Shown one piece after another: positions 1 to 64,000 of a DNA stretch of 64,000 nucleotides. Both the position numbers and the translations under genes were made by a program. The notes under the pieces are model-generated. The model had not been told where the DNA came from, did no database searches, and saw nothing but the letters and a program-made list of their open reading frames with translations. The number at the start of each line of letters is the position of its first letter. The stretch's first letter is position 1. The DNA lies in IMG/VR virus record IMGVR_UViG_3300042308_001511, positions 62,001-126,000 of that record, one strand, 5' to 3'.

Positions 1-170
1 CCATCCCACGATTTGTAGTCTGGGTGTCTTTGTGGATCATTCTCTTCACACGTTACATATTTCATAGGATTCTCCCAGTCGTAGTATTTTAGTTTTATTT
101 CTCCAGATTTGTCTACGTAGCTGGCTACCAGTTTTTTTGTATGTGTTAGGTATTGTGTCTCTATAAGCAT
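1..170 (-). CDS. N-terminal part of a gene running off the window, possibly a family-B DNA polymerase/exonuclease subunit
   Basis: Not in the ORF track. ATG at 170 reads MLIETQYLTHTKKLVASYVDKSGEIKLKYYDWENPMKYV...YKSWDG, open to the edge, with an AAAC-N17-TATAAA motif upstream. The PolB call rests only on recalled resemblance to huge-phage PolB N-termini; no catalytic motif is visible. Confidence 0.4.
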   Translation of the reverse strand, partial: MLIETQYLTHTKKLVASYVDKSGEIKLKYYDWENPMKYVTCEENDPQRHPDYKSWD

Positions 171-221
171 CTAATTGTGTATTTGTTGTTGTTTATATTT
201 TTGACTTTAACTATGTTTATG

Positions 222-734
222 TTAGAAGTCACAGTCGTAGTAATCCAATATTCCACCATCACTCTTTACGAATATTAGTTCGTCGCGTCTTACAAGTTGA
301 TAATCATAATGCCTTCCTAATTTGAACAGCGTTCTTATGAAAGGTATTCCTTCACCTTCGTTAACTTGTTTTTCTTCTATCATTAGACAAAGTATTTTTC
401 TGTCTTCCTCAGGATTGTAATTAACTACTTCATCTTCATGATCTCTTTCGAGTCCTTTTTTACCATATGTTATGAATGTTGATTCAAGTCTTTCACCACT
501 AGGTGTATACTCTATCCATACGTTGTCACCTATTTTTATATTGACATCTTCATCCTTTAAATAAACCCTTGTCCAGAAGTATACTTTCTCAGGTGTTACT
601 TCTACCTGTATTTCACTTACATCGTCACTCAAATCGGTGGTATCTACATCCTGTAGTTGTTCTCTTACAAAGTCGTAAAGAGATATTGGATCTCCAGACC
701 CAATAATGTATTCCTTTTCAGTACTAGTTTCCAT
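222..734 (-). CDS. hypothetical protein (acidic)
   Basis: 170 aa ORF in a tight minus-strand operon. Confidence 0.7.
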   Translation of the reverse strand: METSTEKEYIIGSGDPISLYDFVREQLQDVDTTDLSDDVSEIQVEVTPEKVYFWTRVYLKDEDVNIKIGDNVWIEYTPSGERLESTFITYGKKGLERDHEDEVVNYNPEEDRKILCLMIEEKQVNEGEGIPFIRTLFKLGRHYDYQLVRRDELIFVKSDGGILDYYDCDF

Positions 735-1008
735 TTTTTTCGTTTGTTTTTTTATATTCTAACCAAGACTCCAAACTTTCGTAGTCTCTTGATTTACCCG
801 CATCAAATGCTGCATTCAATTCTTTATAATTGTATTTTGGTATCGTCTTTGGTATTTCATAATTGTGGTTTCCATTCGACACAAAAGCTTGAAATAGTTT
901 CATCTCCTCATTATATGGTCCATATTTTTCCTCGTTACGGTTGTTTATTTCGATTACGATTTGGTGTGAAGGATTGTTAGGGTCAAGACCCTCGTTCAAT
1001 TTGCTCAT
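724..1008 (-). CDS. hypothetical protein
   Basis: 94 aa ORF overlapping both neighbours. Confidence 0.65.
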   Translation of the reverse strand: MSKLNEGLDPNNPSHQIVIEINNRNEEKYGPYNEEMKLFQAFVSNGNHNYEIPKTIPKYNYKELNAAFDAGKSRDYESLESWLEYKKTNEKNGN

Positions 1009-1571
1009 ATTATCTCGTTTATTTTTTTGTTTCTTACATATGCCTTAGTCCACTCTTCAAGACTCAACACACCGAAGTCTGGATCCTCCACGTTGTGCTC
1101 ACTACGTACAGGTGATCTAGGCAGCAAAGTAGCATACCTATTTTCCTGGTGTCGTATGTATTTGTCATAGTTTATACAATAACCTTTGTCGGTATTGTTG
1201 TTTTTGTCAGTATCCAATAAAAACTCTAAAACAAATACATCACACGGAATACTCCTAATAAGACGTACATACTCTACAAACGGATAGTCATCTATCAGAT
1301 TGTGTATCATAAGACCTTCAACAAATACAAAAGTGTTAGGTTCCTTCTCTACGAGTTCACGGACTAATGTCAATCTTTTTGAGTCCTCAACTATGTCGGT
1401 TGAAAGAGTGAATTTCCACGTGAACTTCGAGTCAGGATATGGCATAACCTTCTGAACTTCTCTATGTGTGAGAAGAATAGATTGGTAGCCAGAGGTTTCA
1501 AGTCTCTTAGTCATCTCGATAAAAAAATAGGTCTGACTATTTGTGTCAAGCTTTATTAGTGTGTTCGGCAT
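1005..1571 (-). CDS. hypothetical protein with C-terminal RxxxIxxI motif
   Basis: 188 aa, ends YVRNKKINEII; AAAC-N18-TATAAT-N4-ATG upstream. Confidence 0.7.
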   Translation of the reverse strand: MPNTLIKLDTNSQTYFFIEMTKRLETSGYQSILLTHREVQKVMPYPDSKFTWKFTLSTDIVEDSKRLTLVRELVEKEPNTFVFVEGLMIHNLIDDYPFVEYVRLIRSIPCDVFVLEFLLDTDKNNNTDKGYCINYDKYIRHQENRYATLLPRSPVRSEHNVEDPDFGVLSLEEWTKAYVRNKKINEII

Positions 1572-1603
1572 GACTATTATAAAGAGTAATCAACGGTAAG
1601 TTT

Positions 1604-2389
1604 TTAGTAGGGACAATACGGAATCCACTTTTCTTCAAACCAGAAAGTTCTTCCGGTGCTATCCTTTACCCCAACTCCTTTTTGGTAGAATACCCACTCA
1701 GAAAAGTCTTTTACATCACCACCGTTAGGATTATGCCAGTCTCTGAGTTGACCTCCATTATATTTGTATGCTTGTAATGGAATATCACAACACATATCGA
1801 GTATGTCTGGTCTTTTGTTTATAACATCTCTGGCTTTATCGAACGGATTTTCACCTAAGTAATAAAGTATAGTCGAACGAAGATAGTTGCCAATTCCATT
1901 AAAGTATTTCTGATCCAACAACGCCTCACAGATTGGTTTGTCGAATACCTTTTTGTGTAGGTTATTTAGTACATTTTCTTTAAAAACATCAAATTCTTTA
2001 GTCGGATCGGGACCTCTTTTTGTCGCAAATCCACCTACTTTATATTTAGGACCCATATAAGATCCATAAAGAAGTAATGAATATCCATCATCTGTATCGA
2101 GTCGGAAACGAACGAACCTGGTATCGTTCCACTTATCGGTAGTAACGAAAGCCCAGTTACCGGACATACCCATAAAAACGTGTACGTTTATCGATTTGTT
2201 CTCACTGTGTAGTCCTATTATAAGTTCTTTACCGAATGATTCCGCACTAACTATAAAGTCACCTTCTATGATGTTTGATTGTGTTGGTATATTACCTTTG
2301 GTAACGTCATATACCGTAGTGTATTTTCGTTTTTGAGACTTCGAGTTAATGAAGTCTGACATAATTTTCAATTCTGCTAATTCTGGCAT
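1604..2389 (-). CDS. nei: Fpg/Nei-family DNA glycosylase/AP lyase, NEIL1-like
   Basis: N-terminal MPE catalytic motif, GKEL, MGMSG, H2TH motif LLDQKYFNGIGNYLRS, and zincless-finger-type GRTFWF with no 4-Cys finger. Confidence 0.9.
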   Translation of the reverse strand: MPELAELKIMSDFINSKSQKRKYTTVYDVTKGNIPTQSNIIEGDFIVSAESFGKELIIGLHSENKSINVHVFMGMSGNWAFVTTDKWNDTRFVRFRLDTDDGYSLLLYGSYMGPKYKVGGFATKRGPDPTKEFDVFKENVLNNLHKKVFDKPICEALLDQKYFNGIGNYLRSTILYYLGENPFDKARDVINKRPDILDMCCDIPLQAYKYNGGQLRDWHNPNGGDVKDFSEWVFYQKGVGVKDSTGRTFWFEEKWIPYCPY

Positions 2390-2433
2390 GAAATAATCTA
2401 TTAGATTATTTATATACTATAATTAGAATCTGT

Positions 2434-3069
2434 TTAGAACTTATAGTTTTTTGTAGGTTTTCTACACTTCACTTGACTTTTTATATTGTTTAGCTCGGTG
2501 TTTCCAATCTCTAACCTTGCATTTTTTCTTTTTAGTACCAACCCTTCAACCATATCTATTTTAGTTATTTCATCATACTTATCTTTGAATTTATTAAGGT
2601 ATGATTTAACCCGGTATACATTTTCTGATACTGAGTAAAGGTATTCGTGTTCTGATGAATTTACACCAAACATTTCGTCAAGTATGTTAGATCTTTGTTC
2701 AAACGTTTTTGTTATTAGGTAGTCACCATCATTTACGAGTATATCGAATATAACCAGTTTGTGATTGAATGTTTTTCCAGTTCCGTCTCTTTTTGATTTA
2801 TTCATATACTCTCCGTTTATTACGGTCCAACCACCAGTGCCTTTATACAATTTTAGTATTTCTTCACTAGGTATCTCGAATTTCGTAAGAGGTTGTGAGT
2901 GTCTATTCATAACCTTTATATTCTTACCATCTGTAAATATTAAACAATTTGAACCATCCAATTTAGGTTGTCCAAACATTGTGTTGTTATCATATGAGTT
3001 CAAATCCAAAGAAGGTATTGCATTCTTCGGTCTTGGAGGATAGATGTATCTATATACTGGATATTTCAT
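2434..3069 (-). CDS. minimal ATP-dependent ligase (nucleotidyltransferase domain only)
   Basis: Motif I QPKLDG, III NGEY, IIIa FDIL, IV EGLVLK, V VKCRK; no OB domain. Confidence 0.8.
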   Translation of the reverse strand: MKYPVYRYIYPPRPKNAIPSLDLNSYDNNTMFGQPKLDGSNCLIFTDGKNIKVMNRHSQPLTKFEIPSEEILKLYKGTGGWTVINGEYMNKSKRDGTGKTFNHKLVIFDILVNDGDYLITKTFEQRSNILDEMFGVNSSEHEYLYSVSENVYRVKSYLNKFKDKYDEITKIDMVEGLVLKRKNARLEIGNTELNNIKSQVKCRKPTKNYKF

Positions 3070-3102
3070 TTGTCTGTTTTTGACAAATGTAAGGAAATTT
3101 TC

Positions 3103-3903
3103 TTATAGATTTATATAAATATGTTTTTCTAAACGTTCTATCAACTCACCTTTTCCGATACTTTTTGGACCTGCTGTATTATTGTGTTCCCATTCTATCG
3201 AATCTATCGCCGATATTAATTTGGGTAAATCTATTTTAGATTTTATAAAATAATGTGATTGTTCTGATTTGTTATCGACTTCTAAGTAGTGTCTACCGGC
3301 ATAAAACCCAACTCTTCTGAATGCAAAGTCGGCTTCTGATTTATTTACAAATTCAAATAGATTGCTAGACTTTTTATAAACCTTTAATTCTCTAAGATAA
3401 TCTAATCTGTTCCATATTTGGAAAACACAAGGTACTTTATATACGTTTCCTTCCAATGTGAAAGAATCATCTGGAAGATCCATCTCGTATATTAAATGAT
3501 ACTCTAATGGTATTTTGTTTTTTATAGTGTCTTTTTTGAAAGACTTTGGAAGTATGAATGCTATAGTTTCTGCACCAATATCTGCAGCTTTTTTCAAAAA
3601 CTTAAGTGCCAGAGTTCCCTGATTACCGAAAGGTGGATTACCGACAACGAGTATTTTACCTGATAAATCCGAAGGATCAAATTCTAACCAATTTTGTTTT
3701 TTGACTCGTTTTGATTCTGGTGCAATATCAAATGATAATAGGTTTGTGTGATTTATCTTTTCTGTGAATGCACCACCTCCGGCAGATGGCTCTATAACGA
3801 CGTCAAAATTATTAAGTTCGATTTTAGAAAGAACATCTAATACGGTTTTTTCTTTTGTGTAGAATTTATCGTTCTCATTTCTTTTGTTACGGTTGTATGC
3901 CAT
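3103..3903 (-). CDS. N6-adenine/N4-cytosine DNA methyltransferase
   Basis: EPSAGGG SAM-binding motif and GNPPF catalytic motif. Confidence 0.85.
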   Translation of the reverse strand: MAYNRNKRNENDKFYTKEKTVLDVLSKIELNNFDVVIEPSAGGGAFTEKINHTNLLSFDIAPESKRVKKQNWLEFDPSDLSGKILVVGNPPFGNQGTLALKFLKKAADIGAETIAFILPKSFKKDTIKNKIPLEYHLIYEMDLPDDSFTLEGNVYKVPCVFQIWNRLDYLRELKVYKKSSNLFEFVNKSEADFAFRRVGFYAGRHYLEVDNKSEQSHYFIKSKIDLPKLISAIDSIEWEHNNTAGPKSIGKGELIERLEKHIYINL

Positions 3904-3965
3904 CTATATTATAGATATATATTCACCAATTTGTTTAGATAAAATAACAAACATTAAATTACTTT

Positions 3966-4148
3966 TTAAATTCCGATAGATACCAAAACATCGTTTCTTT
4001 TCTCGGCCTTTGTTTTCTCGACCGGACGAATCTCGTGGTAGCAGTTGATACAATCGCGAACATATTTCTTAGCATCAGATATGCTCTCAAACTCTCCAAA
4101 TCTGAAGAAATTCGTACTCGTTCCGAGCCAAAGTTCACATTTCTTCTT
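3966..4148 (-). CDS. small hypothetical protein with C-terminal RxxxLxxIGI motif
   Basis: Ends EKRNDVLVSIGI; true start probably MAAKKK (ATG near 4157), so the start coordinate is approximate. Confidence 0.55.
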   Translation of the reverse strand, partial: KKKCELWLGTSTNFFRFGEFESISDAKKYVRDCINCYHEIRPVEKTKAEKRNDVLVSIGI

Positions 4149-4159
4149 AGCCGCCATAA

Positions 4160-4351
4160 TCAGAAAGGTAAGTCGTTTTCGATAGGTTTGAAAATACCAC
4201 ATTTAGACTTCAAATGACAATCAATCTTATTGACCTCATCCATATACTGTTGTGCCTTCCAGTCGTCCATCATTCTCAATAAGTCAACCATTTGTTGATC
4301 ATCAATTGGTCTTTCTAATAAATCGTATGCTATGTTATCAATGTTTGTCAT
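4160..4351 (-). CDS. hypothetical protein
   Basis: 63 aa; TATATTCG box upstream. Confidence 0.5.
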   Translation of the reverse strand: MTNIDNIAYDLLERPIDDQQMVDLLRMMDDWKAQQYMDEVNKIDCHLKSKCGIFKPIENDLPF

Positions 4352-4407
4352 ATCTTTTTCTTTTTACGAATATACGGAACTTTGTATTTCTTTTTAATAT
4401 AAAGTGC

Positions 4408-5025
4408 ATGAGAATTGAGGATTTTTTTGTCGAGGTAAAATCTCCTATATCCTGCCATAGTGGTGGAGCAGAAGGAGCAGACACTGAGTTTGAACTCGGA
4501 TGTGTCAATATGGGAATACCTGTTTATGCATACTCCTGGAAGACGGAAAGACATAAATCACCCAACAAAGTAGAGATTTCATTAGATGATTTCAGAGAAG
4601 GATCTGAAAAAGTTAAGTCTGCTGCAAAAAGTATTGGAAGAAAAGGTGTAGAAAGACACATAAATCTTTTGGCACGTAACTGGGCACAGGTTAAATATTC
4701 TATGCAAGTCTTTGCAGTATCAACTATAGTTGCACCAGGGCATACTGAACCGAAAGGTCGAGTATCCACCGCTAAGAAAGAAATTGTTGCAGGTGGGACA
4801 GGATATGCTGTGGAGATGGCAATATTACACGAAAGAGAAGTATATGTGTTTGATCAGGTAAAGTGTGAATGGTTTGTGTGGTCTTATTCTTCTGAACGCT
4901 TCGTTCCATCTAAAGAACCATTAGTAACCAAACCATTTGCAGGAATTGGTTCTCGGCAGTTAACTCTGGAAGGAACCGAAGCCATAAAATCATTGTTAAA
5001 AAGGAGCTTCAGTTCTACTAAATAG
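4408..5025 (+). CDS. SLOG/DprA-like nucleotide-binding fold protein
   Basis: HSGGAEGAD and GGTGYAV motifs; start reassigned to ATG 4408 after TATAAA-N4. Confidence 0.6.
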   Translation: MRIEDFFVEVKSPISCHSGGAEGADTEFELGCVNMGIPVYAYSWKTERHKSPNKVEISLDDFREGSEKVKSAAKSIGRKGVERHINLLARNWAQVKYSMQVFAVSTIVAPGHTEPKGRVSTAKKEIVAGGTGYAVEMAILHEREVYVFDQVKCEWFVWSYSSERFVPSKEPLVTKPFAGIGSRQLTLEGTEAIKSLLKRSFSSTK

Positions 5026-5028
5026 TAT

Positions 5029-5880
5029 ATGGCAACATTAGTAATATATTCAAACAAAGCATACGAACATATGGTCGACTCATTTTTGGCGTCTAGGTCA
5101 TATGCTGATGCAGAGTCTCATACCGTCGTTTTTTATATGATAGGTTATGATTCCGATATAGAATACCCAAATTTGGTCAAACGTAGGTGGGATCCACCGG
5201 TCGAAAGACAAAACTTTCAATTCTACAAACCACACATAATGTTACAATCATTAGAGTTTGAAGGTGATCTTATATACTTTGACACCGATATACTAATTGG
5301 TAAAAGGTTCAATCCCTCAAAACTGACTACTGAAAAGGATTACCCTATAGCATGTGCGGGTCCTCTAAACTTTGTTTACTATTGGGAGATGCACCAAGAT
5401 GGAACTACCTCACAGTATGACGAATCTATGCTTAAGGAATATCTTGGTGTAAGTGATAGAACAACACACTACCTTTGGACTTCTATGTTGTGTTACAATT
5501 CTTCGTGTAGAGACTTCTTACAGGAGTGGTGTTCTATCGTTGATAATAGTTATTTTCACCGAGACGGAAAGTCCAGACACTATTTCCCATTTGGAGATGA
5601 AACTGCGTTTAACGTTCTTATATGGAAAAGAGGCTACACAGATTTTCTACCAAGATATTTCGTTAACACAACGGTATTCGAAACATTGGTTGAAGTAGAA
5701 AGTGATGACTCCTACAATTACTACCTCGATAACACATTCAATAATCATACTCCACTCTATGAGATATATGAGAGATGTGACGATTCGAGTATTGTTCAGT
5801 TCTACCACGGTATAAAAGATCCAGGTCAAATAATAAAGGTGATGTCTTGGATGATTGTAAACAAAAAATCCTTATATTAG
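5029..5880 (+). CDS. GT-A-fold glycosyltransferase-like protein
   Basis: KP motif, YFDTD (DxD), GDETAFN and C-terminal FYHG, as in GT8/GT77-like enzymes. Confidence 0.6.
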   Translation: MATLVIYSNKAYEHMVDSFLASRSYADAESHTVVFYMIGYDSDIEYPNLVKRRWDPPVERQNFQFYKPHIMLQSLEFEGDLIYFDTDILIGKRFNPSKLTTEKDYPIACAGPLNFVYYWEMHQDGTTSQYDESMLKEYLGVSDRTTHYLWTSMLCYNSSCRDFLQEWCSIVDNSYFHRDGKSRHYFPFGDETAFNVLIWKRGYTDFLPRYFVNTTVFETLVEVESDDSYNYYLDNTFNNHTPLYEIYERCDDSSIVQFYHGIKDPGQIIKVMSWMIVNKKSLY

Positions 5881-5884
5881 CAGT

Positions 5885-7222
5885 ATGGTAAAAGTAGTAG
5901 AAATTGTAAAGATAACAAGACTGGTTCCGGTTTATAAGGACGGTCAAGAAGCGAACTCAATCTCGGTTGCTAAGTTCGAGTTTGCTGATGGAGGTGAATG
6001 TGGGTTCAATGTAATCGCACAGAAAGGTTTGTATGAGATTGGTTCTAAGGCCGTTTACATACAACCAGATTATTGTTTGTCTGATAATGAATTGTTTTCC
6101 AGTTTTATTGCACCTGGTGGTGAACCGAAAAAAAGTAGACTTGGAAAACAAAACAGAATACGTGCAATCAAATTTAACTTCCAATTTGAAGGAAGTAGTG
6201 ATCCAATTTATTCAAATGGTATTCTTATGCCACTTTCAGAAGTAGAAGATTTTCTAAATAATTCGGATCCTGAAAACTATTGTTTTTATAGTGATTTACC
6301 TTCACCGAATGCTTATTCTAAAATAGAAGATATAGAAGATTTGGCAGAGAAACTCGGTGTTACAAAATATGAAGAACCGGAAAGTGCGGGGTCAGGATTG
6401 GCTGCTGGTGAATTCCCTTCATTTATGTATAAAACGGATGAACCGAATGCGCTCAATTTAGTTTCACATATCAAACGTGTAATTGAGGAAGGACAAGAAC
6501 TTGGTATAACAATCAAAAGAGATGGTTCTTCACATACAACATACTTCAAATTAAAAGATGATGAGTGGAAAGTTGGTGTTTGTTCACGTTCTATGGAAAA
6601 GAAGATGGAACAATTACAAACAACTGGATACGTTTCATCAGAGGGTTTAGAGTATAGAAAACACTTTGATCGTGATACTATGACGAAAGGTTGGTTCTGT
6701 GAGACGAACGGTGAGTTTATTACTGATAATATCGCAGAGGAGACACTAACACCTATACAGAAAGAGGTGAAAGACTCCTGGGTAGAACTGGCTAAAAACT
6801 CAGGATTACTCGATAAAGGACTCGAATATTGTAAAGAGTATGGTGTTCAACTAGCATTCCGTGGAGAGATTATAGGACAGGGATTGAAAGGATCAGGAAA
6901 CAAAGTGAATCCAGATGCAAACGAAAAACAAAAACTCGTTCTTTTCGGAATTGATGATTTATCTGAGGGATATTCTAAGAGAATCAACTACTCTTCTCCA
7001 CACAATTTGAGATATGTTGCAAATCTTCTTGGTGTTGAATACACACAGGCACACATCGCGAAGTTTCCGACTTACGAGGCATTGTGTGAATATTGTGAAG
7101 GTATATTTGTGAAAGAGAAAGCAGAAGGAAGAATCATCGAAGGTGTCGTAATACGAACGATGTATACCAACGATTTATCTTGCAAATATATGAACGCGGA
7201 GTATGACAGTCTTAAGAAGTAG
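5885..7222 (+). CDS. RNA ligase, DRB0094/Rnl5-like family
   Basis: N-terminal OB-like domain, KRDGSS (motif I), VCSR, FRGEI, EGVVIR, CKYMNAEY. Confidence 0.85.
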   Translation: MVKVVEIVKITRLVPVYKDGQEANSISVAKFEFADGGECGFNVIAQKGLYEIGSKAVYIQPDYCLSDNELFSSFIAPGGEPKKSRLGKQNRIRAIKFNFQFEGSSDPIYSNGILMPLSEVEDFLNNSDPENYCFYSDLPSPNAYSKIEDIEDLAEKLGVTKYEEPESAGSGLAAGEFPSFMYKTDEPNALNLVSHIKRVIEEGQELGITIKRDGSSHTTYFKLKDDEWKVGVCSRSMEKKMEQLQTTGYVSSEGLEYRKHFDRDTMTKGWFCETNGEFITDNIAEETLTPIQKEVKDSWVELAKNSGLLDKGLEYCKEYGVQLAFRGEIIGQGLKGSGNKVNPDANEKQKLVLFGIDDLSEGYSKRINYSSPHNLRYVANLLGVEYTQAHIAKFPTYEALCEYCEGIFVKEKAEGRIIEGVVIRTMYTNDLSCKYMNAEYDSLKK

Positions 7223-7231
7223 GAGTTATAT

Positions 7232-7477
7232 ATGACAAAGAACGATTTCATAGAGTTGTTGAAGAGCCACGCCGATAACGCTGGCTCTAGTCGTGGAAGA
7301 TTCGTCACCTACGGTCAGAACGAGAACAACTGGTCTTACGTAAGACCTACGGTAGATTGTTTCGAGCCGACCATAAATCTTACTAAAGAGGGTTCTGTTG
7401 AGTATTGGAACTACGGGTCCGAAACTCCGGATGTCTACACATACGAAGATTTTGCAAAGATGTATTACCTTATTTGA
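7232..7477 (+). CDS. hypothetical protein
   Basis: 81 aa ORF in operon. Confidence 0.6.
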   Translation: MTKNDFIELLKSHADNAGSSRGRFVTYGQNENNWSYVRPTVDCFEPTINLTKEGSVEYWNYGSETPDVYTYEDFAKMYYLI

Positions 7478-7499
7478 TTATTATAACTATATTAGCAAT

Positions 7500-7922
7500 A
7501 TGGAAAAAAACTTATACATAGTGAGGGGATTGCCAGGATCCGGTAAGTCAACACTGGCATTATCTTTGGTGTATCACGATTTCCTCGTTTGTGAAGCAGA
7601 TAAATACTTCATTGATAAAGAGACTGGTGAGTACAAGTTCGATGCGAAGTTCATAAAGAACGCACACGATTTTTGTAGAAACACCGTCGAACAATATATG
7701 AAAGATAATCAGGTGAATGATCAATTCTACACCAGGATTGCAGTTTCCAACACATTCACTCAGGAGTGGGAGATGGAGCCATACTTTGAACTTGCTAAGA
7801 AATATGGATACAGGGTTTTTTCAATTGTAGTTGAGAACAGACACGGTGGAAAAGACATACATAATGTTCCGCAAGCAGCATTAGATGCTATGGAGAATAG
7901 ATTTCAGCTTAAGTTGATATGA
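7500..7922 (+). CDS. AAA_33/N4BP2-like P-loop kinase (putative polynucleotide kinase)
   Basis: RGLPGSGKST Walker A, EADKYF, VSNTFTQEWE, HNVP; start moved to ATG 7500. Confidence 0.8.
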   Translation: MEKNLYIVRGLPGSGKSTLALSLVYHDFLVCEADKYFIDKETGEYKFDAKFIKNAHDFCRNTVEQYMKDNQVNDQFYTRIAVSNTFTQEWEMEPYFELAKKYGYRVFSIVVENRHGGKDIHNVPQAALDAMENRFQLKLI

Positions 7923-8359
7923 AACTTGGATTAGATATACACGGTGTAATAGACAAAAAACCAGAGGACTTTGCTTCTCTGGCTTCTGCCGTTATTTGGA
8001 CCGGAGGTGAGGTACATATAATAACCGGTGGTTCGGTGACCGAAGATATGAAAGAGAAGGTCAAAGCCTTTGGTGTTGCTTGGACACATTTCTTCTCGGT
8101 GTATGATTATATGGAATCTATTGATGAGCAACAAGTTGGTGTTATACAGTTTCCAGATGGGACGGTTCAGAAGAAATTCGATCCTGAAAAATGGGATATG
8201 GTAAAGGCCGATTATTGCAAGAGGAATTCAATAGACCTACACATCGATGATACAGATACATATGGTGTTCATTTCAAAACACCATTTATGTTGTTCTCTG
8301 CAAACGACGGAAGTGAGAAAATATCACACGTCGAGATAATGAAATGTTTATGTCCTTAA
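7919..8359 (+). CDS. HAD-superfamily phosphatase-like protein
   Basis: LGLDIHGVI (atypical motif I), ITG, K, HIDD. Confidence 0.65.
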   Translation: MKLGLDIHGVIDKKPEDFASLASAVIWTGGEVHIITGGSVTEDMKEKVKAFGVAWTHFFSVYDYMESIDEQQVGVIQFPDGTVQKKFDPEKWDMVKADYCKRNSIDLHIDDTDTYGVHFKTPFMLFSANDGSEKISHVEIMKCLCP

Positions 8360-8733
8360 AGAAGTATAAAAAACTGAACAGGAATGAGTCTGGATTGACA
8401 CCGAAGAGGATTGTCGGGCACACTAACATCTGTTACTTTCTCGAGTTCGGTGATGGTATTAGTTACTATGACTACTATTGGTATAATGAAGATGTATCAT
8501 ATTGGGAACCAGATTACTACGACAATGATTTTGAAATACCTGTTTATGTAGAGTGGATCGAAAAACGTGGAGGACGTGTAACAATCGACAAAAGAAAGAT
8601 TGGCTCTTATATACCCGAGGAGGCCTGGTTGGGAAAGGATGGTCGTAGGAATAAGTTGATTGACTCGCTATTCGAGGACGTGCCGAATAATAAAAATACC
8701 ATTGGAAACATAACTGGGTTTGGTGAGAATTAA
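8344..8733 (+). CDS. hypothetical protein with near-C-terminal RxxxIxxL motif
   Basis: GRRNKLIDSLFED. Confidence 0.55.
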   Translation: MFMSLKKYKKLNRNESGLTPKRIVGHTNICYFLEFGDGISYYDYYWYNEDVSYWEPDYYDNDFEIPVYVEWIEKRGGRVTIDKRKIGSYIPEEAWLGKDGRRNKLIDSLFEDVPNNKNTIGNITGFGEN

Positions 8734-8769
8734 ATGTTTTGCTATATTCGTATTCTAAAAACAATAGAT

Positions 8770-9003
8770 ATGGCAACCAAAGGAACACTATTATCATACA
8801 AACAGAAAGAATACTCTGGTGTTGTTAAAGAGATGAAAGAAAACTGCATCGTTGAGTATCCTGCTAAAGACGACGGTGAGAATGGAATTAGTTCTGTGGT
8901 GATTGAGGCACCAATAGACTTCGTTGATAAGATGTTACAGGAATACACTGGTCAGAATGTTACTATCAAAGTAACCGTAGAGATTACATCTAACACCATC
9001 TGA
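8770..9003 (+). CDS. hypothetical protein
   Basis: Start MATKG downstream of TATATTCG box. Confidence 0.6.
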   Translation: MATKGTLLSYKQKEYSGVVKEMKENCIVEYPAKDDGENGISSVVIEAPIDFVDKMLQEYTGQNVTIKVTVEITSNTI

Positions 9004-9005
9004 TT

Positions 9006-9284
9006 ATGTATAATGAGGAACAAAAGGAGAGTATATTAAGACTCGCCAATACCATAGACAAATTCCTTACCGACAAAGGAGTCAAGCCCGCATGTCCTAC
9101 GATTGATGCTGAGAAGATTATTGTTGAGAATAAACAACATCTTACCTTCTACGTAAATCCACACAACTTAGGTTGGTACGTCGATAGTCAATTCCGTCGT
9201 GTACATGGCGAGACACTGCTCGTAGACGGAAGTGTAATAGAGACTTCATTGAGGGAAATTGCATTGAATAGTATTGGTATATGA
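9006..9284 (+). CDS. hypothetical protein with C-terminal RxxxLxxIGI motif
   Basis: Ends SLREIALNSIGI. Confidence 0.65.
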   Translation: MYNEEQKESILRLANTIDKFLTDKGVKPACPTIDAEKIIVENKQHLTFYVNPHNLGWYVDSQFRRVHGETLLVDGSVIETSLREIALNSIGI

Positions 9285-9315
9285 AAAAAAACCACCGGAA
9301 TGGGTGGTTTTTTTT
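9284..9315. terminator. bidirectional intrinsic terminator
   Basis: A8-CCACC-ggaatg-GGTGG-T8 between convergent genes. Confidence 0.85.
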
Positions 9316-10048
9316 ATTTTAACATTTCTCTAAATACTTCTTCGTTTATGTTGTATCTGTTTAGAAAATCATCATCAAATACCATATCACCTGGTATTTT
9401 ATAGAATTTTTTCAATTTATTAATAATATCATCGTATGGATATTCATTCCAGAAAATTATTATATTATCATCATTTGTGAATGTGAATAATTCGGTATCA
9501 CTTGTAAGTGATTTGAAGACCATACTACTCCATATAGATGCTTTATTTGAGTTGAATGAGGATATATAATCGAAATCCTTTATTATTTTCTTATATATTT
9601 TTACACCTAGGCCACAATTTCTTAAGAATGGTGGTAGAGAGTTGTTCACATCTATTTTATTTAGACGTTTTTCATCTAATGAAATATTTAGAAATATCTC
9701 CCTTATATTATAGTCTGAACCAAATAAATCAAATTCTAATTTTTTATTTCTATTTCCTACAACTTCTCTTTTGAGATCGGTGATCATAATATATAAATCA
9801 TTGTCGTATAATATGTCTATATCATCTATTGATTTTTCATCATAGTTTATATTATCATAATGTATGTTTGGTGCAACATTTTTAATATCATCTATCATTG
9901 TACTAAATTCGGATAATAGGGACTTATAATCACCGGCATCACGAAAACGTTTTATGGTATTTCTCTTTTCTTCTGATAATGATTTCTCATTCAATCTGAG
10001 TTTTTTTAGATCGTTAAGTTGATCAGAATATGTTCTTATTAATCTCAT
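9314..10048 (-). CDS. putative GNAT-fold protein, possibly virion-associated
   Basis: LPPFLRNCGLGVKIY resembles the acetyl-CoA-binding RxxGxG motif; very AT-rich; start MRLIRTY. Confidence 0.45.
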   Translation of the reverse strand: MRLIRTYSDQLNDLKKLRLNEKSLSEEKRNTIKRFRDAGDYKSLLSEFSTMIDDIKNVAPNIHYDNINYDEKSIDDIDILYDNDLYIMITDLKREVVGNRNKKLEFDLFGSDYNIREIFLNISLDEKRLNKIDVNNSLPPFLRNCGLGVKIYKKIIKDFDYISSFNSNKASIWSSMVFKSLTSDTELFTFTNDDNIIIFWNEYPYDDIINKLKKFYKIPGDMVFDDDFLNRYNINEEVFREMLK

Positions 10049-10068
10049 TTTATAAATATTTTTATAAT

Positions 10069-10095
10069 AAAAAACCACCTATTCGGGTGGTTTTT
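10069..10095. terminator. intrinsic terminator after uvsX
   Basis: AAAAAACCACC-tattcg-GGTGGTTTTT. Confidence 0.8.
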
Positions 10096-10100
10096 ATTTT

Positions 10101-11327
10101 CTATCCGAAGAAGTCTGCTGCGTCTCCGTCTACGTATCCATCGTTGTTGTCTTCATCATCAGAACCTACAATCTGTTCAAATTCTTTCTCTACTTGCTCA
10201 ATCTCATCGAGTGATTTGAATCTGAAATAATCATTGATAATAGGTGCCATTGAATTTAATACATCTTCTGTGAAAATTTCTGGTGTAAATAATTGTTTGG
10301 TTGTAACTGATTTACCTAAGTGTCTAATATACCATCTCAAGCCACCAGGTGTAAATGTCATCTCACCAGTTTTCTTATCAACTTCCATCTTACCTTTTGC
10401 GATACCGACTTCTTCGAAGAATTCTGGGCGACAGAATCCATCTAAACCAGTGTATGGGTTCATACCATTTACAAAAGAAATATCGAATCTTATTTTCTTT
10501 GGTTTTGCCATACGGTTTTTTGCTGTTTTGAATAAAACGGTAATACCAGATTGTCCTAAATCCATATCATCTTCATTTCCATCTTTAAGTTTCGATTTTG
10601 ACATGAATCCAATTACTGACGCAGAATAAAGTAATCCATTTCCTCCACGTAATTTTTCTTGTGGGTAGAGATCTAAAGTTAGATATGTGTGGTTTGCTAC
10701 AAGTAAAGGAATGTCGAGGTATCCTAAATCTGTGTTTATAGAACGGAACATAGATCCGAGAGCCTTTGCTTTGGTCATATCCTGTTTGATGTCACCTTTC
10801 AATAAATCCTCTTTCTCTTTGTTTGATGCCATCTGTCCTAATGAATCTAAAACTAACATAATTTTAGGTATTTCGTATCCTGCTAACTTCTGTTGTTTGA
10901 GTTCATCAACTAATTGAGTGAGTGTGATATTAACGTCCTCTACTTTGTTCGATCTTATTAGTCTTAGTTTTTCAAGTGAATTATCAACACCAAATTTAGG
11001 AAAGTCTTCAAGGTCAATTGCCTGTTCTGTGTCGATGTAGATGACGAAGTAACCTAACTTCTGTGCCTGCTTAACACATGAGTAACAGAGGAAAGATTTA
11101 CCTGATCCAGATTCACCAGCAAATGCAGTTATACGGTTTGTTGCGATACCACCACCTAATAACTTTCCTGATAGTGCCGCATCGAGGAGGTAAACACCTG
11201 TTGATATGAATGTCTTTTCTTTAATCTCTTTCTCTACAACGATTGGAACTGATTTAGCGATATTATCTAATATTCCTCCTATTTTACTAATCTCAAATTT
11301 TTTTATTTCTTTTGCTTGTTTTGCCAT
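10101..11327 (-). CDS. uvsX: RecA-like recombinase (UvsX type)
   Basis: ISTG, AGESGSGKS Walker A, YIDTE, LVLDS Walker B, VANHTY, GG...YSAS, KNR; acidic tail. Confidence 0.93.
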   Translation of the reverse strand: MAKQAKEIKKFEISKIGGILDNIAKSVPIVVEKEIKEKTFISTGVYLLDAALSGKLLGGGIATNRITAFAGESGSGKSFLCYSCVKQAQKLGYFVIYIDTEQAIDLEDFPKFGVDNSLEKLRLIRSNKVEDVNITLTQLVDELKQQKLAGYEIPKIMLVLDSLGQMASNKEKEDLLKGDIKQDMTKAKALGSMFRSINTDLGYLDIPLLVANHTYLTLDLYPQEKLRGGNGLLYSASVIGFMSKSKLKDGNEDDMDLGQSGITVLFKTAKNRMAKPKKIRFDISFVNGMNPYTGLDGFCRPEFFEEVGIAKGKMEVDKKTGEMTFTPGGLRWYIRHLGKSVTTKQLFTPEIFTEDVLNSMAPIINDYFRFKSLDEIEQVEKEFEQIVGSDDEDNNDGYVDGDAADFFG

Positions 11328-11407
11328 AATAAAATGAACTTTTTTTTTGTATTAATTATACAGTTCGGTAATGGCTTTGTTGATTTAAATAGTTGTGAAT
11401 GTGGTTG

Positions 11408-11935
11408 TTATTTGAGATTGAACTTAGCACCGACCCACGACCAGTTATCTGTGTCTTTCAGGTCTTCGGTGATTTCTGTTTGTGTCGTTTCACCTCTCTC
11501 TGTACCGATAAGGCATTCGAGTTCGATGTTGTCACATTGGTACTTAAGGTACTCCTCAATGCCCTCCATTATAGGCCACAACTCTTTCAGGTCTATACCA
11601 TCGTAATCTTCTGATGTGTCTAATATGATTGCTATGTTCCACTTACTCGCAATTCCTACTAGTGATCTTCTTCCGTCTATCTGTGCAGAGTATGTCTCGT
11701 ACTTAAATCTGTCACCGTTTGGATCAATGTCTTGTAACTGTACCCTTACGAACTCGTCGAGTTCTTCGAGTTGTTCCTGTATCTGTTTCTCCTTCGTCAC
11801 ACGCCAATCTCTGAGTGCGTCGGCCCTCTCGTCTTTATTCGCCTTGTCACTATGTCTCATCTTGTAGGCAGCGTTGGCCAAGGTCTCTGGACTTAGTTCT
11901 TCGTTGAACTTCTGATATCCTTTAAGTTTTCTCAT
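11408..11935 (-). CDS. putative head-internal virion protein
   Basis: Starts MRKLKGYQKFNEE. Confidence 0.6.
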   Translation of the reverse strand: MRKLKGYQKFNEELSPETLANAAYKMRHSDKANKDERADALRDWRVTKEKQIQEQLEELDEFVRVQLQDIDPNGDRFKYETYSAQIDGRRSLVGIASKWNIAIILDTSEDYDGIDLKELWPIMEGIEEYLKYQCDNIELECLIGTERGETTQTEITEDLKDTDNWSWVGAKFNLK

Positions 11936-11936
11936 C

Positions 11937-12383
11937 TTAGTAGTTTCTTTTGTCGTCGCCTCCACCCATATTCGTCAGTCCTATACCGATTAACGTAGAT
12001 ATTATTCCTACTATTACGAATAGTGGTTGGTTGTTAAATCCACCGTATATCATTGATCCCAATCCTCCTAATAATGTGGTTAATATTGATCCAAGTCCCA
12101 GGAAGGCACCTATTTTATCAAGACGTGAACTTTCGTTGATGATGGACTCGCCGATCATCTTCTCTGCCGTCTCAGGGTTCTCTGCCAGTTTGTCGAGTTT
12201 ACTCTTTGCACTTTCAAGCCTTGCTCTTTGTTCTGTTGTTAGCTTCTCTATTTTGTGTGCCACCTCGTCGATTATCTCAGGATTCTCGGATATGTATTCT
12301 TTGGCCATCTCCTGTCCTTTTCTGAAGTTCTCTTTAGCCTTATTGAAGTAGAAGAACTCGTTTATGCTCTTTACGTGTTTCAT
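11937..12383 (-). CDS. putative virion protein with two C-terminal hydrophobic segments
   Basis: Starts MKHVKSINEFF; internal IINES; Gly-rich hydrophobic helices. Confidence 0.65.
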   Translation of the reverse strand: MKHVKSINEFFYFNKAKENFRKGQEMAKEYISENPEIIDEVAHKIEKLTTEQRARLESAKSKLDKLAENPETAEKMIGESIINESSRLDKIGAFLGLGSILTTLLGGLGSMIYGGFNNQPLFVIVGIISTLIGIGLTNMGGGDDKRNY

Positions 12384-12390
12384 CTTATTT

Positions 12391-13257
12391 TTAATTTTTT
12401 TCGTTTATGGACATTATTACCTTTATCGTCAACTTGTTTCCTAGCACACTACTTATTGTACAAGACTCAGTCATCTCTAGCTTGACTTCTGGATACTCGT
12501 CCTGTGTTCGCTGGCATGCTATGTATATCTCCTCTACGAAGTCAGTCCTTTTTTTGAAGTCCTCGTATAAATTCTCGGGTTTTGTGTACGTGACTGATCT
12601 CATACCGTCGTTCACCCACTCGCCGGTTTTTATAGTGAAATTGTAAATGACGGACTTCTTGTAAATAGTTGGTCGGTAATCTCTCGTTACATCGAAACGA
12701 TCTTCTATCTCTGCATCGGACATAAGGTCAGCAAAGGCCATCTCCTGTGGTAGGTAGTCACCATTGGTGAAGTTGGTGAACTTCTCGTCAAATTTCTTTA
12801 TTCTCATAACGTATATATTATTTTGTTTTGATATACTTTCGAATGTCATTATTCTTTCCATAGTGACTCTCGGTTCGACAAAGACGAAGTCCTGTGTACC
12901 TGATTGTACAATTTCCAGTTTGGCACCTGGTTGATTCGGATCTTCCATACAGTACATCAGAGGTCCCCAAGGTCCTTTCACCTTTCCAATCTCGTTACAT
13001 ATCTGCATAAACTCATGCACTATTGGTTCGATACCTTCCAGTTCACCCCAGTTTATTCCAACCATTACCAGTCCATCGCCTTTGTTGTATTGGAACTTCC
13101 TGAGTAGGAACGGTATTACGTTGTATTCCAGGTTGAATCCTTCCAGTTCTCTTTCGAGTGACTCTTGTGTTGCGTTATCCCAGTCTATTAAGGAAACTAT
13201 GGCACCTGTATCTCGTAGTTCCTGTGCTCTTTCGTCTATTTCTTCGATTATGCTCAT
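12391..13257 (-). CDS. putative virion protein(s); probable internal start at 12807
   Basis: In-frame TAATATATA-N4-ATG giving MRIKKFDEKF. Confidence 0.6.
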   Translation of the reverse strand: MSIIEEIDERAQELRDTGAIVSLIDWDNATQESLERELEGFNLEYNVIPFLLRKFQYNKGDGLVMVGINWGELEGIEPIVHEFMQICNEIGKVKGPWGPLMYCMEDPNQPGAKLEIVQSGTQDFVFVEPRVTMERIMTFESISKQNNIYVMRIKKFDEKFTNFTNGDYLPQEMAFADLMSDAEIEDRFDVTRDYRPTIYKKSVIYNFTIKTGEWVNDGMRSVTYTKPENLYEDFKKRTDFVEEIYIACQRTQDEYPEVKLEMTESCTISSVLGNKLTIKVIMSINEKN

Positions 13258-14276
13258 TTCTTACACCATTTTATTGTTATTTCCAGGAAGCCGTCAGGAT
13301 AATTCTTTTGTGCATATTCGAGTACTGCGTAGACGTCATCGCCACTTCTTCCACTTATATTTTCCTGGAACCAGAACTCATTGAACGGATCTGAAAGTAT
13401 AGACAACAGGTTTGACTTACATCTCATCACGTTTATAGAGATCCAGTTACCTTCGTCTTCGAGGGTACGACATGTGTCGATTATCCTTTCTAAAAGGTCG
13501 TTCTCGGAGTGTAGTGTCCAACTAAGATGGTTTACGTCCATTGTCGTCTCGTGTCTGGTGAACGGATTAGTTGGTCTGATTGATATGGCATTTACGTTGT
13601 TATCCAAATTTTTGTCCCAGTGTGATTTTAACTGTTTAACTTCTACTTCTCCTTTGAATTCGTCGAACAATGAAGTGATGTCATTATCATGACTATTGCT
13701 CTCGTTGACGTGCTCCTTCCCGTGCTCCTCGATGAAGTCGTTTATTATGTCCACTATTACCATAGACATGTTCGGCACGTCGTATATGTCTTTGTTGCAG
13801 TCTGCCAGGTTGTTGTCCTCCATATCGTAGACGCTGCCGCTTTCGGATGAGTAGTAGACTATGTCGGTAGCGAAGTTCGATGTGTCTGATGTGAGTTCTA
13901 GTAGGTATCTTTCCATGCTGGTCTCGTTACGGAACTGGTATTCCAATGTCTGTTCGACCGATTCCAGGTCCCAGTTTCCGCTGTCCCATCTGTTTAGTAC
14001 GTATATCTCCTCTGCGGTGCTCTTCCCGGTCACTCCCTTTTTGGTGCCCTTCGGCTTTCTCTGTATAATCACGACGTGCTTGCCCTTGTGATAGTCCTCC
14101 CACTCGTGGATGTCGTCGTTTATGCACCACTGGCATTTGTTTGCGTACTTCCTGAGTGCGGTGTGTGTCAGTGGCATAACGACTATTATGTCATCGTTCC
14201 TGAACACGTCGAGTCTTTCCGACCTCTTCACACGTCCCTCGTTGAGAATCTCACCGTATTTCTTCAGGTATCTCAT
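13254..14276 (-). CDS. putative head-internal virion protein
   Basis: Starts MRYLKKYGEILNEG; internal VNES. Confidence 0.65.
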   Translation of the reverse strand: MRYLKKYGEILNEGRVKRSERLDVFRNDDIIVVMPLTHTALRKYANKCQWCINDDIHEWEDYHKGKHVVIIQRKPKGTKKGVTGKSTAEEIYVLNRWDSGNWDLESVEQTLEYQFRNETSMERYLLELTSDTSNFATDIVYYSSESGSVYDMEDNNLADCNKDIYDVPNMSMVIVDIINDFIEEHGKEHVNESNSHDNDITSLFDEFKGEVEVKQLKSHWDKNLDNNVNAISIRPTNPFTRHETTMDVNHLSWTLHSENDLLERIIDTCRTLEDEGNWISINVMRCKSNLLSILSDPFNEFWFQENISGRSGDDVYAVLEYAQKNYPDGFLEITIKWCKK

Positions 14277-15043
14277 TCTCTCGTCACGAATTTTATGACA
14301 ATCTGCCTGTCTCCTCCTCCTATACTAAGTTTCAGTCCTTCTTCCCAGGCCTCGTCTCTTATTTCTTTCAGTGCCTTCACGTATGCTGCCTGTTGAGGGG
14401 AGCTTACCTCTTCGTGTGTCCCATCTGCAATCTTACTGAGTCTTATTTTAGTACCCCATTCCATATCACTCTGAGATGGCGAGTATCTGAACTCTAACCA
14501 GTTGTCCTTTAATACCGGTCTTTTCTTTTGGTATCCTGCTATGAGGTCCGCCATCCTTTTGAGCCATCCATTGACCTTCGGCATCTTGTCCTCTTTCTTC
14601 TCGATGTCCGGTCCCACAACCACAAACATTAACACGAGTACACCATTATCGTTCTCTATGTTGAAGTTGACGTTGTTGTCGTTCCTGGCGATGTAGAACC
14701 TCTGTACGATTTCTATCGCTTCCTGTAACTTGTCTAGGTCGGTCATACACGTACCAGTGTTGAATGTTAACTGCGACTCGACTTCGTCTATTCCGGTCTC
14801 GTTTGACATGTCGAACTTAAGCTCTACGAGTTTCGCGACAGCGGTTCTGTTAGTACCGAAATTTACACCCTTCTTTATGACTAATCTACCTTCTTTGTAC
14901 ATTCCGTTGTACTCAACGTGACAGTCTGTTATCTTTAGTGTATCGTCGTCTTGGTCGGTGTACTCTGAAAAAAGAAGTCTTATGTCATTCTCGACGTTGT
15001 CCCAATTTTCGGTGGCGGCTTCGTTAAATCTTCTTATCCTCAT
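14273..15043 (-). CDS. putative head-internal virion protein
   Basis: Starts MRIRRFNEA. Confidence 0.65.
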   Translation of the reverse strand: MRIRRFNEAATENWDNVENDIRLLFSEYTDQDDDTLKITDCHVEYNGMYKEGRLVIKKGVNFGTNRTAVAKLVELKFDMSNETGIDEVESQLTFNTGTCMTDLDKLQEAIEIVQRFYIARNDNNVNFNIENDNGVLVLMFVVVGPDIEKKEDKMPKVNGWLKRMADLIAGYQKKRPVLKDNWLEFRYSPSQSDMEWGTKIRLSKIADGTHEEVSSPQQAAYVKALKEIRDEAWEEGLKLSIGGGDRQIVIKFVTRE

Positions 15044-15044
15044 A

Positions 15045-15677
15045 TCATTTTACTGGTTTTCCTGCGGTTATTCTGACCTCGTGGATTCTGACCTCGTGGT
15101 TTGGTTTGTCCTTCAGCTCCCTAACCATCTTCGGTATGTATTTCTTTTCGACTTTTGTCCTCTTCCTGGTCCGCTTAATGATTTTGTCCTCTTCCTTGGT
15201 GACGTTCGTCCAGGTAATCTCGAAGATGTTAGTGAGTCCTTGTTCGTTGAGCATTATAGCGATGGACTGTAGCCTTTCGACGAACTCTTCGCCAATCATT
15301 ATGTAGTTGCCTGTTTTGAGGTCATCGAGTGTGTTTATAGGCCTGTGTGGTGGCCTTATTTCCACGTACAGGATGTTGTTCTTGTCAATCTCAATCTTCT
15401 TCTTTATCTCGTCTCCGAACTCCCACAGAAGCTCCTTCACGTATTGTGCTGCTTGTGCGACATCGTCTGTATTATTAATTGATTCCTCTATTGTTTTTTC
15501 AGCTTCTTCTCTTTCTTTTTGCTCCCTATCGAGTTCCTTTAATCTCATCTTCCTTTGGTCTTCGGCGTCCAGATAATTTCTTAAGTTTATATCCTTTGGT
15601 GTTTCGTTCGTGAAATCTTTTGCAAATTCAGGTGCAAAATTGGTGAAGTCGCTTATTATTCTTTTTTTCTTTCTCAT
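15045..15677 (-). CDS. putative virion protein, first gene of a late operon
   Basis: TATATA-N4-ATG; starts MRKKKRIISDFTNF. Confidence 0.6.
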   Translation of the reverse strand: MRKKKRIISDFTNFAPEFAKDFTNETPKDINLRNYLDAEDQRKMRLKELDREQKEREEAEKTIEESINNTDDVAQAAQYVKELLWEFGDEIKKKIEIDKNNILYVEIRPPHRPINTLDDLKTGNYIMIGEEFVERLQSIAIMLNEQGLTNIFEITWTNVTKEEDKIIKRTRKRTKVEKKYIPKMVRELKDKPNHEVRIHEVRITAGKPVK

Positions 15678-15744
15678 GTAGTATATATAAAAATATCATG
15701 TATTTTTCCTATATTTGTTTTATATTTGTTAAAAAAATAAAAAC

Positions 15745-16026
15745 ATGAAAAAGATTCTGGATTTCGGTAAGTTTGTGGAGATAAACAATTCCAGACTCGA
15801 TGTTATAAAAACAGAGAAGTCGGACGACGAAGTTCGATACGATGTAAGACTTCGTATTAACGAACAAGTTGTAAAGGGCCAGATATTCGTAGATGGACAG
15901 GGTGAACTTGAGTGTTGGCAACTCTATGACTCAGAGGGTAGATGTCTTTCAGAGACATATGGACAAGATAATATAGATAAATTAGTAAATAAAAAAATTA
16001 AAAAGATTAGGAAGAATGAGGCATGA
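15745..16026 (+). CDS. hypothetical protein
   Basis: Starts MKKILDFGKFVE; two TATATTTG boxes upstream. Confidence 0.6.
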   Translation: MKKILDFGKFVEINNSRLDVIKTEKSDDEVRYDVRLRINEQVVKGQIFVDGQGELECWQLYDSEGRCLSETYGQDNIDKLVNKKIKKIRKNEA

Positions 16027-16621
16027 TACTCAGGACATATTTTTCATAAGTGATTTACACGTTGGTCATGCCAATGTTATAAAGTTTGACGGTAGACCAT
16101 TTCAAAACACAGATGAGATGCACGTCGAATTGATAAAAAGGTGGAACTCGGTGGTTGGTTCTGATAGTATTGTTTACTTTTTAGGAGACCTTTCATTTGC
16201 AAGGTCTGGACTTACTAAATGGTTCGTAAGTCAACTAAATGGTAAGATATATGCAATAGCTGGTAACCACGATAAACCGGAAGATTTGAGAAGATTGGAT
16301 CGTTTCGAAGAAGTTTATGATTATGGAACTGAAATTGGTGTTTATGATGAAGATAGTCTTCAATCGAGAGGATCTCAGGGATATCAAAAGATAATAATGG
16401 CACATTATCCAATATTGTCTTGGAACAAAGCACACTATGGTAGTTATATGTTACACGGACATTGCCATGGTGGTTTAGTTAAGACTATGCCAGAATACTA
16501 CAAAAGGAAGGTAATGGATGTGGGTTGTAATATGATTGATTATACACCAATCTCATATTCACAGGTAAAGGAAGTGATGAATAAAAGAGTAATTAGTAAA
16601 GTTGATAATCATGGTGAATGA
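16016..16621 (+). CDS. calcineurin-like metallophosphoesterase
   Basis: SDLH, LGD, GNHD, HYP, HGHCH motifs. Confidence 0.92.
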   Translation: MRHDTQDIFFISDLHVGHANVIKFDGRPFQNTDEMHVELIKRWNSVVGSDSIVYFLGDLSFARSGLTKWFVSQLNGKIYAIAGNHDKPEDLRRLDRFEEVYDYGTEIGVYDEDSLQSRGSQGYQKIIMAHYPILSWNKAHYGSYMLHGHCHGGLVKTMPEYYKRKVMDVGCNMIDYTPISYSQVKEVMNKRVISKVDNHGE

Positions 16622-16799
16622 TATGGATAAGGTGGGTAAAATTACTACAGAGAACAATTTGGTTTGCGTCTCTGTAAAAACACAGATATTGGAAGAGGAT
16701 GGTTCTTTGGTGGTTTTGGTAACTGAAAAAGTAACCTCTAAGATTACTGGAAAAACGGTAACTAAAACTGTTTACCGTAGAGAAATTGTAAACTTATAA
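16602..16799 (+). CDS. hypothetical protein
   Basis: Short ORF in operon. Confidence 0.45.
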   Translation: MIIMVNDMDKVGKITTENNLVCVSVKTQILEEDGSLVVLVTEKVTSKITGKTVTKTVYRREIVNL

Positions 16800-16810
16800 A
16801 AACAAAACAT

Positions 16811-16984
16811 ATGAAAAACATTTTTTTTATTGCGACATTACTAGGTATAGTATGTTTCTTCACATCTGAGACAAAAACTGAAATGTTGGCATGGGGTGCT
16901 GCAATTTGTTTCGGATTATCATCTGCGTTACTGGCTAGTGAAAATGAAAAGTTGAAAAAAGAGAAAGACGATGAAGGACGTTAA
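16811..16984 (+). CDS. small two-TM membrane protein (not in ORF track)
   Basis: MKNIFFIATLLGIVCFFTSETKTEMLAWGAAICFGLSSALLASENEKLKKEKDDEGR; A-rich leader. Confidence 0.6.
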   Translation: MKNIFFIATLLGIVCFFTSETKTEMLAWGAAICFGLSSALLASENEKLKKEKDDEGR

Positions 16985-17834
16985 GAGTTTTTGTAAACTA
17001 TTTGATCTAAACGTACCTAGTTACGATGACTTCGATTACTACCGGTCTCTGTATAAAAGGGTTGGTCGTCATTCGGATATAGATGAACTCGTTTCGATGT
17101 ATGAAGAATTGGAGAATGAGGTAGGTGATATGTTTGCATATAGAATAGAATGTACTGACTTACTGGTCAAATACATAGAGTCAACTCGTGCATTCAATGA
17201 TTTGAATTTAGATCCTATGGTACCAGACCTACCTGTCGACAAAAACTTTCGTTATGTTGAAGGTAAATACTATGTTTCATTTGATTTGATAAAAGCGAAT
17301 TGGCAAGCTGTGAAATCCTACGATCCAGACTTTTTGAATGAGATGAAAGGTAGTTGGGAAGAGTTAGTATCTTATTTGGGAATACCACCTCTTTTTTCTA
17401 GGTCTAAACAATTACGTCAATATGTTTTTGGTAATTTGAATCCGAAACGTCTTATGAGGGTACAACGTAAGATGATACAATCAATTCTTGAAAAACTACC
17501 TAAACCAGATTGTATAAAACATGATGAAGTCATTTTCTCTTTTGATAATCTTCATTTGGCATATGAATTCGTAAAATTCGTAACACCTGAAAAATTCAGA
17601 ACTAAAGTTTTCACAGTTGATGTTAGAGATGGTTATCGTATAAACAACTATATTGACATTGATGGTGTGGTTTATGATAGTGAACCAGTTGGATGTAACG
17701 GACACAAATACTTTATGGTTTTAAAAAATGATATTTTTGATGAACCTATGGATGTAAGGGATCTCTATTTCAGAATGGATGGTGAACTATCTGTGTGGAT
17801 GATACCAGGACTTGAATTAATATTAAATAAATGA
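16971..17834 (+). CDS. hypothetical protein, possible polymerase-palm-like fold
   Basis: YVSFDLIKAN and IKHDEVIF resemble palm motifs A and C. Confidence 0.5.
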   Translation: MKDVKSFCKLFDLNVPSYDDFDYYRSLYKRVGRHSDIDELVSMYEELENEVGDMFAYRIECTDLLVKYIESTRAFNDLNLDPMVPDLPVDKNFRYVEGKYYVSFDLIKANWQAVKSYDPDFLNEMKGSWEELVSYLGIPPLFSRSKQLRQYVFGNLNPKRLMRVQRKMIQSILEKLPKPDCIKHDEVIFSFDNLHLAYEFVKFVTPEKFRTKVFTVDVRDGYRINNYIDIDGVVYDSEPVGCNGHKYFMVLKNDIFDEPMDVRDLYFRMDGELSVWMIPGLELILNK

Positions 17835-17838
17835 TAAT

Positions 17839-18420
17839 ATGAGATTATTGATTTTACCATTCTTGTTATTTAAGGGACTTTTAGTAAACAATCCGTTCAA
17901 AACTATTATTTTAGTACTTTGTATTTTTTGTTGGTATCACGCGGGAACACTAAAAAAACAAAGGTTCGAGACACGAATATACCACGAATTTGAAATTAAC
18001 GGACAATGGTTTGGTATTTATGGTGATAGTGATCCTGATATTTTGGTCTTCAACGAGAAGCCTTTACTTGTGGGTAAACAAAAGAACATATATGTCAGTT
18101 ATAACTACCATCCAGGAAACGCTTTTCTTTGGTTAGGTTTTGGTATATCTTTATTCATTCTAATTGTAGGTACTTTTGTAGAGGATGGATGGGAATTAGA
18201 AAGTGTTTTAAAAATGGGTCTATCAGTTTTTGTACGATGTGATATAGAAGATGGTGTTTTTGTGTATACTATTTTCGGAAGGTTGTTGGCTAAGTATAAA
18301 AATCAGGTGGAGACGACGAACTTTCATCAGTTGCGTTCAATTTCATCTATACTAACACTTCCAAAATACGAAACTAAAATGTCGAGGAGAGAAAGATTAC
18401 TTAGAATAATTGGAATATGA
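17839..18420 (+). CDS. membrane protein with C-terminal RxxxLxxIGI motif
   Basis: Hydrophobic segments; ends SRRERLLRIIGI. Confidence 0.65.
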   Translation: MRLLILPFLLFKGLLVNNPFKTIILVLCIFCWYHAGTLKKQRFETRIYHEFEINGQWFGIYGDSDPDILVFNEKPLLVGKQKNIYVSYNYHPGNAFLWLGFGISLFILIVGTFVEDGWELESVLKMGLSVFVRCDIEDGVFVYTIFGRLLAKYKNQVETTNFHQLRSISSILTLPKYETKMSRRERLLRIIGI

Positions 18421-18539
18421 ATGATAAAAATAGGTTGGTTAACTTCGACTACACAAGTCTATATCCGTCGTCTATACATATAAAAAGTTATAGAATGTTG
18501 CTTGTTTCAATGAATAGGAAGAAGGTCATAGAGTATTGA
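18417..18539 (+). CDS. 40-aa micro-ORF containing a PolB motif A-like sequence (not in ORF track)
   Basis: MNDKNRLVNFDYTSLYPSSIHIKSYRMLLVSMNRKKVIEY; ATGA overlap with the upstream stop; terminator follows. Confidence 0.55.
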   Translation: MNDKNRLVNFDYTSLYPSSIHIKSYRMLLVSMNRKKVIEY

Positions 18540-18543
18540 AAAT

Positions 18544-18577
18544 AAGAATGCTTATCCGTTTGGATAAGCATTCTTTT
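18544..18577. terminator. intrinsic terminator
   Basis: AAGAATGCTTATCC-gttt-GGATAAGCATTCTT-TT perfect hairpin between convergent genes. Confidence 0.85.
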
Positions 18578-18588
18578 GTAAATCGTTA

Positions 18589-18906
18589 TTATTTAGTTTT
18601 TTCAATTAAATCATCATTAGCTTCTTTTGGTGAATTATATTCAATAACATAATTCTTAAGTTTTTTATCTGGTATATAATATAAAATAGTTAATTTCTTT
18701 TTGAAATTACCAACAGGGAATATGGCTATTTCATCATCAGAATTATTTTTGTAATTATGTCTATCATAATTTTCATCATACCCAGTATATTCATACCCGG
18801 CAGCTGTTAAAGTTTTATCTAACTTATCTAATTCCGCTGGTAATTTTGATTTTTTATCTGGTGTTTCATCTGGAGTATACTCTTCAAATAACTTTATGTA
18901 TTTCAT
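18589..18906 (-). CDS. putative head-internal virion protein
   Basis: Starts MKYIKLFEEY; TTTTATATATA upstream. Confidence 0.7.
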   Translation of the reverse strand: MKYIKLFEEYTPDETPDKKSKLPAELDKLDKTLTAAGYEYTGYDENYDRHNYKNNSDDEIAIFPVGNFKKKLTILYYIPDKKLKNYVIEYNSPKEANDDLIEKTK

Positions 18907-19020
18907 ATTTTATTTCTTTTTTATAAAACTATATATAAAATTTTTTACCTTATATTTGTAATGTAGGAACAATTCAGATACTACACACGCCTGGGCAACG
19001 ATTTGGATACAAAGGCGTTT

Positions 19021-19130
19021 AGTCAGGTGGCGGAAACTCGGGAATCGCACCCGTATAAAAACGGTGGTACTGTTTCGACACAGTTGATCAGGTGAAAGGC
19101 ACCAAACAGGTTCGAATCCTGTCCTGACTA
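19021..19130 (+). tRNA. tRNA-like RNA (Leu-type framework, aberrant anticodon and variable arms)
   Basis: Acceptor AGTCAGG/CCTGACT-A, TGGCGGAA D-arm start, T-arm ACAGG-TTCGAAT-CCTGT; TATATTTG box at 18951. Confidence 0.65.
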
Positions 19131-19263
19131 CAAAAGTGATGAAAGAAGTATAATAAATTGGTGTAAGACCCGTCAACTACTGAGAGAGTAGTCATTGTAA
19201 GGGATTTGAGTATGGTTGGCACGTCATCATTTTTTTATAAAAATAGTCTAAAAGATAAATATT

Positions 19264-19413
19264 ATGTTCGACAAAAACGAGAAATCAAAAGAGCAGAAGG
19301 AACTTGATTCCTATCTTGAGTACCTGAACAGTGCTATGGCACCTTTCGAGATGAGAAAGTTGAAAGAACTAATTGATAAGACTATCAAATCCAAAGTTGA
19401 ATCGGTAAAATAA
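19264..19413 (+). CDS. small hypothetical protein (not in ORF track)
   Basis: MFDKNEKSKEQKELDSYLEYLNSAMAPFEMRKLKELIDKTIKSKVESVK. Confidence 0.5.
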   Translation: MFDKNEKSKEQKELDSYLEYLNSAMAPFEMRKLKELIDKTIKSKVESVK

Positions 19414-19423
19414 TATATAGTGA

Positions 19424-19930
19424 ATGATGAAATTCAAATCATTTACTGAGGCCAGGTTATCCGATGTACTTAATATAAAGGGTAATGGTGAGATTTCGGA
19501 TAATATTCGGAAAATGAAGGATAAACAATTTGAGTTCAATAGTAAATTGGTTAGTCTTATAACTCTTAAAAAGAGAGTGGGTGGTAAAAAGATTCAATTG
19601 AAAGTTGAATGGAATGATTCTGCAACACATGATCTGATACAAAGGGTCAGTAATCGTACATCATTTACTTCAATTGAAGAGTTTAACAATTTCTTCAAAG
19701 ATTTTGTAAATCGTATATTTCCTGATAAAGTTGGTAAAGAATTGTTTAGTGGTAAATACGCTTTTTATAGTGTTGAGTATAACATAACAATCATAATGGA
19801 GTTCAACATAGATAGATACCAAAAGGGTGATTACGCGATCCGTGTAGTTACACTTCTTCCGGGAAGAATTGCAAAAAATATTGTGGACTTTATCGATATC
19901 AATGAAAGTTTTGCTATATTTGATGTATGA
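19424..19930 (+). CDS. putative head-internal virion protein
   Basis: TAATATATA-N4-ATG; starts MMKFKSFTEA. Confidence 0.65.
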   Translation: MMKFKSFTEARLSDVLNIKGNGEISDNIRKMKDKQFEFNSKLVSLITLKKRVGGKKIQLKVEWNDSATHDLIQRVSNRTSFTSIEEFNNFFKDFVNRIFPDKVGKELFSGKYAFYSVEYNITIIMEFNIDRYQKGDYAIRVVTLLPGRIAKNIVDFIDINESFAIFDV

Positions 19931-20172
19931 ACAATAAGCAAGATATAAAACAAGACTTCGTAAAAATGTGTGGTATGATATTCGTGAACTCTAAGGGTTC
20001 TTTATCATTTCCTTTCGAATCTATCGAACACGACCCAACTTATGATTACTTAGTAGAAGGTGAGAACTACTCTGTTTTGAAATCAAAAATGTCTAGCCTT
20101 ATCGAAATGATTAATAAAGATGCGTCTATCTTAGAGAAAGATATTGAAACAGAAATCTGGGATATTTTGTAG
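19927..20172 (+). CDS. hypothetical protein
   Basis: TATATTTG-N4-ATG. Confidence 0.6.
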   Translation: MNNKQDIKQDFVKMCGMIFVNSKGSLSFPFESIEHDPTYDYLVEGENYSVLKSKMSSLIEMINKDASILEKDIETEIWDIL

Positions 20173-20202
20173 AACATTTACTACATTCAAAGATAGAATA
20201 GT

Positions 20203-21105
20203 ATGAATGTACTATCACTATTCGATGGAATGTCCTGTGGACAAATCGCACTATCCAGACTCGGTAAAAAAGTAGATAAATACTACGCCTCCGAGGTCGA
20301 TAAACAAGCAATCTCTATAACACTTAAGAACTTTCCTGATACATTACAATTAGGTAGTGTCATTGATGTAGACTCTAAGAATCTACCAAAGATTGATTTA
20401 CTTATAGGTGGAAGTCCTTGTCAATCATTCACCTTTGCCGGTAAGAGAAAGGGTATGAGTACAAAATGTAAAGTTGATATACTAACACTCGAACAATATC
20501 TCGAAATGAAAAAAAGTAATTTTGAGTTCGAAGGTGAATCATACTTATTCTGGGAATATGTCAGACTTCTTACCGAACTTAAACCAAAGTATTTTCTATT
20601 AGAAAATGTTAAGATGGAATCGAGATGGAAGACTTTAATCTCAAAGACCTTAGGTGTAGAACCTATATTCATCAATAGTAACGTATTTGGTCCACAGAAC
20701 AGGCAGAGACTTTACTGGACTAACATACCGGTTGATGAAATACCTACGTACAACGATGCTGTAATTGGTGACGTTCTCGTAGATGATTCTGAAATCATTC
20801 CAAAATTTTACCTAACTGCTAAACATCATGCTGCATTTTTGAAGAGTTATAAATGGAAACACAATCCAATTGATACCAAATCAAAACCTTTGCTAGCATC
20901 CTATCATAAACAACCACCACACTGTCCTTATGTTCCATGTAAGGATAGTGATAGTGGATTCCGTAGACTTCTTCCGATTGAGTGTGAGAGATTACAGGGT
21001 GTTTCCGATGGTTACACTGAAGGTGTAAGTGACACACAAAGATATAGAATGCTTGGAAATGGCTGGACCGTTCCAGTTATTATGCATATATTCAAAAATA
21101 TATAA
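20203..21105 (+). CDS. DNA (cytosine-5) methyltransferase
   Basis: SLFDG, GGSPCQ, LENV, QNRQRLYW, ERLQ, GNGW motifs. Confidence 0.93.
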   Translation: MNVLSLFDGMSCGQIALSRLGKKVDKYYASEVDKQAISITLKNFPDTLQLGSVIDVDSKNLPKIDLLIGGSPCQSFTFAGKRKGMSTKCKVDILTLEQYLEMKKSNFEFEGESYLFWEYVRLLTELKPKYFLLENVKMESRWKTLISKTLGVEPIFINSNVFGPQNRQRLYWTNIPVDEIPTYNDAVIGDVLVDDSEIIPKFYLTAKHHAAFLKSYKWKHNPIDTKSKPLLASYHKQPPHCPYVPCKDSDSGFRRLLPIECERLQGVSDGYTEGVSDTQRYRMLGNGWTVPVIMHIFKNI

Positions 21106-21133
21106 AAAAGAGGGTTTATAAACCCTCTTTTTT
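21104..21133. terminator. intrinsic terminator
   Basis: AAAAAGAGGGTTT-at-AAACCCTCTTTTT. Confidence 0.75.
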
Positions 21134-21215
21134 CATTTCATTCGTTGTGTAGTTCATTTACTTATTTAACTGACAAAATATTTTATATATAGTAAAAAAA
21201 CTGACAAAATTTCAG

Positions 21216-21401
21216 TTGAGAGTTTTTAAGAGAAAAGTTGATGGAATGCTTTACGTTATACACGTAATAGAAAAAGACGGTGTAAACTTATACACCGCCG
21301 TTCCTTATAGACATTCATCTTGTGCAGTGAAAGGTGTTTCTTTAGAAGATTTTACAATTCACTCATCAGTTCCAGGTGCCCCGAATATGGGCTTTATATG
21401 A
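21216..21401 (+). CDS. hypothetical protein
   Basis: TTG-start 61 aa ORF after TTTTATATATA. Confidence 0.45.
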   Translation: MRVFKRKVDGMLYVIHVIEKDGVNLYTAVPYRHSSCAVKGVSLEDFTIHSSVPGAPNMGFI

Positions 21402-21402
21402 T

Positions 21403-22059
21403 TTATACGTATATTTTTATTGATGCTTCTATAGATGCTGCTACATCTCTCTCACAATATTCTTTAATGTTCTCGAGATCACCTCTGTAATATGCATCGT
21501 GTACTTGAGAACCATCGAAACTTTCTTTGGGTGAGTCTACACCAAGCTCGTAACACATTTCGTCAAAACTATAAGAGTATGCGAACTTCTGTTTCCAATC
21601 GTCTGCCATATCCACAATTCTCATATCCCATGGTTTTTTATCATAAGGATCAATAATTGCTGCTGGCTTTATTCCGTATTTGTGTAATTTATGAAGTACC
21701 CAAGGAATGTCGAAATGGTTAATTCTGAAACCAGATATTTTAAAACTCTTCTTCTCAATCTTCTTAAGTAACTCGTTGAAATCATTCACAATTTCCTTCT
21801 CATCTGTTCCGTAGAAGCTCTTTATCAATTTATTTCCATCTTCACCTAAATATCCACATGATATACAACAGATTCTACCATAGGTTGAAATTATACCACA
21901 TTGGTCACTATAAGAGTCTTCAAGTGAGAATTTTTTATCCCAACCCATACGTGTCCATTTACCCTCAAAGAGTTTAGCACCCCTTTCGTCATTGTTTTTG
22001 AATTCATTGTAGTCGCGATACTGACCAGCCGTTTCGATATCAAAGTGAAAAAGTTCCAT
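21403..22059 (-). CDS. PolB-type 3'-5' exonuclease (DEDDy), standalone
   Basis: FDIET (ExoI), FDIP (ExoII), YCERDV (ExoIII). Confidence 0.88.
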   Translation of the reverse strand: MELFHFDIETAGQYRDYNEFKNNDERGAKLFEGKWTRMGWDKKFSLEDSYSDQCGIISTYGRICCISCGYLGEDGNKLIKSFYGTDEKEIVNDFNELLKKIEKKSFKISGFRINHFDIPWVLHKLHKYGIKPAAIIDPYDKKPWDMRIVDMADDWKQKFAYSYSFDEMCYELGVDSPKESFDGSQVHDAYYRGDLENIKEYCERDVAASIEASIKIYV

Positions 22060-22110
22060 ATAAAATTTTTATTTTTCTATAAGGAATTTAGACGTTAGTT
22101 GAATAATAAT

Positions 22111-22142
22111 AAAAAAAGAGGCATTTAGCCTCTTTTTTTTTT
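22111..22142. terminator. intrinsic terminator
   Basis: A7-GAGGC-attta-GCCTC-T run. Confidence 0.8.
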
Positions 22143-22704
22143 AGTCTCTATCGTAATTTTCTGGGAGTGGTTGATCTTCGTTTTTCAAAACGTGTTCTAC
22201 CACCTGATCAATCAATATGTCATACACGGACTCGTTTCCATTTCCGGTCATAATTATGTTTCTTACTGCATCGACTGTACGTCTAGCCTCAGGTACGTTT
22301 TCTTCGATTATGTCTAAGAACTTTGCGTAGAACTCGCTAACCTCTGCGTCATCCTCGATTTTACCCTCACCCCAGCACTCAGGACATTCCTCGTATCCAG
22401 CGTCTTCCTCGTCGTCGTAAGATTGTGCTTCGACTTCACCACTACCACTACAATGACTACAATGGTCATAGTTATCTGACTTTGCGTTGAAGTTTCCGTT
22501 GTTAAAATTCTCGTGGTACAACCTTGATACTGCACGAATAAGTTCACCGTTAAGTGTCTCGGATGATCCACTATCACCCACTAACTCTGCGTAGAGTTTG
22601 TCGTATTCCTCTTGATGTTTTCCTACACCATTCCAATATAGGTGTTTGCTTTCTACCGACTCATTAGTTAGTTTGAAGTCGTTGAATTTCTTAAGTTTAC
22701 TCAT
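22141..22704 (-). CDS. putative virion protein with DnaJ-type zinc finger
   Basis: Starts MSKLKKFNDFKLTNES; CSHCSGSG and CPECWGEG. Confidence 0.65.
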   Translation of the reverse strand: MSKLKKFNDFKLTNESVESKHLYWNGVGKHQEEYDKLYAELVGDSGSSETLNGELIRAVSRLYHENFNNGNFNAKSDNYDHCSHCSGSGEVEAQSYDDEEDAGYEECPECWGEGKIEDDAEVSEFYAKFLDIIEENVPEARRTVDAVRNIIMTGNGNESVYDILIDQVVEHVLKNEDQPLPENYDRD

Positions 22705-22750
22705 CTTATTTTTTGTAAGTTTTATGTATATATTACAATCTAAAACTCGT

Positions 22751-22912
22751 TTAGTAATCCTCTTTACTGAATATCCAAATAAGTATATAAATGAGTGTTC
22801 CACCGAACATAAAGAATCCTATACGCCAGAATATTGCATCTATACCAGTGTACTCACCTAAGCCGGCACAAACACCACCGATGTATCCTTTTTTTCTTAC
22901 GAATCTTTTCAT
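22751..22912 (-). CDS. pspC: PspC-domain membrane protein (not in ORF track)
   Basis: MKRFVRKKGYIGGVCAGLGEYTGIDAIFWRIGFFMFGGTLIYILIWIFSKEDY matches the PspC signature GGVCxGLxxY. Confidence 0.85.
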   Translation of the reverse strand: MKRFVRKKGYIGGVCAGLGEYTGIDAIFWRIGFFMFGGTLIYILIWIFSKEDY

Positions 22913-23027
22913 AATAACTCTTTTTTTATGCTAATATAAGTATTAATGCAACATCATGATATACTATTATAATTATCGTGCGTTTTTTTTATTTTATATA
23001 TACCTGTGGTAAAATATTTACAATTTT

Positions 23028-25280
23028 ATGATAAATGTGGATTACAATAACGGGACTATAGTTGTCTCAGACTCTTTTGATTTGTTAGCGGCAACAGGTT
23101 CAGTTTCTGCCGCACCTGCTTTCAATTCTATCGGCGCTGAGTATGTTCTCACTTTTTCGAATATAACAGGTTTCGCTTGTTTCAACAAATTTTTTTATGA
23201 TACATTAGGTCTTACATCTAACCGTTATTTAGAGACACATTATAGGGTTTCACGAGATGGTAATGCATATAGTGAATGGTTTCCACTTTCGGCAAACGTA
23301 AAAGACTTTCCATCATTGGATACACTTCACCTTCAAATTAGGTGGAGACGTGCTGGTGTATCTACTATAGGCTCCATAAGACTATTAGAATATAGTATAT
23401 CAGGAGAAGTTGAACGAAAAGTGATAGAGGATGATGGTGTTGCATATGTTCTTCCTGGTGAATCTGTTATTGTGAAAGCACCTTATATCTATAAAGTATT
23501 CAAACTTACCGGACATGAAGTAATTGCGGGTGGTGTATTAGAGGACGCTACACTTAAGTGGAGGTATTCTCAAGACAATAGTCGTACTTGGTCAAAATGG
23601 GAACCACTAACAGATCCAAATGTATCTACTGCTAAAATAAATCCAATAAGATTTTTTCAAGTTGAGTTTTTGGTAGAGAATGGTGGAAACTCACCACTTT
23701 CTGTAAGGGATATAAACCTTTTGGGTGATTTCCAAAATGTAAGTAAAGACTATTTTAAAAGTAACCTTATGGGTATAAGGGATAATTGTATGAGTAATAT
23801 GGTCAATGCTGGATATTATGATCAATCTGGAAACTTTGTACCTTATGCAAATCCATCTGGTGTACAAGGTAATGTATCTACCGGATTATCTGGTGATAAT
23901 TGTCAAACTGATCAACATGGTTCTACACTTCCGGCGATGAGTAATGAGAATAAAGCAGGTCTTTATAATCCATATCAACAGAATGCGGCGATGTCTCTTC
24001 TTAATAAACTAAGTACAGATGCTGCAGAGGTTTTTGGCCATCGAGTTATTTACTTTGCAACTGATCCTGATAGGAAAGGTACTGATATGACTATGCATGA
24101 ATATCAACTTTATAACGTTTCGTGTGAGGGTGAACTTAAAATTTCGGTTGAGGGAAATAATTTTCCTGATAGTCAGATTGTTATGAATCAATTTGACTTG
24201 AATCTTTTTTCAACTATGGAAGTTCACATAACCAAAAAAATGTTCAAAGAAGTTTTTGGTCCACAACGTAGACCATCAAAAGAGGACTTTATTTACTTTT
24301 GTCAGTTGAATCGTATGTATTCGGTTGATCATGCACAACAATTTAGGAATTTCAATAATTCTGCGGTTTCTTATAAACTAATACTCAAAAAGTACAACAA
24401 AGCGGCAAACTTCGATATTCAAGATTCGGATATAAGAGACAAAATAAAACAGCTCACAAAAAATTCTACTTTGGACGAGCTTATGGGTATAGAGAAGGCA
24501 GAAGACAAAGTATCTATTGCAAACAAACAACAATTTGCACCATTAACTAGAGATCCTATAAGACACAATATTGTAGCTAAGATAAAAAGAGAGTTAATTG
24601 AGAATTCTTCTACTATAATATCTAAGTCACATTATGACTTATCTACTGTAGAGTTAGGTGAGACGGCAGTTTCTTATAATAATGTTAATCCTTACTTTAG
24701 GGAGACTGACAATTTAGGTTATATGATTTGGTTCAATATAAACAATTATGTTTTTGACGATGTATATTACTTCTTTAGTTATTACGACCAGGCAAATTCA
24801 TTAGGTTGGCAGGTTAGAATGTCTAATGACAGAGTTTCCGTAGTTCTAAATGGTGTTGAATATGATTGGGATTTACTCGGTGTACAGACAAACGACGCGA
24901 CGGCATTAGACGAAGAGGTATGGTATTGTTATGTACTGAATTTGGATCAAAGACAGCGGACTATGTCACAATGGATTTATAAACGTGATGTTGATGACGA
25001 GTCTAAGGCAGGTATGATTAATAGTACTATACTTAGAAAGGTTTATTCGGATTCACGTGATATGGTTCCATTTGAAGCTTTGGTAGAGGGTGCAGATTGT
25101 TTAGTTATTGCATCTGATATGAGGGCTACTAATATCAGATTGTTTAACGATGTAATACCTGAAGATTATCACGACAAACTACTAAATCAAATGATAGTTG
25201 GTAATGATTCGAGACATCTCGTTTTTGCAGATAATGCTAATATGAGAATAGATCTTCCTAGGTATCCACTTAATGAGTAA
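23028..25280 (+). CDS. large virion structural protein with T4 gp14-like neck/head-closure domain
   Basis: Central GHRVIYF...F...PSKEDFIYF...MYSV resembles gp14; late-type promoter upstream. Confidence 0.55.
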   Translation: MINVDYNNGTIVVSDSFDLLAATGSVSAAPAFNSIGAEYVLTFSNITGFACFNKFFYDTLGLTSNRYLETHYRVSRDGNAYSEWFPLSANVKDFPSLDTLHLQIRWRRAGVSTIGSIRLLEYSISGEVERKVIEDDGVAYVLPGESVIVKAPYIYKVFKLTGHEVIAGGVLEDATLKWRYSQDNSRTWSKWEPLTDPNVSTAKINPIRFFQVEFLVENGGNSPLSVRDINLLGDFQNVSKDYFKSNLMGIRDNCMSNMVNAGYYDQSGNFVPYANPSGVQGNVSTGLSGDNCQTDQHGSTLPAMSNENKAGLYNPYQQNAAMSLLNKLSTDAAEVFGHRVIYFATDPDRKGTDMTMHEYQLYNVSCEGELKISVEGNNFPDSQIVMNQFDLNLFSTMEVHITKKMFKEVFGPQRRPSKEDFIYFCQLNRMYSVDHAQQFRNFNNSAVSYKLILKKYNKAANFDIQDSDIRDKIKQLTKNSTLDELMGIEKAEDKVSIANKQQFAPLTRDPIRHNIVAKIKRELIENSSTIISKSHYDLSTVELGETAVSYNNVNPYFRETDNLGYMIWFNINNYVFDDVYYFFSYYDQANSLGWQVRMSNDRVSVVLNGVEYDWDLLGVQTNDATALDEEVWYCYVLNLDQRQRTMSQWIYKRDVDDESKAGMINSTILRKVYSDSRDMVPFEALVEGADCLVIASDMRATNIRLFNDVIPEDYHDKLLNQMIVGNDSRHLVFADNANMRIDLPRYPLNE

Positions 25281-25283
25281 AAA

Positions 25284-26114
25284 TTATACTGCTATTTCTA
25301 ACTTTTCTGAAAGTTTTTTAATTCCTTCAGTTCCTGTTATTGAAAAGTCATCGATGGTATAATCGTAGAAGTTTTTCATACCTAACAATTCTATCTTTGG
25401 GTAAGAATTTATCGATTCTCTTTCCATAATCTCTTTCACTGCATCGAAGTGTCTATCGTAGATATGTAGGTTCTGAACCATATGACAAAACTTACCAACT
25501 TTGAAACCACAATGAGTCGCAACCATCATCTGTAATGCAACATATTGTATTTTGTTGATGTAACCCGCCATAACGTAATCATTCGATCTTTGATCAAGTG
25601 TCATATCTAAGTAGAGCTCACCATCCTTTCTCCTAACCGAATACTTAGTCATAAATGCACAAGGGTGAAGTCCGGGTGTCTCCTTTAAGTCAGCATACTG
25701 ATACATATCGATTATGTGTCTTCTACCGAATGGGTCATTAATAAGACCATTCAATAAATCGTCCATAAGTCCATATCTTCTTATTGTGGCACCATATCTT
25801 TGACCAATTGTACCATCACCAATATCCCATTCGTCCCACCAGTTTATACCCATATCGTGTGCATCTGATAGTGAGTTTGATTGTTTTTGGTATATCCAAA
25901 GGATTTCTTTTATACCAGTTTTGATTGCAGTATTCCTGAGAGTTGTTATAGGAAACTCACCATTTTCTAAGTCGTATTCTTCGAACACACCAGTTATAAA
26001 TTTAGTATATGCTGGTGTTCCATCCTTCCAACTCGGGCGTGGCTTCTCATCCCAAGATCCTTCTTTTAAAATTTTATTGATGTTATCTTTGTAGTATTTG
26101 TCTGCCTTCATCAT
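25284..26114 (-). CDS. thyA: thymidylate synthase
   Basis: GRRHII, LHPC, QRSND, conserved Asn, HIYDRH. Confidence 0.95.
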   Translation of the reverse strand: MMKADKYYKDNINKILKEGSWDEKPRPSWKDGTPAYTKFITGVFEEYDLENGEFPITTLRNTAIKTGIKEILWIYQKQSNSLSDAHDMGINWWDEWDIGDGTIGQRYGATIRRYGLMDDLLNGLINDPFGRRHIIDMYQYADLKETPGLHPCAFMTKYSVRRKDGELYLDMTLDQRSNDYVMAGYINKIQYVALQMMVATHCGFKVGKFCHMVQNLHIYDRHFDAVKEIMERESINSYPKIELLGMKNFYDYTIDDFSITGTEGIKKLSEKLEIAV

Positions 26115-26302
26115 TTCTGTGTGTTGTTGTTTTGATTTTGACCGAGTGCTCTTTTCTTTTGTTGCCAAGCTTCCAGGTCTCTTTCCATAAATCTACGTAT
26201 ACGTTTGGATATGTTTATAGAGTTCTCCTCACAGAAAAGTCTGTATTCATCGAGCAGTTTGCTCGGTAGTCTAAGTGTGAACATTTTGTCTTTAGCTGGC
26301 AT
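26111..26302 (-). CDS. ribbon-helix-helix DNA-binding protein
   Basis: KMFTLRLPSKLLDEYRLFCEENSINISKRIRRFM strand-helix-helix pattern. Confidence 0.7.
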   Translation of the reverse strand: MPAKDKMFTLRLPSKLLDEYRLFCEENSINISKRIRRFMERDLEAWQQKKRALGQNQNNNTQK

Positions 26303-26346
26303 TTGTATTCCTTTTATATGTATATACATTTGCGACAAATAGGTTT

Positions 26347-26682
26347 TCAATCAACCTTCTTTTCGACGTAGGTAACGCTTTCACCTGAATCGAAACCTTT
26401 TTCCAATAATAGAGGAAGAGATGTTTCTTTACACCATGCATATACGGTCCAACCTTTATAGTTATCTTTCACATATTCCCACCTAGTCTCCCAAAGTGCA
26501 CGGTAAAGACCTTTCCTTCGGTGGTTCTCTTCGACCCAGGCATCTAAGAATTTTATCTTTTGATTAGGTTCTATTGACATAAATATGTGACCGATGGCCT
26601 CATTACTTGTTTTGTCGTATGCAATCCACATCTCTACATTCTGTGCATTGGGTTTTATGTGTACTATTTTGGTATTTTTCAT
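26347..26682 (-). CDS. GNAT acetyltransferase
   Basis: WVEENHRRKGLYRAL and LLEKGF motifs. Confidence 0.8.
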   Translation of the reverse strand: MKNTKIVHIKPNAQNVEMWIAYDKTSNEAIGHIFMSIEPNQKIKFLDAWVEENHRRKGLYRALWETRWEYVKDNYKGWTVYAWCKETSLPLLLEKGFDSGESVTYVEKKVD

Positions 26683-28218
26683 TTATACGTATTTTCTAAT
26701 CATTGTGTTGTAGTTGGAAATAACTTCTGATTCTGTTAGTGATTTTTCATAAACAACAACGGATCCAATTATTCCCTGAAAGAACGCTCCCCACTCAACA
26801 CCTAATGTTGCGTACTTCCTTCCACCTAATGCGGCGTAGTCCACGTTAAGGTTCGGCGTTGCGTGTCCTGTACTTCCTGCCACGGTACTCTGCAAAACAC
26901 CGTTCAAATAAATGTTATAAGAGGATCCCTGCCAAACCATTGTTAGATTCTGCCATACTGCCTGTAATACCAAAGGTGATACAACGGAAGTGAACTTACC
27001 AGACCCCCAGATTGATATGACCTCATTTGTAACATTTGATGTCGTATCGCCGAGGAATATCACAAACGGTTGTGTAATTGCAGGCGATCCGAACTGCACG
27101 AGTGTCTGTCCAGGTGTCGTTGAGCTTATTTGTGTACTCGGCTTAAACCAGGCACTTACTGAGAAGACAGAAAATGTTGAGGATAAAGTACCTCCTATGA
27201 CCTCACTTTCAATTCCTGAAAAAACAAGTCCTCTTTCGTTTTTATCAAAATTTGTCGTACTGAATGGATATATTACGTTCATTTTCGAAGACATATCTTT
27301 AACCGGTTCTGGTCCAATCAAAAGATCTTGTATACTCGGTTCCAATCCGTCAACCAAATCTATCCTTGGGTAGATGAATGATTGAGTTGCTGTATCTGTT
27401 GAATAAAAGTGATATGCATTTAGTTGTGAAGTAACCGTTGAGTAGTTCCAAATAAAGTCTGTAAATCCTGAATTATTTAATATGGTTGATCCTATTAGGT
27501 TTCCTACCTTTCCGGAGTTTGTTGTCCAAACACCGGAATCTGGATGAGCGTAGTTTCTTGCCAAAGAACCGATTGCACTACCTGGTGTAATAACACCATA
27601 TGTACTTCCGACCGGCCAGACGTGTCCGACTGCTAATGTCCAAATATTAATACCTCCTAACCATGGTGGAGAAACATCTAATGTTGTACTTGGATTATTA
27701 TTTGGTGTATAGTGAAAATATGAATAGTAACTACTTGTGAGACCAAGTGTAGGAGATGAGTTCTTACTTGGTGCAAATTGTCTTGTCGATATATCATACA
27801 TATTTACTCCAAAATATAAAGATCCAGATGTAGTTAGACCTGTTGACATTGCATCTCTTTTTGTCCAAACTGAGAAACGGTACAATTTATTTTTATCAAT
27901 AGCGGCATTGCCGGTAAGAAATCCACCATCTGGATTAGAAAATTCTCCGACATAATCATCTTGTGATGATGATTTCCATACAACTGATTTGGCGTATCCA
28001 AATGGATTACTTTGTTCTACCCTTATATTCTCATTCGTAGTCGAACTCATATTAAAATTAGTAACACCATACTTTGTAGTATCTGATGCTATGTGTCCTG
28101 TACCTGTTGTCCAGGAAGAGTAATTAATTAGGTTTGGTGCAAAACATTTACGGTTGGCGAAGTCCACATGGAACACAATTGAATCTGAAACTATTTTACT
28201 TCCTATTTTTATTGACAT
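26683..28218 (-). CDS. LamG/concanavalin-A-like virion appendage protein
   Basis: FSVSAWF, WQNL, IYLNG, VYEKSLTESEV..NY LamG pattern; late-type promoter. Confidence 0.75.
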   Translation of the reverse strand: MSIKIGSKIVSDSIVFHVDFANRKCFAPNLINYSSWTTGTGHIASDTTKYGVTNFNMSSTTNENIRVEQSNPFGYAKSVVWKSSSQDDYVGEFSNPDGGFLTGNAAIDKNKLYRFSVWTKRDAMSTGLTTSGSLYFGVNMYDISTRQFAPSKNSSPTLGLTSSYYSYFHYTPNNNPSTTLDVSPPWLGGINIWTLAVGHVWPVGSTYGVITPGSAIGSLARNYAHPDSGVWTTNSGKVGNLIGSTILNNSGFTDFIWNYSTVTSQLNAYHFYSTDTATQSFIYPRIDLVDGLEPSIQDLLIGPEPVKDMSSKMNVIYPFSTTNFDKNERGLVFSGIESEVIGGTLSSTFSVFSVSAWFKPSTQISSTTPGQTLVQFGSPAITQPFVIFLGDTTSNVTNEVISIWGSGKFTSVVSPLVLQAVWQNLTMVWQGSSYNIYLNGVLQSTVAGSTGHATPNLNVDYAALGGRKYATLGVEWGAFFQGIIGSVVVYEKSLTESEVISNYNTMIRKYV

Positions 28219-28298
28219 ACACTATATATAAAAACCAAATCTTTATAAAGAAAATAACAATATTATTGTTAATTTAGCTATCTTAGCAAAAATAGATA

Positions 28299-28685
28299 GT
28301 GATGACGATAGACTTCGGTACTGCGATATTATGTGATGGTGACTTCACCAGAAGTGATAACTACTCAGACCTTATAGAGAACTCTGATCATATAACATTA
28401 GATGAATCTTGGATGAACTTTACGGTCGAAGGACTTGAAGATGGTCTATTAGTTGAGTTTACACAGGATTTTGAGGGTTATTGGACACATTGTCCTGGTG
28501 ACTATTGGACACCACCTGATAGCGATTTTGAATTAATAAAAGATGAATTATTCATAAATCGTGTTCTTTTAGACGATATAGAGGTGGAAATGACAACTGA
28601 GTTAGAAAGACTTATAATGATACTTGTTATAAATGAGATAGAAAACTCCAATCGTAGAAATTCAAAAATTTATATACGAGTTTGA
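28299..28685 (+). CDS. hypothetical protein
   Basis: PGDYWTPP; TATCTTAG box upstream. Confidence 0.6.
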   Translation: MMTIDFGTAILCDGDFTRSDNYSDLIENSDHITLDESWMNFTVEGLEDGLLVEFTQDFEGYWTHCPGDYWTPPDSDFELIKDELFINRVLLDDIEVEMTTELERLIMILVINEIENSNRRNSKIYIRV

Positions 28686-28703
28686 TCAGTTAATATATAA
28701 CTT

Positions 28704-29567
28704 ATGATTATAAGAAAAATAGGTGATAAGAAACCGAATGTACTCGTTTTTCAAGGTTCACCACGAGATTTAGATACTTGTCCTGGTATGGAATCAAAAA
28801 CCGATAAGATATTAAAAGCGACGATTGAGAGATACTCGCCTTTTATTGATTTTACAATTATTGACCTATCAGTTAACACATCTAAGAAACCGAATATACA
28901 ACCATGTAAAGGTTGTGTATCTACTGCGGGTGGATATCATTGTCACTTTCCGTGTTCCTGTTATTTTAAAGGTGGTAAGACTACAGATTTATTAGCAGAG
29001 TTAGATGTATATGACAGATTACAAAAATGTGATGCATTTCTTATATTTTCTCCTATACACTGGCATTCACTAACATCACAAATAAAAACGCTTTTCGATA
29101 GATTGGTTTGTATAAACCAGACATTAACTATAGATGATGCTAAAAAGATAACCGGTGATGAAATAAAAAATGTTGAAAAAACTGGGAAATTAGCAAGGAG
29201 TGGTAAGTATGACGGAATGTTAAGAAATCATCTTGAAGGTAAGGTATGTGGATTCTTTGTACATGGTGATGATGGTGCAGACGATTATGATGGAAAAAAA
29301 CTTCCTGATTCGTATGACGTTTTAAATGATAATTTTTCATTAGATCCTAAGAGTGTGGTTATGCCTTATGTTATGCAGATGAAATATTCTGGAGTTTTCG
29401 TTCCTGATGAGTTAATAGAGGTATTTTATATGAATAAAGGGATTGACTATAACACTGCAAATAGAACACTTGTTAAGAATAAAGAACCTTTTGATAGAGC
29501 ATTCACATTGATAGAAAGATTATTAGAATATTTAGATGTGAGAAGTAAAGAAAACAAATTGATCTAA
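28704..29567 (+). CDS. flavodoxin-like/iron-sulfur flavoprotein (FMN reductase family)
   Basis: QGSPR, PCKGC...C..PC.C, SPIHW, KTLFDRL. Confidence 0.85.
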   Translation: MIIRKIGDKKPNVLVFQGSPRDLDTCPGMESKTDKILKATIERYSPFIDFTIIDLSVNTSKKPNIQPCKGCVSTAGGYHCHFPCSCYFKGGKTTDLLAELDVYDRLQKCDAFLIFSPIHWHSLTSQIKTLFDRLVCINQTLTIDDAKKITGDEIKNVEKTGKLARSGKYDGMLRNHLEGKVCGFFVHGDDGADDYDGKKLPDSYDVLNDNFSLDPKSVVMPYVMQMKYSGVFVPDELIEVFYMNKGIDYNTANRTLVKNKEPFDRAFTLIERLLEYLDVRSKENKLI

Positions 29568-29609
29568 AACGTATAGTATAAGGATAGATTTTTTTTTACT
29601 ATATAACAG

Positions 29610-30053
29610 ATGAATTTTTACCAAGAGATGGCAATGTTTTTGCCAATTGCATTTAAAGTGCTAATAGCCACAATATGTGGTGCTATAGTAGGATATGAAC
29701 GTGAACTTAAAAATAAAAGTGCAGGTCTTAGAACAATTATATTGATTTGTGTTGGATCGTGTCTTTTCACAGTTGCATCGTTTGTTGCTGCTAAATATAC
29801 GGGTGACCCAACACGTATACTCTCAACAATTGTAACCGGTATCGGATTTTTAGGAGGTGGTGTAATTATGCAACATGAGGACAAACTTGTTGGTATAACA
29901 ACTGCCGCCTTTATATGGGTTGTTTCTGCCATTGGTATATTATGTGGACTTGGTATGGTTATGCCGCCAATTATCCTTACATTAGGCCTCGTCGGAATGT
30001 CAACATTTCTGGCTAAATATGAAAGAAAGATAAGAAAGGATGATAGAGATTGA
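29610..30053 (+). CDS. mgtC: MgtC/SapB family membrane protein
   Basis: GYERE...AGLRT, DPTRI, TGIGFLGGG, GITTAA.IW. Confidence 0.92.
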   Translation: MNFYQEMAMFLPIAFKVLIATICGAIVGYERELKNKSAGLRTIILICVGSCLFTVASFVAAKYTGDPTRILSTIVTGIGFLGGGVIMQHEDKLVGITTAAFIWVVSAIGILCGLGMVMPPIILTLGLVGMSTFLAKYERKIRKDDRD

Positions 30054-30528
30054 GAGAAAGTTCCTACTGAAGTCATTACCGGATATAGAACCGGTTGACA
30101 AAATAAAAATTTGGCAATACTACTACAAAAACTCGGAAGGTATCTGGGAAAGAGCTAGACAGATGGATTCCAAAGTAAAGGGTAAGAAGTTTGTACACAC
30201 TGTTAAGACTCGTATATCTGATATGTCGAATGATGAACAAGAGAAAGAGCTCACAAAAGCAGAGTTCTACGACTTCAGAAGGAGGTGTGTTAAATATCCT
30301 GGTAGTTCGAAGATGTTGAAAAAAACCCGACACATATATACCGATGGTGAATTGAAGTGGGAGGTAGATCTTTTTACGGAATCTGCCACACTTATTATAG
30401 CCGAAGTCGAAATACCGTCAGAAGATTATGATTTACAAATTCCAGACTTCATAACAAAAAAGATGCTTCTTGAAGTAACTACAATGAAACAATTTGGTAA
30501 CAGAAGTATTGCAAATAAAATAAGATAG
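30040..30528 (+). CDS. CYTH-domain triphosphatase/adenylate cyclase-like protein
   Basis: EIERKF, KTRH, WEVD, AEVE. Confidence 0.9.
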   Translation: MIEIERKFLLKSLPDIEPVDKIKIWQYYYKNSEGIWERARQMDSKVKGKKFVHTVKTRISDMSNDEQEKELTKAEFYDFRRRCVKYPGSSKMLKKTRHIYTDGELKWEVDLFTESATLIIAEVEIPSEDYDLQIPDFITKKMLLEVTTMKQFGNRSIANKIR

Positions 30529-30567
30529 ATTTTTCGAAACTATACCTATGTGACAGGTATAATTCAT

Positions 30568-31152
30568 ATGGAAGATAAACTTGAACTTAGGATGTATGGA
30601 ATAGTTCCATACAATATATCCGCGATCCAACAGGCAATACAGTTTGGTCATGCTACTGTCGAGTATGGTCAGATGGTCAAAAGGGAAAAAACTGATGTAC
30701 TTTATAACGATTGGGCAGACAACTGGAAAACGTTTATAATTTTAAACGGAGGAACTTCTAACCATAGTCAGAACCGATATCATGAAGGTGAATTTACTGG
30801 AAGTATGGAGGGACACCTTATAACACTCAATGAGATTGGTATACCGAATGCCACGTTTTATGAGCCAGATTTGAATGATATGCTTTCTGCGGTTGTTTTT
30901 ATAGTGGACGAGAGAGTATTCAATCGTAAGAAATACTTAGACCTGGGTGACTGGATCTGGATGAACAAAAGTGAATATCTCACAGATAGAATGATTACAA
31001 CACAAAAGATTGACAAAATGTACAGGAACGGTTATTTTCAGACAGACGCTAACAAAGATGAAAGAGAAATCTACGAAGAGTGGGTGAATTCAATTGGTGG
31101 TGAGAAGAATGTAAGACTTCGAGACTTTTTATCAGGATTGAAATTGGCCTAA
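30568..31152 (+). CDS. peptidyl-tRNA hydrolase 2-like protein
   Basis: QAIQFGHA, W...KTFIIL, FYEPDL..MLSAV. Confidence 0.6.
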   Translation: MEDKLELRMYGIVPYNISAIQQAIQFGHATVEYGQMVKREKTDVLYNDWADNWKTFIILNGGTSNHSQNRYHEGEFTGSMEGHLITLNEIGIPNATFYEPDLNDMLSAVVFIVDERVFNRKKYLDLGDWIWMNKSEYLTDRMITTQKIDKMYRNGYFQTDANKDEREIYEEWVNSIGGEKNVRLRDFLSGLKLA

Positions 31153-31433
31153 TGGATATAGATGAAAGACTTAGTGTATATTTGGTTGATATCATACAGA
31201 ATTATGAGCAAATGAATAATCAGTACCAAGACGTTGAAAACGTTAATATAACTGAGTTTAAACGAACTGAAATAATGGGCGAGGTAAAAGTACAGGCTGA
31301 ATATGTTTACGACCTATATAGTAGGTTTGATCGTAAGTGGCATCTTAAAGGTAAGCCGGGTAGAATAAGTTTAACTGATAGTGATTTTAAAAGTTACTAC
31401 AGGGATATAAAGATAGACCAATTGTTCGAATGA
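31152..31433 (+). CDS. hypothetical protein with C-terminal RDxKIxxL motif
   Basis: Ends YYRDIKIDQLFE. Confidence 0.65.
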   Translation: MDIDERLSVYLVDIIQNYEQMNNQYQDVENVNITEFKRTEIMGEVKVQAEYVYDLYSRFDRKWHLKGKPGRISLTDSDFKSYYRDIKIDQLFE

Positions 31434-31798
31434 TGGAATGGATGAAAATAGATGGTGAAACTTATATGATAGAAGCCATAACAACGCAGTTTAGTGAGGA
31501 TCAACACAACATAAAATCTGTTGTGTTTGTAAAAGATTTAGTATCGGAACAGAAAATAATTGACTTATATGAGTCTGGTAATAGTTTTGAATTTGAGACT
31601 AATAAATGGAAATTTACTGGGTCACGAATAAAATCTATAACTTTCGACACATCAGGTGTCGTATTCGACATCGTCTCCAGGAATGGTGGTATGAAGTCAA
31701 TACAATATGAGAGGGATAAAAGAATAGATGAATTATTCGGATATGAAACTCCGGACGACATTAATGATATAAACACAGAACCAAAAAACCATAAATAG
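31430..31798 (+). CDS. hypothetical protein with RDxRIxxL motif
   Basis: YERDKRIDELFG near C-terminus. Confidence 0.65.
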   Translation: MMEWMKIDGETYMIEAITTQFSEDQHNIKSVVFVKDLVSEQKIIDLYESGNSFEFETNKWKFTGSRIKSITFDTSGVVFDIVSRNGGMKSIQYERDKRIDELFGYETPDDINDINTEPKNHK

Positions 31799-31801
31799 TA
31801 T

Positions 31802-33922
31802 ATGGATAAAAATATGCAAAAAGAAAACGAGTATATCAAACGCCAACACGAGGTGAGGGCCGCGATAGAAGACGATGACGATGACGATAAACCTTTTGGT
31901 TCATCTTCGTCCAAAAAACCAGATTCTAAGTCTAAGACTCCAGTGCTTGATACTTATAGCCGAGATCTTACAAAGATGGCAGAAGAAGGTAAATTAGACC
32001 CAATCGTAGGTCGTGAGAAAGAGATTGAGAGAGTTTCTCAAATACTTTCAAGAAGAAAGAAAAACAATCCTATTCTAATTGGTGAACCGGGTGTTGGTAA
32101 GTCATCTGTAGCAGAAGGTCTTGCACTTCGAATTGTTCAGAGGAAAGTTTCCAGAATACTCTTTAATAAAAGAGTGGTTATGTTGGACCTTGCTTCGATG
32201 GTAGCTGGGACAAAATATCGTGGTCAGTTCGAAGAAAGAATTAAAGCACTTATGGGTGAGGTTGAGAAGAACCCTGATGTTATTCTTTTTATTGATGAAA
32301 TACACACTATGATTGGTGCTGGTGGTGCCTCTGGATCTATGGATGCGAGTAATATGTTCAAACCTGCATTATCGAGAGGTGAGATTCAAATTATTGGTGC
32401 TACAACACTTGATGAATACCGTAAACACATTGAGAAGGATGGTGCATTAGAGAGAAGGTTTCAAAAAGTAATGATTGAACCTGCTAGTCCAGAAGAGACA
32501 ATTGAAATCATCGGTAACATTAAAGACAAATATGAGTCGCACCACAATGTTAATTATACAGAGGCCGCAATAAAGGCTTGTGTTGATCTTACATCAAGGT
32601 ATATTACTGATAGGTTCCTTCCTGATAAAGCTATTGATGCACTTGACGAGGCAGGATCCAGAGTACACATATCTAATATTGTTGTTCCTAAGGAGATTAC
32701 TGATATTGAGAAACAGATATTTGACATCAAAGATAAAAAACACGATGTAATTAGATCTCAGAAGTATGAAGAAGCTGCAAAACTTAGAGACGTTGAACGT
32801 AAGTTGAATGAGGCACTTGATAAAGCGAGAAAAGAGTGGGAGTCTGAATCTGAGAAGAATAGACAGACTGTTACTGAAGACAACGTTGCAGAGGTTGTTT
32901 CAATGATGACTGGAATTCCACTTCAAAAAGTGGGTGAAAAGGAGAATGAGAGACTTTCTAGGATGTATTCTGAAATTGCTGGTAAAGTTGTTGGTCAGGA
33001 TGAGGCTGTAAGAAAAGTGGTTCGTGCTATACAAAGAGGTCGAGTTGGAATGAAAGACGCTAACAAACCTGTGTTCAGTGGTATGTTGATTGGTAACTCA
33101 GGTGTTGGTAAAACAGAATTAGCTAAACAAATTGCTAAGTATTTATTTGACTCTGAGGATTCTATGATTAGATTAGATATGTCTGAATATATGGATAAGA
33201 TATCTATGACTAAAATACAGGGATCTGCACCAGGATACGTTGGGTATGAAGATGCGAATATTCTTGATAGAATTAGAAGAAAACCTTATTCTGTTGTCTT
33301 ATTTGATGAGATTGAAAAGGCGCACCCAGAAGTATTCAACATATTTTTACAGATGCTTGACGATGGACATGTTACAGACTCACACGGAAGAAAAGTAAGT
33401 TTCAAAAATTGTATCATACTTATGACTTCCAACGTAGGAACTAGACAAGTCAAAGATTTTGGAACTGGTGTTGGTTTCTCTACAAAAAACAGAGAATCGA
33501 TGAAAGAAGATGAAATCAAATCTATTCTTGAGAAAGAATTGAAAAATAAATTCGCACCTGAGTTTATAAACAGACTTGATGACATCATCTACTTCAAAGA
33601 TCTTGGTAAGGGTGAGATAATGAAGATTGTTGATTTAGAACTTACTAAAACTATCAAGAGAGCATCTGATATAGGATTTCCTATTGAACTCACAGAAACA
33701 CTCAAAAACCATTTGGTTGAGGTTGGATATGATCCTAAGTATGGTGCTAGACCACTTAAGAGAGCAATTCAAAGATGGGTTGATGACGTTATAACAGACT
33801 TCATAATAGAGACAAACCCTGCAGAGGGAACTAATCTATACCTTGATTATGACTCTGAGAAGGAAGAGACTATAATAAAGTCTGAAAAACCTAAGAAGAA
33901 AAGGAGTAAAAAATCTAACTAA
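31802..33922 (+). CDS. clpC: ClpC-type AAA+ unfoldase lacking the N-terminal Clp repeat domain
   Basis: Two AAA+ modules (GEPGVGKS, GNSGVGKT), GTKYRG pore loop, UVR middle domain YEEAAKLRD, VGF ClpP-docking loop, GARPL. Confidence 0.92.
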   Translation: MDKNMQKENEYIKRQHEVRAAIEDDDDDDKPFGSSSSKKPDSKSKTPVLDTYSRDLTKMAEEGKLDPIVGREKEIERVSQILSRRKKNNPILIGEPGVGKSSVAEGLALRIVQRKVSRILFNKRVVMLDLASMVAGTKYRGQFEERIKALMGEVEKNPDVILFIDEIHTMIGAGGASGSMDASNMFKPALSRGEIQIIGATTLDEYRKHIEKDGALERRFQKVMIEPASPEETIEIIGNIKDKYESHHNVNYTEAAIKACVDLTSRYITDRFLPDKAIDALDEAGSRVHISNIVVPKEITDIEKQIFDIKDKKHDVIRSQKYEEAAKLRDVERKLNEALDKARKEWESESEKNRQTVTEDNVAEVVSMMTGIPLQKVGEKENERLSRMYSEIAGKVVGQDEAVRKVVRAIQRGRVGMKDANKPVFSGMLIGNSGVGKTELAKQIAKYLFDSEDSMIRLDMSEYMDKISMTKIQGSAPGYVGYEDANILDRIRRKPYSVVLFDEIEKAHPEVFNIFLQMLDDGHVTDSHGRKVSFKNCIILMTSNVGTRQVKDFGTGVGFSTKNRESMKEDEIKSILEKELKNKFAPEFINRLDDIIYFKDLGKGEIMKIVDLELTKTIKRASDIGFPIELTETLKNHLVEVGYDPKYGARPLKRAIQRWVDDVITDFIIETNPAEGTNLYLDYDSEKEETIIKSEKPKKKRSKKSN

Positions 33923-33925
33923 TTG

Positions 33926-33955
33926 AAGGAGAGTTAAAAACTCTCCTTTTTTTTT
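33926..33955 (+). terminator. intrinsic terminator
   Basis: AAGGAGAGTT-aaa-AACTCTCC-T run. Confidence 0.8.
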
Positions 33956-33980
33956 CAATATAAAAAACAAAAACTTTTAT

Positions 33981-34694
33981 ATGATACACTTACTATGGTG
34001 TACTTTGAGACCATCTCAGTTCAATCATGCACACGCACAATGGATTGAGAGAGCTGATAATTCTGAAGTTGTTACCACTTATGTGGCAGTTAATTGGAAA
34101 GAACATGCGGATGAGGTCAAACAGTACCTTGATACATCCAGAAATTATGTTATGGTAGTTAACACTAACCAAATAGGCGTTTGTTATCCATCTTACCAAT
34201 TGAGTTCCTCATTGGGAACAAAGATGGGTTCATGTGTAGATGAAGACATTGTTGTTTTTGCAAGTGATGACTTCCTTCCACCTATGGGATGGGATACCTA
34301 TCTCTTAGAACAATTGTCTGGTAAAGGAGAAGCAGCATTGATGGTACGTGATGGGTACCAATTACCGGATTCATCTAATATGTTACATCCTGCAGTTACT
34401 ATTCCAATTATGACATATTCGTGTCTTAGAAGGATGAATGGTGTTATATACCACCCTTCTTATGGACATATGTTCAGTGATTGTGAACTTTATAATAACT
34501 TAGTAGATCTTGGTCTTTTGATTGATAATCGTATGTCGGACGAGACGGTTTTTGAACATATGCATCATGCTGCTGGTAAAAGGAATGCGGACCAGGCGGA
34601 TCAGATGTATCATATGAGGTGGGCACAAGATGAGGTCAATTGGAACAAAAGACGTGTACTCTCTATTGAGGATAGAATAAAAATTGAAATATGA
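33981..34694 (+). CDS. GT2-like glycosyltransferase
   Basis: ASDDF (xDD), FSDCEL, FEHMH. Confidence 0.65.
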   Translation: MIHLLWCTLRPSQFNHAHAQWIERADNSEVVTTYVAVNWKEHADEVKQYLDTSRNYVMVVNTNQIGVCYPSYQLSSSLGTKMGSCVDEDIVVFASDDFLPPMGWDTYLLEQLSGKGEAALMVRDGYQLPDSSNMLHPAVTIPIMTYSCLRRMNGVIYHPSYGHMFSDCELYNNLVDLGLLIDNRMSDETVFEHMHHAAGKRNADQADQMYHMRWAQDEVNWNKRRVLSIEDRIKIEI

Positions 34695-35431
34695 AAATAA
34701 CATTTTTTACAACCTCAACTTTCTCTGATATACAGGAATATCAAACTGCATGTATAAGGAAATTCTTTCCTCAATCTCAACACATAAAGTTTGATGGACG
34801 AAATGGCTGGTTTTCTGTTTGGTACAGATGGTTGGATTACTCAATGTCGGTTGATTCTGATTGGTATGTTCATATAGATGAGGATTGCTTTATAACTTCA
34901 GCGGATCAAATATTAGAGCTTATTTCGGATATGGAGAAAAATGGTATCGATATTGCAGGTCCACCTGACGGTCACTTCGAATATAGATCCGGAAACCATA
35001 TGGCATTGAATGCATTTTTTATGGTTATGAATCGTCGATGTATAGAAGCTTGGGCAAATAGAGTAATTATTCCTCAGTTTCGAGAAGAATGGATAGAAGA
35101 ATATCCTTTTGATAAAAGGAATGGTACTCGTTATGAGTATGATATGGAGTTTGGATCTTCCGGAAAACCATTGGGTATGATATGGAAGCCAGAGACAGAA
35201 CCTTACTATGATTTCTTTTGGGTTTTGAAGGATGCAGGTTTAAAATTCCGTTATCTCGAACCGGTATTTGGTGAAGAACTTCAGACTACTGATTTGTTGG
35301 CAGGTTCTGTAACACATCTGTGGCATCAGAGAGAGAGGTTTGCGGATTATGTAGTTTCTCCACTACATAGTATGACAAATCGTAATAGGTACGAACTTAT
35401 GATAGATAAAATTAAAAAAACTATTCTCTAA
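34691..35431 (+). CDS. GT-A-like glycosyltransferase
   Basis: HIDEDCF DxD motif; THLWH. Confidence 0.55.
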   Translation: MKITFFTTSTFSDIQEYQTACIRKFFPQSQHIKFDGRNGWFSVWYRWLDYSMSVDSDWYVHIDEDCFITSADQILELISDMEKNGIDIAGPPDGHFEYRSGNHMALNAFFMVMNRRCIEAWANRVIIPQFREEWIEEYPFDKRNGTRYEYDMEFGSSGKPLGMIWKPETEPYYDFFWVLKDAGLKFRYLEPVFGEELQTTDLLAGSVTHLWHQRERFADYVVSPLHSMTNRNRYELMIDKIKKTIL

Positions 35432-35435
35432 AAAT

Positions 35436-36125
35436 ATGAAAACATATGTTTATATAAATGTGGCAGTTATGGGTACGGTCAACTCGGTTCTCTCAAAACT
35501 TTTGTCTAATGTAAGAAAAAGTGGTCTGTACGAATTCTGTGATGGAATATATTTAGTTGTTAATGGTGATAGGTCTTTGTTGAATGTAGATTTATCCGGT
35601 GATAAGATTAACGTGATTGAAAACGGAAATGATCTCTCTGTGTGTGAGTTTCCAACTATAACAAAAATTTTCGAACATTCATTGAAAGAGGATTTCCGTG
35701 TTCTTTATATACACACAAAAGGTGTATCAAAGGGACATCCCTTCATTGAAGATTGGACAAGCCTTTTGGCATACTTCAACGTTACTAAATGGAAGGATCG
35801 TCTATCCGAATTAGAATCAAATGATTGTACCGGTATAAACCACTTCGGTAATAAAGAGGATGTTTACACACATCCTGCATACTGGGGATATGGGAAGACT
35901 CCTGTACATTATAGTGGAAACTTCTGGTGGTCAAAATCAGAACATATAAGAACTCTTGCACACCCGATAAGTTGGGCACCAGATGGTAATCTTTTTAGGT
36001 GGAGGATGATGGCAGAGATGTGGGTATGTTCCAGTAGTGTTGGTAAGTACCATTGTGCGTATAACTCTAACGTCGACCACTATCAGAACCCTTATCCTGC
36101 ATCTATATATGAACTAAACGATTAG
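35436..36125 (+). CDS. glycosyltransferase-like protein
   Basis: YIHTKG, HYSGNFWW, AEMW motifs; lies in the GT cluster. Confidence 0.5.
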   Translation: MKTYVYINVAVMGTVNSVLSKLLSNVRKSGLYEFCDGIYLVVNGDRSLLNVDLSGDKINVIENGNDLSVCEFPTITKIFEHSLKEDFRVLYIHTKGVSKGHPFIEDWTSLLAYFNVTKWKDRLSELESNDCTGINHFGNKEDVYTHPAYWGYGKTPVHYSGNFWWSKSEHIRTLAHPISWAPDGNLFRWRMMAEMWVCSSSVGKYHCAYNSNVDHYQNPYPASIYELND

Positions 36126-36800
36126 AGATTCTAACATAGCTATCATCTTTGGTTGTGGCGATATGTCTGTTTTATCTCTTCTGTAAGAATTATGAGTATA
36201 AACACCAGGTACTCCTTTCAGAGCATTTGCTGACACGTCCCACATATCTGATGGTTTATATTCTAAAGGAATTCCATAAGTATTATTCCAATGTACTAAT
36301 AATTGTCTAACTGATTCAATTTGTGCGTCTGTATAAGCGTGATAATACTTATGTCCTTTATAAGGTTTATCCAATTCACATACTTGTGAATTGGGTATTT
36401 CTCTATTAACGTAGTTTATAAATTTATTACCTACTTTTGTCAATGGTCCCCAGTTACAAATCTCAATACCAATAGATATCTTATCAATATTTTGATAAGG
36501 CACACCTACCGATTTAAATACATCGGGTTTGATACCCAAATGATATGCCCAATACTTAGATGAAAATGCTTGACAAATTTCTCCATCAAAAGTATCTTTG
36601 GATAATCCATTACCTGAAATTGTAACACACGTTGCAATTCTACCTCTATCATCAGAATCCCACATTTTTATTGTTGCTGGTCCGGATGAGTTTCCTGCGG
36701 TATGGTGTAATACAATCTGAAATTTCTTAGTTTCTTCCTTAATGTATTGGACTTCCATCATTGGAATCTGTTTAATATTTTTAGTATCTAACTTTTTCAT
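36114..36800 (-). CDS. N-acetylmuramoyl-L-alanine amidase (putative endolysin)
   Basis: IVLHHTA, WAYH, SIGIEI, YTDAQI, TH...KTD Amidase_2 motifs. Confidence 0.88.
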   Translation of the reverse strand: MKKLDTKNIKQIPMMEVQYIKEETKKFQIVLHHTAGNSSGPATIKMWDSDDRGRIATCVTISGNGLSKDTFDGEICQAFSSKYWAYHLGIKPDVFKSVGVPYQNIDKISIGIEICNWGPLTKVGNKFINYVNREIPNSQVCELDKPYKGHKYYHAYTDAQIESVRQLLVHWNNTYGIPLEYKPSDMWDVSANALKGVPGVYTHNSYRRDKTDISPQPKMIAMLESLIV

Positions 36801-36805
36801 TTTTG

Positions 36806-37450
36806 TTAACGTTTTTTCTTCCAGTGTTCGACTAGGAAATTATCTTTTATGTTGTTATTGTTTAATATGGTAGGTATATCATTATCAATTAATATTTTCC
36901 TTTGATCCATCAAAAATTCTATGTCATAGAAGTTGAAGTGGAAGTTCATAGTGAAGTCTTTTGCAGTTATTTTCTGTTGTGAGTAGTTAAAAGTATTTTC
37001 CTGAAGTCCTTTTATGATTATTTCGAAGAACTTTATTCTGTATATGGCGTCTCTATGTATGTCAACACACGTTATTGTAAATGGCATAACGTATTGATTC
37101 TGTAAATCAAGGTAGTGTTTTGTTATTATGTCAAACATTAACCAATAATTCAAATCTGAATCTACCGATCTAAAAGTAACGGTGAGGTCGTGTGTTGTTG
37201 TTATATCCTGAACGTTTTTTGCTGGTTTGTATTGCCTTTCTTTTCCTCTTGGTAGTATTTGTTTTGGCATTTCGAAACTTATTCCCGGAAAATTAACACT
37301 TTTTATAGTTGAACTTAAGTAGTCTATTACGTTTTCGTATTGTACAAAGTTCTTTTCGAGTATTCCTTGATAATATTCTATAGTCTCCGGTTTCAAAAAA
37401 TCTGTTGGAAGATTGAATACAAATTGTGACGACTGTGAACTAATTCTCAT
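36806..37450 (-). CDS. tail-tube-fold protein (T4 gp3/gp19-like)
   Basis: IKSVNFPGISF, LTVTF...NY, FTMNF.F pattern. Confidence 0.55.
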   Translation of the reverse strand: MRISSQSSQFVFNLPTDFLKPETIEYYQGILEKNFVQYENVIDYLSSTIKSVNFPGISFEMPKQILPRGKERQYKPAKNVQDITTTHDLTVTFRSVDSDLNYWLMFDIITKHYLDLQNQYVMPFTITCVDIHRDAIYRIKFFEIIIKGLQENTFNYSQQKITAKDFTMNFHFNFYDIEFLMDQRKILIDNDIPTILNNNNIKDNFLVEHWKKKR

Positions 37451-37471
37451 TTTCTTTACTTATGTTTTTTT

Positions 37472-39364
37472 CTACGGTTTTTTGTTCGGTGTCGTCGATT
37501 GAGTTACCTGTTTATAAGTTACCGTTGCGGTTTCTTTTCCGTAGTTAGGATCTGTTTTAGTCGTAGGTTGTGTGGTTGTTGCAGCAGCAGTTTGTGTTGC
37601 GTTATTCAACGTTCCTATGTTAGTTGTTGTGTCGTATATCTGATATAAACCATTATATACCTGTGTCGAACCTCCTGCATTTGTGGCGGTTATATAGAAT
37701 ATATTATTACCTGTAGAGAAAATCTTCTTTATAGATAGAAACCTGGATTCTGGTATTTTGAAAACAATAACACCGCCTGCGGTGTTTATCTCATTTGATT
37801 GTGTCATTATTGGAAACTCTTCTTTGGCGGAATCGTTTTTGAATACTATTTTTATTTCACCCAATCCACTCATATCTAGGTAATTTGGTGCTGTTGAATC
37901 TCCAGTTGCTATAACAAACTTAAGTATGTTGTCAAACGGATATATCTTTATGACCATTTTGCCCTCTCCGAAAAATAGGTTGTTGTTTATTATTACATTA
38001 TCAGATTTTCCGATAACGTTAAACTTCTCTACCAATACTGGATATGGTTCCTTAACTACGGTTGTAGTATTTCCACCGGTTCCTATTCCACCCATTGCAT
38101 TTCCATTTCCGGTCGATGCACCTTTGGCGAATGCTGGTCCTTTTTTATATCCTATTCCGGTTCTTCCTCTGGATGCGTTTGGAAGACCTAATGCGTTAGT
38201 CTTGCCTAAAAGAGATGCGTCTATACTATTTTTAATGTTGTATATCTTTGGTTTGTTGGCATTCTCTAGGTTTATCTTTGTGAGATTCATACTGTATTTA
38301 GAAACCTCGTCTTGTAACATACCGTATGATGCTCTTCTTATTATGGTGCTTTTATCGGCATCATCTATTAATCTCATTTCAACATCTATTATTGCAGTTG
38401 TTGTGGAGTATTTTATTATTGGTCTATAGTCTATAGTCTCGTTGAATCCCTCTGTTACCGTGAATGTTATAGTCTTTCCCCTTACATTCTGTTCGAACAT
38501 AGTTACTGAATATTCTATGTAATATCTCTGTCCCATCCTGTATGAGTCGTCGAGAAACTTTTTGAATTCTGTTATGTTTTCATTGAATGTTCCGAATATC
38601 TCGAAGTAATCTCCATTTTTTGAATGTTGTACTTTAACTGCTAAATCTTCGTACTCTGGAGTCTGAGGTACACTGGTGGTAAGTTTATCACCAAGTGTGT
38701 ATGATTTTATACCATTTATTGTTTGTTTTCCTCCTATGAATACAAAGTCAATGAATATAGGTGATGTTGGACTAAGTCCGAGACCACCAGATAGATTTTG
38801 GTTTATACTATTCGGTTTTGGTTCTCCGTTTGCAAGTTGAGAAGAAACTCCTGCAGCTGACGGTATTTCAACTACTACTGCCTTTCCCCATAGTTTCTCT
38901 TGGAAGAGAAGTGGTGGTGCAGAGTATTTCATCAGATATTGCTGAGACGAATCAGTCATATCGAAGAAGAAGTTTGAAAGATTTATCTCAATACTTCCAG
39001 TTGCATCCATAACATAAGACCTCATATAGAAGCCTATGTACTCACCAAAGTTCCAGTTTATAGGAAGGTGTATCTTTATTGTGTCGTGACGAGTTGGTGT
39101 GCCTGATGCATAATCACTCACTTGTTGATATGAGTAGTAATCAGGATTCATAACACCATATCTTGTACCTGTAAAGTCGAGATTTATTATTGTATTTAAC
39201 GATGTGTTTCCTGTGGTACTCGTATCTGCTGCAATATAAGATCTTGTACGTGTTCTTGTGTCGGTAAGTATTTTGTACCTGTCGTTTATTAGGTTTGTGT
39301 CGTTATAGACGTACTCCATTAGCACGTCTTTGTCTAGTTTTATAAACTTTGAAAGCTTAGACAT
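37472..39364 (-). CDS. putative virion structural protein
   Basis: 630 aa, beta-rich, late-type promoter, co-transcribed with the tail gene. Confidence 0.6.
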   Translation of the reverse strand: MSKLSKFIKLDKDVLMEYVYNDTNLINDRYKILTDTRTRTRSYIAADTSTTGNTSLNTIINLDFTGTRYGVMNPDYYSYQQVSDYASGTPTRHDTIKIHLPINWNFGEYIGFYMRSYVMDATGSIEINLSNFFFDMTDSSQQYLMKYSAPPLLFQEKLWGKAVVVEIPSAAGVSSQLANGEPKPNSINQNLSGGLGLSPTSPIFIDFVFIGGKQTINGIKSYTLGDKLTTSVPQTPEYEDLAVKVQHSKNGDYFEIFGTFNENITEFKKFLDDSYRMGQRYYIEYSVTMFEQNVRGKTITFTVTEGFNETIDYRPIIKYSTTTAIIDVEMRLIDDADKSTIIRRASYGMLQDEVSKYSMNLTKINLENANKPKIYNIKNSIDASLLGKTNALGLPNASRGRTGIGYKKGPAFAKGASTGNGNAMGGIGTGGNTTTVVKEPYPVLVEKFNVIGKSDNVIINNNLFFGEGKMVIKIYPFDNILKFVIATGDSTAPNYLDMSGLGEIKIVFKNDSAKEEFPIMTQSNEINTAGGVIVFKIPESRFLSIKKIFSTGNNIFYITATNAGGSTQVYNGLYQIYDTTTNIGTLNNATQTAAATTTQPTTKTDPNYGKETATVTYKQVTQSTTPNKKP

Positions 39365-39407
39365 TTCGGAATTTAATTTTCCATATATATAAAAAAAAGG
39401 CTTCTCA

Positions 39408-39833
39408 TTAGAGAAGCCCTTCTTTTTCTATCCTTTGTATTACGATTCGTTTTATCTCTTCGTCTTTTAGGTCAGGGTGTTTTTGATTTATTAGTCGTTT
39501 TAGTTCTATTTCCTCCTTAATAAGTTTTTCATTCTTTTCATTTATATCCTTTATATAGTTTTCGAGAGATTCACCTTCATCTTCAATCTCTTGTAGAATT
39601 GAAATCATCTCATCGGACTTTGCTTTAACATAAGGATCTAAGTTTTCTTCCAACTTTCGTTTCTTTTGTTTTAGTTCTATGTCTTTAATTATTTTAGACA
39701 TTTTACTTTCGGCATCAGATAGTTTTTGTTTGGTTATATCTAATCTTTTAGTCGATCTTTCTATATCCATTAAGTTTTCGATATACTTTTTCCTTATCTC
39801 TACTGCTGCATCTAAAAAAATTTTATTGATCAT
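39408..39833 (-). CDS. coiled-coil hypothetical protein
   Basis: K/E-rich heptads. Confidence 0.65.
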   Translation of the reverse strand: MINKIFLDAAVEIRKKYIENLMDIERSTKRLDITKQKLSDAESKMSKIIKDIELKQKKRKLEENLDPYVKAKSDEMISILQEIEDEGESLENYIKDINEKNEKLIKEEIELKRLINQKHPDLKDEEIKRIVIQRIEKEGLL

Positions 39834-40785
39834 CAGTGATTGTCTTTTTTCTTTGACGTGTTTTTGTACCAGAGGTCTTTCTTACAGGTTTCTCACCTAT
39901 TGCAGTGTTTGGTTTAGGTGTTCTTTTAGTTGTTGTTCTTTTAGTTGTTGTTTTAGTTGTTGTTTTAGTTTTTAAAACTTCGCCGTAAACCATCTCGCGT
40001 ATTTTTGCTTCGATACTACCCCTTAGAGTTTCCGGATTTCTTAGTATCTCATGTGTTATATCTTGTGCTAAGAATTCTATAATACTTTTATCATATGACT
40101 CCTCCATCATTTCTATGAACTCTAATTTTGGTATTTTGTTAGTAAGTGGTAAATCTAATTTGAATTCAATTCCTCTCTTTATACCACGAAACATTTCCCA
40201 AGGATCCTTCTTTTCCGTTGTAATTTTATTTACTACATCGTTGGCTAAAACATCTCCAGTTGAATCGTCCCTTACGACTTCAACTCTTTGAACATTCTCG
40301 TTTGGAGTGTACTTTTTTACTACTGGTAACTCATCTACTGAGTCTTCTCCTAATAATCGTGAGAATGCCTCATTCTGTCTATTCTGTTCCATAGTGTTGT
40401 CTATAGAAACCCCATATTTTTTTGCGAGTTCTGCCTTCTCATCTTCGATAGATGATGTGTAGACTACAGGTTCGTCGAAATTTCTATTAGTAGTTGTCAT
40501 ATTATTATCGGGTGTAACTCTTATTTCTCCATCTACTTCATCAAATTGTATATTATTTGTTGGTATAGATTTTATAGATTCAAAAATAGAATTATGAATA
40601 TTACTTGATGTGTTATCTATGAATTTTTTCGGATCTATGTATTCGGTGTAATGTTCCGAGTTTAGTAGTCTCCTAACATCAACTTTAGTTTTATTCTCCA
40701 GTATGGCTATGTTTTCAAAGGAGTCTATCACCTTTATTACCTCTCCGGTTCTGTTGTCCATAAAGGATCTGTTAGCTAGATTCAT
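39823..40785 (-). CDS. hypothetical protein with basic K/T-rich tail
   Basis: 320 aa; KTTT repeats. Confidence 0.7.
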   Translation of the reverse strand: MNLANRSFMDNRTGEVIKVIDSFENIAILENKTKVDVRRLLNSEHYTEYIDPKKFIDNTSSNIHNSIFESIKSIPTNNIQFDEVDGEIRVTPDNNMTTTNRNFDEPVVYTSSIEDEKAELAKKYGVSIDNTMEQNRQNEAFSRLLGEDSVDELPVVKKYTPNENVQRVEVVRDDSTGDVLANDVVNKITTEKKDPWEMFRGIKRGIEFKLDLPLTNKIPKLEFIEMMEESYDKSIIEFLAQDITHEILRNPETLRGSIEAKIREMVYGEVLKTKTTTKTTTKRTTTKRTPKPNTAIGEKPVRKTSGTKTRQRKKTITDDQ

Positions 40786-40871
40786 GTTCTTATAAGTTTT
40801 TTTTCGCTTCTTTTTATATTGGTTATCAATACCTTTGTTTAGATATATTTAGTATGTGTTTTCCTTTAAAC

Positions 40872-40898
40872 AAAAAAACCACCAATTGGTGGTTTTTT
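40872..40898. terminator. intrinsic terminator after SSB gene
   Basis: A7-CCACC-aatt-GGTGG-T6. Confidence 0.8.
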
Positions 40899-40912
40899 AA
40901 TATATTTCTGTT

Positions 40913-41896
40913 TTAGAAATCTGAGAAGAAGTCGTCTTCTTCTGTTGTTGCAGAAGCTACACTTTGGTTTGAAGTGAAGTTTTCGTCGAACTCGAAGTCT
41001 TCAGTTGAAGGCTTGGCCGTGTTCGTCTTATTCGCGTTGAATGATCCCGAAGATTTTCCTAACAAAAAGTTAGTAATTTCATTAATCTTACCTTGTTGCT
41101 CATCATTGAGTTTCTTAGGTGCGAAATCTTCAATATCGTGTTCTCTATCAAGAAGGAAGTCTTTAACTTTTCCTTGTGCTTCTGGATTTACAACCAATTT
41201 TCCACCATCGTTAGTTGTAGTAGGTACGTTTTTGAAAGCGTTTTTATCTTTGAAATAGATAGGAAGTGAACTCTTTTCTGGTTTGAACATACTTTGTTTG
41301 TAATCAGGGTATTTTTCGTCACCTTGTCCAGTTTCTTTCACAACAAGTACAAAGTCTTTACCTTCTGCTAAATCGAAAACGTTACATGATGTTCCAGAAA
41401 TCTCACCTGATTTTTCTACTCCGATTTTGTCTTTGATAGTCTTACCGTATTGGAAAATCATAATTTTACCAACTAATTCTGGTTGTTGCTCGTCTTCTAA
41501 TACTAATACATAAGAGTAGTATTTACGTGAGAAGTTTAATTGTTTTGATTTTTCAATCAACATAGCATTTTTAGAGTTCTGCATGTTGTAGTAAAGATCT
41601 GTAAGTGGACATTTCTCTCCGAAATTTTTAGGTGAGTCGAACCATCCGCTTAACTCTTTCATATTTTTGATGTTAACATAGTGTGTAATTTTCTCTACAG
41701 TCACCTGTCCAACTTTTCCTTCTTTGGATAAGTTTGGTAAAAACCTAACCACTGATCTCCATCCTTTTTTCTTGTCTTTTACTTTTGAAAGATCTACTCT
41801 GTAGATACCATCATTGTTAGTTACCGTTTTTTGCTCGTTAAGGAAGTCCATTTTGCTGTCTAAACCTCCGTTAAACAAATCATCAAATTCTGCCAT
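40913..41896 (-). CDS. single-stranded DNA-binding protein (T4 gp32-like)
   Basis: VRFLP, CP, YYSYVLV, GKIMIFQYGKTIKDKI, FDL.EGKDF, YP.Y..S.F, acidic tail DDFFSDF. Confidence 0.88.
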   Translation of the reverse strand: MAEFDDLFNGGLDSKMDFLNEQKTVTNNDGIYRVDLSKVKDKKKGWRSVVRFLPNLSKEGKVGQVTVEKITHYVNIKNMKELSGWFDSPKNFGEKCPLTDLYYNMQNSKNAMLIEKSKQLNFSRKYYSYVLVLEDEQQPELVGKIMIFQYGKTIKDKIGVEKSGEISGTSCNVFDLAEGKDFVLVVKETGQGDEKYPDYKQSMFKPEKSSLPIYFKDKNAFKNVPTTTNDGGKLVVNPEAQGKVKDFLLDREHDIEDFAPKKLNDEQQGKINEITNFLLGKSSGSFNANKTNTAKPSTEDFEFDENFTSNQSVASATTEEDDFFSDF

Positions 41897-41978
41897 TTTG
41901 CTTTTTATTTTTTTAGTTATTCAGGCACCATTGCCTAATGATTATTATATTAGTTTTACTACTAAAAGTTTAGTTTGA

Positions 41979-42230
41979 TTATGTTTTTTTGATAAAAAAT
42001 GATACAATAACAACTATTGAACCCAAAATTGTCCAGATGATATCAAGCCAATCGAATCCCGAACCGTAAAATAGGTCCCAAACCTCCTTAAGTATTGCAA
42101 TTGCAGTACATAATAGGAAAGATGAAAGTGGTGAAACACCAAAAATCAAAGATGTGAGTGTAATCAAAGAACCGTAAATAAAGTGGTTTGCTTTATCTTT
42201 TTCTACCTCGAATTTTTCGAAACTAAACAT
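41979..42230 (-). CDS. small membrane protein
   Basis: DKANHF, KE..D and D motifs with three hydrophobic segments. Confidence 0.65.
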   Translation of the reverse strand: MFSFEKFEVEKDKANHFIYGSLITLTSLIFGVSPLSSFLLCTAIAILKEVWDLFYGSGFDWLDIIWTILGSIVVIVSFFIKKT

Positions 42231-42259
42231 ATAGTTTATATCGAATGTGTTTGGTAAGT

Positions 42260-42553
42260 TTATTTGTTTTGTTTATTATCTTCTCCTTTGAATGGACCTA
42301 ACATACCTTTCAGATTCCAAGATGATACGAATTTTTTGTTATGTTTCTCATAATCTTCATATGATTCGATGCCTGTATCGATTGGGTTTTGAATATATTG
42401 TATGTTAGCACCCTGCTTATTCATATCAGAAATTCTATTTCCAATATCGGTTTTTGCCGATTGTTTCATAACCCTTTTTAGTTTTTCTACTGAATTTTGA
42501 CGTGGTAGTGCCTCGTTCAACATATCAAACTCTTCAAATTTTAATATTCTCAT
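42260..42553 (-). CDS. putative head-internal virion protein
   Basis: TAATATATA-N4-ATG; starts MRILKFEEFDMLNEA. Confidence 0.7.
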   Translation of the reverse strand: MRILKFEEFDMLNEALPRQNSVEKLKRVMKQSAKTDIGNRISDMNKQGANIQYIQNPIDTGIESYEDYEKHNKKFVSSWNLKGMLGPFKGEDNKQNK

Positions 42554-42612
42554 AACCTATATATTAACTTAATCTTATATAAAACCATTACGTTATATAG
42601 AATATAACAGTC

Positions 42613-44565
42613 ATGAGAATTGTATACATAACACCACACCTTTCCACAGGAGGAATGCCAGAATACCTTAGGAGAAAAGTTGAACTACTAAAAGATGACC
42701 ATGATGTGTGGGTGGTCGAGAAAAGTTTTGAACCTGCGTATAGATCGATAAGAGATAAAATAGAGTCTCTTATTGGTGAAAGACTTGTATCTCTAAATGG
42801 TAATAACGAAATTTTACTAAAACTAATTTCCGAGGTAAACCCAGATGTTATACACTTTGAGGAGTTATCCGATTATCACTTTGAACCGGCACTTCTTGAC
42901 CTTATATACACACCTGATCGTGAATATTTAATATTTGATACACTACACGATTCTTCGATAGATTATACCGAGAAAAGGTACATACCTGACAAAATGTTAG
43001 TTGTTAGTCCTTGGCAGGTTAAGAACTTCTTACCGCTCGGTATACCGGTTGAGATGTTAGAACATGAAATTTTAGCAGGTGAAAGAAATCGTGGTTTACT
43101 TTCTGAACTAGGTTTAGATCCTTCCCGTAAGCATATACTTCAGGTTGGTTTATTCTCACGTAGAAAGAATCAATCTGAGACAATAGAATTAGCCAAACTT
43201 ATGCCTGGTGTAGATTTTCACTTTGTTGGAAATCAAACAGACAATTACAGACAATATTGGGAACCTTTGTTGAATAATCTTCCATCTAATTGTAAGATAT
43301 GGGGTGAGAGATCGGATGCTGAAAAATTCTACTCTTGTATGGATTGTGTAATATTTCCATCGAGAGGTGAGTATGGTGACCGGGAGACTAACCCTTTAGT
43401 AATAAGGGAAGCAATGGCTTGGAATGTTCCACTTTTCTTACGTGATAGAGACTTCTATATGGGTATGTATTCGGAGTCTTCAATGGTTAGATTTATGCAC
43501 GAAGAAGTAGAAAAAAATGTGATAGAACTCACAGATTTTATAAAATTAGAAAATAAAGAAATTATGAAAACAGAAAACTTAACAGATGAATTCTTCAAAA
43601 GAAAACTTTTTGAAATATCATTTTCATCGGAAACTAACCAAATAGACTTCAAATATTTAGAACAACCGACACTGGAATGTATGGTTTGTATAAGAGACAT
43701 CGATACAGAGGTGCCAATTTATTCTTTTGATTCTAAATTTGAATCTGGTTCTACCGTTTGGTGTGTTCCTATACCAAAACCATACTACGACTTCCAGGAC
43801 AATCCTAACTTTGGTGGTTTTCTATATGACTTCTACATCGATGGTGAGAGAAAGTATGTTCAGACAACTAGAATAAAACCGGCGTCGATAATCAAAGAAA
43901 AATTCAGAGTCGAATCGTTTGAACCAATATTCGTTAACTACGAACAGTTCTTCACCGACAAAATTTATGACAATTTCCTATTAGGTGGAGAGATAGGAAC
44001 AGTATTAGACATCGGTGCTAACATAGGTCTATTCACAGAACTTGCTATTCGTAAAGGTGCATCTGAGGTTGTTTCAGTAGAGATAAACGAAAATGCAATT
44101 GGTATATTCGAAGATATTCACTCGGGTAGAGAAAATGTAAGACTAGTTAAGAAGGCAGTATACGACAAAACTGGTGAAATGGAAATACACACAGATCCTA
44201 ACAACTCATTAGTGGGTTCGGTTTTTCACGATCACACTGCTGGTTTATCAGAGACAGTTATTGTTCCATCAATAAGTATCGATGATCTTATGGCTGAGTA
44301 TAATTTGGAAGATATTGGTCTTGTTAAGATAGATGTAGAAGGATCAGAATATGCCATATTTGATGGTATGTCTGACGAAACACTTGACAAACTGAATAAT
44401 ATAATACTTGAATTCCACGATAACTTTGGAGGTAGACTTAGAGACTCAATAACAAAAAGATTAGATGGTAAATTTGATTACAAAATATACCAGGACGATT
44501 GTAAAAATCCTGCAAGTGAGTGGGAAGAAAGAGGTACAATATTCGCTAAAAAACATATTAAATAA
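42613..44565 (+). CDS. GT4-type glycosyltransferase fused to FkbM methyltransferase
   Basis: PHLSTGGMP, RKNQ, FPS...E.NPLVIREA; LDIGANIG, KIDVEGSE, EFH. Confidence 0.88.
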   Translation: MRIVYITPHLSTGGMPEYLRRKVELLKDDHDVWVVEKSFEPAYRSIRDKIESLIGERLVSLNGNNEILLKLISEVNPDVIHFEELSDYHFEPALLDLIYTPDREYLIFDTLHDSSIDYTEKRYIPDKMLVVSPWQVKNFLPLGIPVEMLEHEILAGERNRGLLSELGLDPSRKHILQVGLFSRRKNQSETIELAKLMPGVDFHFVGNQTDNYRQYWEPLLNNLPSNCKIWGERSDAEKFYSCMDCVIFPSRGEYGDRETNPLVIREAMAWNVPLFLRDRDFYMGMYSESSMVRFMHEEVEKNVIELTDFIKLENKEIMKTENLTDEFFKRKLFEISFSSETNQIDFKYLEQPTLECMVCIRDIDTEVPIYSFDSKFESGSTVWCVPIPKPYYDFQDNPNFGGFLYDFYIDGERKYVQTTRIKPASIIKEKFRVESFEPIFVNYEQFFTDKIYDNFLLGGEIGTVLDIGANIGLFTELAIRKGASEVVSVEINENAIGIFEDIHSGRENVRLVKKAVYDKTGEMEIHTDPNNSLVGSVFHDHTAGLSETVIVPSISIDDLMAEYNLEDIGLVKIDVEGSEYAIFDGMSDETLDKLNNIILEFHDNFGGRLRDSITKRLDGKFDYKIYQDDCKNPASEWEERGTIFAKKHIK

Positions 44566-44577
44566 TTCGAAAAGGTA

Positions 44578-45252
44578 ATGATTGTAGGTAATGGACTTAT
44601 TGCAAAATCTTTCTCTATTTTTAGAGAGGATAGTAATATTATTATTTTCGCATCTGGTGTTTCTAGCTCTTTGTGTGATGACCCTTTTGAATTCAAAAGG
44701 GAGATAGATATGTTATGTGGATTGAACCAAAATTGTAGGATTATTTACTTTAGTACTGCTTCTTTGTCGGATGGTAGTTTTGAAAGTCCTTATATACGAC
44801 ATAAAATTGAAATGGAACGTATTTTAATGGATAGATTCAAAAATTATTTGATACTTAGATTACCCACGGTTGTCGGTAGTGGTGGAAATTCAACAAACCT
44901 TTTCAATCATTTTATAAATTGTATATCAAATGATTTGTGTATAAAGGTTAATGTGAATCAATATAGATCATTAATCGATGCAGATGACCTTTATACATTA
45001 ACAAAAGGTATTATACTTTCTGATTTCTTAGGTATTGTTGATATATCATTGGATAACCAGTCTACTGTTGGTGAAATTGTTGCTGATATAGAGAGTGTTT
45101 TAGGAATAAATTTCAGAAAAGAGCTTATAAATTCTCATCAAAACCACCCGATATCCAATCAACTATTAAAGGATTTGATACGTGAAGACTTCTATAAAAT
45201 AGACAGACCGGACTATAATATAAGGTTGATAAAAAAATATCAAAATAAATGA
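44578..45252 (+). CDS. NAD-dependent epimerase/dehydratase-like protein
   Basis: IVGNGLIA, FASGVS, YFST, YIRHK (YxxxK), LRLP. Confidence 0.75.
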   Translation: MIVGNGLIAKSFSIFREDSNIIIFASGVSSSLCDDPFEFKREIDMLCGLNQNCRIIYFSTASLSDGSFESPYIRHKIEMERILMDRFKNYLILRLPTVVGSGGNSTNLFNHFINCISNDLCIKVNVNQYRSLIDADDLYTLTKGIILSDFLGIVDISLDNQSTVGEIVADIESVLGINFRKELINSHQNHPISNQLLKDLIREDFYKIDRPDYNIRLIKKYQNK

Positions 45253-45956
45253 AACTCAGTGTTATAATACCGTGTTACAACTTCGAATCATATCTTGATA
45301 AGTGTATACAGAGTGTTCTCGAACAGGAAACAAATTTCTATTACGAAATAATAGTTGGTGATGACTGTTCTTCGGATTCATCAGCAACAATACTTTCGAA
45401 TTATATCGGTCGTATATCATACTATGTGAATCAAAATAACTTTGGTTATGGTGAAAATACGGTAAAGTTAATAAGTCTATGTAGAGGCGAATACATAACT
45501 TATCTCGATGGAGATGATTTCCTTACAGATAATCAAAAGTTCCAAAAACAGATTGACTTTTTAGACGCAAATCCAGAATATGTAATGCATAGTACTGGTT
45601 GTTTCTATGCAACACCAGAGGGAGAATTTTCTGGAACTATAATAACACCTGTGATTGAGGAGCCAACAACAGAAGAACTTTTATCGACTAATTACGTAGG
45701 ATTTGGAAGAACTTTCCGAAATATTAAAAATATTTCGTTTGAGTGGATGAAGGATATTAAGTTTCATGATTGGGCCATTAATTTCGAACTATCTTTGTTA
45801 GGAAAGATAAGGTGTGAGAATTTTGTATCTGGTGGATATAGGATATCCGGTAATGGCATAATAACTAGTCTCGATGATGGTGATATCTATAATCATAATC
45901 AAATTTGTATGGAAAAACTAGCTTACAGACTAAACGATTTTAAAAATAAGAATTGA
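45249..45956 (+). CDS. GT2 glycosyltransferase
   Basis: SVIIPCYN, GDDCSSD, LDGDD. Confidence 0.92.
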   Translation: MKLSVIIPCYNFESYLDKCIQSVLEQETNFYYEIIVGDDCSSDSSATILSNYIGRISYYVNQNNFGYGENTVKLISLCRGEYITYLDGDDFLTDNQKFQKQIDFLDANPEYVMHSTGCFYATPEGEFSGTIITPVIEEPTTEELLSTNYVGFGRTFRNIKNISFEWMKDIKFHDWAINFELSLLGKIRCENFVSGGYRISGNGIITSLDDGDIYNHNQICMEKLAYRLNDFKNKN

Positions 45957-45960
45957 TAAT

Positions 45961-48276
45961 ATGAATGTTCAAAAGATAATACAAGTAACTCCGGGTGTAA
46001 TGCAAATACCACCAACAGGATGGGGTGCGGTAGAAAAAATTATATGGGAGTATACTAAATCTCTTCGTTCGGTTGGATATGACGTGGAAATACTTTATAC
46101 AGATGATGTTTCTAATAGTGATAATCAAATTGTACATGTTCATATGGCAAATCTTGCGAATATTCTAAATGAAAGAGGAATTGAATATGTTTTTTCACTA
46201 CACGACCACCACGTAGAACATTTTGGTAAAGACTCTCAATGTTATAAAGATAACTATGATGCTATCAAAAATTCGAAAATTACATTCGTTCACTCACCAC
46301 ATCTTATTGAGTATTTCGATAATATGTCTAACATAGTTTATTTACAACATGGTGTGAACAACGAAGACTACATATTTTTAGATCGTTCGGAGATGGTTCG
46401 TAGGTCTCCTGGTATTGTTATGATGGCTAATAACGGACTCGGTGGTGATTCACTTTATGATAGGAAAGGATTTTTGATTGGAATTGATGCTGCCAATAGG
46501 TTACAACTTCCTATTACTATAATATGTCCAAGTAGTAACCGTGAATTCTTTGAATATCACAAAGTATCTTATGATAAACTTCAGATTATTTACGATTTGA
46601 ATTACGAAGATTCAATTAAAGAGCTTTCTAAACATACATTATTCTTAAATCCTTCGATTATAGAAGCAGGTCATCCTAACCTAACGGTTGTTGAGTCTTT
46701 ATCGTGTGGAATACCTGTTGTTGGTACATCTTATGTAGATGTCCCGGGACTTATTAGATGTAGTAGAGATTTAGAGGATGTAGTTTTGAAAATTGATGAG
46801 TGTCTATTTAAATATGATGGTTTGGTTGAATCTATAAAACAAACTAGAGAATCTTTGTCGTGGAATATTGTTGTCACTAAAATGTTACAATATTATAAAC
46901 GTGTTTATGAAATTTCGGAAAAATCACAATTAGAATGGCAATACAAAAACACAAAAATACTTAGACTACCTAAACAGGAAAAATCAGGAATTCAGGTTGA
47001 TTTCAAAAACGGAAGAACATTTGTTAAAACATCACTACACTCTCAGGGACTCAGTGCAGTTTTCCGTGACAACAAAACCAACTCTATAATATTTGAAACT
47101 ACCATAGGTAAAACTCCGGGTAATTGGGCGTATATGTATACACCGGTTGACCGATTTGTGGATTGGGAGGTTTCTGTTAACTTTGGAACAATTCCTTTAC
47201 ACGTAGAGCGTATGGATCTAAAAAGAAAGAAGGTTCTTGTCACTGGAAATCCTGACATATCATCTTTAGTTGAATTCAGTCTAAAAACTGGTGCATTTTT
47301 GACTCTAAGAGATTTTAAAAACGGATACTTCTGTTACGACCCTGATGCTAATTCGGATGATTTCTATACTGTATTTAATGAACAACAGATTAAAGACTAC
47401 TTCACAATTTGTCCTAGAGTAGTGGATAAGTTACTTCTAAAATCAGGATCTGCGGCACTGGGTGATACAATAGCATTTATACCATATGCACAGAAGTGGG
47501 CAGCCAGTAAAGGTATTGTTGCCGATGTAGATTGTGCTTGGTCTGATATATTTAAATCTACAGAGTATCCAAACCTTTGTTTCGTTGGAAGGGATGTTTC
47601 GATAGAGAACTATTCAAATATTTGGAGATTTGAATATCTATTTGATCGTCCATTACAGAAAGGATACTCGGATCAGTTCGGTTTAGAATATAAAGAGATT
47701 CCTGCAATGATAAGGAAATCAGGTAAAGATAATCCTGTTAATGAAAGATATGTTTGTCTGGGTGTTCAGACTACAACACAGTGTAAGTATTGGAATCGTG
47801 TTGGTGGATGGGATAAACTTTGTGAGATGTTGGAGTCTGAAGGTATAAAAGTTGTTTCGTTGGATAAATATGAAGTTTTTGGAATTGATGGTTATTGGAA
47901 TAGTCTTCCTGAAAAATCCGACAAAAAAGTAGGTATGGAATTCTCCGAGGTTATAAGATATATCGAACATTGTGATGCTTTCATAGGTGTTAGTAGTGGA
48001 TTGGGATGGTTAGCATATGGTCTCGATAAACAAGTGGTTATGATATCCGGAACAACTGTAAAAAATAATGAATTTACTATAAACAACCACCGTGTGTCAC
48101 CACCGGATAATGTTTGTAATGGTTGTTTCAACAAACCACACCTTTATAATTTTGATGCAGGAAACTGGTTATGGTGCCCGGTCTATTCCGGAACTGATAA
48201 AAGGTTTGAGTGTACAACTTCTATTTCACCAGAGATGGTATTCGAGGCGGTTATGGCGGCACTTGGTGAGTCTTAA
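45961..48276 (+). CDS. GT4-like domain fused to autotransporter-heptosyltransferase (TibC/Aah)-like domain
   Basis: IPP.GWGAVE, EAGHPNL; ALGDTIAFIP, KYWN..GW, FIGVSSGLGWLA, CNGC...CP...FECT four-Cys cluster. Confidence 0.8.
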   Translation: MNVQKIIQVTPGVMQIPPTGWGAVEKIIWEYTKSLRSVGYDVEILYTDDVSNSDNQIVHVHMANLANILNERGIEYVFSLHDHHVEHFGKDSQCYKDNYDAIKNSKITFVHSPHLIEYFDNMSNIVYLQHGVNNEDYIFLDRSEMVRRSPGIVMMANNGLGGDSLYDRKGFLIGIDAANRLQLPITIICPSSNREFFEYHKVSYDKLQIIYDLNYEDSIKELSKHTLFLNPSIIEAGHPNLTVVESLSCGIPVVGTSYVDVPGLIRCSRDLEDVVLKIDECLFKYDGLVESIKQTRESLSWNIVVTKMLQYYKRVYEISEKSQLEWQYKNTKILRLPKQEKSGIQVDFKNGRTFVKTSLHSQGLSAVFRDNKTNSIIFETTIGKTPGNWAYMYTPVDRFVDWEVSVNFGTIPLHVERMDLKRKKVLVTGNPDISSLVEFSLKTGAFLTLRDFKNGYFCYDPDANSDDFYTVFNEQQIKDYFTICPRVVDKLLLKSGSAALGDTIAFIPYAQKWAASKGIVADVDCAWSDIFKSTEYPNLCFVGRDVSIENYSNIWRFEYLFDRPLQKGYSDQFGLEYKEIPAMIRKSGKDNPVNERYVCLGVQTTTQCKYWNRVGGWDKLCEMLESEGIKVVSLDKYEVFGIDGYWNSLPEKSDKKVGMEFSEVIRYIEHCDAFIGVSSGLGWLAYGLDKQVVMISGTTVKNNEFTINNHRVSPPDNVCNGCFNKPHLYNFDAGNWLWCPVYSGTDKRFECTTSISPEMVFEAVMAALGES

Positions 48277-48668
48277 ATGTTGAATATGTCGATGATTTCA
48301 TCGTCTAATATCTGATTTAGTGCCAGTTCTCTACTTCTCTGTGTGAATGTCTGTATAAAGGTTAGTTCTATGAATTCGAGTATCAGACCTTCTTCACGTG
48401 ACTTTGTGAATATGGCGGTGAACTCATACTCACCCTCTGGTTGACCTTTTGTGTCTAGGTAGATGTCGTACAATTCCTGTTCGATATCGTTGTCGAACCC
48501 ACTCCATAACCAGAACCAGTCTTTCTGATCCGATTTGAACCCCATATCACCATATCCACCCTTTATAACGTCGCCAATACCCTGCACGACGGTGTATGTC
48601 TTATTGGTCTCTATTATGTCGTGCATCAAATCACGGTAGTGTTCTTCACTCTTTGTCAGTTTCTCCAT
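48273..48668 (-). CDS. hypothetical protein with RExxLxxIL motif
   Basis: RSRELALNQILDD near C-terminus. Confidence 0.65.
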   Translation of the reverse strand: MEKLTKSEEHYRDLMHDIIETNKTYTVVQGIGDVIKGGYGDMGFKSDQKDWFWLWSGFDNDIEQELYDIYLDTKGQPEGEYEFTAIFTKSREEGLILEFIELTFIQTFTQRSRELALNQILDDEIIDIFNI

Positions 48669-48906
48669 CGATTTTATGTATTATAACCTCGGCTTCTGTT
48701 TCAATGACCACTCTAGCACCACAACTCAATATTGGTTTTTGATTACCGGATCCACAATACAACACTCTGCTCGGGCCGAGTATTTCGACCTCGTTGCAGT
48801 ATGTGTTTTTCTTACCCTGTTTCACCGTTATCACTGGTAGATCAGTCCCTTTAGTTTTATTGGAACGTATGTGATGTTGGTTTATGTGTATTCTGGTTTT
48901 CATCAC
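48646..48906 (-). CDS. conserved phage hypothetical protein
   Basis: RIHINQH.IR.N...PVITVK...LSCGARV. Confidence 0.7.
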   Translation of the reverse strand: MMKTRIHINQHHIRSNKTKGTDLPVITVKQGKKNTYCNEVEILGPSRVLYCGSGNQKPILSCGARVVIETEAEVIIHKIDGETDKE

Positions 48907-49304
48907 TTCAGTTTTGCAAAGGCAGCACCAACTACCTTTTTATCTGCAGGTAAGTCTGTAAATGCTTTCATCACCATTCCAATGTTATTTACACCATCAG
49001 ATATCAGTTGTCTAACTTTATCTTCAATCTCTTCTACCGACATCTGTTTTGGTAGGTATGTTTCAATTATAGCTAGTTCTGTTGTAGTCTCGTCGGATGG
49101 AAATTTAGAATTCGTTTCATCAAGACTCTTTTTTGTTTTTGTTATAATTTTCAGTACGTCTTCATCAGACATATTTTCAATACCTGTATTTTTTTCAATA
49201 GTTTGTATCTCTCCTTTGATAACAGATAAGAGATTTTTACTCACGCTGTCTTTTGCTTTGAATGCAGTCATATAGTCTGCATTGATTCTTTCTTTTAGTG
49301 TCAT
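48903..49304 (-). CDS. GatB/YqeY domain protein
   Basis: LKERI..D...A.KAKD, YLPKQMS.EEI, G.VMK, AD.K.V. Confidence 0.88.
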   Translation of the reverse strand: MTLKERINADYMTAFKAKDSVSKNLLSVIKGEIQTIEKNTGIENMSDEDVLKIITKTKKSLDETNSKFPSDETTTELAIIETYLPKQMSVEEIEDKVRQLISDGVNNIGMVMKAFTDLPADKKVVGAAFAKLK

Positions 49305-49324
49305 TTTTTATTATTTTTTTGTTA

Positions 49325-50530
49325 TTATTGTTTTGTCATTATATTTGGATCTATACCCTTCAATATCAACCTTGCATTCTCTAATCTGTAGGTCTCTTTG
49401 GCAAGTTTCTCCTTAACTATGCCATAAACATCTTTACCCTGTATCAACGCCATAACTGCAGAAAAGTTTTCACTCTTCCTGTATAATTGTGCGTACCTTT
49501 TTCTCATAAGACCTTCTCTCACAGAATTATCCCAATCAAAACCATCTGCCATAGTCTGATAAACTTCGTAGTCACTCATTATAGAATTTACTCTTCTATC
49601 AACCTCTTTAGTAACTGCGGCTATTATCTGCTCTACCCTTATGTGAGACTCTTTATCTTCCTCCGGTATCTGTGCCATAACATCATCTATTTGCTCATCT
49701 AATATGTAAGCTATTAGTCTGTTCTCACGGTAAAGATCGTCTGTTAGAAGTCCGTGTAGTGAAAAATACCAAGCGGTTTTCATCTTCACAAATAATCCAT
49801 CCAAATCCACTACCCATCCTTCCATATCTTCAACGGACTTACACATCTCTACAAGTTCATCAAGAGTATAATCATATTTCACGGCAGTTCTTATAGAACC
49901 TATTTTATCCTTATAGTCGTCCAAGTCTAAATACTCACCAGTTTTGTTGTTTCTAAGTCTAAGTAGTATTAGCTCTTCTTTGGCATACCTAAGTACTATT
50001 CTATTGCTTGGTGCAACATATTCAAATACTGCAACGAGGTCGTTATCAATAGACCAGTCAACAAATTTCTTTATTTCATAGTTATTGTTGTATATAGAAA
50101 GCATTCCTACCGCTTGGTCGGACTCGAATGACATTTTAGACTTAGCAAACACATTTCCGTTTGGTAGTCTTATGAAAGATCCAACAGAACCGTCCTCTTT
50201 AGAATATACAGATTTTACTTTTCTATCTTTTACTAAGGAATATTGTGTTTCTTCAACTTGGTTTAGATTGAAGAATTTGTGAAGTAGTCTGTATGTTTTG
50301 TAATTTCCGTCGTAATCGAAAACATAAACGAGACCTCGCATTTCCCATGCTAAGTTATCGTTGAAATCTTTGTATGATGCCAATCTATAATTGAATATAG
50401 ACACATTATACCCATCTACTATGAGTTTAGCCTCATAGAAAGCAGCATCGAGATACTGGTCTATTTCTGCCACGTATCTTTTGCCGATAGTCATAGCCAC
50501 AGCTTCTTCGTATGTTGGTATTTTATACAT
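49325..50530 (-). CDS. rnlA: T4 Rnl1-like RNA ligase
   Basis: EMRG, KFFNLNQ, KEDGS, FEY..P.NRIV, EGWV, VKMKT.WY..LH. Confidence 0.9.
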   Translation of the reverse strand: MYKIPTYEEAVAMTIGKRYVAEIDQYLDAAFYEAKLIVDGYNVSIFNYRLASYKDFNDNLAWEMRGLVYVFDYDGNYKTYRLLHKFFNLNQVEETQYSLVKDRKVKSVYSKEDGSVGSFIRLPNGNVFAKSKMSFESDQAVGMLSIYNNNYEIKKFVDWSIDNDLVAVFEYVAPSNRIVLRYAKEELILLRLRNNKTGEYLDLDDYKDKIGSIRTAVKYDYTLDELVEMCKSVEDMEGWVVDLDGLFVKMKTAWYFSLHGLLTDDLYRENRLIAYILDEQIDDVMAQIPEEDKESHIRVEQIIAAVTKEVDRRVNSIMSDYEVYQTMADGFDWDNSVREGLMRKRYAQLYRKSENFSAVMALIQGKDVYGIVKEKLAKETYRLENARLILKGIDPNIMTKQ

Positions 50531-50560
50531 AATGCAAATATAATAAATAATATATAAAGA

Positions 50561-51205
50561 ATGAAACATTTAGACACATTTCAACTTTTTAATGAGAAAA
50601 TGGTGCTTGATAATTATGATGAGTATGCCAAATTAGTAGCGGATGCCTACGAAGCAGCACCAGAATATGATGAAACAATGATATCATCATATAAATCTCT
50701 TATAAATCACGCAGTTAATAAACTATATCCACAAATAATTGGTATGGGTATTGATATACAATTTGTTGACTATGATCCATATAGTAGTAGAAATGATATG
50801 GCAGAAGATGTTGAAAAGAATAAGCTACTAAGAATAAGTTCATTATTCAACGAACATCCTGGTATTGATAAAAAGATATTTACCAAAGAAGATAATTTGA
50901 AATTTAGAGCTGTACACGATTGGTATACACATATAATATGTAATCAAGATTTTGGTCTAAAAGGAGAACTAAAGGCATATAATACACACGCCACATTGGC
51001 ACCACCCGATGCACTTCCTGCACTATTTACCGAAGTAGTCGGACAAGCTTGTTATGCAATTGATAGAGGTAGTGTTGGTGAAAATGGTGATTTTATACCT
51101 GGATTCGGTGGGCAAAAGTTTGCCAGATTGAATGGATTTGATTATGGAAATGTTGGTATTGTTTCTGGATATGATATTTCGGGTAAAAAACTTTTCAAAA
51201 AATAA
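50561..51205 (+). CDS. putative head-internal virion protein with HDxxxH motif
   Basis: TAATATATA-N4-ATG; starts MKHLDTFQLFNE; FRAVHDWYTH...GE..AY..H...TEVVGQ. Confidence 0.65.
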   Translation: MKHLDTFQLFNEKMVLDNYDEYAKLVADAYEAAPEYDETMISSYKSLINHAVNKLYPQIIGMGIDIQFVDYDPYSSRNDMAEDVEKNKLLRISSLFNEHPGIDKKIFTKEDNLKFRAVHDWYTHIICNQDFGLKGELKAYNTHATLAPPDALPALFTEVVGQACYAIDRGSVGENGDFIPGFGGQKFARLNGFDYGNVGIVSGYDISGKKLFKK

Positions 51206-51233
51206 AGATAGCCCTTCGGGGCTATCTTTTTTT
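51204..51233 (+). terminator. intrinsic terminator
   Basis: AAAGATAGCCC-ttcg-GGGCTATC-T run (UUCG tetraloop). Confidence 0.9.
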
Positions 51234-51266
51234 AACTATATTTGTAGAAACTAAAATAAATAAGGT

Positions 51267-51593
51267 ATGCAAACAGTAGATATTTTTGAGAAGTTCAAAG
51301 AATTTTTAGGTAAGGGTCAATATGTAAAAGATGTTTTCCCTGAGATTTTGGAAAAACACAAAGCCGCTGATATTACTTCCGGATTGGCGGACAAATTAGA
51401 TGGTATTTCAGATCCGTTCGAAAGATTAGTGGTGGGTGTTCATGCAGTTGACCAGTTGGATACTGGGGCGACGAGTGAGGTGAAAGCATTGTCGGATCGT
51501 CACGAACCTTTACTTAGAATCTCTTTATATTTCAACTCTGGACGTGATGAAATGGCAAAAAAATACTTCGAAAAATATTTGGCACAGTTCTAA
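51267..51593 (+). CDS. hypothetical protein
   Basis: TATATTTG box upstream. Confidence 0.65.
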   Translation: MQTVDIFEKFKEFLGKGQYVKDVFPEILEKHKAADITSGLADKLDGISDPFERLVVGVHAVDQLDTGATSEVKALSDRHEPLLRISLYFNSGRDEMAKKYFEKYLAQF

Positions 51594-51630
51594 TAACAGC
51601 ACTTCGGTGCTTTTAATTTTTTTTTTGGTT

Positions 51631-52101
51631 ATGGAAAGAGTATTCAGACTTATGTCGACACATACTAATGTGGAAACCCAAATTGGTATAAATAATATTA
51701 CAAAGTCAGAATTTGACTTTATGCAGGATTTATTAAGTAATGATTATTGTATTGACTTAAAATATGATGGAATTAAGTACAATCCGGAAGGACATATTGA
51801 AGTATTGTTGACTCGTTTTGATGATGATGAGTTAGAGAAGTTTTTAGATATTGATAAAAAACTACACGTAAATTCTTTGGGTTACACAAAAGTAGAAGAC
51901 ATAACCAAAGAAGTTTTATACACAATGCACGATACGAGTGTATACGGTATTTTCGAACAGGATGTATTGGAAATGTTCTATAACTATAAATCGGACTACG
52001 TGACGAAAGATGACATACTTGAAAAAATATTAGAATACGGTATTTCATCTATAACAGAGAATGATAAAAACATATTACACGATTTACCATTAGAATTATA
52101 A
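51631..52101 (+). CDS. hypothetical protein
   Basis: Start probably MERVF; C-terminal DDILEKI..GISSIT..DK.IL helix pair. Confidence 0.6.
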   Translation: MERVFRLMSTHTNVETQIGINNITKSEFDFMQDLLSNDYCIDLKYDGIKYNPEGHIEVLLTRFDDDELEKFLDIDKKLHVNSLGYTKVEDITKEVLYTMHDTSVYGIFEQDVLEMFYNYKSDYVTKDDILEKILEYGISSITENDKNILHDLPLEL

Positions 52102-52105
52102 TCAG

Positions 52106-52279
52106 ATGAATAAGTTTAGACTACCTAGAAAGACAAAAAAGAAACTTAGGGGTTTCTATCTACTTCCTCCTGATAAAAATGGAAACAGACAATGGTGTAA
52201 TCCTAAGGCATCACAGGAAGAATATAACGATGTTAAGTCCGGAAAGGCAGAAGATATGATGAAGACATGGGTGAAATAA
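52106..52279 (+). CDS. small basic protein (not in ORF track)
   Basis: MNKFRLPRKTKKKLRGFYLLPPDKNGNRQWCNPKASQEEYNDVKSGKAEDMMKTWVK. Confidence 0.55.
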   Translation: MNKFRLPRKTKKKLRGFYLLPPDKNGNRQWCNPKASQEEYNDVKSGKAEDMMKTWVK

Positions 52280-52355
52280 AATTGGCAGCTTATGTGCAAA
52301 GAATCGGAAGAAATAAATTTAGAGTATTTGTATAATTTATCCAGACGTATTCTAA

Positions 52356-52772
52356 TTATTTAACTTTGTTATGTCTTTCAATAACACGTCCTCTTAGTTC
52401 TGTTGTAGAAAATGAGTGTCTACGCTCATTGTAGTGTGTATCTATATGAGTGAGTTCCTTTCCTGTGAAATCTTTTTCCCTATACTCCTCACCTACGACT
52501 CTTATATTTATTGGATAAGAAAGAAGTATATCCATAAGTTCTTTCTCAGTCTGGTATATTACAATCTCATCTACGTATTTACAAGCGTCTAATTGTACGA
52601 ATCTCTCAAAAACTGATTGTATAGGTCGGTTCTTCTCAGGTCTATCTATAGTAGGGTCTGTTTGGAGTCCTACTATTAGGTAATCACATACACTCTTCGA
52701 CTCTTTTAACATCATTATGTGTCCTGCGTGAAACAGGTCAAAACACGAACAGGTGAATCCAACTTTTTTCAT
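52356..52772 (-). CDS. HxGH nucleotidyltransferase (TagD / HldE domain II-like)
   Basis: FDLFHAGH, LIVGL, K.RP....ER, VDE, FSTT. Confidence 0.88.
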   Translation of the reverse strand: MKKVGFTCSCFDLFHAGHIMMLKESKSVCDYLIVGLQTDPTIDRPEKNRPIQSVFERFVQLDACKYVDEIVIYQTEKELMDILLSYPINIRVVGEEYREKDFTGKELTHIDTHYNERRHSFSTTELRGRVIERHNKVK

Positions 52773-52990
52773 AGAGGTCTTATGTTTTCTGGAAGTTCCT
52801 TCTCGTCAATCTGGTATTCACTAACGGAATTTTTTGTGTGTCTTACCATCAGGAATATAAAGTCTGTTTGACCGTCTTTCTTCACTCTTGTGTGGTAATA
52901 CTCATTTATTGTGCCCATAGCATGCACGGTCCCTAATAAATTTCTATCCTCTAGTGACTGAGGATCTCTTTTGTAAATTCTTGTACTCAT
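52769..52990 (-). CDS. hypothetical protein
   Basis: 73 aa, ATGA overlap. Confidence 0.55.
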   Translation of the reverse strand: MSTRIYKRDPQSLEDRNLLGTVHAMGTINEYYHTRVKKDGQTDFIFLMVRHTKNSVSEYQIDEKELPENIRPL

Positions 52991-53020
52991 ACGAATTATT
53001 ATTAAAATAATTCAAAAAGT

Positions 53021-53209
53021 TTAGTCTAAAGAACCTTTTACTGCCTCATATTGTTTTTCTGTTAGTAGTTTAACGGTTTTTCCATCGTATTCTACACGTT
53101 CTACGAATTTTCCGGTTTTAAGTGTTTTTTGTAGTGATATTATAAAACCATTAGTACCTTCATACTTCCTAATCCTCTTGTTGAGTTCCATTTTTTCCTG
53201 TATATCCAT
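53021..53209 (-). CDS. hypothetical protein
   Basis: YEGTNGFIISL...LTEKQ. Confidence 0.6.
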   Translation of the reverse strand: MDIQEKMELNKRIRKYEGTNGFIISLQKTLKTGKFVERVEYDGKTVKLLTEKQYEAVKGSLD

Positions 53210-53504
53210 ACTTCTTATCAATTTCAATTTGAATCTTATTCAACTCCTCTACGACTTCCTGTTCAACATCGGAATCTATATCATTTAGTATCTGATGTGC
53301 TCGGTGGTTTGCACGAACCATTATCTCAGTGAAATCGAGAACGTTTTGTTTATCTATTTCCATAACCAAGTCTTCTTCTAATATAGACTCACGGAAATAG
53401 AAGGCAATCTTTATTATTTCCGCGAGTTTGGTGGTCTGAGTGTCTGTTTGTTCGATACGCCACTTCATTTTGTTTATGATTGGTTGTAAATAGTTATCTT
53501 TCAT
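53169..53504 (-). CDS. hypothetical protein
   Basis: Start probably MKDNYLQ. Confidence 0.55.
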   Translation of the reverse strand: MKDNYLQPIINKMKWRIEQTDTQTTKLAEIIKIAFYFRESILEEDLVMEIDKQNVLDFTEIMVRANHRAHQILNDIDSDVEQEVVEELNKIQIEIDKKYGYTGKNGTQQED

Positions 53505-53547
53505 ATTTTTTTTATAAACATAATTAAAAAAAGACTGTAAAACAAGC

Positions 53548-54156
53548 ATGAGATTCGAAGATTTTAATACAAATCCAAACTGGGATGAATCCATACTTAT
53601 GAATTATAGATGTTTCTATGATGAAATATGGAATGGTGGTGAATATGAGAGATATGATGTAGGTATAATGCCTGGTGATGTCGTTGTGGATTGTGGTGCT
53701 AGTATCGGTATATTTACCAGATATGCTCTTAGTAGAGGAGCCAGTCGTGTTATTTCTATAGAAGCTGATACTGATGTACATAAATATTTAGTAATAAATA
53801 CAGAAGGTCAAAATGTACTTTCGTTAAATGGAACGGTTGGTGGAGATTGGGATATTGAATCTATTATGAATACGGCGGGAATAGAAAATATTGATTTTTT
53901 GAAAATTGATATAGAGGGTTGGGAGTTTGACCTTCTTTCTAAAATAAGTGAAGACACACTTTCCAAAGTACGTAAAATATCGATGGAGGTTCACTTATGG
54001 GGAGTTTTTGAATACATATCAGAAGTACAGACTGCTGCAAATTCGTGTTTAAGACTCACTTCATTATTAGAAAGACTTACGAAGGCCGGATTCCGAATTT
54101 CTTTTGAAAGAGCACACACGAACACGTGTCTCTATATGTTATACGCAAAGCGTTAG
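53548..54156 (+). CDS. FkbM-family methyltransferase
   Basis: VVDCGASIG, FLKIDIEGWE, MEVH. Confidence 0.85.
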   Translation: MRFEDFNTNPNWDESILMNYRCFYDEIWNGGEYERYDVGIMPGDVVVDCGASIGIFTRYALSRGASRVISIEADTDVHKYLVINTEGQNVLSLNGTVGGDWDIESIMNTAGIENIDFLKIDIEGWEFDLLSKISEDTLSKVRKISMEVHLWGVFEYISEVQTAANSCLRLTSLLERLTKAGFRISFERAHTNTCLYMLYAKR

Positions 54157-56096
54157 ATACGAAAGTCGTTGAATCCTGAGATCCAGGACTCGTTCTTCTT
54201 CTTTCCCTTCTTCTTTCCCTTCTTCTTCACTGGCTCCTCTCTCTTCTCGTAAGGATTGACCTCACCATCAGGGCCCAAAGATTCTTCAGTCACATCTACT
54301 ATATTCTCGTCGAACGCACTAGCTATGCCTTCCGCCTTCTCTGTGTCAATAGTACCGACGTATGCCGTCGATCCGGAATAATAAGAAGATGGTGCCGACA
54401 CGTATACCGGAATTTCCGTTTGATCGAAATACTCGTAGTCGAATATTTTCTGTAATAACCCACTCTCACTATCCTCATGTATAAAGAGTAACATGTGTAC
54501 GTCATCTAACTTGCTTACGTAAGCCCTATCATCTTCGTTTTGATCTTCTACTCCGAAGAAGAAAGTCTCGTCTAATTCGACGTTCCACTTCTTCATACTT
54601 TCAAGCTTGTTCCTGAAGAAGTAAGTACCTGCTATCTCCTTCAGGAAAGGAATGACCTCCGGTCTACGATTTATAATCTCGAAAATAACTTTTTGATTAG
54701 GATCCTCGTGCATGTACTTTCTGATTTCCCAGTAGAACACAAGTGCTGACTTACCAAGTTTGTTCTTCTCTGCCGCAACGACCGACCAGAATAGTTCCTC
54801 GTCGAGTTGCTGTTCGGACATAACACACTGCATATAAGTCGCCCTGATACCAGGATATTCCCTCACTTTAGATATGTATTTACCTGCCGCTTTCAGTACC
54901 TTTTCATAACCTTCTTTTCCCCGAAGCGTGTCAAGAATATTCTCTATGTGTTTTACCTGATCTTCGAATTCTTCTTCCAGACCTTCCTTTCGGATTAACC
55001 TCTCTATACCTGCAACCGTTTCTACCTTTCCAACCAACTGGTTAGGATCCATCCTGTAATACGTTTCATCAGAATCCGCATATAACACAGGGTTCAGTGT
55101 GAACCTTCCATATTTGGCACCGTTCACCTCGTCTAACCAAGCATCTACCGTCGATTTGAAAACAGAAACCTTCTTACCGTACATTTCCGTATCGGAAACT
55201 AGCACGAAGTCGTCTTTGTCAACCTCTTTGTCATCCTCTACCTCTCTTATGTAAGGCTTTATGTTCAGAACCGAAACAGGGTTCTTTATATCTAAGTCGT
55301 CTTTCCTCACCAGGTAAGAAACCAAAGATCCTTCCTTCACATCATAAAGTAAATATTTTGCATTCACACCGGTCTCTGTTCTATCATCAATATCACTTTC
55401 GAGTGATCTTATTCTATCATTTATATTAGTTTCCTTTTCCTGTAACTCACTGAGTTTTTTTTCCTTATCAATGTTAGGAACAAATCTATTAATCTTATCC
55501 TTACTTAGTTTTATTTCGTCTATCTCTTGTTCTAAGGTCTGCCATTCTTGTTTGACTTTTCTTAGTTCTCTTCTGAGTTTTTCTACCTCGTCCTGTTTTT
55601 TGGTTACTCTCTCAGAAGTACCGTGTGCCATAGTCATACAGTTCGTCCAGTCTCTATCGGTATCAGCACCTGCGATATCATATGGGTGTCTTGATATTAC
55701 AACCATTAGTTGTTCTTTCGATCCAGCTTTCCTGTTTTCATCCTCTACAAAGGATTTCATAAGTCTTTTTGCTTCGTTGTCTTTGGCACCTAATTTGGTG
55801 AGCACCTGACCAATCTTAGATGTATTTTTGGCATCTTTGAATTTACAAATACCTTTCACATAATCAATAACCTCGTAACCTGCATTGATTAAATAATCGG
55901 TTACTTCTTTCTCAGTACCGGTATTATTAACGAGTGTTTCACCCTTCAATGGTAGATAAATTCGATAATGGTTCTTATCACCATTATATTTTTTGAATAT
56001 TTCTACATACCTTTCTTTATTGAAAGCTTGTACAAATCTACGGAATTGTGAAGGTTTGAGTGCCTCTGTAAAAGTTTTGAAATTTATTATTTTCAT
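54153..56096 (-). CDS. large putative head-internal virion protein
   Basis: TATATA-N5-ATG; starts MKIINFKTFTEA; central coiled coil; ends KKNESWISGFNDFRI. Confidence 0.7.
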   Translation of the reverse strand: MKIINFKTFTEALKPSQFRRFVQAFNKERYVEIFKKYNGDKNHYRIYLPLKGETLVNNTGTEKEVTDYLINAGYEVIDYVKGICKFKDAKNTSKIGQVLTKLGAKDNEAKRLMKSFVEDENRKAGSKEQLMVVISRHPYDIAGADTDRDWTNCMTMAHGTSERVTKKQDEVEKLRRELRKVKQEWQTLEQEIDEIKLSKDKINRFVPNIDKEKKLSELQEKETNINDRIRSLESDIDDRTETGVNAKYLLYDVKEGSLVSYLVRKDDLDIKNPVSVLNIKPYIREVEDDKEVDKDDFVLVSDTEMYGKKVSVFKSTVDAWLDEVNGAKYGRFTLNPVLYADSDETYYRMDPNQLVGKVETVAGIERLIRKEGLEEEFEDQVKHIENILDTLRGKEGYEKVLKAAGKYISKVREYPGIRATYMQCVMSEQQLDEELFWSVVAAEKNKLGKSALVFYWEIRKYMHEDPNQKVIFEIINRRPEVIPFLKEIAGTYFFRNKLESMKKWNVELDETFFFGVEDQNEDDRAYVSKLDDVHMLLFIHEDSESGLLQKIFDYEYFDQTEIPVYVSAPSSYYSGSTAYVGTIDTEKAEGIASAFDENIVDVTEESLGPDGEVNPYEKREEPVKKKGKKKGKKKNESWISGFNDFRI

Positions 56097-56180
56097 AGTA
56101 CTATATATAAAAACGTTTGACCTGATAAAAAACATTTTCTCTATGTAAAACTATAATAGGACGACAAAAAATATTTTGCA

Positions 56181-56672
56181 TTGATGAAAATAAAGATTTA
56201 CCCCGAAGACATAGTACGTAGGTGCTTATGGGACAACTACGTTTACTACATACTCGCTGGTTCCGATAAGGAAGCAGAGAAGATTCTTGCAGAGAATCAA
56301 GAGATGGATATTACAGAAAAGGATGCACTTGTAATTGGACTTTTGAAGGTTATAGAGACTGACAATCTAATACACAAGTTCAACGGATATGTAGTAGAGT
56401 TTCTAACCAATAAATCTATTAAACACACAGATTTACTTTTGGCAAGAAAGAAGACATTTGATACTGCTGTTGATAAATTCCTTGATAAATTTCCAGATTA
56501 TTGGGAGCCAAAGTCTACATATGTGGGTTCTTTGGCGGAATTGGTAGAGTACGTAAACTCAATGAAGACTGATTTAGAATCATTAGAGGTTCATAAAGTA
56601 GTTGATAAAAATGTCACTTATGAATTCTACAATAGTGCTGCAATACGAAAATTATTAAAATTCAATTATTAA
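56181..56672 (+). CDS. hypothetical protein
   Basis: AAAC-N18-TATAAT upstream; heads the grpE-dnaJ operon. Confidence 0.7.
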   Translation: MMKIKIYPEDIVRRCLWDNYVYYILAGSDKEAEKILAENQEMDITEKDALVIGLLKVIETDNLIHKFNGYVVEFLTNKSIKHTDLLLARKKTFDTAVDKFLDKFPDYWEPKSTYVGSLAELVEYVNSMKTDLESLEVHKVVDKNVTYEFYNSAAIRKLLKFNY

Positions 56673-56677
56673 TAAAA

Positions 56678-57217
56678 ATGGAGGATAAAAATAAAATTAG
56701 TGAGGAACTAAAAACCAAAGAAATGAAAATAGATAGTAATACTATTGGACTTGATTTGACTGGTGAAAATGCAACAGAGTTTGTATTAGAAGACAATCCA
56801 ATTGTACATGTTTCTGTATTAGAAGAACAATTAAAAGAAGCAAATAATAAATATATGCTTCTTTATGCAGACTTAGAGAACTACAAAAAGAGAGTCACTA
56901 AGGAAAAAGAAGAAATTAAAAGTAATACAAAGGTTTCTATGTTATCTGCGATATTAGATATGGATAACGACATCGCGTTGGCAATTAAGAATATAAAAGA
57001 TGAAACTGCGAGAGATGGTGTTAGTCTAATTGCCGGAAAATTAGAGAACTTCTTAAAGTTACAAGGTATTGAGCCAATTCAAACTGAGACTTATGACGAA
57101 GATTTACATGAAGTAGTTACTGTTATTGGTGAAGGTAAGAACGTGATTGATGTTATATCAAAAGGATACACACTTTCTGGTAAACCATTCAGATATCCAA
57201 AAATAGTTATTGGGTAA
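56678..57217 (+). CDS. grpE: nucleotide exchange factor GrpE
   Basis: ADLENYKKR..KE, D...HE, KGYTL.G...R...VI. Confidence 0.92.
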   Translation: MEDKNKISEELKTKEMKIDSNTIGLDLTGENATEFVLEDNPIVHVSVLEEQLKEANNKYMLLYADLENYKKRVTKEKEEIKSNTKVSMLSAILDMDNDIALAIKNIKDETARDGVSLIAGKLENFLKLQGIEPIQTETYDEDLHEVVTVIGEGKNVIDVISKGYTLSGKPFRYPKIVIG

Positions 57218-57762
57218 TGAAACAGAGAGCCTACAACACTAGGTTCACTGAAGGATTGAACCATGCTTACTTCATAAATGGTCTTATAACCTCCTATACT
57301 GATAAAGTACAGGATGAAAGTATGCGTGAACAAATTAGTAGAGATCTCGAACATCTGATTGACGAAAGAAGAGAGTTGTTCAAAGAAGGTCCTTTATCCG
57401 GTTATATGCACGAAATTGACGAGGATTCCACTGAGGAGTTCCTCGTCAGATGTGTATATGAAGCTTGGGAAAGTATGGTACTAAATCCACCCGGTTTATT
57501 CCGTATAAACCCAGGTGATACTAGAAGAGAGATGTTATCACTTATGTGGGACGTTGATCACTTTTTAGACACTATTTCTGTGTGGGCAGCAGATGTAGAT
57601 GGTCTGTTAGACCGTTTCGAACACTTAGACAAAACATCTGATACGATGCGTTTAATAACGCAGAATTATGTTAATATGATGATTAAAAAGTGTCAGGGAC
57701 ACACTAAACAAGAGCAGGAAATTATACTAAGAGACTTAAGGATAGAAAAGACACTGAAATGA
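57217..57762 (+). CDS. hypothetical protein with C-terminal RDxRI motif
   Basis: Ends ILRDLRIEKTLK. Confidence 0.65.
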   Translation: MKQRAYNTRFTEGLNHAYFINGLITSYTDKVQDESMREQISRDLEHLIDERRELFKEGPLSGYMHEIDEDSTEEFLVRCVYEAWESMVLNPPGLFRINPGDTRREMLSLMWDVDHFLDTISVWAADVDGLLDRFEHLDKTSDTMRLITQNYVNMMIKKCQGHTKQEQEIILRDLRIEKTLK

Positions 57763-58088
57763 AACTTAGATGGCATTTAGAGATATCACCACACGTAGAT
57801 ACACTAAAATACAGAAAGACCGTTGAGGATTTAGTTGGTCCTATTATGGACTGGTTATGTGAAAGAGTGGTCGAAAATGACCTCACTACATTCGAAAAAG
57901 TAGAGGATCTTTTTAAACAAATAATGGATGAGCTTCCAATAATGCGATTGTTGCGTAGATCCGATTACAACGAACACTACGTCGGACCGGACTTCTTTAT
58001 ACAATACAACAAAAACACCGATATTATCTTTGAAGATAATGTGGCTTGTATACGAAGAGAACTTATAATAGACAACCTACTGAAATGA
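57759..58088 (+). CDS. hypothetical protein with C-terminal RExxIxxLL motif
   Basis: Ends IRRELIIDNLLK. Confidence 0.65.
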   Translation: MKLRWHLEISPHVDTLKYRKTVEDLVGPIMDWLCERVVENDLTTFEKVEDLFKQIMDELPIMRLLRRSDYNEHYVGPDFFIQYNKNTDIIFEDNVACIRRELIIDNLLK

Positions 58089-58384
58089 GAAAGATGAAAA
58101 GATACGATGACTTCAAAAGTCCAGAGAACGAAACTCCATACTTAACAAAGGAGGAGTTAGCTAATGTAAAGTGGACAAAATACGTTATTGTGGTTCCTAC
58201 CGAGGAAGACCGTGAAGAGTTGATGGATGCGTTTGAACACATACACCACTCTGACATAGATACAGACAACGTCGCAGTGAATCAATTAGCACACGAATAT
58301 CTTAACGAAGATAGACAACCAGGAACATACAACAACATAGTTGTGGATTCTGATGCATATGAAAAACTAAGAGTGAAGAGATGA
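58085..58384 (+). CDS. hypothetical protein
   Basis: Starts MRKMKRYDDF; ATGA overlap. Confidence 0.6.
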   Translation: MRKMKRYDDFKSPENETPYLTKEELANVKWTKYVIVVPTEEDREELMDAFEHIHHSDIDTDNVAVNQLAHEYLNEDRQPGTYNNIVVDSDAYEKLRVKR

Positions 58385-58638
58385 TACACACGTCAATCCC
58401 CAACTTGAAGCCGTCTAATACATTCGTGTTTTCTGTCGGCAACATACCTGCCAAAAGGAAGAAGTGGTGGCAGTTCTGGAGGAAGAAAGGAGACTCAGCA
58501 GAGGAGCAGATGGAGAAGCTTGTAAAATCGTACTCGGCCTTCAACTTTAACCGATATCTCCGTAAGGCGAAGGCGTGCGAGCTCTGGGGCATACACAGAC
58601 CTGACTGGGAGAAAGAACTCTGGTTTCCAAATAAATAG
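58381..58638 (+). CDS. hypothetical protein
   Basis: [12 protein letters not shown] motif. Confidence 0.55.
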
Positions 58639-58658
58639 AAAAAAATTCACATAAAGAA

Positions 58659-59705
58659 ATGAGTAAGGACTATTACAGCACACTCGGCGTAAATAAAGGC
58701 GCCACAGAAGAAGAAATAAAGAAAGCTTACAGAAAACTTTCTAAGAAATATCACCCGGATATAAATAAAGATGCCGGTGCAGAAGATAAATTTAAAGAGG
58801 TCTCCGAAGCGTATGAGACACTCTCAGATTCTGGTAAGAGGTCAAACTATGACCGTTTCGGAACCGCAGATCCACGAGGTGGTGGTAACCCGTTTGGTGG
58901 TGGCCATGGATTCAATATGGATGATATCTTCTCTCAGTTCGGGGATATGTTTGGTGGAGGTTCTTTCGGTGGTAGACAGATGAGGAAGAAAGGCTCTGAT
59001 TTAAGAATAAAGGTTGTTCTGAACATAGATGAAATTCTGAACGGATGTACTAAAACATTGAAATATAAAAAGAAAACATCGTGTAGTTCTTGTAATGGAC
59101 AAGGTGGTCATGATGTTAGAACATGTCTAACGTGTAATGGTGCAGGTCAAAGAATTGTTCTACAAAATACTCCATTTGGACAAATTAGGACACAATCAAC
59201 CTGTCCGGATTGTAGTGGTTCTGGTCAACAAATAAGTAGAAAGTGTGGATATTGTCATGGTGAGGGTACAACACTGATTGATAGTACTGTAAATGTGGAT
59301 ATACCTGCAGGTGTGGCAGAAGGTGCACAAATGGGACTACAGGGTTATGGTAACGAGATTAGTGGTGGAATTTCGGGTGACCTTTATATAACTATTGAGG
59401 AAAAACCGGATTCTAGCTATCGTAGAGAAGGAAACAATATAATTGTTGATAAAGAAATTTCAATTGTTGATGCGATATGTGGAGCTAGTGTTAATGTAAG
59501 TACACCTCGTGGAGATTTGAATATAAATATATCTGCAGGTACCGATCATGGACACCTAATAAGGATGAGTGGGAAGGGAATTCCTGATATGAACAGAGGT
59601 TTAGGTGACCTTTACGTTAAGATATTGGTGAAAATACCTAAGAACGTATCTCTCGATGAGAGACATGCGATTGAGAAACTCAGAGAGATGAATTGTTTCA
59701 AATAA
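58659..59705 (+). CDS. dnaJ: class A J-domain chaperone DnaJ
   Basis: HPD motif, G/F region, four CxxCxGxG repeats, C-terminal domain. Confidence 0.96.
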
Positions 59706-59734
59706 AAAATGCCGTGTAATACACGGCATTTTTT
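59704..59734. terminator. bidirectional intrinsic terminator
   Basis: AAAAATGCCGTGT-aat-ACACGGCATTTTT. Confidence 0.88.
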
Positions 59735-59737
59735 ATA

Positions 59738-59908
59738 TCAATATTGTAATTTATGTTTTTCTTTTCTGGTATAAGTCTTTGTAGATTTATGCACACGGTG
59801 ATGACATTGGCGAAGTCCTGATGCGATTTCCAAATCTCTGGATACAGAACGTTCTATTCTAAGAACTTCTTCTTGTGCTATACTCATTATGTGTCTTTCC
59901 TTTCTCAT
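59738..59908 (-). CDS. small basic protein
   Basis: TATATTAG-N4-ATG; HRVHKS.K.Y.RK.KHK. Confidence 0.6.
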   Translation of the reverse strand: MRKERHIMSIAQEEVLRIERSVSRDLEIASGLRQCHHRVHKSTKTYTRKEKHKLQY

Positions 59909-59933
59909 ACTGCTAATATAAGTAAAAAAAAAA

Positions 59934-62900
59934 TTAACGACCATACTTAATCCTATCAAACTCGAAGTTTTCTTTTACTTCATTCGTAGTTAGTGCTGTG
60001 TTATAGAACCTACAAATTGATATAAAACCACCAAAAACACGTTTATAAACACTTGATTGTCCTATCAGTATTTTAGATCCTATGGGTACAGCTAAGGATG
60101 TTGCAGTACCATCAATCGTCAAATTTGTGTATAATGTACCATTTATGTAAAAATTAAAAGAGTTTATACTATTGATTACAACACAGATATGATACCACTG
60201 ACCCTTCTGTATAATATAATTGGTTGTGTTAATAGATTTACGATTACCAGAGCTACTACCAACATTATCTCCCAAATTCACAACTACTTTATACGTGTCT
60301 GTGTCGTTTGGGTTTCTAATAATAACCATATCTATTCCTGAATAATTAGAATTCAATGTAGTTGATACACCCACTGCAAGAATACCTCTTGATGTATTTA
60401 CACTCGCGGTTCCAAATGATGGATTGAACCAAGATTCTATTGTATATGGATATGAATTAGAAACATTTGTAGTTGTAGATGTACCAAAATCTATGTAAGA
60501 GTCTGCATTAAAGTTTGTAGTCGACATAGTACCATTGAAAAGAATTGCATTACTACTGAACGTAACACCTGATAATAAAGTTCCGGATGTATTGTTTATT
60601 AGGTTATATCCAACAGTACCAGTACCTTTATAAGACAATTTATTATTTGTGTTAAAGTGGAAGATTAAGTTTCGAGTTGTTACACCACTATATGTAGACC
60701 ATATGTTGGATCCTGGCGTATTCTCCCAACTCAAATCTGGATCATCCCAAGGGTTTGGTTTGTTCCACGTTTGAATGTTAGATAATTGTGCAACCTGTCT
60801 GAAAGCTCTTACTTTGTAACTTGTCGACATTGAAGTCCTTATTTGTGTTCCAGTACTACCAGATGAATCTATATTGAATGCGTATGCATAATAACTGAAA
60901 TCACCATTAGTATTAGTAGAAGACCAATATGTACCAGAAAATGCTTTACCTAATACGTAACCAGTCGATGATAGTGAGTTGTATGCCTGTGAGAGTTCAA
61001 ATAATGCGGGTAAGTACCAGTCTGTGAATCCACCACCTGTATAGTCATCACATAATTTGGCAGCAGATGTTGTATGATTGGGTCTTGAAATTATGTTTTG
61101 ACTATTAGTTGCACCGTTATAATCGTTAGTTAAACCTGTTGGCATATCGTTACTAATTGATATACTAACCGGATAGAATCCAAATAAACCAGAGCTAACA
61201 ATTGATGTGTTAACACGGTTGAAAAATCCACCGACCATTACAGATCCATTTGTATGTGTTGCAAGCACTCTACAATATGCAAAGGCTGACGGATTCCAAG
61301 AAATTGTAGGCATCGATGTATCTCTTGTACCTGTAGACTGAAGAACTGCTAAACCGGTAGCAGATGAACCATTACATAAAGTAAAAACACCTGCTATAAT
61401 TATTCTTCCACTATAAACTAAAACAGAATTAACAGTATCATTCGTCGATGCTGAAAATGTGGTATCATTCGCACCCGTTGTTGTTAGACGGGCAATGTAA
61501 CTTGCTGGCGAACTGAACCTACCACCAATTATTATCTTACCATCGGTCTGTATTGATATTGATCGAACTGCGCAAGATGGGTCACTACCAAAAGAAACAC
61601 TTCCTGTGAATGTGCCGTCTAATGTACCATTACTATTAAGACGTAAAATTCTATTCTTACTCGTACCATTGAAAGATATGAATTCACCACCTAAAATTAT
61701 TTTATTATCAGATTGAACTGCAATTGTATTTACCACAGTAGGACTTGCTCCAGTACCTAGGTTATTTGTAAATGTAGAATTTCTTGTTCCATCAAAGTTT
61801 AACTTGATTATACCAGGTGCTAAAGACGAAGCACTATTATATGTATATTGACTTAATGAGCCACCGACCAGTATGCCATCAGATATTATTTGTATATCAA
61901 ATACACTACCACTAGGTACCCCGAAGTTAGCACCAGAACTATTTCCAGCCCAAAAACTAGTATCAATTGATCCATCCGCGTTCAACCTTATTATTTTGTT
62001 AGCTGGTATGGCAGTGCCTCCTGGTGTTGCATAATAATTAGAAAATGCACCACCGACCAATATCTTACCGTCATCCTGTAACTCTATACTATATGCCACA
62101 TCATCGAATCCACATGTAAAAGTAGTATCTAAACTACCATCACTATTTAACCTTGCAAACCTACTTCTACTTACATCTTTATAAGTGGTAAAATTACCAC
62201 TTATAAGTACTTTACCGTCAGTTTGTGCTTTAATAGTTTCTACACTAATAGATGAAACATTCCAATTTGAAGAAGAAGTGTCGAAAATTGTATTAATTGA
62301 ACCAGCAGTGTTTGATGTGTCACTCGAAAGGTTACTCCATACTGATCCGGCACTTATATCCACCGTCGACATTATTAGGTACCTATTTACGTTTGATGGG
62401 TATTTCCATTTCGAAACTATAATCCCACCACCAAAGATGTCACCCACATTCAAATCATTGTCAGATTTATTGAAAAGATATCTTTTATCAACCCAGGATG
62501 TGTTTCCACTTGAATCCGTCCTCAAAATTTTATCATTTCGTTTACCCGTTATATTGAGTGAAAGATTTTGTGATACTGATAGTGATAAAGGGTCAATAGT
62601 GTGTGTATTGGTGATACCTATATCAAACTTTCTCTTTTGTGAGTTGTAATTCTTCAATATCTCATCCGCAGTAAGCGAACGGTTATAAATTCTAAATACT
62701 GCCAAATCCATTGGATTTAGGTAATTTGTATTAAGACGATGTGTACCTATCCTACCATTACCCGAATTGAAGATTCTTTTTGTTGGATCTTCTGTACCTA
62801 ATTGTTGACTTAGAGTTTGTTCTTGTCCATCAATATATATTTTGTTGTTTGTATAAGAAACGTCAGTTCTCATCTCAAAAACATAATGTGCCCACCTGTC

Positions 62901-64000
62901 GAATAAACCGAGTGTTGTGACCTGTGTCGCAGAAATTCCGTAACTATCAGTATTGTTAGTATTGTAACCCAATGTTCCACTTAGTAGATATACAGTATAT
63001 CCATTCCAACCAAAGATCATTTTACCCGTTGATCCTGGTTTAAGTCTGGCCCATATCTCAACGGTTAGTGTGTTTGTTGTACCGATAGGTGCAGAAAAAT
63101 CAATGTACTGGTTTCCAAAAAAAGAAAGATAACCATCATTTTCGGTTGAGTATGTAAGACCTACTGCGTTAGTAGACTGAAACTGAAATGCATATGATGA
63201 TGTTGCTCCAGCATTCACGACATCTCCAACTTTATTACTTCTAATTAAGTCGTTATAAGATTTCTTATTTGACATATCTATTGAGAAGACTAGACCATTA
63301 CCAACCAATTTACTCTCCATCCTAACATATCTAACACGTGCTGTAGTAGTCTTCACTGTATTCTCAAAGAATCCAGTTGTTAAGTTTAGTAACCAAGCGT
63401 TTGATGCTGATATCTCAGTAGATGTCCAATACTTTGCATTGGCTCCGGTCTGTCTTGATCCAACTTTGAAGTTGTCTTCACCAAGAACACGATTTATAAT
63501 ACCTGCGGATTGATAGATTGATTTCATCTCGTTTAAAGATGGTAGATACCAATCTCCATATCCGTTTAAAAGTGTTTCACTATACCCACCATCCGCAGCT
63601 TTTGTGGACCACCTTCCTGATGTACGTGCAATTACGAAAGTTAAAAAACCAAGGTTGTTCACATTCGAATTCACATTGGTGGTTATTAGATTCGTATTAG
63701 ACTTTCCGTTATACAAACTAGTTGCTCCTGCTAAAGACGTATCATTAAAACTCCATTTAGGATTATTATCAAACGCATCATCTGGTACAGTTCCGTCAGC
63801 ACTATATGGTATCTGTACGTCTGTTAGACTGGCAATCAAAACTTTTTCGTCTTGTCCCTCATACCATATATCAACAACTATTCCACCACCATAAAGTTCG
63901 CCAATATATCTACCCGTTTTGAAAAGTGTTTTCGGGTCGGTCCATCTAACTAAACCATTTGATCCGGAAGTAAGTATTCTTCCCGCGGCCTCATTGCCGT
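59934..64000 (-). CDS. tail fibre/receptor-binding protein: two Lcl(DUF1566)-like domains, two LamG domains, delta-60 beta-propeller repeats; 5' end outside the window
   Basis: Frame stays open to 64000 (…RYIGELYGGGIVV…); DWYLP..E / YWxST / VR..R twice; QxDGKIxxGGxF...RLNxDGSLDxTF repeats; LamG YNRxLT..E..N. Confidence 0.85.
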   Translation of the reverse strand, partial: GNEAAGRILTSGSNGLVRWTDPKTLFKTGRYIGELYGGGIVVDIWYEGQDEKVLIASLTDVQIPYSADGTVPDDAFDNNPKWSFNDTSLAGATSLYNGKSNTNLITTNVNSNVNNLGFLTFVIARTSGRWSTKAADGGYSETLLNGYGDWYLPSLNEMKSIYQSAGIINRVLGEDNFKVGSRQTGANAKYWTSTEISASNAWLLNLTTGFFENTVKTTTARVRYVRMESKLVGNGLVFSIDMSNKKSYNDLIRSNKVGDVVNAGATSSYAFQFQSTNAVGLTYSTENDGYLSFFGNQYIDFSAPIGTTNTLTVEIWARLKPGSTGKMIFGWNGYTVYLLSGTLGYNTNNTDSYGISATQVTTLGLFDRWAHYVFEMRTDVSYTNNKIYIDGQEQTLSQQLGTEDPTKRIFNSGNGRIGTHRLNTNYLNPMDLAVFRIYNRSLTADEILKNYNSQKRKFDIGITNTHTIDPLSLSVSQNLSLNITGKRNDKILRTDSSGNTSWVDKRYLFNKSDNDLNVGDIFGGGIIVSKWKYPSNVNRYLIMSTVDISAGSVWSNLSSDTSNTAGSINTIFDTSSSNWNVSSISVETIKAQTDGKVLISGNFTTYKDVSRSRFARLNSDGSLDTTFTCGFDDVAYSIELQDDGKILVGGAFSNYYATPGGTAIPANKIIRLNADGSIDTSFWAGNSSGANFGVPSGSVFDIQIISDGILVGGSLSQYTYNSASSLAPGIIKLNFDGTRNSTFTNNLGTGASPTVVNTIAVQSDNKIILGGEFISFNGTSKNRILRLNSNGTLDGTFTGSVSFGSDPSCAVRSISIQTDGKIIIGGRFSSPASYIARLTTTGANDTTFSASTNDTVNSVLVYSGRIIIAGVFTLCNGSSATGLAVLQSTGTRDTSMPTISWNPSAFAYCRVLATHTNGSVMVGGFFNRVNTSIVSSGLFGFYPVSISISNDMPTGLTNDYNGATNSQNIISRPNHTTSAAKLCDDYTGGGFTDWYLPALFELSQAYNSLSSTGYVLGKAFSGTYWSSTNTNGDFSYYAYAFNIDSSGSTGTQIRTSMSTSYKVRAFRQVAQLSNIQTWNKPNPWDDPDLSWENTPGSNIWSTYSGVTTRNLIFHFNTNNKLSYKGTGTVGYNLINNTSGTLLSGVTFSSNAILFNGTMSTTNFNADSYIDFGTSTTTNVSNSYPYTIESWFNPSFGTASVNTSRGILAVGVSTTLNSNYSGIDMVIIRNPNDTDTYKVVVNLGDNVGSSSGNRKSINTTNYIIQKGQWYHICVVINSINSFNFYINGTLYTNLTIDGTATSLAVPIGSKILIGQSSVYKRVFGGFISICRFYNTALTTNEVKENFEFDRIKYGR

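What the first reader, a model, noticed from the sequence alone, without database searches (positions are those of the whole stretch)
1604..2389. Phage glycosylase resembling metazoan NEIL1 rather than bacterial Fpg/Nei
Seen in sequence: RGPD...FKENVLNNLHKKVFDKPICEALLDQKYFNGIGNYLRSTILY.LGENPFDKARDV and DSTGRTFWF. From memory, human NEIL1 reads FRENVLRNLADKAFDRPICEALLDQRFFNGIGNYLRAEILY...PPFEKARSV and DRHGRTIWF, which is very close and includes the zincless finger. Inference: possible gene exchange between jumbo phages and the eukaryotic NEIL1 lineage, relevant to the origin of NEIL1.
Basis: partly seen in the sequence, partly recalled or inferred. Interest (0 to 1): 0.75.

Follow-up and report, generated by a model that had tools for sequence, protein, structure and literature searches.

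The report
NEIL1-like DNA glycosylase in freshwater jumbo phage
A large uncultured freshwater phage carries an intact DNA-repair glycosylase that is clearly of the animal NEIL1 type, not the bacterial Fpg/Nei type; it belongs to a large phage gene family missing from the papers and catalogued virus genomes I searched, but the data cannot say whether the gene passed from phages to eukaryotes or the other way.

Summary
Window 1604-2389 (minus strand) is an intact 261-aa ORF. Its best solved-structure match is human NEIL1 (E about 1e-28, against 1e-9 for E. coli Nei). Its AlphaFold model (pLDDT 95.5) matches NEIL1 crystal structures at TM about 0.81. P2, E3, K54, M75 and the finger arginine R247 are conserved. 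The finger region has no Cys4 zinc site.

The host record is a 344-kb tailed jumbo phage found in lake and river metagenomes, not a giant eukaryotic virus. The gene belongs to a large family: 931 cluster representatives in the protein library, at least 360 IMG/VR contigs (many with a phage terminase), and chromosomal copies in Poribacteria MAGs. GenBank phage records and UniProt viral proteins hold no close member.

In ML trees the phage, bacterial-MAG and eukaryotic NEIL1-like sequences form one clade apart from bacterial Fpg/Nei (100/100). The root inside that clade is unstable. One tree nests eukaryotes within phages; another nests phages within eukaryotes. AU tests reject neither alternative (p 0.07 and 0.25). 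An old link between phage and eukaryotic NEIL1 is supported; a recent exchange is not (identity 42% at most), and the direction is open.

The query's own clade has replaced the conserved RRF void-filling loop. The most likely function is base excision repair of oxidised bases in phage DNA.

The parts
1604..2389 (-). NEIL1-like Fpg/Nei DNA glycosylase/AP lyase gene, 261 aa. The stop codon is at 1604-1606.
   Evidence: ORF. Pfam Fapy_DNA_glyco plus H2TH. Human NEIL1 is the best PDB match by sequence and by fold. AF2 pLDDT is 95.5.
2072..2389 (-). N-terminal beta-sandwich catalytic domain (residues 1-106). It holds Pro2 (codon 2384-2386), Glu3 (2381-2383), Lys54 (2228-2230) and Met75 (human M81 equivalent, 2165-2167).
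   Evidence: PF01149 scores 34.9 bits, over its cut-off. P2, E3 and K54 are invariant in all 101 aligned rows. The human M81 position is M in 94 of 101 rows and L in the other 7.
2042..2065 (-). Remodelled void-filling (intercalation) loop, residues 109-116, sequence GSYMGPKY. It stands where NEIL1 and nearly all relatives have D-x-R-R-F-x-x-W (human R118, R119, F120).
   Evidence: Column counts. In the query clade, 10/10 rows have Y or F at the human R118 site and 10/10 have G at the F120 site. Other phage-like rows have R in 57/58 and F in 58/58. Human numbering comes from the alignment.
1811..2014 (-). Helix-two-turn-helix DNA-binding domain (residues 126-193). This is the stretch most similar to NEIL1.
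   Evidence: PF06831 scores 28.6 bits, below its 34.7-bit cut-off. 38 of 56 residues are identical to human NEIL1. Q160, N164, G165, G167, N168, Y169 and R171 are conserved.
1625..1687 (-). Zincless finger (residues about 235-255). It is a beta-hairpin carrying Arg247 (codon 1649-1651), the equivalent of human NEIL1 Arg277. There is no Cys4 zinc site.
   Evidence: The phmmer second domain aligns DSTGRTFWF to DRHGRTIWF. DSSP gives strands 239-242 and 248-251. R247 is R in 100 of the 101 aligned rows, and the remaining row, a eukaryotic one, has a gap there. The only cysteine in the C-terminal 50 residues is C259.
2434..3069 (-). Context only: a small (211 aa) ATP-dependent DNA/RNA ligase-like nucleotidyltransferase directly upstream on the same strand.
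   Evidence: PF01068 at 54.3 bits and phrog_114. It is absent from the flanks of related phages, so no conserved link to the glycosylase is shown.
3103..3903 (-). Context only: a methyltransferase-like gene (266 aa) upstream on the same strand.
   Evidence: phrog_5172 at 212.7 bits and phrog_799 DNA methyltransferase. Not conserved next to the glycosylase in relatives.
1005..1571 (-). Context only: a downstream ORF (188 aa) of unknown function. It is present or absent in natural populations.
   Evidence: No Pfam or PHROG match. One lake metagenome has a contig joining 1026 to 1575. Among related loci it was found only in L038.
222..734 (-). Context only: a 170-aa ORF of unknown function, the only neighbour conserved in synteny with the glycosylase.
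   Evidence: tblastn finds it about 2-3.5 kb downstream of the glycosylase gene in 25 related loci. No PHROG match.

Best explanation
The gene encodes a functional bifunctional DNA glycosylase/AP lyase of the Fpg/Nei superfamily, NEIL1 type. Pro2 is the amine nucleophile. Glu3 and Lys54 form the active site. An H2TH motif and a zincless beta-hairpin finger, whose Arg247 binds the lesion phosphate, hold the DNA. The host is a roughly 344-kb tailed freshwater jumbo phage. The gene is a stable member of that phage lineage and part of a large old family spread through uncultured large phages, with chromosomal copies in Poribacteria. Inferred mechanism: the enzyme flips out and excises oxidised or ring-opened bases from phage DNA during infection, such as thymine glycol, 5-hydroxyuracil, hydantoins and Fapy lesions, and then cleaves the abasic site by beta,delta-elimination. 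Other phage repair and recombination genes (UvdE, UvsX-like, DprA-like, ligases) and host 3'-end-cleaning enzymes would finish the repair. Shown here: homology, fold, conserved catalytic residues, phage origin, family size, the separate clade from bacterial Fpg/Nei, and the remodelled loop. Inferred: enzymatic activity, substrates and biological role. Evolutionary statement: phage and eukaryotic NEIL1-like genes share one ancestor to the exclusion of sampled bacterial Fpg/Nei. The split is old and its direction is unresolved.
For: Intact ORF. Pfam N-terminal and H2TH domains. Human NEIL1 is the top PDB sequence match by 19 orders of magnitude over E. coli Nei. AF2 model pLDDT 95.5, pTM 0.91. 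The top 50 Foldseek PDB hits are all human NEIL1 at TM about 0.8. In Swiss-Prot AFDB, human and mouse NEIL1 score E 1e-22 against Fpg at 1e-14. P2, E3 and K54 are invariant in all 101 aligned rows, R247 is R in 100 (the other row has a gap there), and the M75 position is M in 94 and L in 7. Phage nature: baseplate wedge, tail spike, virion proteins, T4-type topoisomerase II, NAD ligase and RNR. Terminase_6N is found in near-complete relatives and in 14 of the 46 fragmentary contigs searched with it. No NCLDV capsid was found. Family size: 1490 word-indexed hits, 931 representatives of 50% clusters, and 360-388 IMG/VR contigs. Conservation of 52-77% across the query clade, with synteny to orf222-734, implies purifying selection. 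Repair context: UvsX-like and DprA-like genes lie nearby. UvdE is in the same genome and lies directly upstream of the NEIL1-like gene in 8 of 172 related loci. The superclade has 100/100 support in two careful trees. Contigs from one freshwater metatranscriptome cover 908-2362 and nothing else in window 1-5000.
Against: No biochemical data exist. The query itself does not reach Pfam PF09292 (Neil1-DNA_bind) even at E<=1, although 23 of 41 family members do. Its H2TH score is below the Pfam cut-off. The two void-filling residues R118 and F120, conserved in NEIL1 and in nearly all relatives, are replaced in the query clade, so lesion handling or opposite-base handling may differ. No 3'-phosphatase (PNK3P) or Xth/Nfo AP endonuclease was found in the phage, so a complete phage-encoded BER pathway is not shown. 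The neighbouring ligase is not conserved in relatives. The RNA-library signal may come from contaminating DNA (one search says so).
Confidence: 0.75

Rival explanations
1. Eukaryotic NEIL1 descends from the phage or bacterial NEIL1-like gene pool, so the transfer ran from phage or bacterium to an early eukaryote.
For: In the 101-row careful tree rooted on 14 bacterial Fpg/Nei sequences, all 19 eukaryote-like rows form one clade (100/99). That clade sits inside the phage-like radiation, with branch support 95/83. Phage-like diversity is far larger than eukaryotic diversity in the library. The short, tail-less, insert-less form is shared by the phage rows and the bacterial outgroups.
Against: The AU test does not reject a single phage-like clade (p 0.07). 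Adding 13 phage rows flips the root. The outgroup branch is long (about 2 substitutions per site), so long-branch attraction is likely.
Confidence: 0.3
2. The phage family descends from an early eukaryotic NEIL1, so the transfer ran from eukaryote to bacterium or phage and was followed by spread among phages.
For: In the 114-row careful tree, 81 phage-like rows form one clade (98/99). That clade is sister to the euglenozoan-plus-metazoan group (97/90), with Amoebozoa branching earlier. Poribacteria have chromosomal copies. From general knowledge, their best-known members are sponge symbionts rich in eukaryote-like proteins.
Against: The AU test does not reject eukaryote monophyly (p 0.25). The other careful tree gives the opposite nesting. 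The Poribacteria copies nest among phage-like rows, not next to eukaryotes. Gene flow from eukaryotes into phages of bacteria is rare.
Confidence: 0.25
3. A recent horizontal transfer between an animal (metazoan NEIL1) and this jumbo phage lineage.
For: There is striking local identity in the H2TH segment, about two thirds of residues.
Against: Overall identity to metazoan NEIL1 is only about 30-33%. The query sits in a 100/100 clade of phage sequences far from metazoan rows. No IMG/VR contig exceeds 37-42% identity to eukaryotic NEIL1. The phage protein lacks the metazoan insert between the H2TH and the finger, and lacks the C-terminal tail.
Confidence: 0.02
4. The enzyme does not repair phage DNA. 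It acts offensively or in counter-defence, for example by nicking host DNA at particular bases, or by removing damaged or modified bases that host defences introduce or recognise.
For: DNA glycosylases do take part in phage-host conflict: overexpressed Fpg gave weak phage-specific protection in one study (bioRxiv 10.1101/2025.10.29.685425, read). The phage carries several DNA methyltransferases, so phage and host DNA may differ chemically. The remodelled void-filling loop in the query clade could reflect a changed target.
Against: The catalytic and DNA-binding residues are those of the repair enzymes. The gene is linked to UvdE in several lineages. It lies among recombination and repair genes. 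No defence or anti-defence neighbours were seen.
Confidence: 0.1

Closest known systems
Human/metazoan NEIL1 (endonuclease VIII-like 1; PDB 1TDH, 5ITQ-5ITY, 6LWA-6LWR)
   Same: Same three-part fold at TM about 0.81. Same Pro2/Glu3/Lys54 active site, Met81 equivalent and H2TH motif (38 of 56 residues identical). Same zincless finger with the Arg277 equivalent. Best match by sequence and by structure.
   Different: Only about 30-33% identical overall. It lacks the roughly 100-residue disordered C-terminal tail and the metazoan insert between the H2TH and the finger. R118 and F120 are replaced by Y111 and G113. The lesion-recognition loop reads GGQLRDW where human NEIL1 has GG(K/R)GY. It lies outside the eukaryotic rows in both trees.
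E. coli endonuclease VIII (Nei) and actinobacterial Nei/Nei2
   Same: Same superfamily, fold and N-terminal PE catalytic dyad. Similar size (263 aa).
   Different: Nei has a Cys4 zinc finger, which is absent here. Sequence match is only E 1e-9. NCBIfam NF007763 scores 62.9 bits against a cut-off of 252. A 100/100 branch separates it in the trees.
Mimivirus MvNei1 (L315, described as a 'viral NEIL1 ortholog') and MvNei2 (L720), and other NCLDV Fpg-like proteins
   Same: Virus-encoded Fpg/Nei glycosylases. PMC3188539 (read) describes them as having zincless fingers.
   Different: They are much more distant from the query than human NEIL1 is. L720 scores E 2e-3, and no chain named for L315 appears among the 38 PDB matches at E<=1. 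NCLDV Fpg models in BFVD are 16-19% identical. The present gene is in a tailed phage of bacteria, not a giant virus of eukaryotes.
Bacillus phage G gp292
   Same: The only Fpg/Nei-fold protein from a cultured phage that the searches found. It is also from a jumbo phage.
   Different: 21-26% identical, with partial coverage. It is not a member of the NEIL1-like family.

Membership tests
Fpg/Nei (H2TH) DNA glycosylase superfamily | N-terminal beta-sandwich domain plus H2TH domain plus C-terminal finger | tested here: met
   PF01149 scores 34.9 bits, over its cut-off. PF06831 scores 28.6 bits, under its cut-off. The AF2 model matches Fpg/Nei/NEIL1 structures over about 250-270 residues.
Fpg/Nei (H2TH) DNA glycosylase superfamily | N-terminal Pro (after Met removal) as nucleophile, adjacent Glu, and conserved Lys in the beta-sandwich | tested here: met
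   The protein starts MPELAE. P2, E3 and K54 are invariant in 101/101 aligned rows.
Fpg/Nei (H2TH) DNA glycosylase superfamily | Glycosylase and beta,delta AP-lyase activity | not testable with these tools
   This needs enzyme assays.
NEIL1 (endonuclease VIII-like 1) | Zincless finger: a beta-hairpin without Cys4 that carries the essential Arg (human R277) | tested here: met
   DSTGRTFWF aligns with DRHGRTIWF. Strands 239-242 and 248-251 flank R247. The tail has a single Cys. R247 is R in 100 of 101 aligned rows, the other having a gap.
NEIL1 (endonuclease VIII-like 1) | Closer to NEIL1 than to any other Fpg/Nei subfamily by sequence and structure | tested here: met
   Sequence E 1e-28 against 1e-9 or weaker for all others. 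Foldseek E 1e-22 against 1e-14.
NEIL1 (endonuclease VIII-like 1) | Placement inside the clade of eukaryotic NEIL1 orthologues | tested here: not met
   The query sits in a 100/100 phage clade. It shares a superclade with eukaryotic NEIL1 (100/100) but lies outside the eukaryotic rows in both careful trees. It is therefore NEIL1-like, not a NEIL1 orthologue in the strict sense.
NEIL1 (endonuclease VIII-like 1) | Void-filling triad Met81, Arg118, Phe120 | tested here: not met
   Met is conserved (M75). The Arg118 position is Y111 and the Phe120 position is G113, a change shared by all 10 rows of the query clade.
NEIL1 (endonuclease VIII-like 1) | Pfam Neil1-DNA_bind domain (PF09292) | tested here: inconclusive
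   Not reported for the query at E<=1, but matched by 23 of 41 aligned family members, best E 1.6e-19.
NEIL1 (endonuclease VIII-like 1) | Disordered C-terminal interaction tail of about 100 residues | tested here: not met
   The protein ends 10 residues after the finger, at 261 aa.
Bacterial endonuclease VIII (Nei) | Cys4 zinc finger and the NCBIfam equivalog score | tested here: not met
   No CxxC...CxxC motif. NF007763 scores 62.9 bits against a cut-off of 252.
Bacterial Fpg/MutM | Zinc finger, TIGR00577 equivalog score, placement in the Fpg clade | tested here: not met
   TIGR00577 scores 47.5 bits against a cut-off of 203.3. It is separated from Fpg rows at 100/100.

The most novel reading that the evidence does not exclude
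The NEIL1 lineage of eukaryotes, animals included, originated by capture of a glycosylase gene from the large-phage or bacterial NEIL1-like pool. The freshwater and marine phage radiation found here would then be the ancestral reservoir of the zincless-finger NEIL1 design.
Probability: 0.3. Interest if true: 0.8.

Novelty: new member of a known kind. Interest (0 to 1): 0.55.

Why it matters
NEIL1 is a much-studied human repair enzyme whose evolutionary origin is unclear. The family phylogeny I could read (PMC3188539) treats it as a metazoan clade, with mimivirus enzymes as the only viral relatives. This finding has three consequences. First, the nearest non-eukaryotic relatives of NEIL1 are a large, diverse and unstudied family in uncultured large phages, with copies in Poribacteria, and they are much closer to NEIL1 than the mimivirus enzymes are. 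Second, NEIL1-type genes also occur in Amoebozoa and a euglenozoan. Third, the origin of NEIL1 becomes testable with better-rooted phylogenies. In practice, the small tail-less phage enzymes are natural minimal NEIL1 scaffolds. A whole clade has naturally swapped the R118/F120 void-filling loop, which gives a ready-made experiment on how that loop sets lesion and opposite-base specificity. For phage biology, this adds oxidative-base excision repair, sometimes paired with UvdE, to the self-maintenance genes of large aquatic phages.

Tried and rejected
1. Giant eukaryotic virus instead of phage. Pfam Capsid_NCLDV was not found in the own record or in 57 related records. This negative is weak, because the control genomes contain no NCLDV. 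Positive phage markers were found instead. T4 Gp23 capsid and Terminase_6N were not found in the own record, which is 91% complete; relatives do have the terminase.

2. Identifying the phage by DNA. Megablast of window 1-8000 against GenBank phages found nothing. A protein search there gave only 25-28% matches.

3. A conserved glycosylase-ligase repair cassette. Rejected: the ligase-like and methyltransferase-like neighbours are absent next to the gene in 85 related loci.

4. A complete phage BER set. PNK3P, Nfo and Xth families were not found. Only UvdE was found.

5. The origin of the deepest 'short' lineages. P0182, P0141 and P0223 sit on contigs of 1-2 kb, which say nothing. P0149 sits on a phage-like contig with HNH, UvdE and SmpB genes.

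I took them from plasmid and chromid records instead.

7. Rooting. A quick tree and two careful trees disagree on the root. I therefore do not claim a direction.

8. Literature. No paper on phage-encoded NEIL1/Nei was found in five searches. The library lacks most subscription journals, so this is not proof of absence.

Full report
OBSERVATION

Window 1604-2389 on the minus strand is an uninterrupted ATG-initiated ORF of 261 aa that begins MPELAELK. A phmmer search of all PDB chains puts about 15 distinct human NEIL1 sequences first, at E 9e-29 to 3e-27. E. coli endonuclease VIII follows at 1.3e-9, Arabidopsis Fpg at 1e-3, mimivirus L720 at 2e-3 and NEIL3 at 7e-3. Bacterial Fpg scores 0.05 or weaker.

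In the H2TH stretch I count 38 identical residues of 56. A second aligned segment pairs DSTGRTFWF with the NEIL1 zincless-finger sequence DRHGRTIWF. Pfam finds the Fpg/Nei N-terminal domain above its cut-off and the H2TH domain just below it. NCBIfam equivalogs for Nei and Fpg are matched far below their cut-offs.

STRUCTURE AND CATALYTIC RESIDUES

An AlphaFold2 model built on a 41-sequence alignment has mean pLDDT 95.5 and pTM 0.91. The best 50 Foldseek matches in the PDB are all human NEIL1, at TM about 0.8 and 29-33% identity. In Swiss-Prot AFDB, human and mouse NEIL1 (E 1e-22) lead bacterial Fpg (E 1e-14).

I took human numbering from the alignment. On that basis P2, E3 and K54 match NEIL1 directly, M75 corresponds to human M81, and R247 corresponds to human R277. 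P2, E3 and K54 are invariant in all 101 aligned rows. R247 is R in 100 of them, and the one remaining row, a eukaryotic one, has a gap there. The M75 position is M in 94 rows and L in the other 7. The finger is a beta-hairpin (strands 239-242 and 248-251), and only one cysteine lies nearby, so it cannot be a Cys4 zinc finger.

One difference stands out. In NEIL1, in 57-58 of 58 other phage-like rows and in most Fpg, the loop D-x-R-R-F-x-x-W supplies the void-filling Arg118 and Phe120. In all 10 members of the query's own clade that loop reads G-x-Y-M-G-P-K-Y.

There are three further differences. The protein lacks the metazoan insert between the H2TH and the finger. It lacks the long C-terminal tail. 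The query itself does not reach Pfam PF09292 (Neil1-DNA_bind), although 23 of 41 aligned relatives do.

WHAT GENOME THIS IS

The window is bases 62001-126000 of a 344,083-bp IMG/VR virus record that CheckV rates 91% complete. Its large ORFs match PHROG families for the following:
- a baseplate wedge subunit, a tail spike and virion structural proteins;
- a T4-type topoisomerase II large subunit and an NAD-dependent ligase;
- a ribonucleotide reductase and several homing endonucleases.

Close relatives of 385-476 kb carry a phage Terminase_6N and weak tail-sheath matches. No NCLDV capsid was detected, though this is a weak negative because the control genomes hold no NCLDV. The record is therefore a tailed jumbo phage.

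Near-identical DNA occurs in lake, river and freshwater metagenomes from at least 13 studies. Contigs from one freshwater metatranscriptome cover 908-2362, which is the glycosylase and the ORF downstream of it, and nothing else in window 1-5000. This fits transcription but does not prove it.

THE FAMILY

The word-indexed protein search gives 1490 hits. The best 120 are all 260-276 aa and 61-96% identical, and JGI already labels many of them 'endonuclease VIII-like 1'. The exhaustive search of 50% cluster representatives gives 931 hits at E<=1e-3 and 67 at E<=1e-30.

A scan of IMG/VR finds 360 contigs, or 388 when seeded with eukaryotic sequences. CheckV estimates imply genomes of about 180-290 kb for many of these. 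Terminase_6N is on 14 of the 46 fragmentary contigs searched with that family (3 of 19, 11 of 27).

Only 11 loci turn up among the representative genomes of 185,579 prokaryote species, and all are in MAGs. Seven of those MAGs are Candidatus Poribacteria. In one of them (L033) the gene is flanked by sulfatases, an RlmL-type methyltransferase, a YkuD transpeptidase and a GFO/IDH oxidoreductase, which looks like a real bacterial chromosome.

Catalogued viruses hold no close member. GenBank phage records give only 25-28% matches, such as Bacillus phage G gp292. BFVD gives gp292 at 21% and NCLDV Fpg at 16-19%. Named eukaryotic members include crab, tuatara and oyster NEIL1. They also include the amoebozoans Mastigella, Endostelium and Pelomyxa, and the euglenozoan Ploeotia. 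One member is an intron-containing gene in a eukaryotic assembly, flanked by kinase, KIN17 and COX16 genes.

PHYLOGENY

I built the outgroup from 14 bacterial sequences:
- E. coli and Klebsiella Nei;
- five actinobacterial Nei/Nei2;
- five Fpg from Proteobacteria and Bacillota;
- two Fpg from the phylum of the Poribacteria MAG.

In a careful IQ-TREE analysis of 101 rows (LG+C20+F+G4 PMSF), all NEIL1-like rows separate from the outgroup at 100/100. The query sits in a 100/99 clade of 10 phage rows. The 19 eukaryote-like rows form one clade (100/99) that is nested among phage-like rows (95/83). The AU test of the alternative, all phage-like rows as one clade, gives p 0.07.

I then added the 13 IMG/VR sequences most similar to eukaryotic NEIL1 and repeated the careful analysis with 114 rows. 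The root moved. Now 81 phage-like rows form one clade (98/99) and the eukaryotes are paraphyletic, with Amoebozoa branching first. The AU test of eukaryote monophyly gives p 0.25.

Some results are robust. The NEIL1-like superclade is real and excludes the sampled bacterial Fpg/Nei. The query belongs to a phage clade. No phage-to-eukaryote pair exceeds 37-42% identity. The polarity is not robust, because the long outgroup branch attaches at different places with different sampling.

A recent exchange is excluded. The donor cannot be named.

LIKELY FUNCTION

The gene lies on the minus strand in a run of same-strand genes. Going upstream, these are a small ATP-dependent ligase-like gene and a methyltransferase-like gene. 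Going downstream, there are three ORFs of unknown function. A DprA-like gene, an RNA ligase, a UvsX-like recombinase and a C5 cytosine methylase lie within 20 kb.

The immediate neighbours are not conserved in relatives. Only the 170-aa ORF at 222-734 keeps synteny, in 25 loci. The genome also encodes UvdE. In 8 of 172 related loci a UvdE gene ends just upstream of the NEIL1-like gene. No PNK-type 3'-phosphatase, Nfo or Xth was found.

The best-supported reading is a working bifunctional glycosylase/AP lyase that removes oxidised bases from phage DNA in oxic, sunlit water. End-cleaning would be left to host enzymes or to unrecognised phage proteins. Activity, substrates and role are inferred, not shown. 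The remodelled void-filling loop suggests that the query clade handles the extruded-base gap or the opposite base differently from NEIL1. An offensive or counter-defence role is possible but has little support.

NOVELTY AND SCORE

The enzyme type is well known, and automatic pipelines already call such genes 'endonuclease VIII-like 1'. I therefore file it as a new member of a known kind. I found four points undescribed in the searchable literature, which omits most subscription journals:
- a large phage-borne NEIL1-like family;
- its chromosomal presence in Poribacteria;
- a relation to eukaryotic NEIL1 closer than that of the mimivirus 'NEIL1 orthologue';
- the clade-specific loop replacement.

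Interest is 0.55. The find is solid and useful for NEIL1 evolution and enzymology. Its most exciting reading, a phage origin of eukaryotic NEIL1, is not decided by the present data.

Noticed in passing
window 2042-2065 (residues 109-116 of the glycosylase): All 10 members of the query's phage clade have GxYMGPKY where nearly every other family member, NEIL1 and most Fpg have DxRRFxxW, the void-filling Arg and Phe. It is a natural loop swap in an otherwise conserved enzyme.
   Followed up: partly
L033 6001-6813, and L029, L030, L032, L034, L035, L036: Candidatus Poribacteria MAGs carry NEIL1-like genes. In the one locus I examined (L033) the flanks are ordinary chromosomal genes (sulfatases, RlmL, YkuD, GFO/IDH). 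These are the only convincing cellular prokaryotic copies among 185,579 species representatives.
   Followed up: partly
window 1026-1575: One lake metagenome (run X2) has a contig that joins 1026 to 1575 with 8 other letters between. Some natural variants therefore lack the 188-aa ORF at 1005-1571.
   Followed up: no
window 2434-3069 (-): A very small (211 aa) ATP-dependent ligase-like nucleotidyltransferase sits next to the glycosylase. The same phage also encodes a full NAD-dependent ligase (G000 11546-13426). The small gene is absent from the flanks in relatives.
   Followed up: partly
G000:C1 127767-129575, 132671-134443 and 189534-191453 (outside the window): There are three paralogous ORFs of about 600 aa that match homing/HNH endonuclease PHROGs (phrog_3339 and phrog_559). 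No terminase was detected in this record although relatives have one. The terminase may lie in the missing 9% or may be interrupted.
   Followed up: no
window 31802-33922 (+): A 706-aa ATP-dependent protease with AAA+ ATPase matches (phrog_4871, 769.6 bits).
   Followed up: no
window 20203-21105 (+), 3103-3903 (-), 42613-44565 (+): The window holds a C5 cytosine DNA methylase (PF00145, 134 bits) and two further methyltransferase-like genes. The phage DNA may be methylated.
   Followed up: no
window 10101-11327 (-) and 4252-5025 (+): A UvsX/RecA-like recombinase and a DprA-like recombination mediator lie within 10 kb of the glycosylase.
   Followed up: no
L129 7040-7954, L027 5074-5955, L161, L176, L179, L188, L196, L217; own genome G000:C1 144891-145697: A UvdE UV-damage endonuclease gene lies next to the NEIL1-like gene in 8 of 172 related loci, ending just upstream of it in at least seven (downstream in L129). 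In the window's own genome it is present about 80 kb away.
   Followed up: partly
L022 and L023 (contigs of 587 kb and 591 kb): Relatives 63-66% identical sit on contigs of nearly 600 kb that also encode aminoacyl-tRNA synthetase fragments, DHFR, thymidylate synthase and a family B DNA polymerase. The family therefore reaches into the largest phage-like genomes.
   Followed up: no
P0216 (350 aa, origin unknown): This long sequence groups with eukaryotes in one careful tree and inside the phage-like clade in the other. Its source organism was not determined.
   Followed up: no

What the first reader, a model, noticed from the sequence alone, without database searches (positions are those of the whole stretch)
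9314..58384. Shared N-terminal motif on about 12 unrelated proteins: candidate capsid-targeting/injection tag
Seen in sequence: otherwise unrelated proteins start MRKLKGYQKFNEE (11935), MKHVKSINEFF (12383), MRIKKFDEKF (12807), MRYLKKYGEILNEG (14276), MRIRRFNEA (15043), MKYIKLFEEY (18906), MMKFKSFTEA (19424), MSKLKKFNDFKLTNES (22704), MRILKFEEFDMLNEA (42553), MKHLDTFQLFNE (50561), MKIINFKTFTEA (56096) and MRKMKRYDDF (58085). Consensus is M-[KR]-x-[IL]-x-x-[FY]-x-[ED]-F, often followed by [LIF]-N-E. Most follow the TATATA box. Established: T4 internal proteins use a 10-aa capsid targeting sequence (MKTYQEFIAE) that gp21 cleaves after Glu. Inference: this phage uses a portable tag to package a varied set of proteins (membrane, zinc-finger, HDxxxH, possibly GNAT) into the head for delivery at infection.
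Basis: partly seen in the sequence, partly recalled or inferred. Interest (0 to 1): 0.85.

Follow-up and report, generated by a model that had tools for sequence, protein, structure and literature searches.

The report
Shared leader tag on megaphage proteins
About one gene in eight of this giant Bacteroidota-type phage begins with the same short leader peptide, which resembles in sequence and placement the phage T4 signal that loads proteins into the virus head, so huge phages may inject a large, fast-changing set of proteins with their DNA.

Summary
All 12 quoted N-termini are present. The core M-[KRS]-x-[ILVMF]-x-x-[FY] is about 10-fold enriched at N-termini over shuffles and internal-Met windows. 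It replicates in an independent 634-kb relative, LR745206.1: 98 of 920 genes against 0.6% of controls, logo MK[YH][LI][KR]x[FY].

Selection acts on the amino acids: synonymous codon use in the tag equals the genome background. The tagged bodies are mostly unrelated, and the tag is not part of the fold.

Two tagged window proteins have distant homologues with quite different leaders, which are lineage-specific and shared within each lineage. Nearly all end hydrophobic-x-Glu.

The lineage is T4-like (UvsX, gp32, RnlA in the window). Relatives have a gp20 portal, a gp23 capsid protein and a gp21-type protease fused to a repeat scaffold.

- In 90 kb of T4, the only protein matching the core is internal protein I, which has the same MKT-aromatic-x-E-F start as the proven IPII/IPIII signal.
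- Tags end in F/L/I-N/T-Glu plus a small residue, the same motif as the protease-scaffold junction and the capsid propeptide.
- Tagged genes favour the late promoter box used by virion genes.
- One tagged body is a domain of head-packaged polyvalent or MuF proteins.

A capsid-targeting, protease-removed leader is therefore the best reading (about 0.6), but packaging and cleavage are untested. The scale, about 100 proteins per genome, is unreported.

The parts
11408..11935 (-). Tagged gene, 175 aa, leader MRKLKGYQKFNE|E. Operon-internal, no promoter box of its own.
   Evidence: Translation. Matrix score 9.5, above all 362 null windows. Same leader in L004-L006.
11937..12383 (-). Tagged gene, 148 aa, leader MKHVKSINE|F. 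One hydrophobic stretch near residue 91.
   Evidence: (score 9.6).
12391..12807 (-). Tagged gene, 138 aa, leader MRIKKFDEKF. Appears fused to the upstream gene in the window by a 1-nt deletion.
   Evidence: Separate 138-aa gene in L003. Deletion shown. Box at 12812-12818, 4 nt from the ATG. Score 6.0.
13254..14276 (-). Tagged gene, 340 aa, leader MRYLKKYGEILNE|G. The N-domain (VRVPR..PLTH family) is found elsewhere behind many other leaders.
   Evidence: (score 14.3). A natural deletion variant in L006 keeps exactly the 13-residue leader.
14273..15043 (-). Tagged gene, 256 aa, leader MRIRRFNE|A.
   Evidence: score 7.4. AlphaFold residues 1-13 have pLDDT<50. The ortholog in LR745206 carries a different tag, MKYLKKFYED.
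18589..18906 (-). Tagged gene, 105 aa, leader MKYIKLFEEY followed by a Pro/Asp/Thr-rich linker.
   Evidence: score 18.2, the best in the window. Box at 18930-18936.
19424..19930 (+). Tagged gene, 168 aa, leader MMKFKSFTE|A. This is the weakest match (register shifted).
   Evidence: score -1.2. Box at 19413-19419, 4 nt from the ATG.
22141..22704 (-). Tagged gene, 187 aa, leader MSKLKKFNDFKLTNE|S. The body has two CxxC motifs (zinc-finger-like).
   Evidence: weak DnaJ_CXXCXGXG hit; score 12.8. Box at 22727-22733.
42260..42553 (-). Tagged gene, 97 aa, leader MRILKFEEFDMLNE|A.
   Evidence: score 3.9. The ortholog in LR745206 starts MNHLKKFNEN. Box at 42558-42564.
50561..51205 (+). Tagged gene, 214 aa, leader MKHLDTFQLFNE|K. 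The body is a domain with no solved-structure match (invariant R116, H119, D120, H124) that occurs inside MuF or polyvalent virion proteins.
   Evidence: searches (score 16.9; pLDDT 94 overall; residues 1-10 at 53), 78, 80, 68/71. Box at 50550-50556.
54153..56096 (-). Tagged gene, 647 aa, leader MKIINFKTFTE|A.
   Evidence: no family hit; score 5.5. Box at 56102-56108 lies inside the longer ORF, which supports the 56096 start.
58085..58384 (+). Tagged gene, 99 aa, leader MRKMKRYDDF. Start overlaps the upstream stop (ATGA).
   Evidence: score 10.1.
15745..16026 (+). It is preceded by a host-type TAnnTTTG promoter, so it is doubtful.
   Evidence: (score 6.5).
15682..15688 (-). ATATATA late-type box 4 nt before the first gene (15045-15677) of the operon. 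Three tagged genes lie between it and the next box at 12812-12818 (starts 15043, 14276, 12383); the tagged genes at 12807 and 11935 lie downstream of that second box.
   Evidence: The same box precedes the sheath, terminase, portal, capsid and gp25-like genes in LR745206.

Best explanation
The motif is a portable N-terminal leader of about 9-16 residues. It has a basic, aromatic, amphipathic start (M-K/R-x-L/I-K/R-x-F/Y) and ends in hydrophobic-N/T/F-Glu followed by a small residue.

- The tagged proteins are made late, together with the head proteins.
- The leader docks them onto the scaffolding core of the prohead. In relatives that core is the long repeat-bearing C-terminal part of a gp21-type protease-scaffold fusion.
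- The protease then cuts after the Glu.
- The mature proteins stay in the head and enter the host with the DNA.

Shown here:
- The tag is real and specific to N-termini.
- It is selected at the protein level.
- It is separable from the body and interchangeable between lineages.
- It is associated with the late-type promoter box.
- The lineage has T4-type head genes.

Inferred, not shown: docking to the scaffold, cleavage, presence in virions and injection.
For: (1) Enrichment and replication.

(2) Position 3 is Y or H in 81 of 98 tags, although the regex did not ask for it.

(3) Synonymous codon use in the tag equals the genome background. One window tag uses G+C-rich codons: ATGAGATACCTGAAGAAATAC....

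(4) The bodies are unrelated. In LR745206 the 98 tagged proteins fall into 94 BLAST components, and the window's 12 give no pairwise hits.

(5) AlphaFold leaves the tag outside the fold. In 50561-51205 residues 1-10 have pLDDT 53 against 94 overall. In 14273-15043 residues 1-13 are below 50.

(6) Leaders are swapped between lineages.
- The 50561-51205 body also occurs behind MKLLFEGWRRYLLSE, behind M..ILKxILKEAINE, and with no leader.
- The 13254-14276 N-domain also occurs behind MNLQETIRRILREELNE, MNLQEQISRIQSMMGIVSE, MK.LI.KILKE and others.
- In the 98-kb contig L110, 10 genes in a 12-gene run share MKLLFENWR-type starts, among them SET and NUDIX proteins.

(7) The lineage is T4-like.
- The window encodes UvsX-like, gp32-like and RnlA-like proteins.
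- LR745206 has gp17, 18, 19, 20, 23 and 25 homologues, with Pfam Gp23 at 1.8e-26 and Portal_T4 at 2.7e-57.
- A 707-aa ORF directly upstream of the capsid gene aligns with T4 gp21 through GELNHP/GEFDHP and VSSRGLG/VSSRAAG. These motifs are kept in 45 of 47 related loci.

(8) T4 comparison. ipII and ipIII start MKTYQEFIAE, and ipI starts MKTFKEF. ipI is the only regex hit among 137 T4 ORFs. The megaphage matrix ranks IPI 2nd and IPIII 5th of 140.

(9) The tag end looks like a processing site.
- The first Glu after residue 7 is at position 8, 9 or 11.
- The residue after it is S, N, A or G in 66 of 92 tags.
- The third residue before the cut is hydrophobic in about 70%.
- The same motif is conserved as KVLNES at the protease-scaffold junction.
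- It recurs in the scaffold: NES is seen 4 times against 0.21 expected, and hydrophobic-x-E-small 23 times against 3.5 expected.
- It is the last Glu (SINE|NAY) of the invariant capsid propeptide.

(10) Promoters. The late box is present upstream of 50/98 tagged against 177/822 untagged genes (p=3e-9). The host-type box is present upstream of 2/98 against 93/822. The late box precedes the sheath, terminase, portal and capsid genes, none of which carry the tag.

(11) The body of 50561-51205 matches domains in 'Phage head morphogenesis domain', 'Large polyvalent protein associated' and 'ART-PolyVal' proteins, and in Rhodococcus phage E3 gp205, annotated 'structural protein'. In L111 its homologue lies in the same gene run as a ClpP-family protease gene (two genes downstream) and a gp25-like baseplate gene. 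Such proteins are regarded as packaged and injected (PMC5512222).

(12) In T4, the capsid targeting sequence is sufficient to load foreign proteins into the scaffolding core, and the internal proteins are a diverse set sharing only that sequence (PMC5694885, PMC3012670, PMC9958956).
Against: - There is no direct evidence of packaging, cleavage or injection.
- The head module lies outside the window. It was seen only in relatives whose UvsX is 78% identical.
- The scale is far beyond any known cargo set: 12-13 of about 92 genes here and about 100 of 920 in LR745206. T4 has three internal proteins plus Alt.
- Tagged proteins are more acidic than the rest (median pI 4.9 against 5.6), unlike the T4 internal proteins, which I recall as largely basic.
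- The resemblance to the T4 sequence is at the level of pattern only. The matrix scores of the T4 internal proteins are negative in absolute terms.
- The capsid propeptide is invariant along its whole length, so conservation of SINE|N says little on its own.
- About a fifth of the LR745206 tags belong to one diverged paralogous family.
- Several window tags lack a clean N/T-Glu-small end (MRIKKFDEKF, MKYIKLFEEY, MRKMKRYDDF).
Confidence: 0.6

Rival explanations
1. The leader is a recognition signal for something other than the prohead. Candidates are a phage-encoded chaperone or unfoldase (the window encodes a ClpB/ClpA-like AAA+ protein and a DnaJ), a timed degron, or targeting to another phage-built compartment.
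For: - A Clp-type ATPase lies at 31802-33922 and a DnaJ-like start at 58659.
- The tagged fraction (11-14% of genes) is very large for capsid cargo.
- The bodies are acidic.
- The leader is an exposed, low-confidence N-terminal helix, as degrons and chaperone tags are.
Against: This reading does not explain several observations:
- The shared core with the T4 internal proteins.
- The recurrence of the tag-end motif in the protease-scaffold fusion and the capsid propeptide.
- The late promoter bias.
- The fact that one body is a domain of head-associated polyvalent proteins.

In addition, no link between Clp or DnaJ and tagged genes was found beyond their presence in the same genome.
Confidence: 0.2
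2. The shared N-terminus is only the best-conserved remnant of one hugely expanded, fast-diverging paralogous family. It has no targeting role.
For: An HMM built on residues downstream of the tag unites about 27 LR745206 proteins that share a helix D-I-x-D-[IM]-F-x-E-L-x-D-x-G-[FY]. Twenty of them match the regex and most of the rest look tag-like. Tagged genes often lie in tandem clusters.
Against: - About three quarters of tagged proteins lie outside that family.
- Sizes range from 63 to 1284 aa.
- The window's 12 bodies share nothing detectable.
- Two bodies occur in other lineages behind unrelated leaders or with none.
- The tag is not part of the predicted fold.
Confidence: 0.1
3. The motif reflects an RNA- or DNA-level requirement rather than a protein signal. 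Candidates are initiation on leaderless or near-leaderless late transcripts, a translational operator, or a recombination cassette.
For: The ATATATA box ends only 4-5 nt before the ATG in six window genes. This implies very short or absent leaders, so downstream codons could matter. Lys codons at positions 2 and 5 are A-rich.
Against: - Synonymous codon choice in the tag equals the genome-wide choice for K, Y, H, L, I, F, E, N, R and S.
- One window tag is written in G+C-rich codons.
- Five window tags are operon-internal without a box.
- Late virion genes with the same box lack the tag.
- The motif tolerates register shifts and conservative replacements typical of peptides.
Confidence: 0.07
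4. A chance pattern produced by an A+T-rich genome, whose N-termini are rich in K, N, I, F, Y and E.
For: Window G+C is 32-42% in 2-kb bins (29% in LR745206). M-K starts are common in the window's ORF calls.
Against: - Shuffling residues within each N-terminus removes the signal: 0 of 1000 shuffles reach the observed count.
- Internal Met windows give 0.6%.
- T4, with the same G+C content, gives one hit in 137 ORFs, and that hit is internal protein I.
Confidence: 0.01

Closest known systems
Capsid targeting sequence (CTS) of the phage T4 internal proteins IPI, IPII and IPIII (Mullaney and Black 1996, as cited in PMC5694885, PMC3012670 and PMC9958956)
   Same: - A short leader of about 10-20 residues at the N-terminus, on otherwise unrelated and fast-evolving proteins.
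- A core M-K-x-aromatic/aliphatic-x-x-F.
- An end in hydrophobic-x-Glu followed by a small residue.
- The phage has gp20, gp21 and gp23-type head genes.
- The genes have a late-type promoter.
   Different: - About 12 tagged genes in 64 kb and about 100 per genome, against three in T4.
- Position 3 is Y or H, not T.
- The preferred residue before the Glu is Asn.
- The bodies are mostly acidic.
- The protease is fused to a scaffold bearing 5-12 fourteen-residue repeats.
- Packaging and cleavage are untested.
Propeptides of head and ejection proteins in phiKZ-like giant phages (phiKZ, 201phi2-1, SPN3US; PMC5694885, PMC10052503)
   Same: Giant phages with a gp21-like prohead protease that cuts after Glu. 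Many internal head proteins carry N-terminal propeptides thought to target them to the prohead. The paralogues gp53 and gp54 share an identical 15-residue N-terminus.
   Different: - Those propeptides are mostly 80-160 residues long and are not one shared short motif.
- About 50 head proteins are known by proteomics, of which only a minority are cleaved.
- The hosts are Proteobacteria.
MuF (SPP1 gp7) fusions and polyvalent proteins of phages (PMC5512222)
   Same: They deliver diverse effector domains with the DNA by attaching them to something that is built into the head. The body of 50561-51205 is a domain found inside such proteins.
   Different: In those proteins, many domains are strung on one polypeptide anchored by a MuF or portal domain. 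Here each domain is a separate small protein with its own short leader.
Cargo-loading peptides of encapsulins and encapsulation peptides of bacterial microcompartments (my own knowledge, not tested here)
   Same: A short amphipathic helix plus linker, portable between unrelated cargo proteins, that binds the interior of a protein shell.
   Different: Those peptides are not removed by a protease, are often C-terminal (in encapsulins), and belong to cellular compartments rather than virions.

Membership tests
T4-type capsid targeting sequence / internal protein system | A short leader at the extreme N-terminus, shared by proteins whose bodies are unrelated | tested here: met
T4-type capsid targeting sequence / internal protein system | The leader is separable from the body and transferable between bodies | tested here: met
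   Natural leader swaps in two families. The L006 deletion variant keeps only the leader. The tag lies outside the predicted fold. Experimental transfer was not tested.
T4-type capsid targeting sequence / internal protein system | Sequence resemblance to MKT[YF][QK]EF... | tested here: inconclusive
   The core M-K-x-aromatic/aliphatic-x-x-F is shared. IPI is the only T4 hit of the regex. IPI ranks 2nd and IPIII 5th of 140 with the megaphage matrix, but their scores are negative. Homology cannot be told apart from convergence.
T4-type capsid targeting sequence / internal protein system | The leader ends at a prohead-protease site (hydrophobic-x-Glu, cut after Glu) | tested here: inconclusive
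   The motif is present: the first Glu is at position 8, 9 or 11, the next residue is S/N/A/G in 72%, and the third residue before the cut is hydrophobic in about 70%. It is shared with the protease-scaffold junction, the scaffold and the capsid propeptide. Cleavage itself was not observed. In the window, 6 of 12 tags have a clean hydrophobic-[NT]-Glu-small end.
T4-type capsid targeting sequence / internal protein system | The phage encodes a gp21-type (Peptidase S77) prohead protease with a scaffolding core, plus gp20 and gp23-type portal and capsid proteins | tested here: inconclusive
   Met in relatives. In LR745206 the Pfam S77 hit is only 0.0051, but the catalytic His and Ser motifs align and the gene sits next to the capsid gene. 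The motifs are kept in 45 of 47 metagenome loci. This could not be tested for the window's own genome, because the head module is not in the 64 kb.
T4-type capsid targeting sequence / internal protein system | Late expression together with head genes | tested here: inconclusive
   Promoter-motif association only. No expression data.
T4-type capsid targeting sequence / internal protein system | Physical presence of the processed proteins in virions and their entry into the host | not testable with these tools
   No cultured member of the clade was found in the phage collection, and no proteomics for the clade was found.
Polyvalent / MuF-linked injected effector domains | The body domain recurs inside large multidomain phage proteins that have a head-morphogenesis (MuF) or other polyvalent-associated domain | tested here: met
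   True for 50561-51205 only. BFVD matches at E 4e-10 to 1e-6 to proteins of 619-1477 aa so named. Also phage E3 gp205, annotated 'structural protein'. The other 11 bodies were not tested.

The most novel reading that the evidence does not exclude
Huge Bacteroidota-type phages load on the order of a hundred different proteins (at least 10% of their coding capacity) into the head through a short leader that the protease removes. The virion would then deliver a whole, rapidly turning-over effector set rather than a handful of internal proteins.

Other uncultivated phage lineages would run the same system with their own leader 'zip codes' (MKLLFENWRxYLxE, MNLQEQISRIxSMMGxxxE, MNLQETIRRILREELNE and others). 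If so, injected proteins could be read directly from metagenomic sequence.
Probability: 0.4. Interest if true: 0.9.

Novelty: new variant of a known kind. Interest (0 to 1): 0.78.

Why it matters
How proteins are localised to the T4 scaffolding core is still called 'mysterious' (PMC9958956), and only a few natural capsid targeting sequences are known. If the reading here is right, several things follow.

- These megaphages supply hundreds of natural variants of such a leader, together with the matching repeat scaffold. That is a ready data set for working out the docking rule.
- Much of the unannotated coding capacity of huge phages would be explained. None of the 10 largest tagged proteins has a Pfam hit.
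- A simple sequence rule would pick out candidate injected anti-defence or host-takeover proteins in uncultivated phages.
- The tagged set turns over fast: only 2 of the window's 12 have an ortholog in a relative whose core genes are about 78% identical. That is the behaviour expected of arms-race genes.

Tried and rejected
It matches no protein fully. It was replaced by the 7-residue core.
- **The x-[ED]-F extension.** It does not replicate in LR745206.
- **Family libraries.** Pfam and PHROGs on the tagged proteins gave almost nothing.
- **Function of the 50561-51205 body.** The PDB sequence search and the PDB fold search gave nothing.
- **Gene 37472-39364 (MSKLSKFIKLDK).** It looked tag-like, but its N-terminus is conserved along with the rest of the protein in its ortholog (E 5e-214), so it was rejected as a tag.
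- **Gene 9314-10048 (MRLIRTYSDQ).** It matches the regex but scores poorly, so it is not counted.
- **Lak-A1.** It gave no hits, but ORF calling there is unreliable: only 65% of the stretch fell in called ORFs; Lak phages are reported to use an alternative genetic code (abstract listed).
- **Second structure.** The AlphaFold model of 14273-15043 is of low confidence (pLDDT 68.6) and says little beyond the disordered tag.
- **Phage E3 proteome paper.** It is not in the library, so 'structural protein' rests on the GenBank annotation alone.
- **Literature.** Searches for capsid targeting sequence, megaphage, Mahaphage, Lak and the literal leader strings found no earlier description.
- **Failed call.** The first attempt at the metagenome scan failed for technical reasons and was repeated.

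Full report
**What the window is**

The 64 kb come from a 344,083-bp metagenome contig, JGI 3300042308 Ga0453162_0000001. Genes lack Shine-Dalgarno sequences and have A-rich leaders. G+C in 2-kb bins is 32-42%.

The only DNA match among 50,697 phage records is the 634,780-bp uncultured phage LR745206.1. The UvsX/RecA-like protein (10101-11327) is 78% identical to those of LR745206.1 and LR756502.1. It is more distantly related to other 460-735-kb uncultured phages, to the Lak phages of Prevotella and to T4-like cyanophages.

The window also encodes:
- a gp32-like single-strand-binding protein (40913-41896);
- an RnlA/gp63-like protein (49325-50569);
- a ClpB/ClpA-like ATPase (31802-33922);
- a DnaJ-like protein.

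It is therefore a T4-related huge phage, probably of Bacteroidota. A 2025 paper describes similar aquatic 'moraphages' with Clp, DnaK/J and a 'prohead core protein protease'. It does not mention N-termini.

**Checking the observation**

Every one of the 12 quoted N-termini is there.
- 10 of 92 N-termini match.
- 2 of 362 internal-Met windows match.
- Shuffled N-termini give 0.86 on average, and no shuffle of 1000 reaches the observed count.

- Whole LR745206.1 (fetched in 13 pieces): 98 of 920 ORF starts match (10.7%), against 0.57% of internal-Met windows and 8.6 expected from shuffles.
- The logo is M-K-[Y/H]-[L/I]-[K/R]-x-[F/Y]-[E/N/K]-.... Position 3, which the pattern left free, is Y or H in 81 of 98.
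- With Asn-Glu required within 10 residues downstream, 36 match against 0.5 expected.
- A weight matrix trained only on LR745206.1 lifts 9 window N-termini above every one of 362 null windows, and ranks all 12 reader genes in the top 17.
- In 80 further metagenome loci the rate is 41/565 against 19/3080.
- In 90 kb of phage T4, with the same G+C content, the pattern hits one protein in 137.

Chance and composition are excluded.

**Protein signal, not nucleic-acid signal**

Synonymous codon choice inside the tag is the same as in the rest of the genome for ten amino acids. The leader of 13254-14276 is written in G+C-rich codons. Five window tags sit inside operons with no promoter of their own. 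Late virion genes with the same promoter do not carry the tag.

**Unrelated bodies and a detachable leader**

With the first 14 residues removed, the 98 tagged LR745206 proteins fall into 94 BLAST components. The window's 12 give no pairwise phmmer hit at E<0.1.

One caveat: an HMM finds a diverged family of about 27 LR745206 proteins that share a helix just after the tag. Part of the set is therefore paralogous.

AlphaFold gives the body of 50561-51205 a pLDDT of 94 but only 53 for residues 1-10. In 14273-15043, residues 1-13 are below 50.

A natural variant (L006) has lost 178 codons of 13254-14276 between two CAACGAG microhomologies. It keeps exactly the 13-residue leader joined to the C-terminal half.

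**Leader swapping, the most telling result**

The body of 50561-51205 starts at Glu12-Lys-[LM]-x-L-x-N-Y-D-E-Y. It has 191 homologues.
- Close homologues carry megaphage-type tags.
- Distant homologues carry MKLLFENWRKFLNE, M..ILKxILKEAINE or other helices.
- Some have no leader at all, for example MTFNEK... and MIPEK....

The N-domain of 13254-14276 (VRVPR..PLTH) likewise occurs behind MNLQETIRRILREELNE, MNLQEQISRIQSMMGIVSE, MK.LI.KILKE, MTKLNE or megaphage-type tags. Some of these leaders head longer multidomain proteins.

Within their own genomes these foreign leaders are again shared by neighbours.
- In the 98-kb contig L110, 10 genes in a 12-gene run start with MKLLFENWR-type leaders. They include a SET-domain protein, a NUDIX protein and the homologue of 50561-51205.
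- L112 and L113 show three further leader classes.

Nearly all leaders end in hydrophobic-x-Glu. The tag is therefore portable, lineage-specific and functionally equivalent across lineages.

**Why the prohead is the likely destination**

(a) Head genes. LR745206.1 has T4-type terminase, sheath, tube, portal, capsid and gp25 genes at 166-202 kb. The 707-aa ORF just upstream of the capsid gene aligns with T4 gp21 across the catalytic His and Ser motifs. It continues into about 12 tandem YSEYLAENLDKNI repeats and an acidic tail, so it is a protease-scaffold fusion. Forty-five of 47 distinct versions from other metagenomes keep the catalytic motifs, and they have 5-12 repeats.

(b) T4 internal proteins. 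From the T4 record, ipII and ipIII begin MKTYQEFIAE and ipI begins MKTFKEFTST...ITE|A. IPI is the single T4 hit of the core pattern. IPI and IPIII rank 2nd and 5th of 140 T4 ORFs with the megaphage matrix, although with negative scores.

(c) Tag end. The first Glu after residue 7 falls at position 8, 9 or 11. It is followed by S, N, A or G in 72% of tags, and the third residue before the cut is hydrophobic in about 70%. The same motif appears elsewhere in the head proteins:
- as the conserved KVLNES at the protease-scaffold junction;
- in the scaffold, where NES occurs 4 times against 0.21 expected and hydrophobic-x-E-small 23 times against 3.5 expected;
- as the last Glu, SINE|NAY, of the capsid propeptide.

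T4 gp21 is known to cut after Glu in L/I-x-E. This is established knowledge; see also PMC5694885.

(d) Promoters. An ATATATA box lies within 45 nt upstream of 51% of tagged against 22% of untagged genes (p=3e-9). The host-type TAnnTTTG element lies upstream of 2% against 11%. The ATATATA box precedes the sheath, terminase, portal, capsid and gp25-like genes, so it is most likely the late promoter.

(e) Body of 50561-51205. It has no PDB neighbour. It does match domains inside proteins named 'Phage head morphogenesis domain-containing' (1390 aa), 'Large polyvalent protein associated domain', 'ART-PolyVal-like' and 'NAT_SF'. It also matches Rhodococcus phage E3 gp205, an 858-aa 'structural protein' encoded next to a tail fibre gene. 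In L111 the homologue lies in the same gene run as a ClpP-family protease gene, two genes downstream, and a gp25-like baseplate gene. MuF-linked and polyvalent proteins are regarded as packaged and injected (PMC5512222).

(f) Literature. In T4 the capsid targeting sequence suffices to load foreign proteins into the core. [quoted passage not shown]

**What argues for caution**

- Nothing shows that the tagged proteins are in particles or are cut.
- The head genes are outside the window and were studied in relatives.
- About 100 tagged genes per genome is far beyond any known cargo list. By my own rough estimate (no tool result), a head for about 640 kb, scaled from the roughly 1000 internal-protein molecules of T4 (PMC5694885), could hold that many species at some tens of copies each.
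- Tagged bodies are acidic (median pI 4.9 against 5.6).
- The likeness to the T4 sequence is one of pattern only.
- The capsid propeptide is invariant throughout, so its SINE|N is weak evidence.
- Some window tags lack a clean Glu-small end.
- A role as a tag for the phage's Clp or DnaJ machinery, or for another compartment, is not excluded. I give it 0.2.

**Turnover**

Only 2 of the window's 12 tagged genes have an ortholog in LR745206.1. Both orthologs are tagged, but with different leader sequences. The ten largest tagged proteins of LR745206.1 have no Pfam hit at all. This is the behaviour of accessory, conflict-driven genes, like the T4 internal protein loci.

**Novelty**

Literature searches found no description of such leaders in huge phages. 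The searches covered capsid targeting sequence, jumbo phage, megaphage, Mahaphage, Lak and the literal leader strings. The mechanism proposed is the known T4 one. The lineage, the consensus, the scale and the existence of several lineage-specific leader classes are new.

**Verdict**

- Observation: confirmed.
- Interpretation: partly supported. The portable tag is shown; capsid targeting and cleavage are the best-supported but untested reading.
- Confidence: 0.6.
- Novelty: new variant of a known kind.
- Interest: 0.78.

Noticed in passing
window 12391-13257 (-), break near 12835: The 288-aa ORF is two genes joined by a 1-nt deletion in an A-run (GAAAAG to GAAAG), relative to L003 and L005. 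In relatives the upstream 146-150-aa gene stops 11 nt before the tagged gene. This is either a sequencing or assembly error or a real frameshift.
   Followed up: yes
window, e.g. 12812-12818, 15682-15688, 19413-19419, 42558-42564, 50550-50556, 56102-56108 (4-5 nt from ATG); 18930-18936, 22727-22733 (22-23 nt): There are two promoter classes. An (A/T)ATATATA box (T4 late-promoter-like) ends either 4-5 nt or 22-23 nt before the ATG; the short spacing implies leaderless or nearly leaderless mRNAs. Other genes (15745, 51267, 2434-3069) have the Bacteroidota-type TAnnTTTG element. The same bimodal spacing is seen in LR745206.
   Followed up: partly
LR745206.1 198546-200669 (L023:8546-10669) and 47 related loci among L030-L109: The gp21-like prohead protease is fused to a scaffold that carries 5-12 tandem 14-residue repeats (YSEYLAENLDKNI) and an acidic tail. 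KVLNES is conserved at the junction. The repeats are an obvious candidate docking array for the leaders.
   Followed up: partly
L110:6027-18326: An unrelated 98-kb metagenome contig (38% G+C) has a 12-gene run (6027-18326) in which 10 genes begin MKLLFENWRxYLxE or a close variant (the last, 665 aa, only loosely: MQKFFDNWRDFIQE). The proteins are 87-665 aa and include SET-domain, NUDIX and DUF6321 proteins. This is a second, even more uniform leader system.
   Followed up: partly
L112 and L113 (28-30% G+C contigs of 53 and 120 kb): Further shared leader classes occur here: MNLQEQISRIxSMMGxxxE, MNLQQTIRRILREELNE / MKxxIKKILRE, and MKKxIRLTESDLxxxVKRVINE. There is also a tandem family that starts MKF[LE]I[TN]ENKLxKVIFKYLD.
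   Followed up: no
window 50561-51205 (+): The body folds with pLDDT 94 into a helix-rich domain with no PDB neighbour (best E 1.2). Invariant residues across 61 homologues are N112, R116, H119, D120, H124, E136, N141, E158, Q162 and K186, which suggests an enzyme. It is widespread as a module of polyvalent phage proteins.
   Followed up: partly
L006:1268-1756 versus window 13709-14237: A natural 178-codon deletion between two CAACGAG repeats (the leader's L-N-E and an internal V-N-E) removes the whole N-domain of the 340-aa protein and keeps the leader.
   Followed up: yes
L035:7801-8184, L044:4713-5096, L068:4151-4549 and others; LR745206.1 202508-202897: The small NFACT-R (PF05670) protein encoded immediately downstream of the capsid gene carries the leader. 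Its length varies among orthologs (MKYLKYFES|KK.., MRNLRTFKYFLKEG|KK.., MIKKYKLFKEG|KK..) while the body is conserved.
   Followed up: no
window 59934-63839 (-) and 26683-28218 (-): A 1301-aa ORF has DUF5122 beta-propeller repeats, two Laminin_G_3 domains and Lcl_C domains. A 511-aa protein has Laminin_G_3 and follows a late box. Both are probable fibre or adhesin proteins, and neither is tagged.
   Followed up: no
window 31802-33922 (+), 58659-59705 (+): The phage encodes a two-ring Clp/Hsp100-type ATPase (AAA_2, AAA_lid_9, ClpB_D2-small, UVR motif) and a DnaJ-like protein. The same chaperone set is described for aquatic 'moraphages' (PMC12619734).
   Followed up: no

What the first reader, a model, noticed from the sequence alone, without database searches (positions are those of the whole stretch)
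33981..54156. Phage-encoded glycan pathway with TibC-like heptosyltransferase and O-methyltransferases
Seen in sequence: three GT-like genes (33981-36125), GT4-FkbM, an epimerase-like gene, GT2 and a GT4-TibC-like fusion with four Cys (42613-48276), an HxGH nucleotidyltransferase (52356), a second FkbM (53548) and another GT at 5029. Established: TibC/Aah are iron-containing enzymes that O-heptosylate serines of adhesins using ADP-heptose. Inference: glycosylation of Ser/Thr-rich virion fibres (26683, 59934) with methylated glycans, or remodelling of the host surface.
Basis: partly seen in the sequence, partly recalled or inferred. Interest (0 to 1): 0.65.

Follow-up and report, generated by a model that had tools for sequence, protein, structure and literature searches.

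The report
Phage sugar-coating module for serine-collagen fibres
A huge freshwater phage carries a conserved set of soluble sugar-adding enzymes, one closely resembling the TibC enzyme that puts heptose on bacterial adhesins, and across phage genomes this set travels with giant tail fibres made of glycine-serine-serine "collagen", which is probably what it glycosylates.

Summary
Window 42613-48276 is one same-strand block:
- a GT4-FkbM methyltransferase fusion
- a short SDR-like protein
- a GT2
- a 771-aa protein that joins a GT4-like domain to a complete TibC/AAH-type (BAHT) enzyme

The BAHT part keeps the catalytic Asp, the Thr/Lys/Trp donor contacts and the four Cys. Its model aligns to TibC at Z 31.5. 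An HldC-like nucleotidyltransferase (52356) and a second FkbM (53548) are real.

Of the three "GT-like" genes, one has a GT-A fold, one is DUF8361 and one remains weak. The GT at 5029 is unconfirmed.

New findings:
- At least 555 viral contigs carry the GT4-BAHT fusion.
- It almost always lies downstream of a GT4-FkbM gene, and the two bracket a variable cassette of sugar-modifying genes.
- The same genome, outside the window, encodes a 2,709-aa tail fibre with about 1,280 residues of Gly-[Ser/Thr]-Ser collagen triplets.
- That fibre type co-occurs with BAHT: 9/11 against 1/8 near-complete genomes, p=0.005. This figure is not corrected for phylogeny.

My best reading is cytoplasmic O-glycosylation of this fibre with a methyl-capped glycan. 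The target and the donor sugar are inferred, not shown.

The parts
42613..44565 (+). GT4 glycosyltransferase (about residues 1-330) fused to an FkbM-family SAM methyltransferase (residues 463-602). This is the conserved upstream anchor gene of the module.
   Evidence: Pfam PF00534 and PF13692 at E about 1e-8, PF05050 at E 1.5e-16. TIGR01444 scores 96 bits against a cut-off of 37.7. A homologue lies upstream on the same strand in 69 of 80 viral loci that carry the BAHT fusion and in L007-L013.
44578..45252 (+). Short (224 aa) SDR-like protein, a candidate sugar reductase or epimerase. It belongs to the variable cassette.
   Evidence: Pfam Epimerase at E 7e-5, C-terminal part only. The sequence shows an N-terminal GNGxxA motif and S...Y72-x3-K76. 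It is not similar to the SDR half of the GT2-SDR fusion in the syntenic relative L012.
45249..45956 (+). Soluble GT2 (GT-A) glycosyltransferase. It belongs to the variable cassette.
   Evidence: PF00535 at E 2.4e-29. 55% identical to the N-terminal half of a 532-aa GT2-SDR fusion at the same position in L012. No predicted membrane segment.
45961..48276 (+). 771-aa fusion. Residues 1-330 are a GT4-like retaining GT-B domain. Residues 344-427 form an eight-strand beta sandwich. Residues 433-771 are a TibC/AAH-type (BAHT) catalytic domain with a beta-hairpin and a Cys4 finger. This is the conserved downstream anchor gene.
   Evidence: phmmer against TibC (4RB4/4RAP) gives E 2e-31. TIGR04414 scores 197 bits against a cut-off of 200. 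AF2 pLDDT is 90.2 and pTM 0.80. VIA alignment of 340-771 to TibC gives Z 31.5, rmsd 3.0-3.3 A over 311-313 residues; 1-318 against BshA gives Z 26.7. D502, K609, W683, C719, C722, C739 and C751 are invariant in 43 homologues.
52356..52772 (-). HldC/TagD-like nucleotidyltransferase (138 aa) with a HAGH motif. It is the only sugar-nucleotidyltransferase candidate in the genome and a candidate activator of heptose-1-phosphate.
   Evidence: PF01467 at E 7e-14. TIGR02199 rfaE_dom_II scores 72 bits, below its equivalog cut-off of 181. phrog_7878 at E 1.6e-37. Single copy in the genome, and no PF00483 enzyme is present. An orthologue at 43% identity lies 6 kb from the module in L013.
53548..54156 (+). 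Stand-alone FkbM-family methyltransferase (202 aa).
   Evidence: TIGR01444 scores 65.5 bits against a cut-off of 37.7; PF05050 at E 2e-10.
34691..35431 (+). GT-A-fold protein with an invariant D63-E64-D65 motif, a candidate additional glycosyltransferase. Its link to the module is unproven.
   Evidence: AF2 pLDDT 91.9. Foldseek hits, at E 5e-6 to 1e-4, are GT-A enzymes: STIV A197, the glucosyltransferase domain of LH3, PBCV-1 A64R and COLGALT1. The family is highly conserved and almost entirely unannotated (110 clusters; a single member, P0165, carries a Pfam GT2 domain, PF13632).
35436..36125 (+). DUF8361 protein from a viral family found fused to GT17 and GT34 domains, possibly glycan-related. 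Its link to the module is unproven.
   Evidence: Atlas search by sequence features scores 0.97 to DUF8361 clusters. By structure, TM is 0.81-0.85 to DUF8361, to a 'glycosyltransferase' cluster, and to GT17 and GT34 fusion proteins. A homologue lies within 10 kb of the module in 3 of 80 loci.
33981..34694 (+). Conserved viral protein of unknown function. The GT-like call is weak.
   Evidence: Only phrog_14945 (glycosyltransferase) at E 6e-4. No hit in Pfam, NCBIfam or PDB. 590 homologous clusters, all unannotated. No profile similarity to the neighbouring gene.

Best explanation
The core at 42613-48276 is a soluble, cytoplasmic protein O-glycosylation module of a huge freshwater phage. The phage is T4-like by its gp32 and probably infects Bacteroidota.

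Two conserved multi-domain enzymes bracket a variable set of sugar-tailoring genes. These enzymes are GT4-FkbM and GT4-BAHT. In this phage the variable set is a short SDR and a GT2.

Proposed mechanism (inferred):
1. The TibC-like domain puts the first sugar on serine hydroxyls of a rod-shaped virion protein. The sugar is probably a heptose, activated by the HldC-like enzyme at 52356 or supplied by the host.
2. The two GT4 domains and the GT2 extend the glycan.
3. The FkbM methyltransferases O-methylate and so cap it.

The most likely acceptor is the phage's own 2,709-aa collagen-like tail fibre at G000:C1:23296-31425, outside the window. Its triple-helix region is almost pure Gly-[Ser/Thr]-Ser. 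It has neither the proline nor the charge pairs that normally stabilise collagen, so dense O-glycosylation may be needed to fold, stiffen or shield it.

Shown: the enzyme identities, the fold, the conserved catalytic residues, the gene architecture, its spread across viral contigs, and the co-occurrence with the fibre type.

Inferred: the acceptor, the donor sugar, the order of steps and the role of the glycan.
For: Enzyme identity:
- TibC match by sequence (E 2e-31), by profile (197 bits) and by fold (Z 31.5, including the N-terminal beta sandwich).
- The catalytic Asp (D502), the T605/K609 phosphate contacts, W683 and the Cys4 finger are all present. D502, K609, W683 and the four Cys are invariant and T605 nearly so in 43 homologues.

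Spread and architecture:
- 376 homologous protein clusters (the 120 listed are nearly all full length) and at least 555 viral contigs carry the fusion.
- GT4-FkbM lies upstream on the same strand in 69 of 80 loci.
- Of 53 genes lying between the two anchor genes, Pfam matches include GT2 (8), FkbM (3), DegT (2), hexapeptide acetyltransferases (2) and single cases of GLF, RmlD, GT34, GNAT and a rhamnosyl O-methyltransferase. A variable cassette between conserved anchors is what a diversifying, exposed glycan would give.
- No module protein has a predicted membrane segment.

Acceptor candidate:
- Pfam Collagen at E 2e-162, 1,284 residues of GXY, Ser 29%, a C-terminus like tail fibre proteins and PHROG tail-fibre families.

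Co-occurrence:
- 14 of 15 module-bearing contigs have collagen repeats, and all 12 sampled are 76-96% Ser+Thr at the X and Y positions.
- Of 15 contigs of 80 kb or more chosen only by a GSSGTS coding pattern, 12 have BAHT above its cut-off.
- Among near-complete genomes not chosen on that feature, the pattern is present in 9 of 11 with BAHT and 1 of 8 without (p=0.005).
- LR756502 lacks BAHT, and its collagen has ordinary mixed composition (GATGSQGIQ).

Heptose supply:
- Besides the HldC-like gene, the genome has a GmhA-like and an HddA-like gene in a second glycan cluster.

Precedent in the literature:
- TibC and AAH modify Ser and not Thr (PMC4358343).
Against: - There is no direct evidence for any acceptor. 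The fibre gene lies 73 kb from the module.
- The predicted late-promoter motif TTTAATATATA stands before the fibre genes but is not present in exact form before 42613.
- Co-occurrence is imperfect. G004 and LR756504 have BAHT without the repeat. G033, G037 and G038 have the repeat without BAHT, although two of these contigs are incomplete.
- Co-occurrence is confounded by shared ancestry. Within close gp32 relatives alone p is 0.053.
- The phage encodes no AIDA-type target repeat. TibC's known substrates are beta-helices, not collagen.
- The donor is uncertain. Arg286, the adenine contact, is Val here. The TIGR04414 score falls just under its cut-off. No HldE kinase, GmhB or NTP_transferase is present. 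The HldC-like gene occurs in only 6 of 12 complete BAHT-carrying genomes.
- The complex prediction of the BAHT domain with a (GSS)n 60-mer gave no answer.
Confidence: 0.5

Rival explanations
1. The module glycosylates other virion proteins, not the collagen-like fibre. Candidates are the major capsid or tail proteins, or the LamG-type fibres the first reader named (26683-28218, 59934-63998). This would parallel mycobacteriophages and chloroviruses.
For: The enzymes are the same soluble set. The LamG proteins are about twice as rich in Ser+Thr as the genome median (23% against 12%) and look like receptor-binding proteins. Two BAHT-carrying genomes lack the G[ST]S repeat (G004 and LR756504), so some BAHT enzymes must have another target.
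Against: The LamG proteins have no repeat or serine-rich tract. I measured no co-occurrence for them. The association with G[ST]S collagen is strong in both directions.
Confidence: 0.2
2. The module remodels a glycan of the host cell, such as LPS core, capsule or a host surface protein. This could block superinfection or alter the cell during infection.
For: GT9-type heptosyltransferases normally act on LPS core, and the Pfam GT9 family gives a weak hit (E 1.4e-6). Phage GT2 genes are often annotated as O-antigen conversion genes (phrog_841). A second glycan cluster with a GT10 fucosyltransferase lies elsewhere in the genome.
Against: The match is to the protein-modifying BAHT branch (TIGR04414 197 bits) rather than to WaaC (TIGR02193 16 bits). 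The protein has the beta sandwich and the Cys4 finger that TibC uses for protein-substrate handling. No module protein has a membrane segment, and the region shows no flippase, polymerase or polyprenyl-phosphate transferase. This reading does not explain the co-occurrence with a virion fibre type.
Confidence: 0.15
3. The enzymes build a free or small-molecule-linked methylated oligosaccharide, or glycosylate a non-virion phage protein, with no structural role.
For: GT4 relatives by fold include small-molecule glycosyltransferases such as BshA, MshA, the tetrahydrobiopterin glucosyltransferase and SenB. FkbM enzymes occur in natural-product pathways.
Against: The BAHT domain is a protein O-glycosyltransferase type. 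The cassette sits between conserved anchor genes and has the gene content of surface-glycan loci. The module co-occurs with a fibre gene.
Confidence: 0.1
4. The glycosyltransferases hypermodify phage DNA, as the T4 glucosyltransferases act on hydroxymethylcytosine.
For: GT-B enzymes glycosylate DNA in T-even phages. Related contigs have dCMP deaminase or thymidylate-synthase-family genes near the module (L007, L013).
Against: The only thymidylate-synthase-family gene in this genome (window 25284-26168) passes the curated thymidylate synthase equivalog (327.9 against 327 bits). There is therefore no sign of a pyrimidine hydroxymethylase. The TibC-type domain, the methyltransferases and the aminosugar genes do not fit known DNA-glycosylation systems.
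Confidence: 0.03

Closest known systems
TibC / AAH bacterial autotransporter heptosyltransferases (BAHT family, TIGR04414; PDB 4RAP, 4RB4)
   Same: - The catalytic domain shares the fold (Z 31.5).
- The N-terminal beta sandwich, the beta-hairpin insertion and the Cys4 'iron-finger' cysteines are present.
- So are the catalytic Asp (D502 for D110), the Thr/Lys phosphate contacts and the sugar-contact Trp.
- It is a soluble cytoplasmic enzyme.
   Different: - It is fused behind a complete GT4 domain (771 aa against 406 aa).
- It is encoded by phages, not next to an autotransporter.
- The genome has no AIDA-type target repeat.
- The adenine-contact Arg286 is Val, and the thumb tip F265/V266 is G/Y.
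- The profile score is 3 bits under the curated cut-off.
- Donor, oligomeric state and acceptor are untested.
Chlorovirus PBCV-1 capsid glycosylation enzymes (A064R: two rhamnosyltransferase domains plus a methyltransferase domain). The domain description is from my own knowledge; the PDB entries 2P6W, 2P72 and 2P73 appear.
   Same: - The virus encodes soluble multi-domain enzymes that join glycosyltransferase and O-methyltransferase domains.
- They build a methylated glycan on a virion protein in the cytoplasm, independently of host machinery.
- The GT-A protein at 34691 resembles the A64R GT domain by fold.
   Different: - The host is a different domain of life.
- The enzyme families differ (GT4 and BAHT against GT-A).
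- The PBCV-1 glycans are N-linked to the capsid protein.
- No sequence relationship to the core module was detected.
Mycobacteriophage virion glycosylation (Freeman et al. 2023, as cited in PMC12619734)
   Same: Phage-encoded glycosyltransferases decorate the phage's own structural proteins. That paper proposes the glycans act as a shield.
   Different: The mycobacteriophage targets are C-terminal extensions of the capsid and tail-tube subunits, not collagen repeats. No BAHT-type enzyme, FkbM pairing or variable cassette between conserved anchor genes is described there.
Glycosylated collagen-like proteins: Bacillus BclA exosporium fibres and the vent-worm cuticle collagen with galactosyl-threonine (PMC11923368)
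   Same: Gly-X-Y repeats have hydroxy-amino acids in place of hydroxyproline and carry O-glycans. In model peptides glycosylation turns a random coil into a triple helix.
   Different: Those repeats are Gly-Pro-Thr type. Here both X and Y are Ser or Thr, with almost no Pro or charged residues. The enzymes that glycosylate BclA are not BAHT-type as far as I know (own knowledge, not tested here).
Variable surface-glycan loci of bacteria, such as O-antigen, capsule and flagellin glycosylation islands (own knowledge)
   Same: Conserved flanking genes bracket a hypervariable set of GTs, aminotransferases, acetyltransferases, methyltransferases and sugar-nucleotide enzymes.
   Different: There is no flippase, polymerase or lipid-carrier step. 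All proteins are soluble. The locus is viral.

Membership tests
BAHT (TibC/AAH) O-heptosyltransferases, TIGR04414 | Profile score over the curated cut-off (200 bits) | tested here: inconclusive
   The window protein scores 197.2 bits by hmmscan and 189 bits in the six-frame genome search, just under the cut-off. Homologues in other phages score 202-310 bits.
BAHT (TibC/AAH) O-heptosyltransferases, TIGR04414 | Catalytic base Asp110 and the donor contacts Thr226, Lys230 and Trp305 (PMC4358343) | tested here: met
   D502, T605, K609 and W683 align to these residues. D502, K609 and W683 are invariant and T605 nearly so in 43 homologues.
BAHT (TibC/AAH) O-heptosyltransferases, TIGR04414 | Arg286 contacting adenine N1, the basis of ADP-sugar specificity | tested here: not met
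   The aligned residue is V664. An Arg lies two positions later (R666), and the column is not conserved in the family.
BAHT (TibC/AAH) O-heptosyltransferases, TIGR04414 | Four-cysteine iron-finger (Cys339, 342, 358, 370) | tested here: met
   C719, C722, C739 and C751 align to them and are invariant. Iron binding itself cannot be tested here.
BAHT (TibC/AAH) O-heptosyltransferases, TIGR04414 | N-terminal flattened beta-barrel plus a GT-B-like catalytic domain with a beta-hairpin thumb | tested here: met
   The AF2 model has eight strands at 344-427 and a hairpin at 639-648. Residues 340-771 align to TibC residues 50-390 at Z 31.5. The thumb tip is G/Y rather than F/V, so the ring contact is uncertain.
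BAHT (TibC/AAH) O-heptosyltransferases, TIGR04414 | Dodecameric ring | not testable with these tools
   A 12-mer exceeds the size limit of the complex tool. No experiment was possible.
BAHT (TibC/AAH) O-heptosyltransferases, TIGR04414 | Acceptor is an AIDA-type strand-loop-strand repeat of an autotransporter (TIGR04415), usually encoded next door | tested here: not met
   The 344-kb genome has no TIGR04415 match. The conserved neighbour is GT4-FkbM, not a beta-helix protein.
BAHT (TibC/AAH) O-heptosyltransferases, TIGR04414 | Transfers heptose from ADP-heptose to serine | not testable with these tools
   The evidence is only indirect. It consists of an HldC-like gene in the window and GmhA-like and HddA-like genes elsewhere in the genome. 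The pathway is incomplete.
GT4 retaining GT-B glycosyltransferases | Two-Rossmann GT-B fold with a conserved acidic motif in the C-lobe | tested here: met
   Fusion residues 1-318 align to BshA at Z 26.7, with SPS, MshA, SdgB and TarM at Z 23-26. E235 and E245 are invariant. For the 650-aa protein, Pfam PF00534 and PF13692 score over their cut-offs.
FkbM methyltransferases (TIGR01444 / PF05050) | Profile score over the cut-off | tested here: met
   96.1 bits (42613 gene) and 65.5 bits (53548 gene) against a cut-off of 37.7.
HldC / RfaE domain II heptose-1-phosphate adenylyltransferase (TIGR02199) | Equivalog score over the cut-off (181.5 bits), plus the HxGH motif | tested here: not met
   It scores 72 bits. 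That is the best of the cytidylyltransferase-like families but far under the cut-off, and TagD scores 57 bits. The HAGH motif is present. Superfamily membership (PF01467) is met. The substrate is undetermined.
Collagen triple-helix repeat proteins (PF01391), for the proposed acceptor outside the window | Long uninterrupted Gly-X-Y runs | tested here: met
   E 2.3e-162 over 10 stretches. The runs are 636, 132, 288 and 228 residues long. Whether a Pro-free, charge-free G-S-S sequence forms a triple helix is not testable here.

The most novel reading that the evidence does not exclude
A large clade of huge aquatic phages builds tail fibres from a collagen whose X and Y positions are almost all serine or threonine. 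This collagen would fold or stay rigid only because a dedicated phage-encoded machine coats it with methyl-capped O-glycans. In that machine a TibC-type enzyme has been re-targeted from beta-helical adhesins to a collagen rod. The variable gene cassette between the two conserved enzymes would then make fibre glycan 'serotypes' that diversify under selection from hosts or grazers. If so, glycosylation would replace hydroxyproline as the stabiliser of collagen in a virus, with the enzymes and the substrate identifiable from sequence alone.
Probability: 0.3. Interest if true: 0.85.

Novelty: new variant of a known kind. Interest (0 to 1): 0.68.

Why it matters
BAHT enzymes are known only as partners of virulence autotransporters in proteobacteria. 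In a full-text search for 'O-heptosyltransferase' together with 'phage', I found no paper describing them in phages.

What this work adds:
- The fold is the conserved core of a widespread phage glycosylation module, found on at least 555 viral contigs. The phage itself occurs in lake and river metagenomes from many studies.
- The module has a fixed architecture of two anchor genes around a variable cassette.
- There is a concrete candidate substrate that can be tested.

If the link to the Gly-Ser-Ser collagen fibre holds, it would give:
- a sequence-readable system for virion glycan diversity in uncultured huge phages
- a natural case of a glycosylation-dependent collagen
- enzymes that might be used to glycosylate designed collagen-like materials

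If the link fails, the module is still a new context for a well-studied enzyme family.

Tried and rejected
- A single-sequence scan of IMG/VR with the TibC domain found nothing. An alignment was needed.
- PDB sequence searches with the three 'GT-like' proteins gave nothing useful. The three are not paralogues, and a profile-profile comparison of genes 1 and 2 gave probability 0.2%.
- The gene at 5029-5880 has no family hit in Pfam, NCBIfam or PHROGs. A homologue lies within 10 kb of the module in 9 of 80 loci.
- The phage genome has no AIDA-type acceptor repeat (TIGR04415).
- A complete ADP-heptose pathway is not present. There is no HldE-type kinase, no GmhB-type phosphatase and no NTP_transferase. 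The heptose reading therefore rests on weak GmhA-like and HddA-like hits and on an HldC-like gene.
- DNA glycosylation is unlikely. The only thymidylate-synthase-family gene scores as a true thymidylate synthase.
- I looked for co-regulation through a shared promoter. The motif TTTAATATATA lies about 30 nt before 33 genes, including the fibre genes. It is not present in exact form before 42613. This is inconclusive.
- I considered the 1,535-aa protein just downstream of the fusion in L012 as an adjacent acceptor. It is not collagen-like and is not conserved at that position.
- The complex prediction of the BAHT domain (340-771) with a 60-residue G-S/T-S segment gave no answer, score 0.00. It is not evidence either way.
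- Metatranscriptome evidence is weak. One RNA library holds short contigs, 95% or more identical, on the GT4-FkbM, GT2 and BAHT genes. DNA carry-over cannot be excluded.

Full report
**Context**

The window is bases 62001-126000 of a 344,083-bp IMG/VR virus record that CheckV rates 91% complete. Its gp32-type ssDNA-binding protein (40913-41896, minus strand) is 70-72% identical to those of the 634-kb and 642-kb uncultured megaphages LR745206 and LR756502. Near-identical DNA occurs in lake, river and other freshwater metagenomes from more than a dozen studies.

A Bacteroidota host is likely but was not tested. The hints are these:
- the fibre tip resembles Flavobacterium phage tail fibres
- a related contig encodes a Por_Secre_tail domain
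- a recent paper describes large aquatic Bacteroidota phages with several core glycosyltransferases (PMC12619734)

**Checking the observation**

Family scans confirm most of the gene calls:

| Coordinates | Call | Key evidence |
|---|---|---|
| 42613-44565 | GT4 plus FkbM | TIGR01444 96 bits, cut-off 37.7 |
| 45249-45956 | GT2 | E 2e-29 |
| 52356-52772 | cytidylyltransferase-like, HAGH motif | best matches rfaE domain II (72 bits) and phrog_7878 (E 2e-37) |
| 53548-54156 | FkbM | TIGR01444 65.5 bits |
| 44578-45252 | short SDR-like | GNGxxA start and a YxxxK motif; Pfam match weak |

Between 36114 and 42553, and between 48273 and 52101, lie an amidase, gp32, YqeY, a T4-type RNA ligase and unknown genes, many on the other strand.

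The three "GT-like" genes at 33981-36125 have no Pfam, NCBIfam or PDB sequence match. They are not related to one another.
- 34691-35431 gives a confident model (pLDDT 91.9). Its closest folds are GT-A glycosyltransferases, and its DED motif is invariant in the family.
- 35436-36125 belongs to the viral family DUF8361, which occurs fused to GT17 and GT34 domains.
- 33981-34694 has only a PHROG hit at E 6e-4.
- The gene at 5029 matches nothing.

**The TibC-like protein**

The 771-aa product of 45961-48276 matches crystallised TibC at E 2e-31. It matches the curated BAHT model TIGR04414 at 197 bits, 3 bits under the cut-off.

I used the residue roles from the TibC structure paper (PMC4358343) and mapped them through the printed alignment:

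| TibC residue | Role | Here |
|---|---|---|
| Asp110 | catalytic base | D502 |
| Thr226, Lys230 | phosphate contacts | T605, K609 |
| Trp305 | sugar contact | W683 |
| Cys339, 342, 358, 370 | iron ligands | C719, C722, C739, C751 |
| Arg286 | adenine contact | V664 (not conserved) |
| Pro300 | stereoselectivity | Ser, as in AAH |
| Phe265, Val266 | thumb tip | G, Y |

D502, K609, W683 and the four cysteines are invariant and T605 is nearly invariant in an alignment of 43 homologues.

An AlphaFold model built on that alignment is confident (pLDDT 90.2, pTM 0.80). It shows three parts:
- a GT-B domain at residues 1-330
- an eight-strand beta sandwich at 344-427
- the BAHT catalytic domain with a hairpin and the cysteine knuckles

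Residues 340-771 align to TibC at Z 31.5 (rmsd 3.0-3.3 A, 311-313 residues). Residues 1-318 align to retaining GT4 enzymes such as BshA at Z 26.7, and also to the serine-modifying SdgB. The protein is therefore a full BAHT unit, including the domain TibC needs for its protein substrate, with an extra GT4 enzyme fused in front.

**A conserved viral module**

The fusion is not a one-off. The protein database holds 376 related clusters. Of the 120 listed, nearly all cover the full length at 42-65% identity, many on contigs of 100-594 kb. A scan of IMG/VR found at least 555 viral contigs that encode a full-length relative.

In every context I read (L007-L013), a GT4-FkbM gene lies upstream on the same strand. 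The same holds in 69 of 80 IMG/VR loci, and nearly all the exceptions are loci with little upstream sequence.

The two genes are adjacent in some phages and up to 7.8 kb apart in others. Nearly all the genes between them are on the same strand. Of 53 such genes scanned against Pfam, the matches include GT2 (8), FkbM (3), DegT aminotransferases (2), hexapeptide acetyltransferases (2), other methyltransferases including a rhamnosyl O-methyltransferase type, and single cases of UDP-galactopyranose mutase, RmlD, GT34, GNAT, a 2OG-Fe oxygenase and a MaoC dehydratase.

In the window the cassette is the SDR-like gene plus the GT2. In the closest syntenic relative it is a GT2-SDR fusion whose GT2 half is 55% identical to the window's GT2. 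Two conserved anchor genes around a changing set of sugar-tailoring genes is the pattern of loci that make exposed, diversifying glycans.

None of the module proteins has a predicted membrane segment.

**Where the sugar might come from**

- The genome has one nucleotidyltransferase candidate, the HldC-like gene at 52356. An orthologue lies 6 kb from the module in a distant relative.
- A second glycan cluster lies about 94 kb beyond the window's end (G000:C1, about 215.6-224.4 kb). It encodes a GT10 fucosyltransferase, two FkbM enzymes, a GT4, a GHMP kinase whose best match is the heptose-7-phosphate kinase HddA, a GmhA-like isomerase, another methyltransferase, two SDR enzymes and a GT2. The HddA and GmhA scores are far below their equivalog cut-offs.
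- There is no HldE-type kinase and no GmhB-type phosphatase.
- Among near-complete genomes, an HldC-like gene is present in 6 of 12 with BAHT and 1 of 5 without. A GmhA-like gene is present in 2 of 12 and 1 of 5.

Heptose is therefore a reasonable guess for the first sugar, but it is not established. The missing Arg286 leaves the nucleotide part of the donor open.

**The candidate acceptor**

I ranked all ORFs of the genome by Ser+Thr content. One stood far apart: a 2,709-aa protein at G000:C1:23296-31425 (minus strand, outside the window) with 28.8% Ser and 42.9% Ser+Thr.

- It has four blocks (636, 132, 288 and 228 residues) of almost pure Gly-[Ser/Thr]-Ser triplets, separated by globular inserts.
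- It ends in a globular region of about 850 residues that resembles phage tail fibre proteins.
- Pfam calls it collagen at E 2e-162, and PHROGs calls it tail fibre.
- Its neighbours are other Ser/Thr-rich fibre-like proteins.

The phage has no AIDA-type repeat, which is the known BAHT target.

**Does the fibre type travel with the enzyme?**

I ran three tests.

1. Starting from the enzyme. Of 15 long contigs chosen because they carry the fusion, 14 have collagen repeats. The exception is 39% complete. All 12 loci I sampled are of the same unusual type, with 76-96% Ser+Thr at the X and Y positions.
2. Starting from the fibre. Of 15 contigs of 80 kb or more chosen only because they contain a GSSGTS coding pattern, 12 have a BAHT match above the curated cut-off, including 4 of 4 that are at least 90% complete.
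3. A uniform DNA pattern of six consecutive GGN-WSN-WSN triplets, whose reversed control gave zero hits everywhere. I applied it to near-complete genomes that were not chosen on that feature. It is present in 9 of 11 genomes with BAHT and 1 of 8 without (Fisher one-sided p=0.005).

Further details from these tests:
- The closest relatives by gp32, LR745206 and LR756502, lack both features. The more distant LR756501 has both.
- LR756502 has collagen-like genes of ordinary mixed composition (GATGSQGIQ) and no BAHT.

Caveats:
- The genomes are related, so these counts are not independent. Within close gp32 relatives alone p is 0.053.
- There are exceptions both ways (G004, LR756504, G033, G037, G038).
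- Many contigs end inside the repeat, so assemblies break there.

**Why this would make sense**

TibC and AAH modify serine, not threonine, on a rod-shaped substrate. Collagen-like helices outside animals are normally held by proline or by Lys-Asp/Glu pairs. Threonine-rich ones are thought to rely on glycosylation, and (Gly-Pro-Thr)10 is a random coil until its threonines carry galactose. [quoted passage not shown] The fibre here has almost no proline or charge, only an occasional Arg. Dense O-glycosylation is a plausible requirement for folding or stiffness, and also a plausible shield. This step is inference.

**Rivals**

They would be needed anyway for the BAHT-carrying genomes without the repeat.
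- Host-surface remodelling fits the GT9 and GT2 labels. It does not fit the BAHT-specific features, the all-soluble enzymes, or the link to a fibre gene.
- DNA glycosylation is unlikely, because the only thymidylate-synthase-family gene scores as a genuine thymidylate synthase.

**Things that did not help**

- A complex prediction of the BAHT domain with a 60-residue repeat segment returned no answer.
- A strongly positioned motif, TTTAATATATA about 30 nt before the start codon, precedes 33 genes, including the collagen fibre and other fibre genes. It looks like a late promoter. The 42613 operon has only near matches, so co-regulation is neither shown nor excluded.
- One freshwater metatranscriptome holds short contigs on three of the module genes. 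This is weak evidence of transcription.

**Verdict**

- The gene identifications are largely right, and the TibC-like call is solid.
- The finding is better described as a conserved phage protein-glycosylation module than as a 20-kb pathway.
- I found no description of BAHT enzymes in phages.
- I rate it a new variant of known kinds, namely phage virion glycosylation and BAHT enzymes. The acceptor and the donor are open and directly testable.

Noticed in passing
G000:C1:215624-224352 (L006:5624-14352), outside the window: A second same-strand glycan cluster: a GT10 alpha-1,3-fucosyltransferase, two FkbM methyltransferases, a GT4, an HddA-like GHMP kinase, a GmhA-like SIS protein, a SAM methyltransferase, two SDR epimerase/dehydratases, and a GT2 with a weak SunS-like match. 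The phage therefore has at least two glycan gene sets.
   Followed up: partly
G000:C1:23296-31425 (L015:3296-11425, minus strand), outside the window: A 2,709-aa collagen-like tail fibre with about 1,280 residues of Gly-[Ser/Thr]-Ser triplets. Related phages have ORFs of this type up to 4,772 aa.
   Followed up: yes
Genome-wide; within the window only before the gene at 3103-3903(-): The motif TTTAATATATA begins about 25-33 nt before the start codon of 29 of the 33 genes that carry it, including the fibre genes. It is probably a phage late promoter, analogous to the T4 TATAAATA.
   Followed up: partly
IMG/VR contigs behind L096, L099, L101, L102, L106, L107 and G032, G033, G039: Many huge-phage contigs begin or end inside the G-[S/T]-S repeat. 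This repeat is a common assembly breakpoint, and completeness estimates for this clade may be affected.
   Followed up: no
window 31802-33922(+) and 58659-59705(+): The phage encodes a two-ring ClpB-type AAA+ chaperone and a full DnaJ with J, zinc-finger and C-terminal domains. Phage-encoded chaperones might serve the folding of giant fibres.
   Followed up: no
window 59934-63998(-), open at the window end (1,376 aa in the genome): A giant protein with five DUF5122 beta-propeller repeats, two LamG domains and Lcl_C domains. It is probably a receptor-binding or adhesin-like virion protein.
   Followed up: no
window 5885-7222(+) and 49325-50569(-), with YqeY at 48903-49304(-): Two different RNA ligase genes (the Rnl2-like PF09414 and the T4 Rnl1-like PF09511) and a YqeY/GatB-like protein. 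This suggests tRNA repair functions.
   Followed up: no
window 43987, inside the GT4-FkbM linker: Related strains in a river metagenome and in a metatranscriptome carry an extra 31-37 nt at this point, between the GT4 and FkbM domains. It is a length-variable linker (table 5c).
   Followed up: no
LR756504.1:457181-458230; G042:C1:160218-161354 and 278601-279659: Some megaphages have a stand-alone BAHT of about 390-400 aa without the GT4 fusion. One genome has both forms. LR756504 has the stand-alone form and no collagen repeat, so the stand-alone enzymes may have other targets.
   Followed up: partly
window 25284-26168(-): A thymidylate synthase that just passes its curated equivalog cut-off (327.9 against 327 bits). 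It lies beside the LamG fibre gene.
   Followed up: yes
window 4252-5025(+): A DprA-like DNA recombination-mediator protein (phrog_768, E 2e-11), immediately upstream of the unassigned 5029 gene.
   Followed up: no
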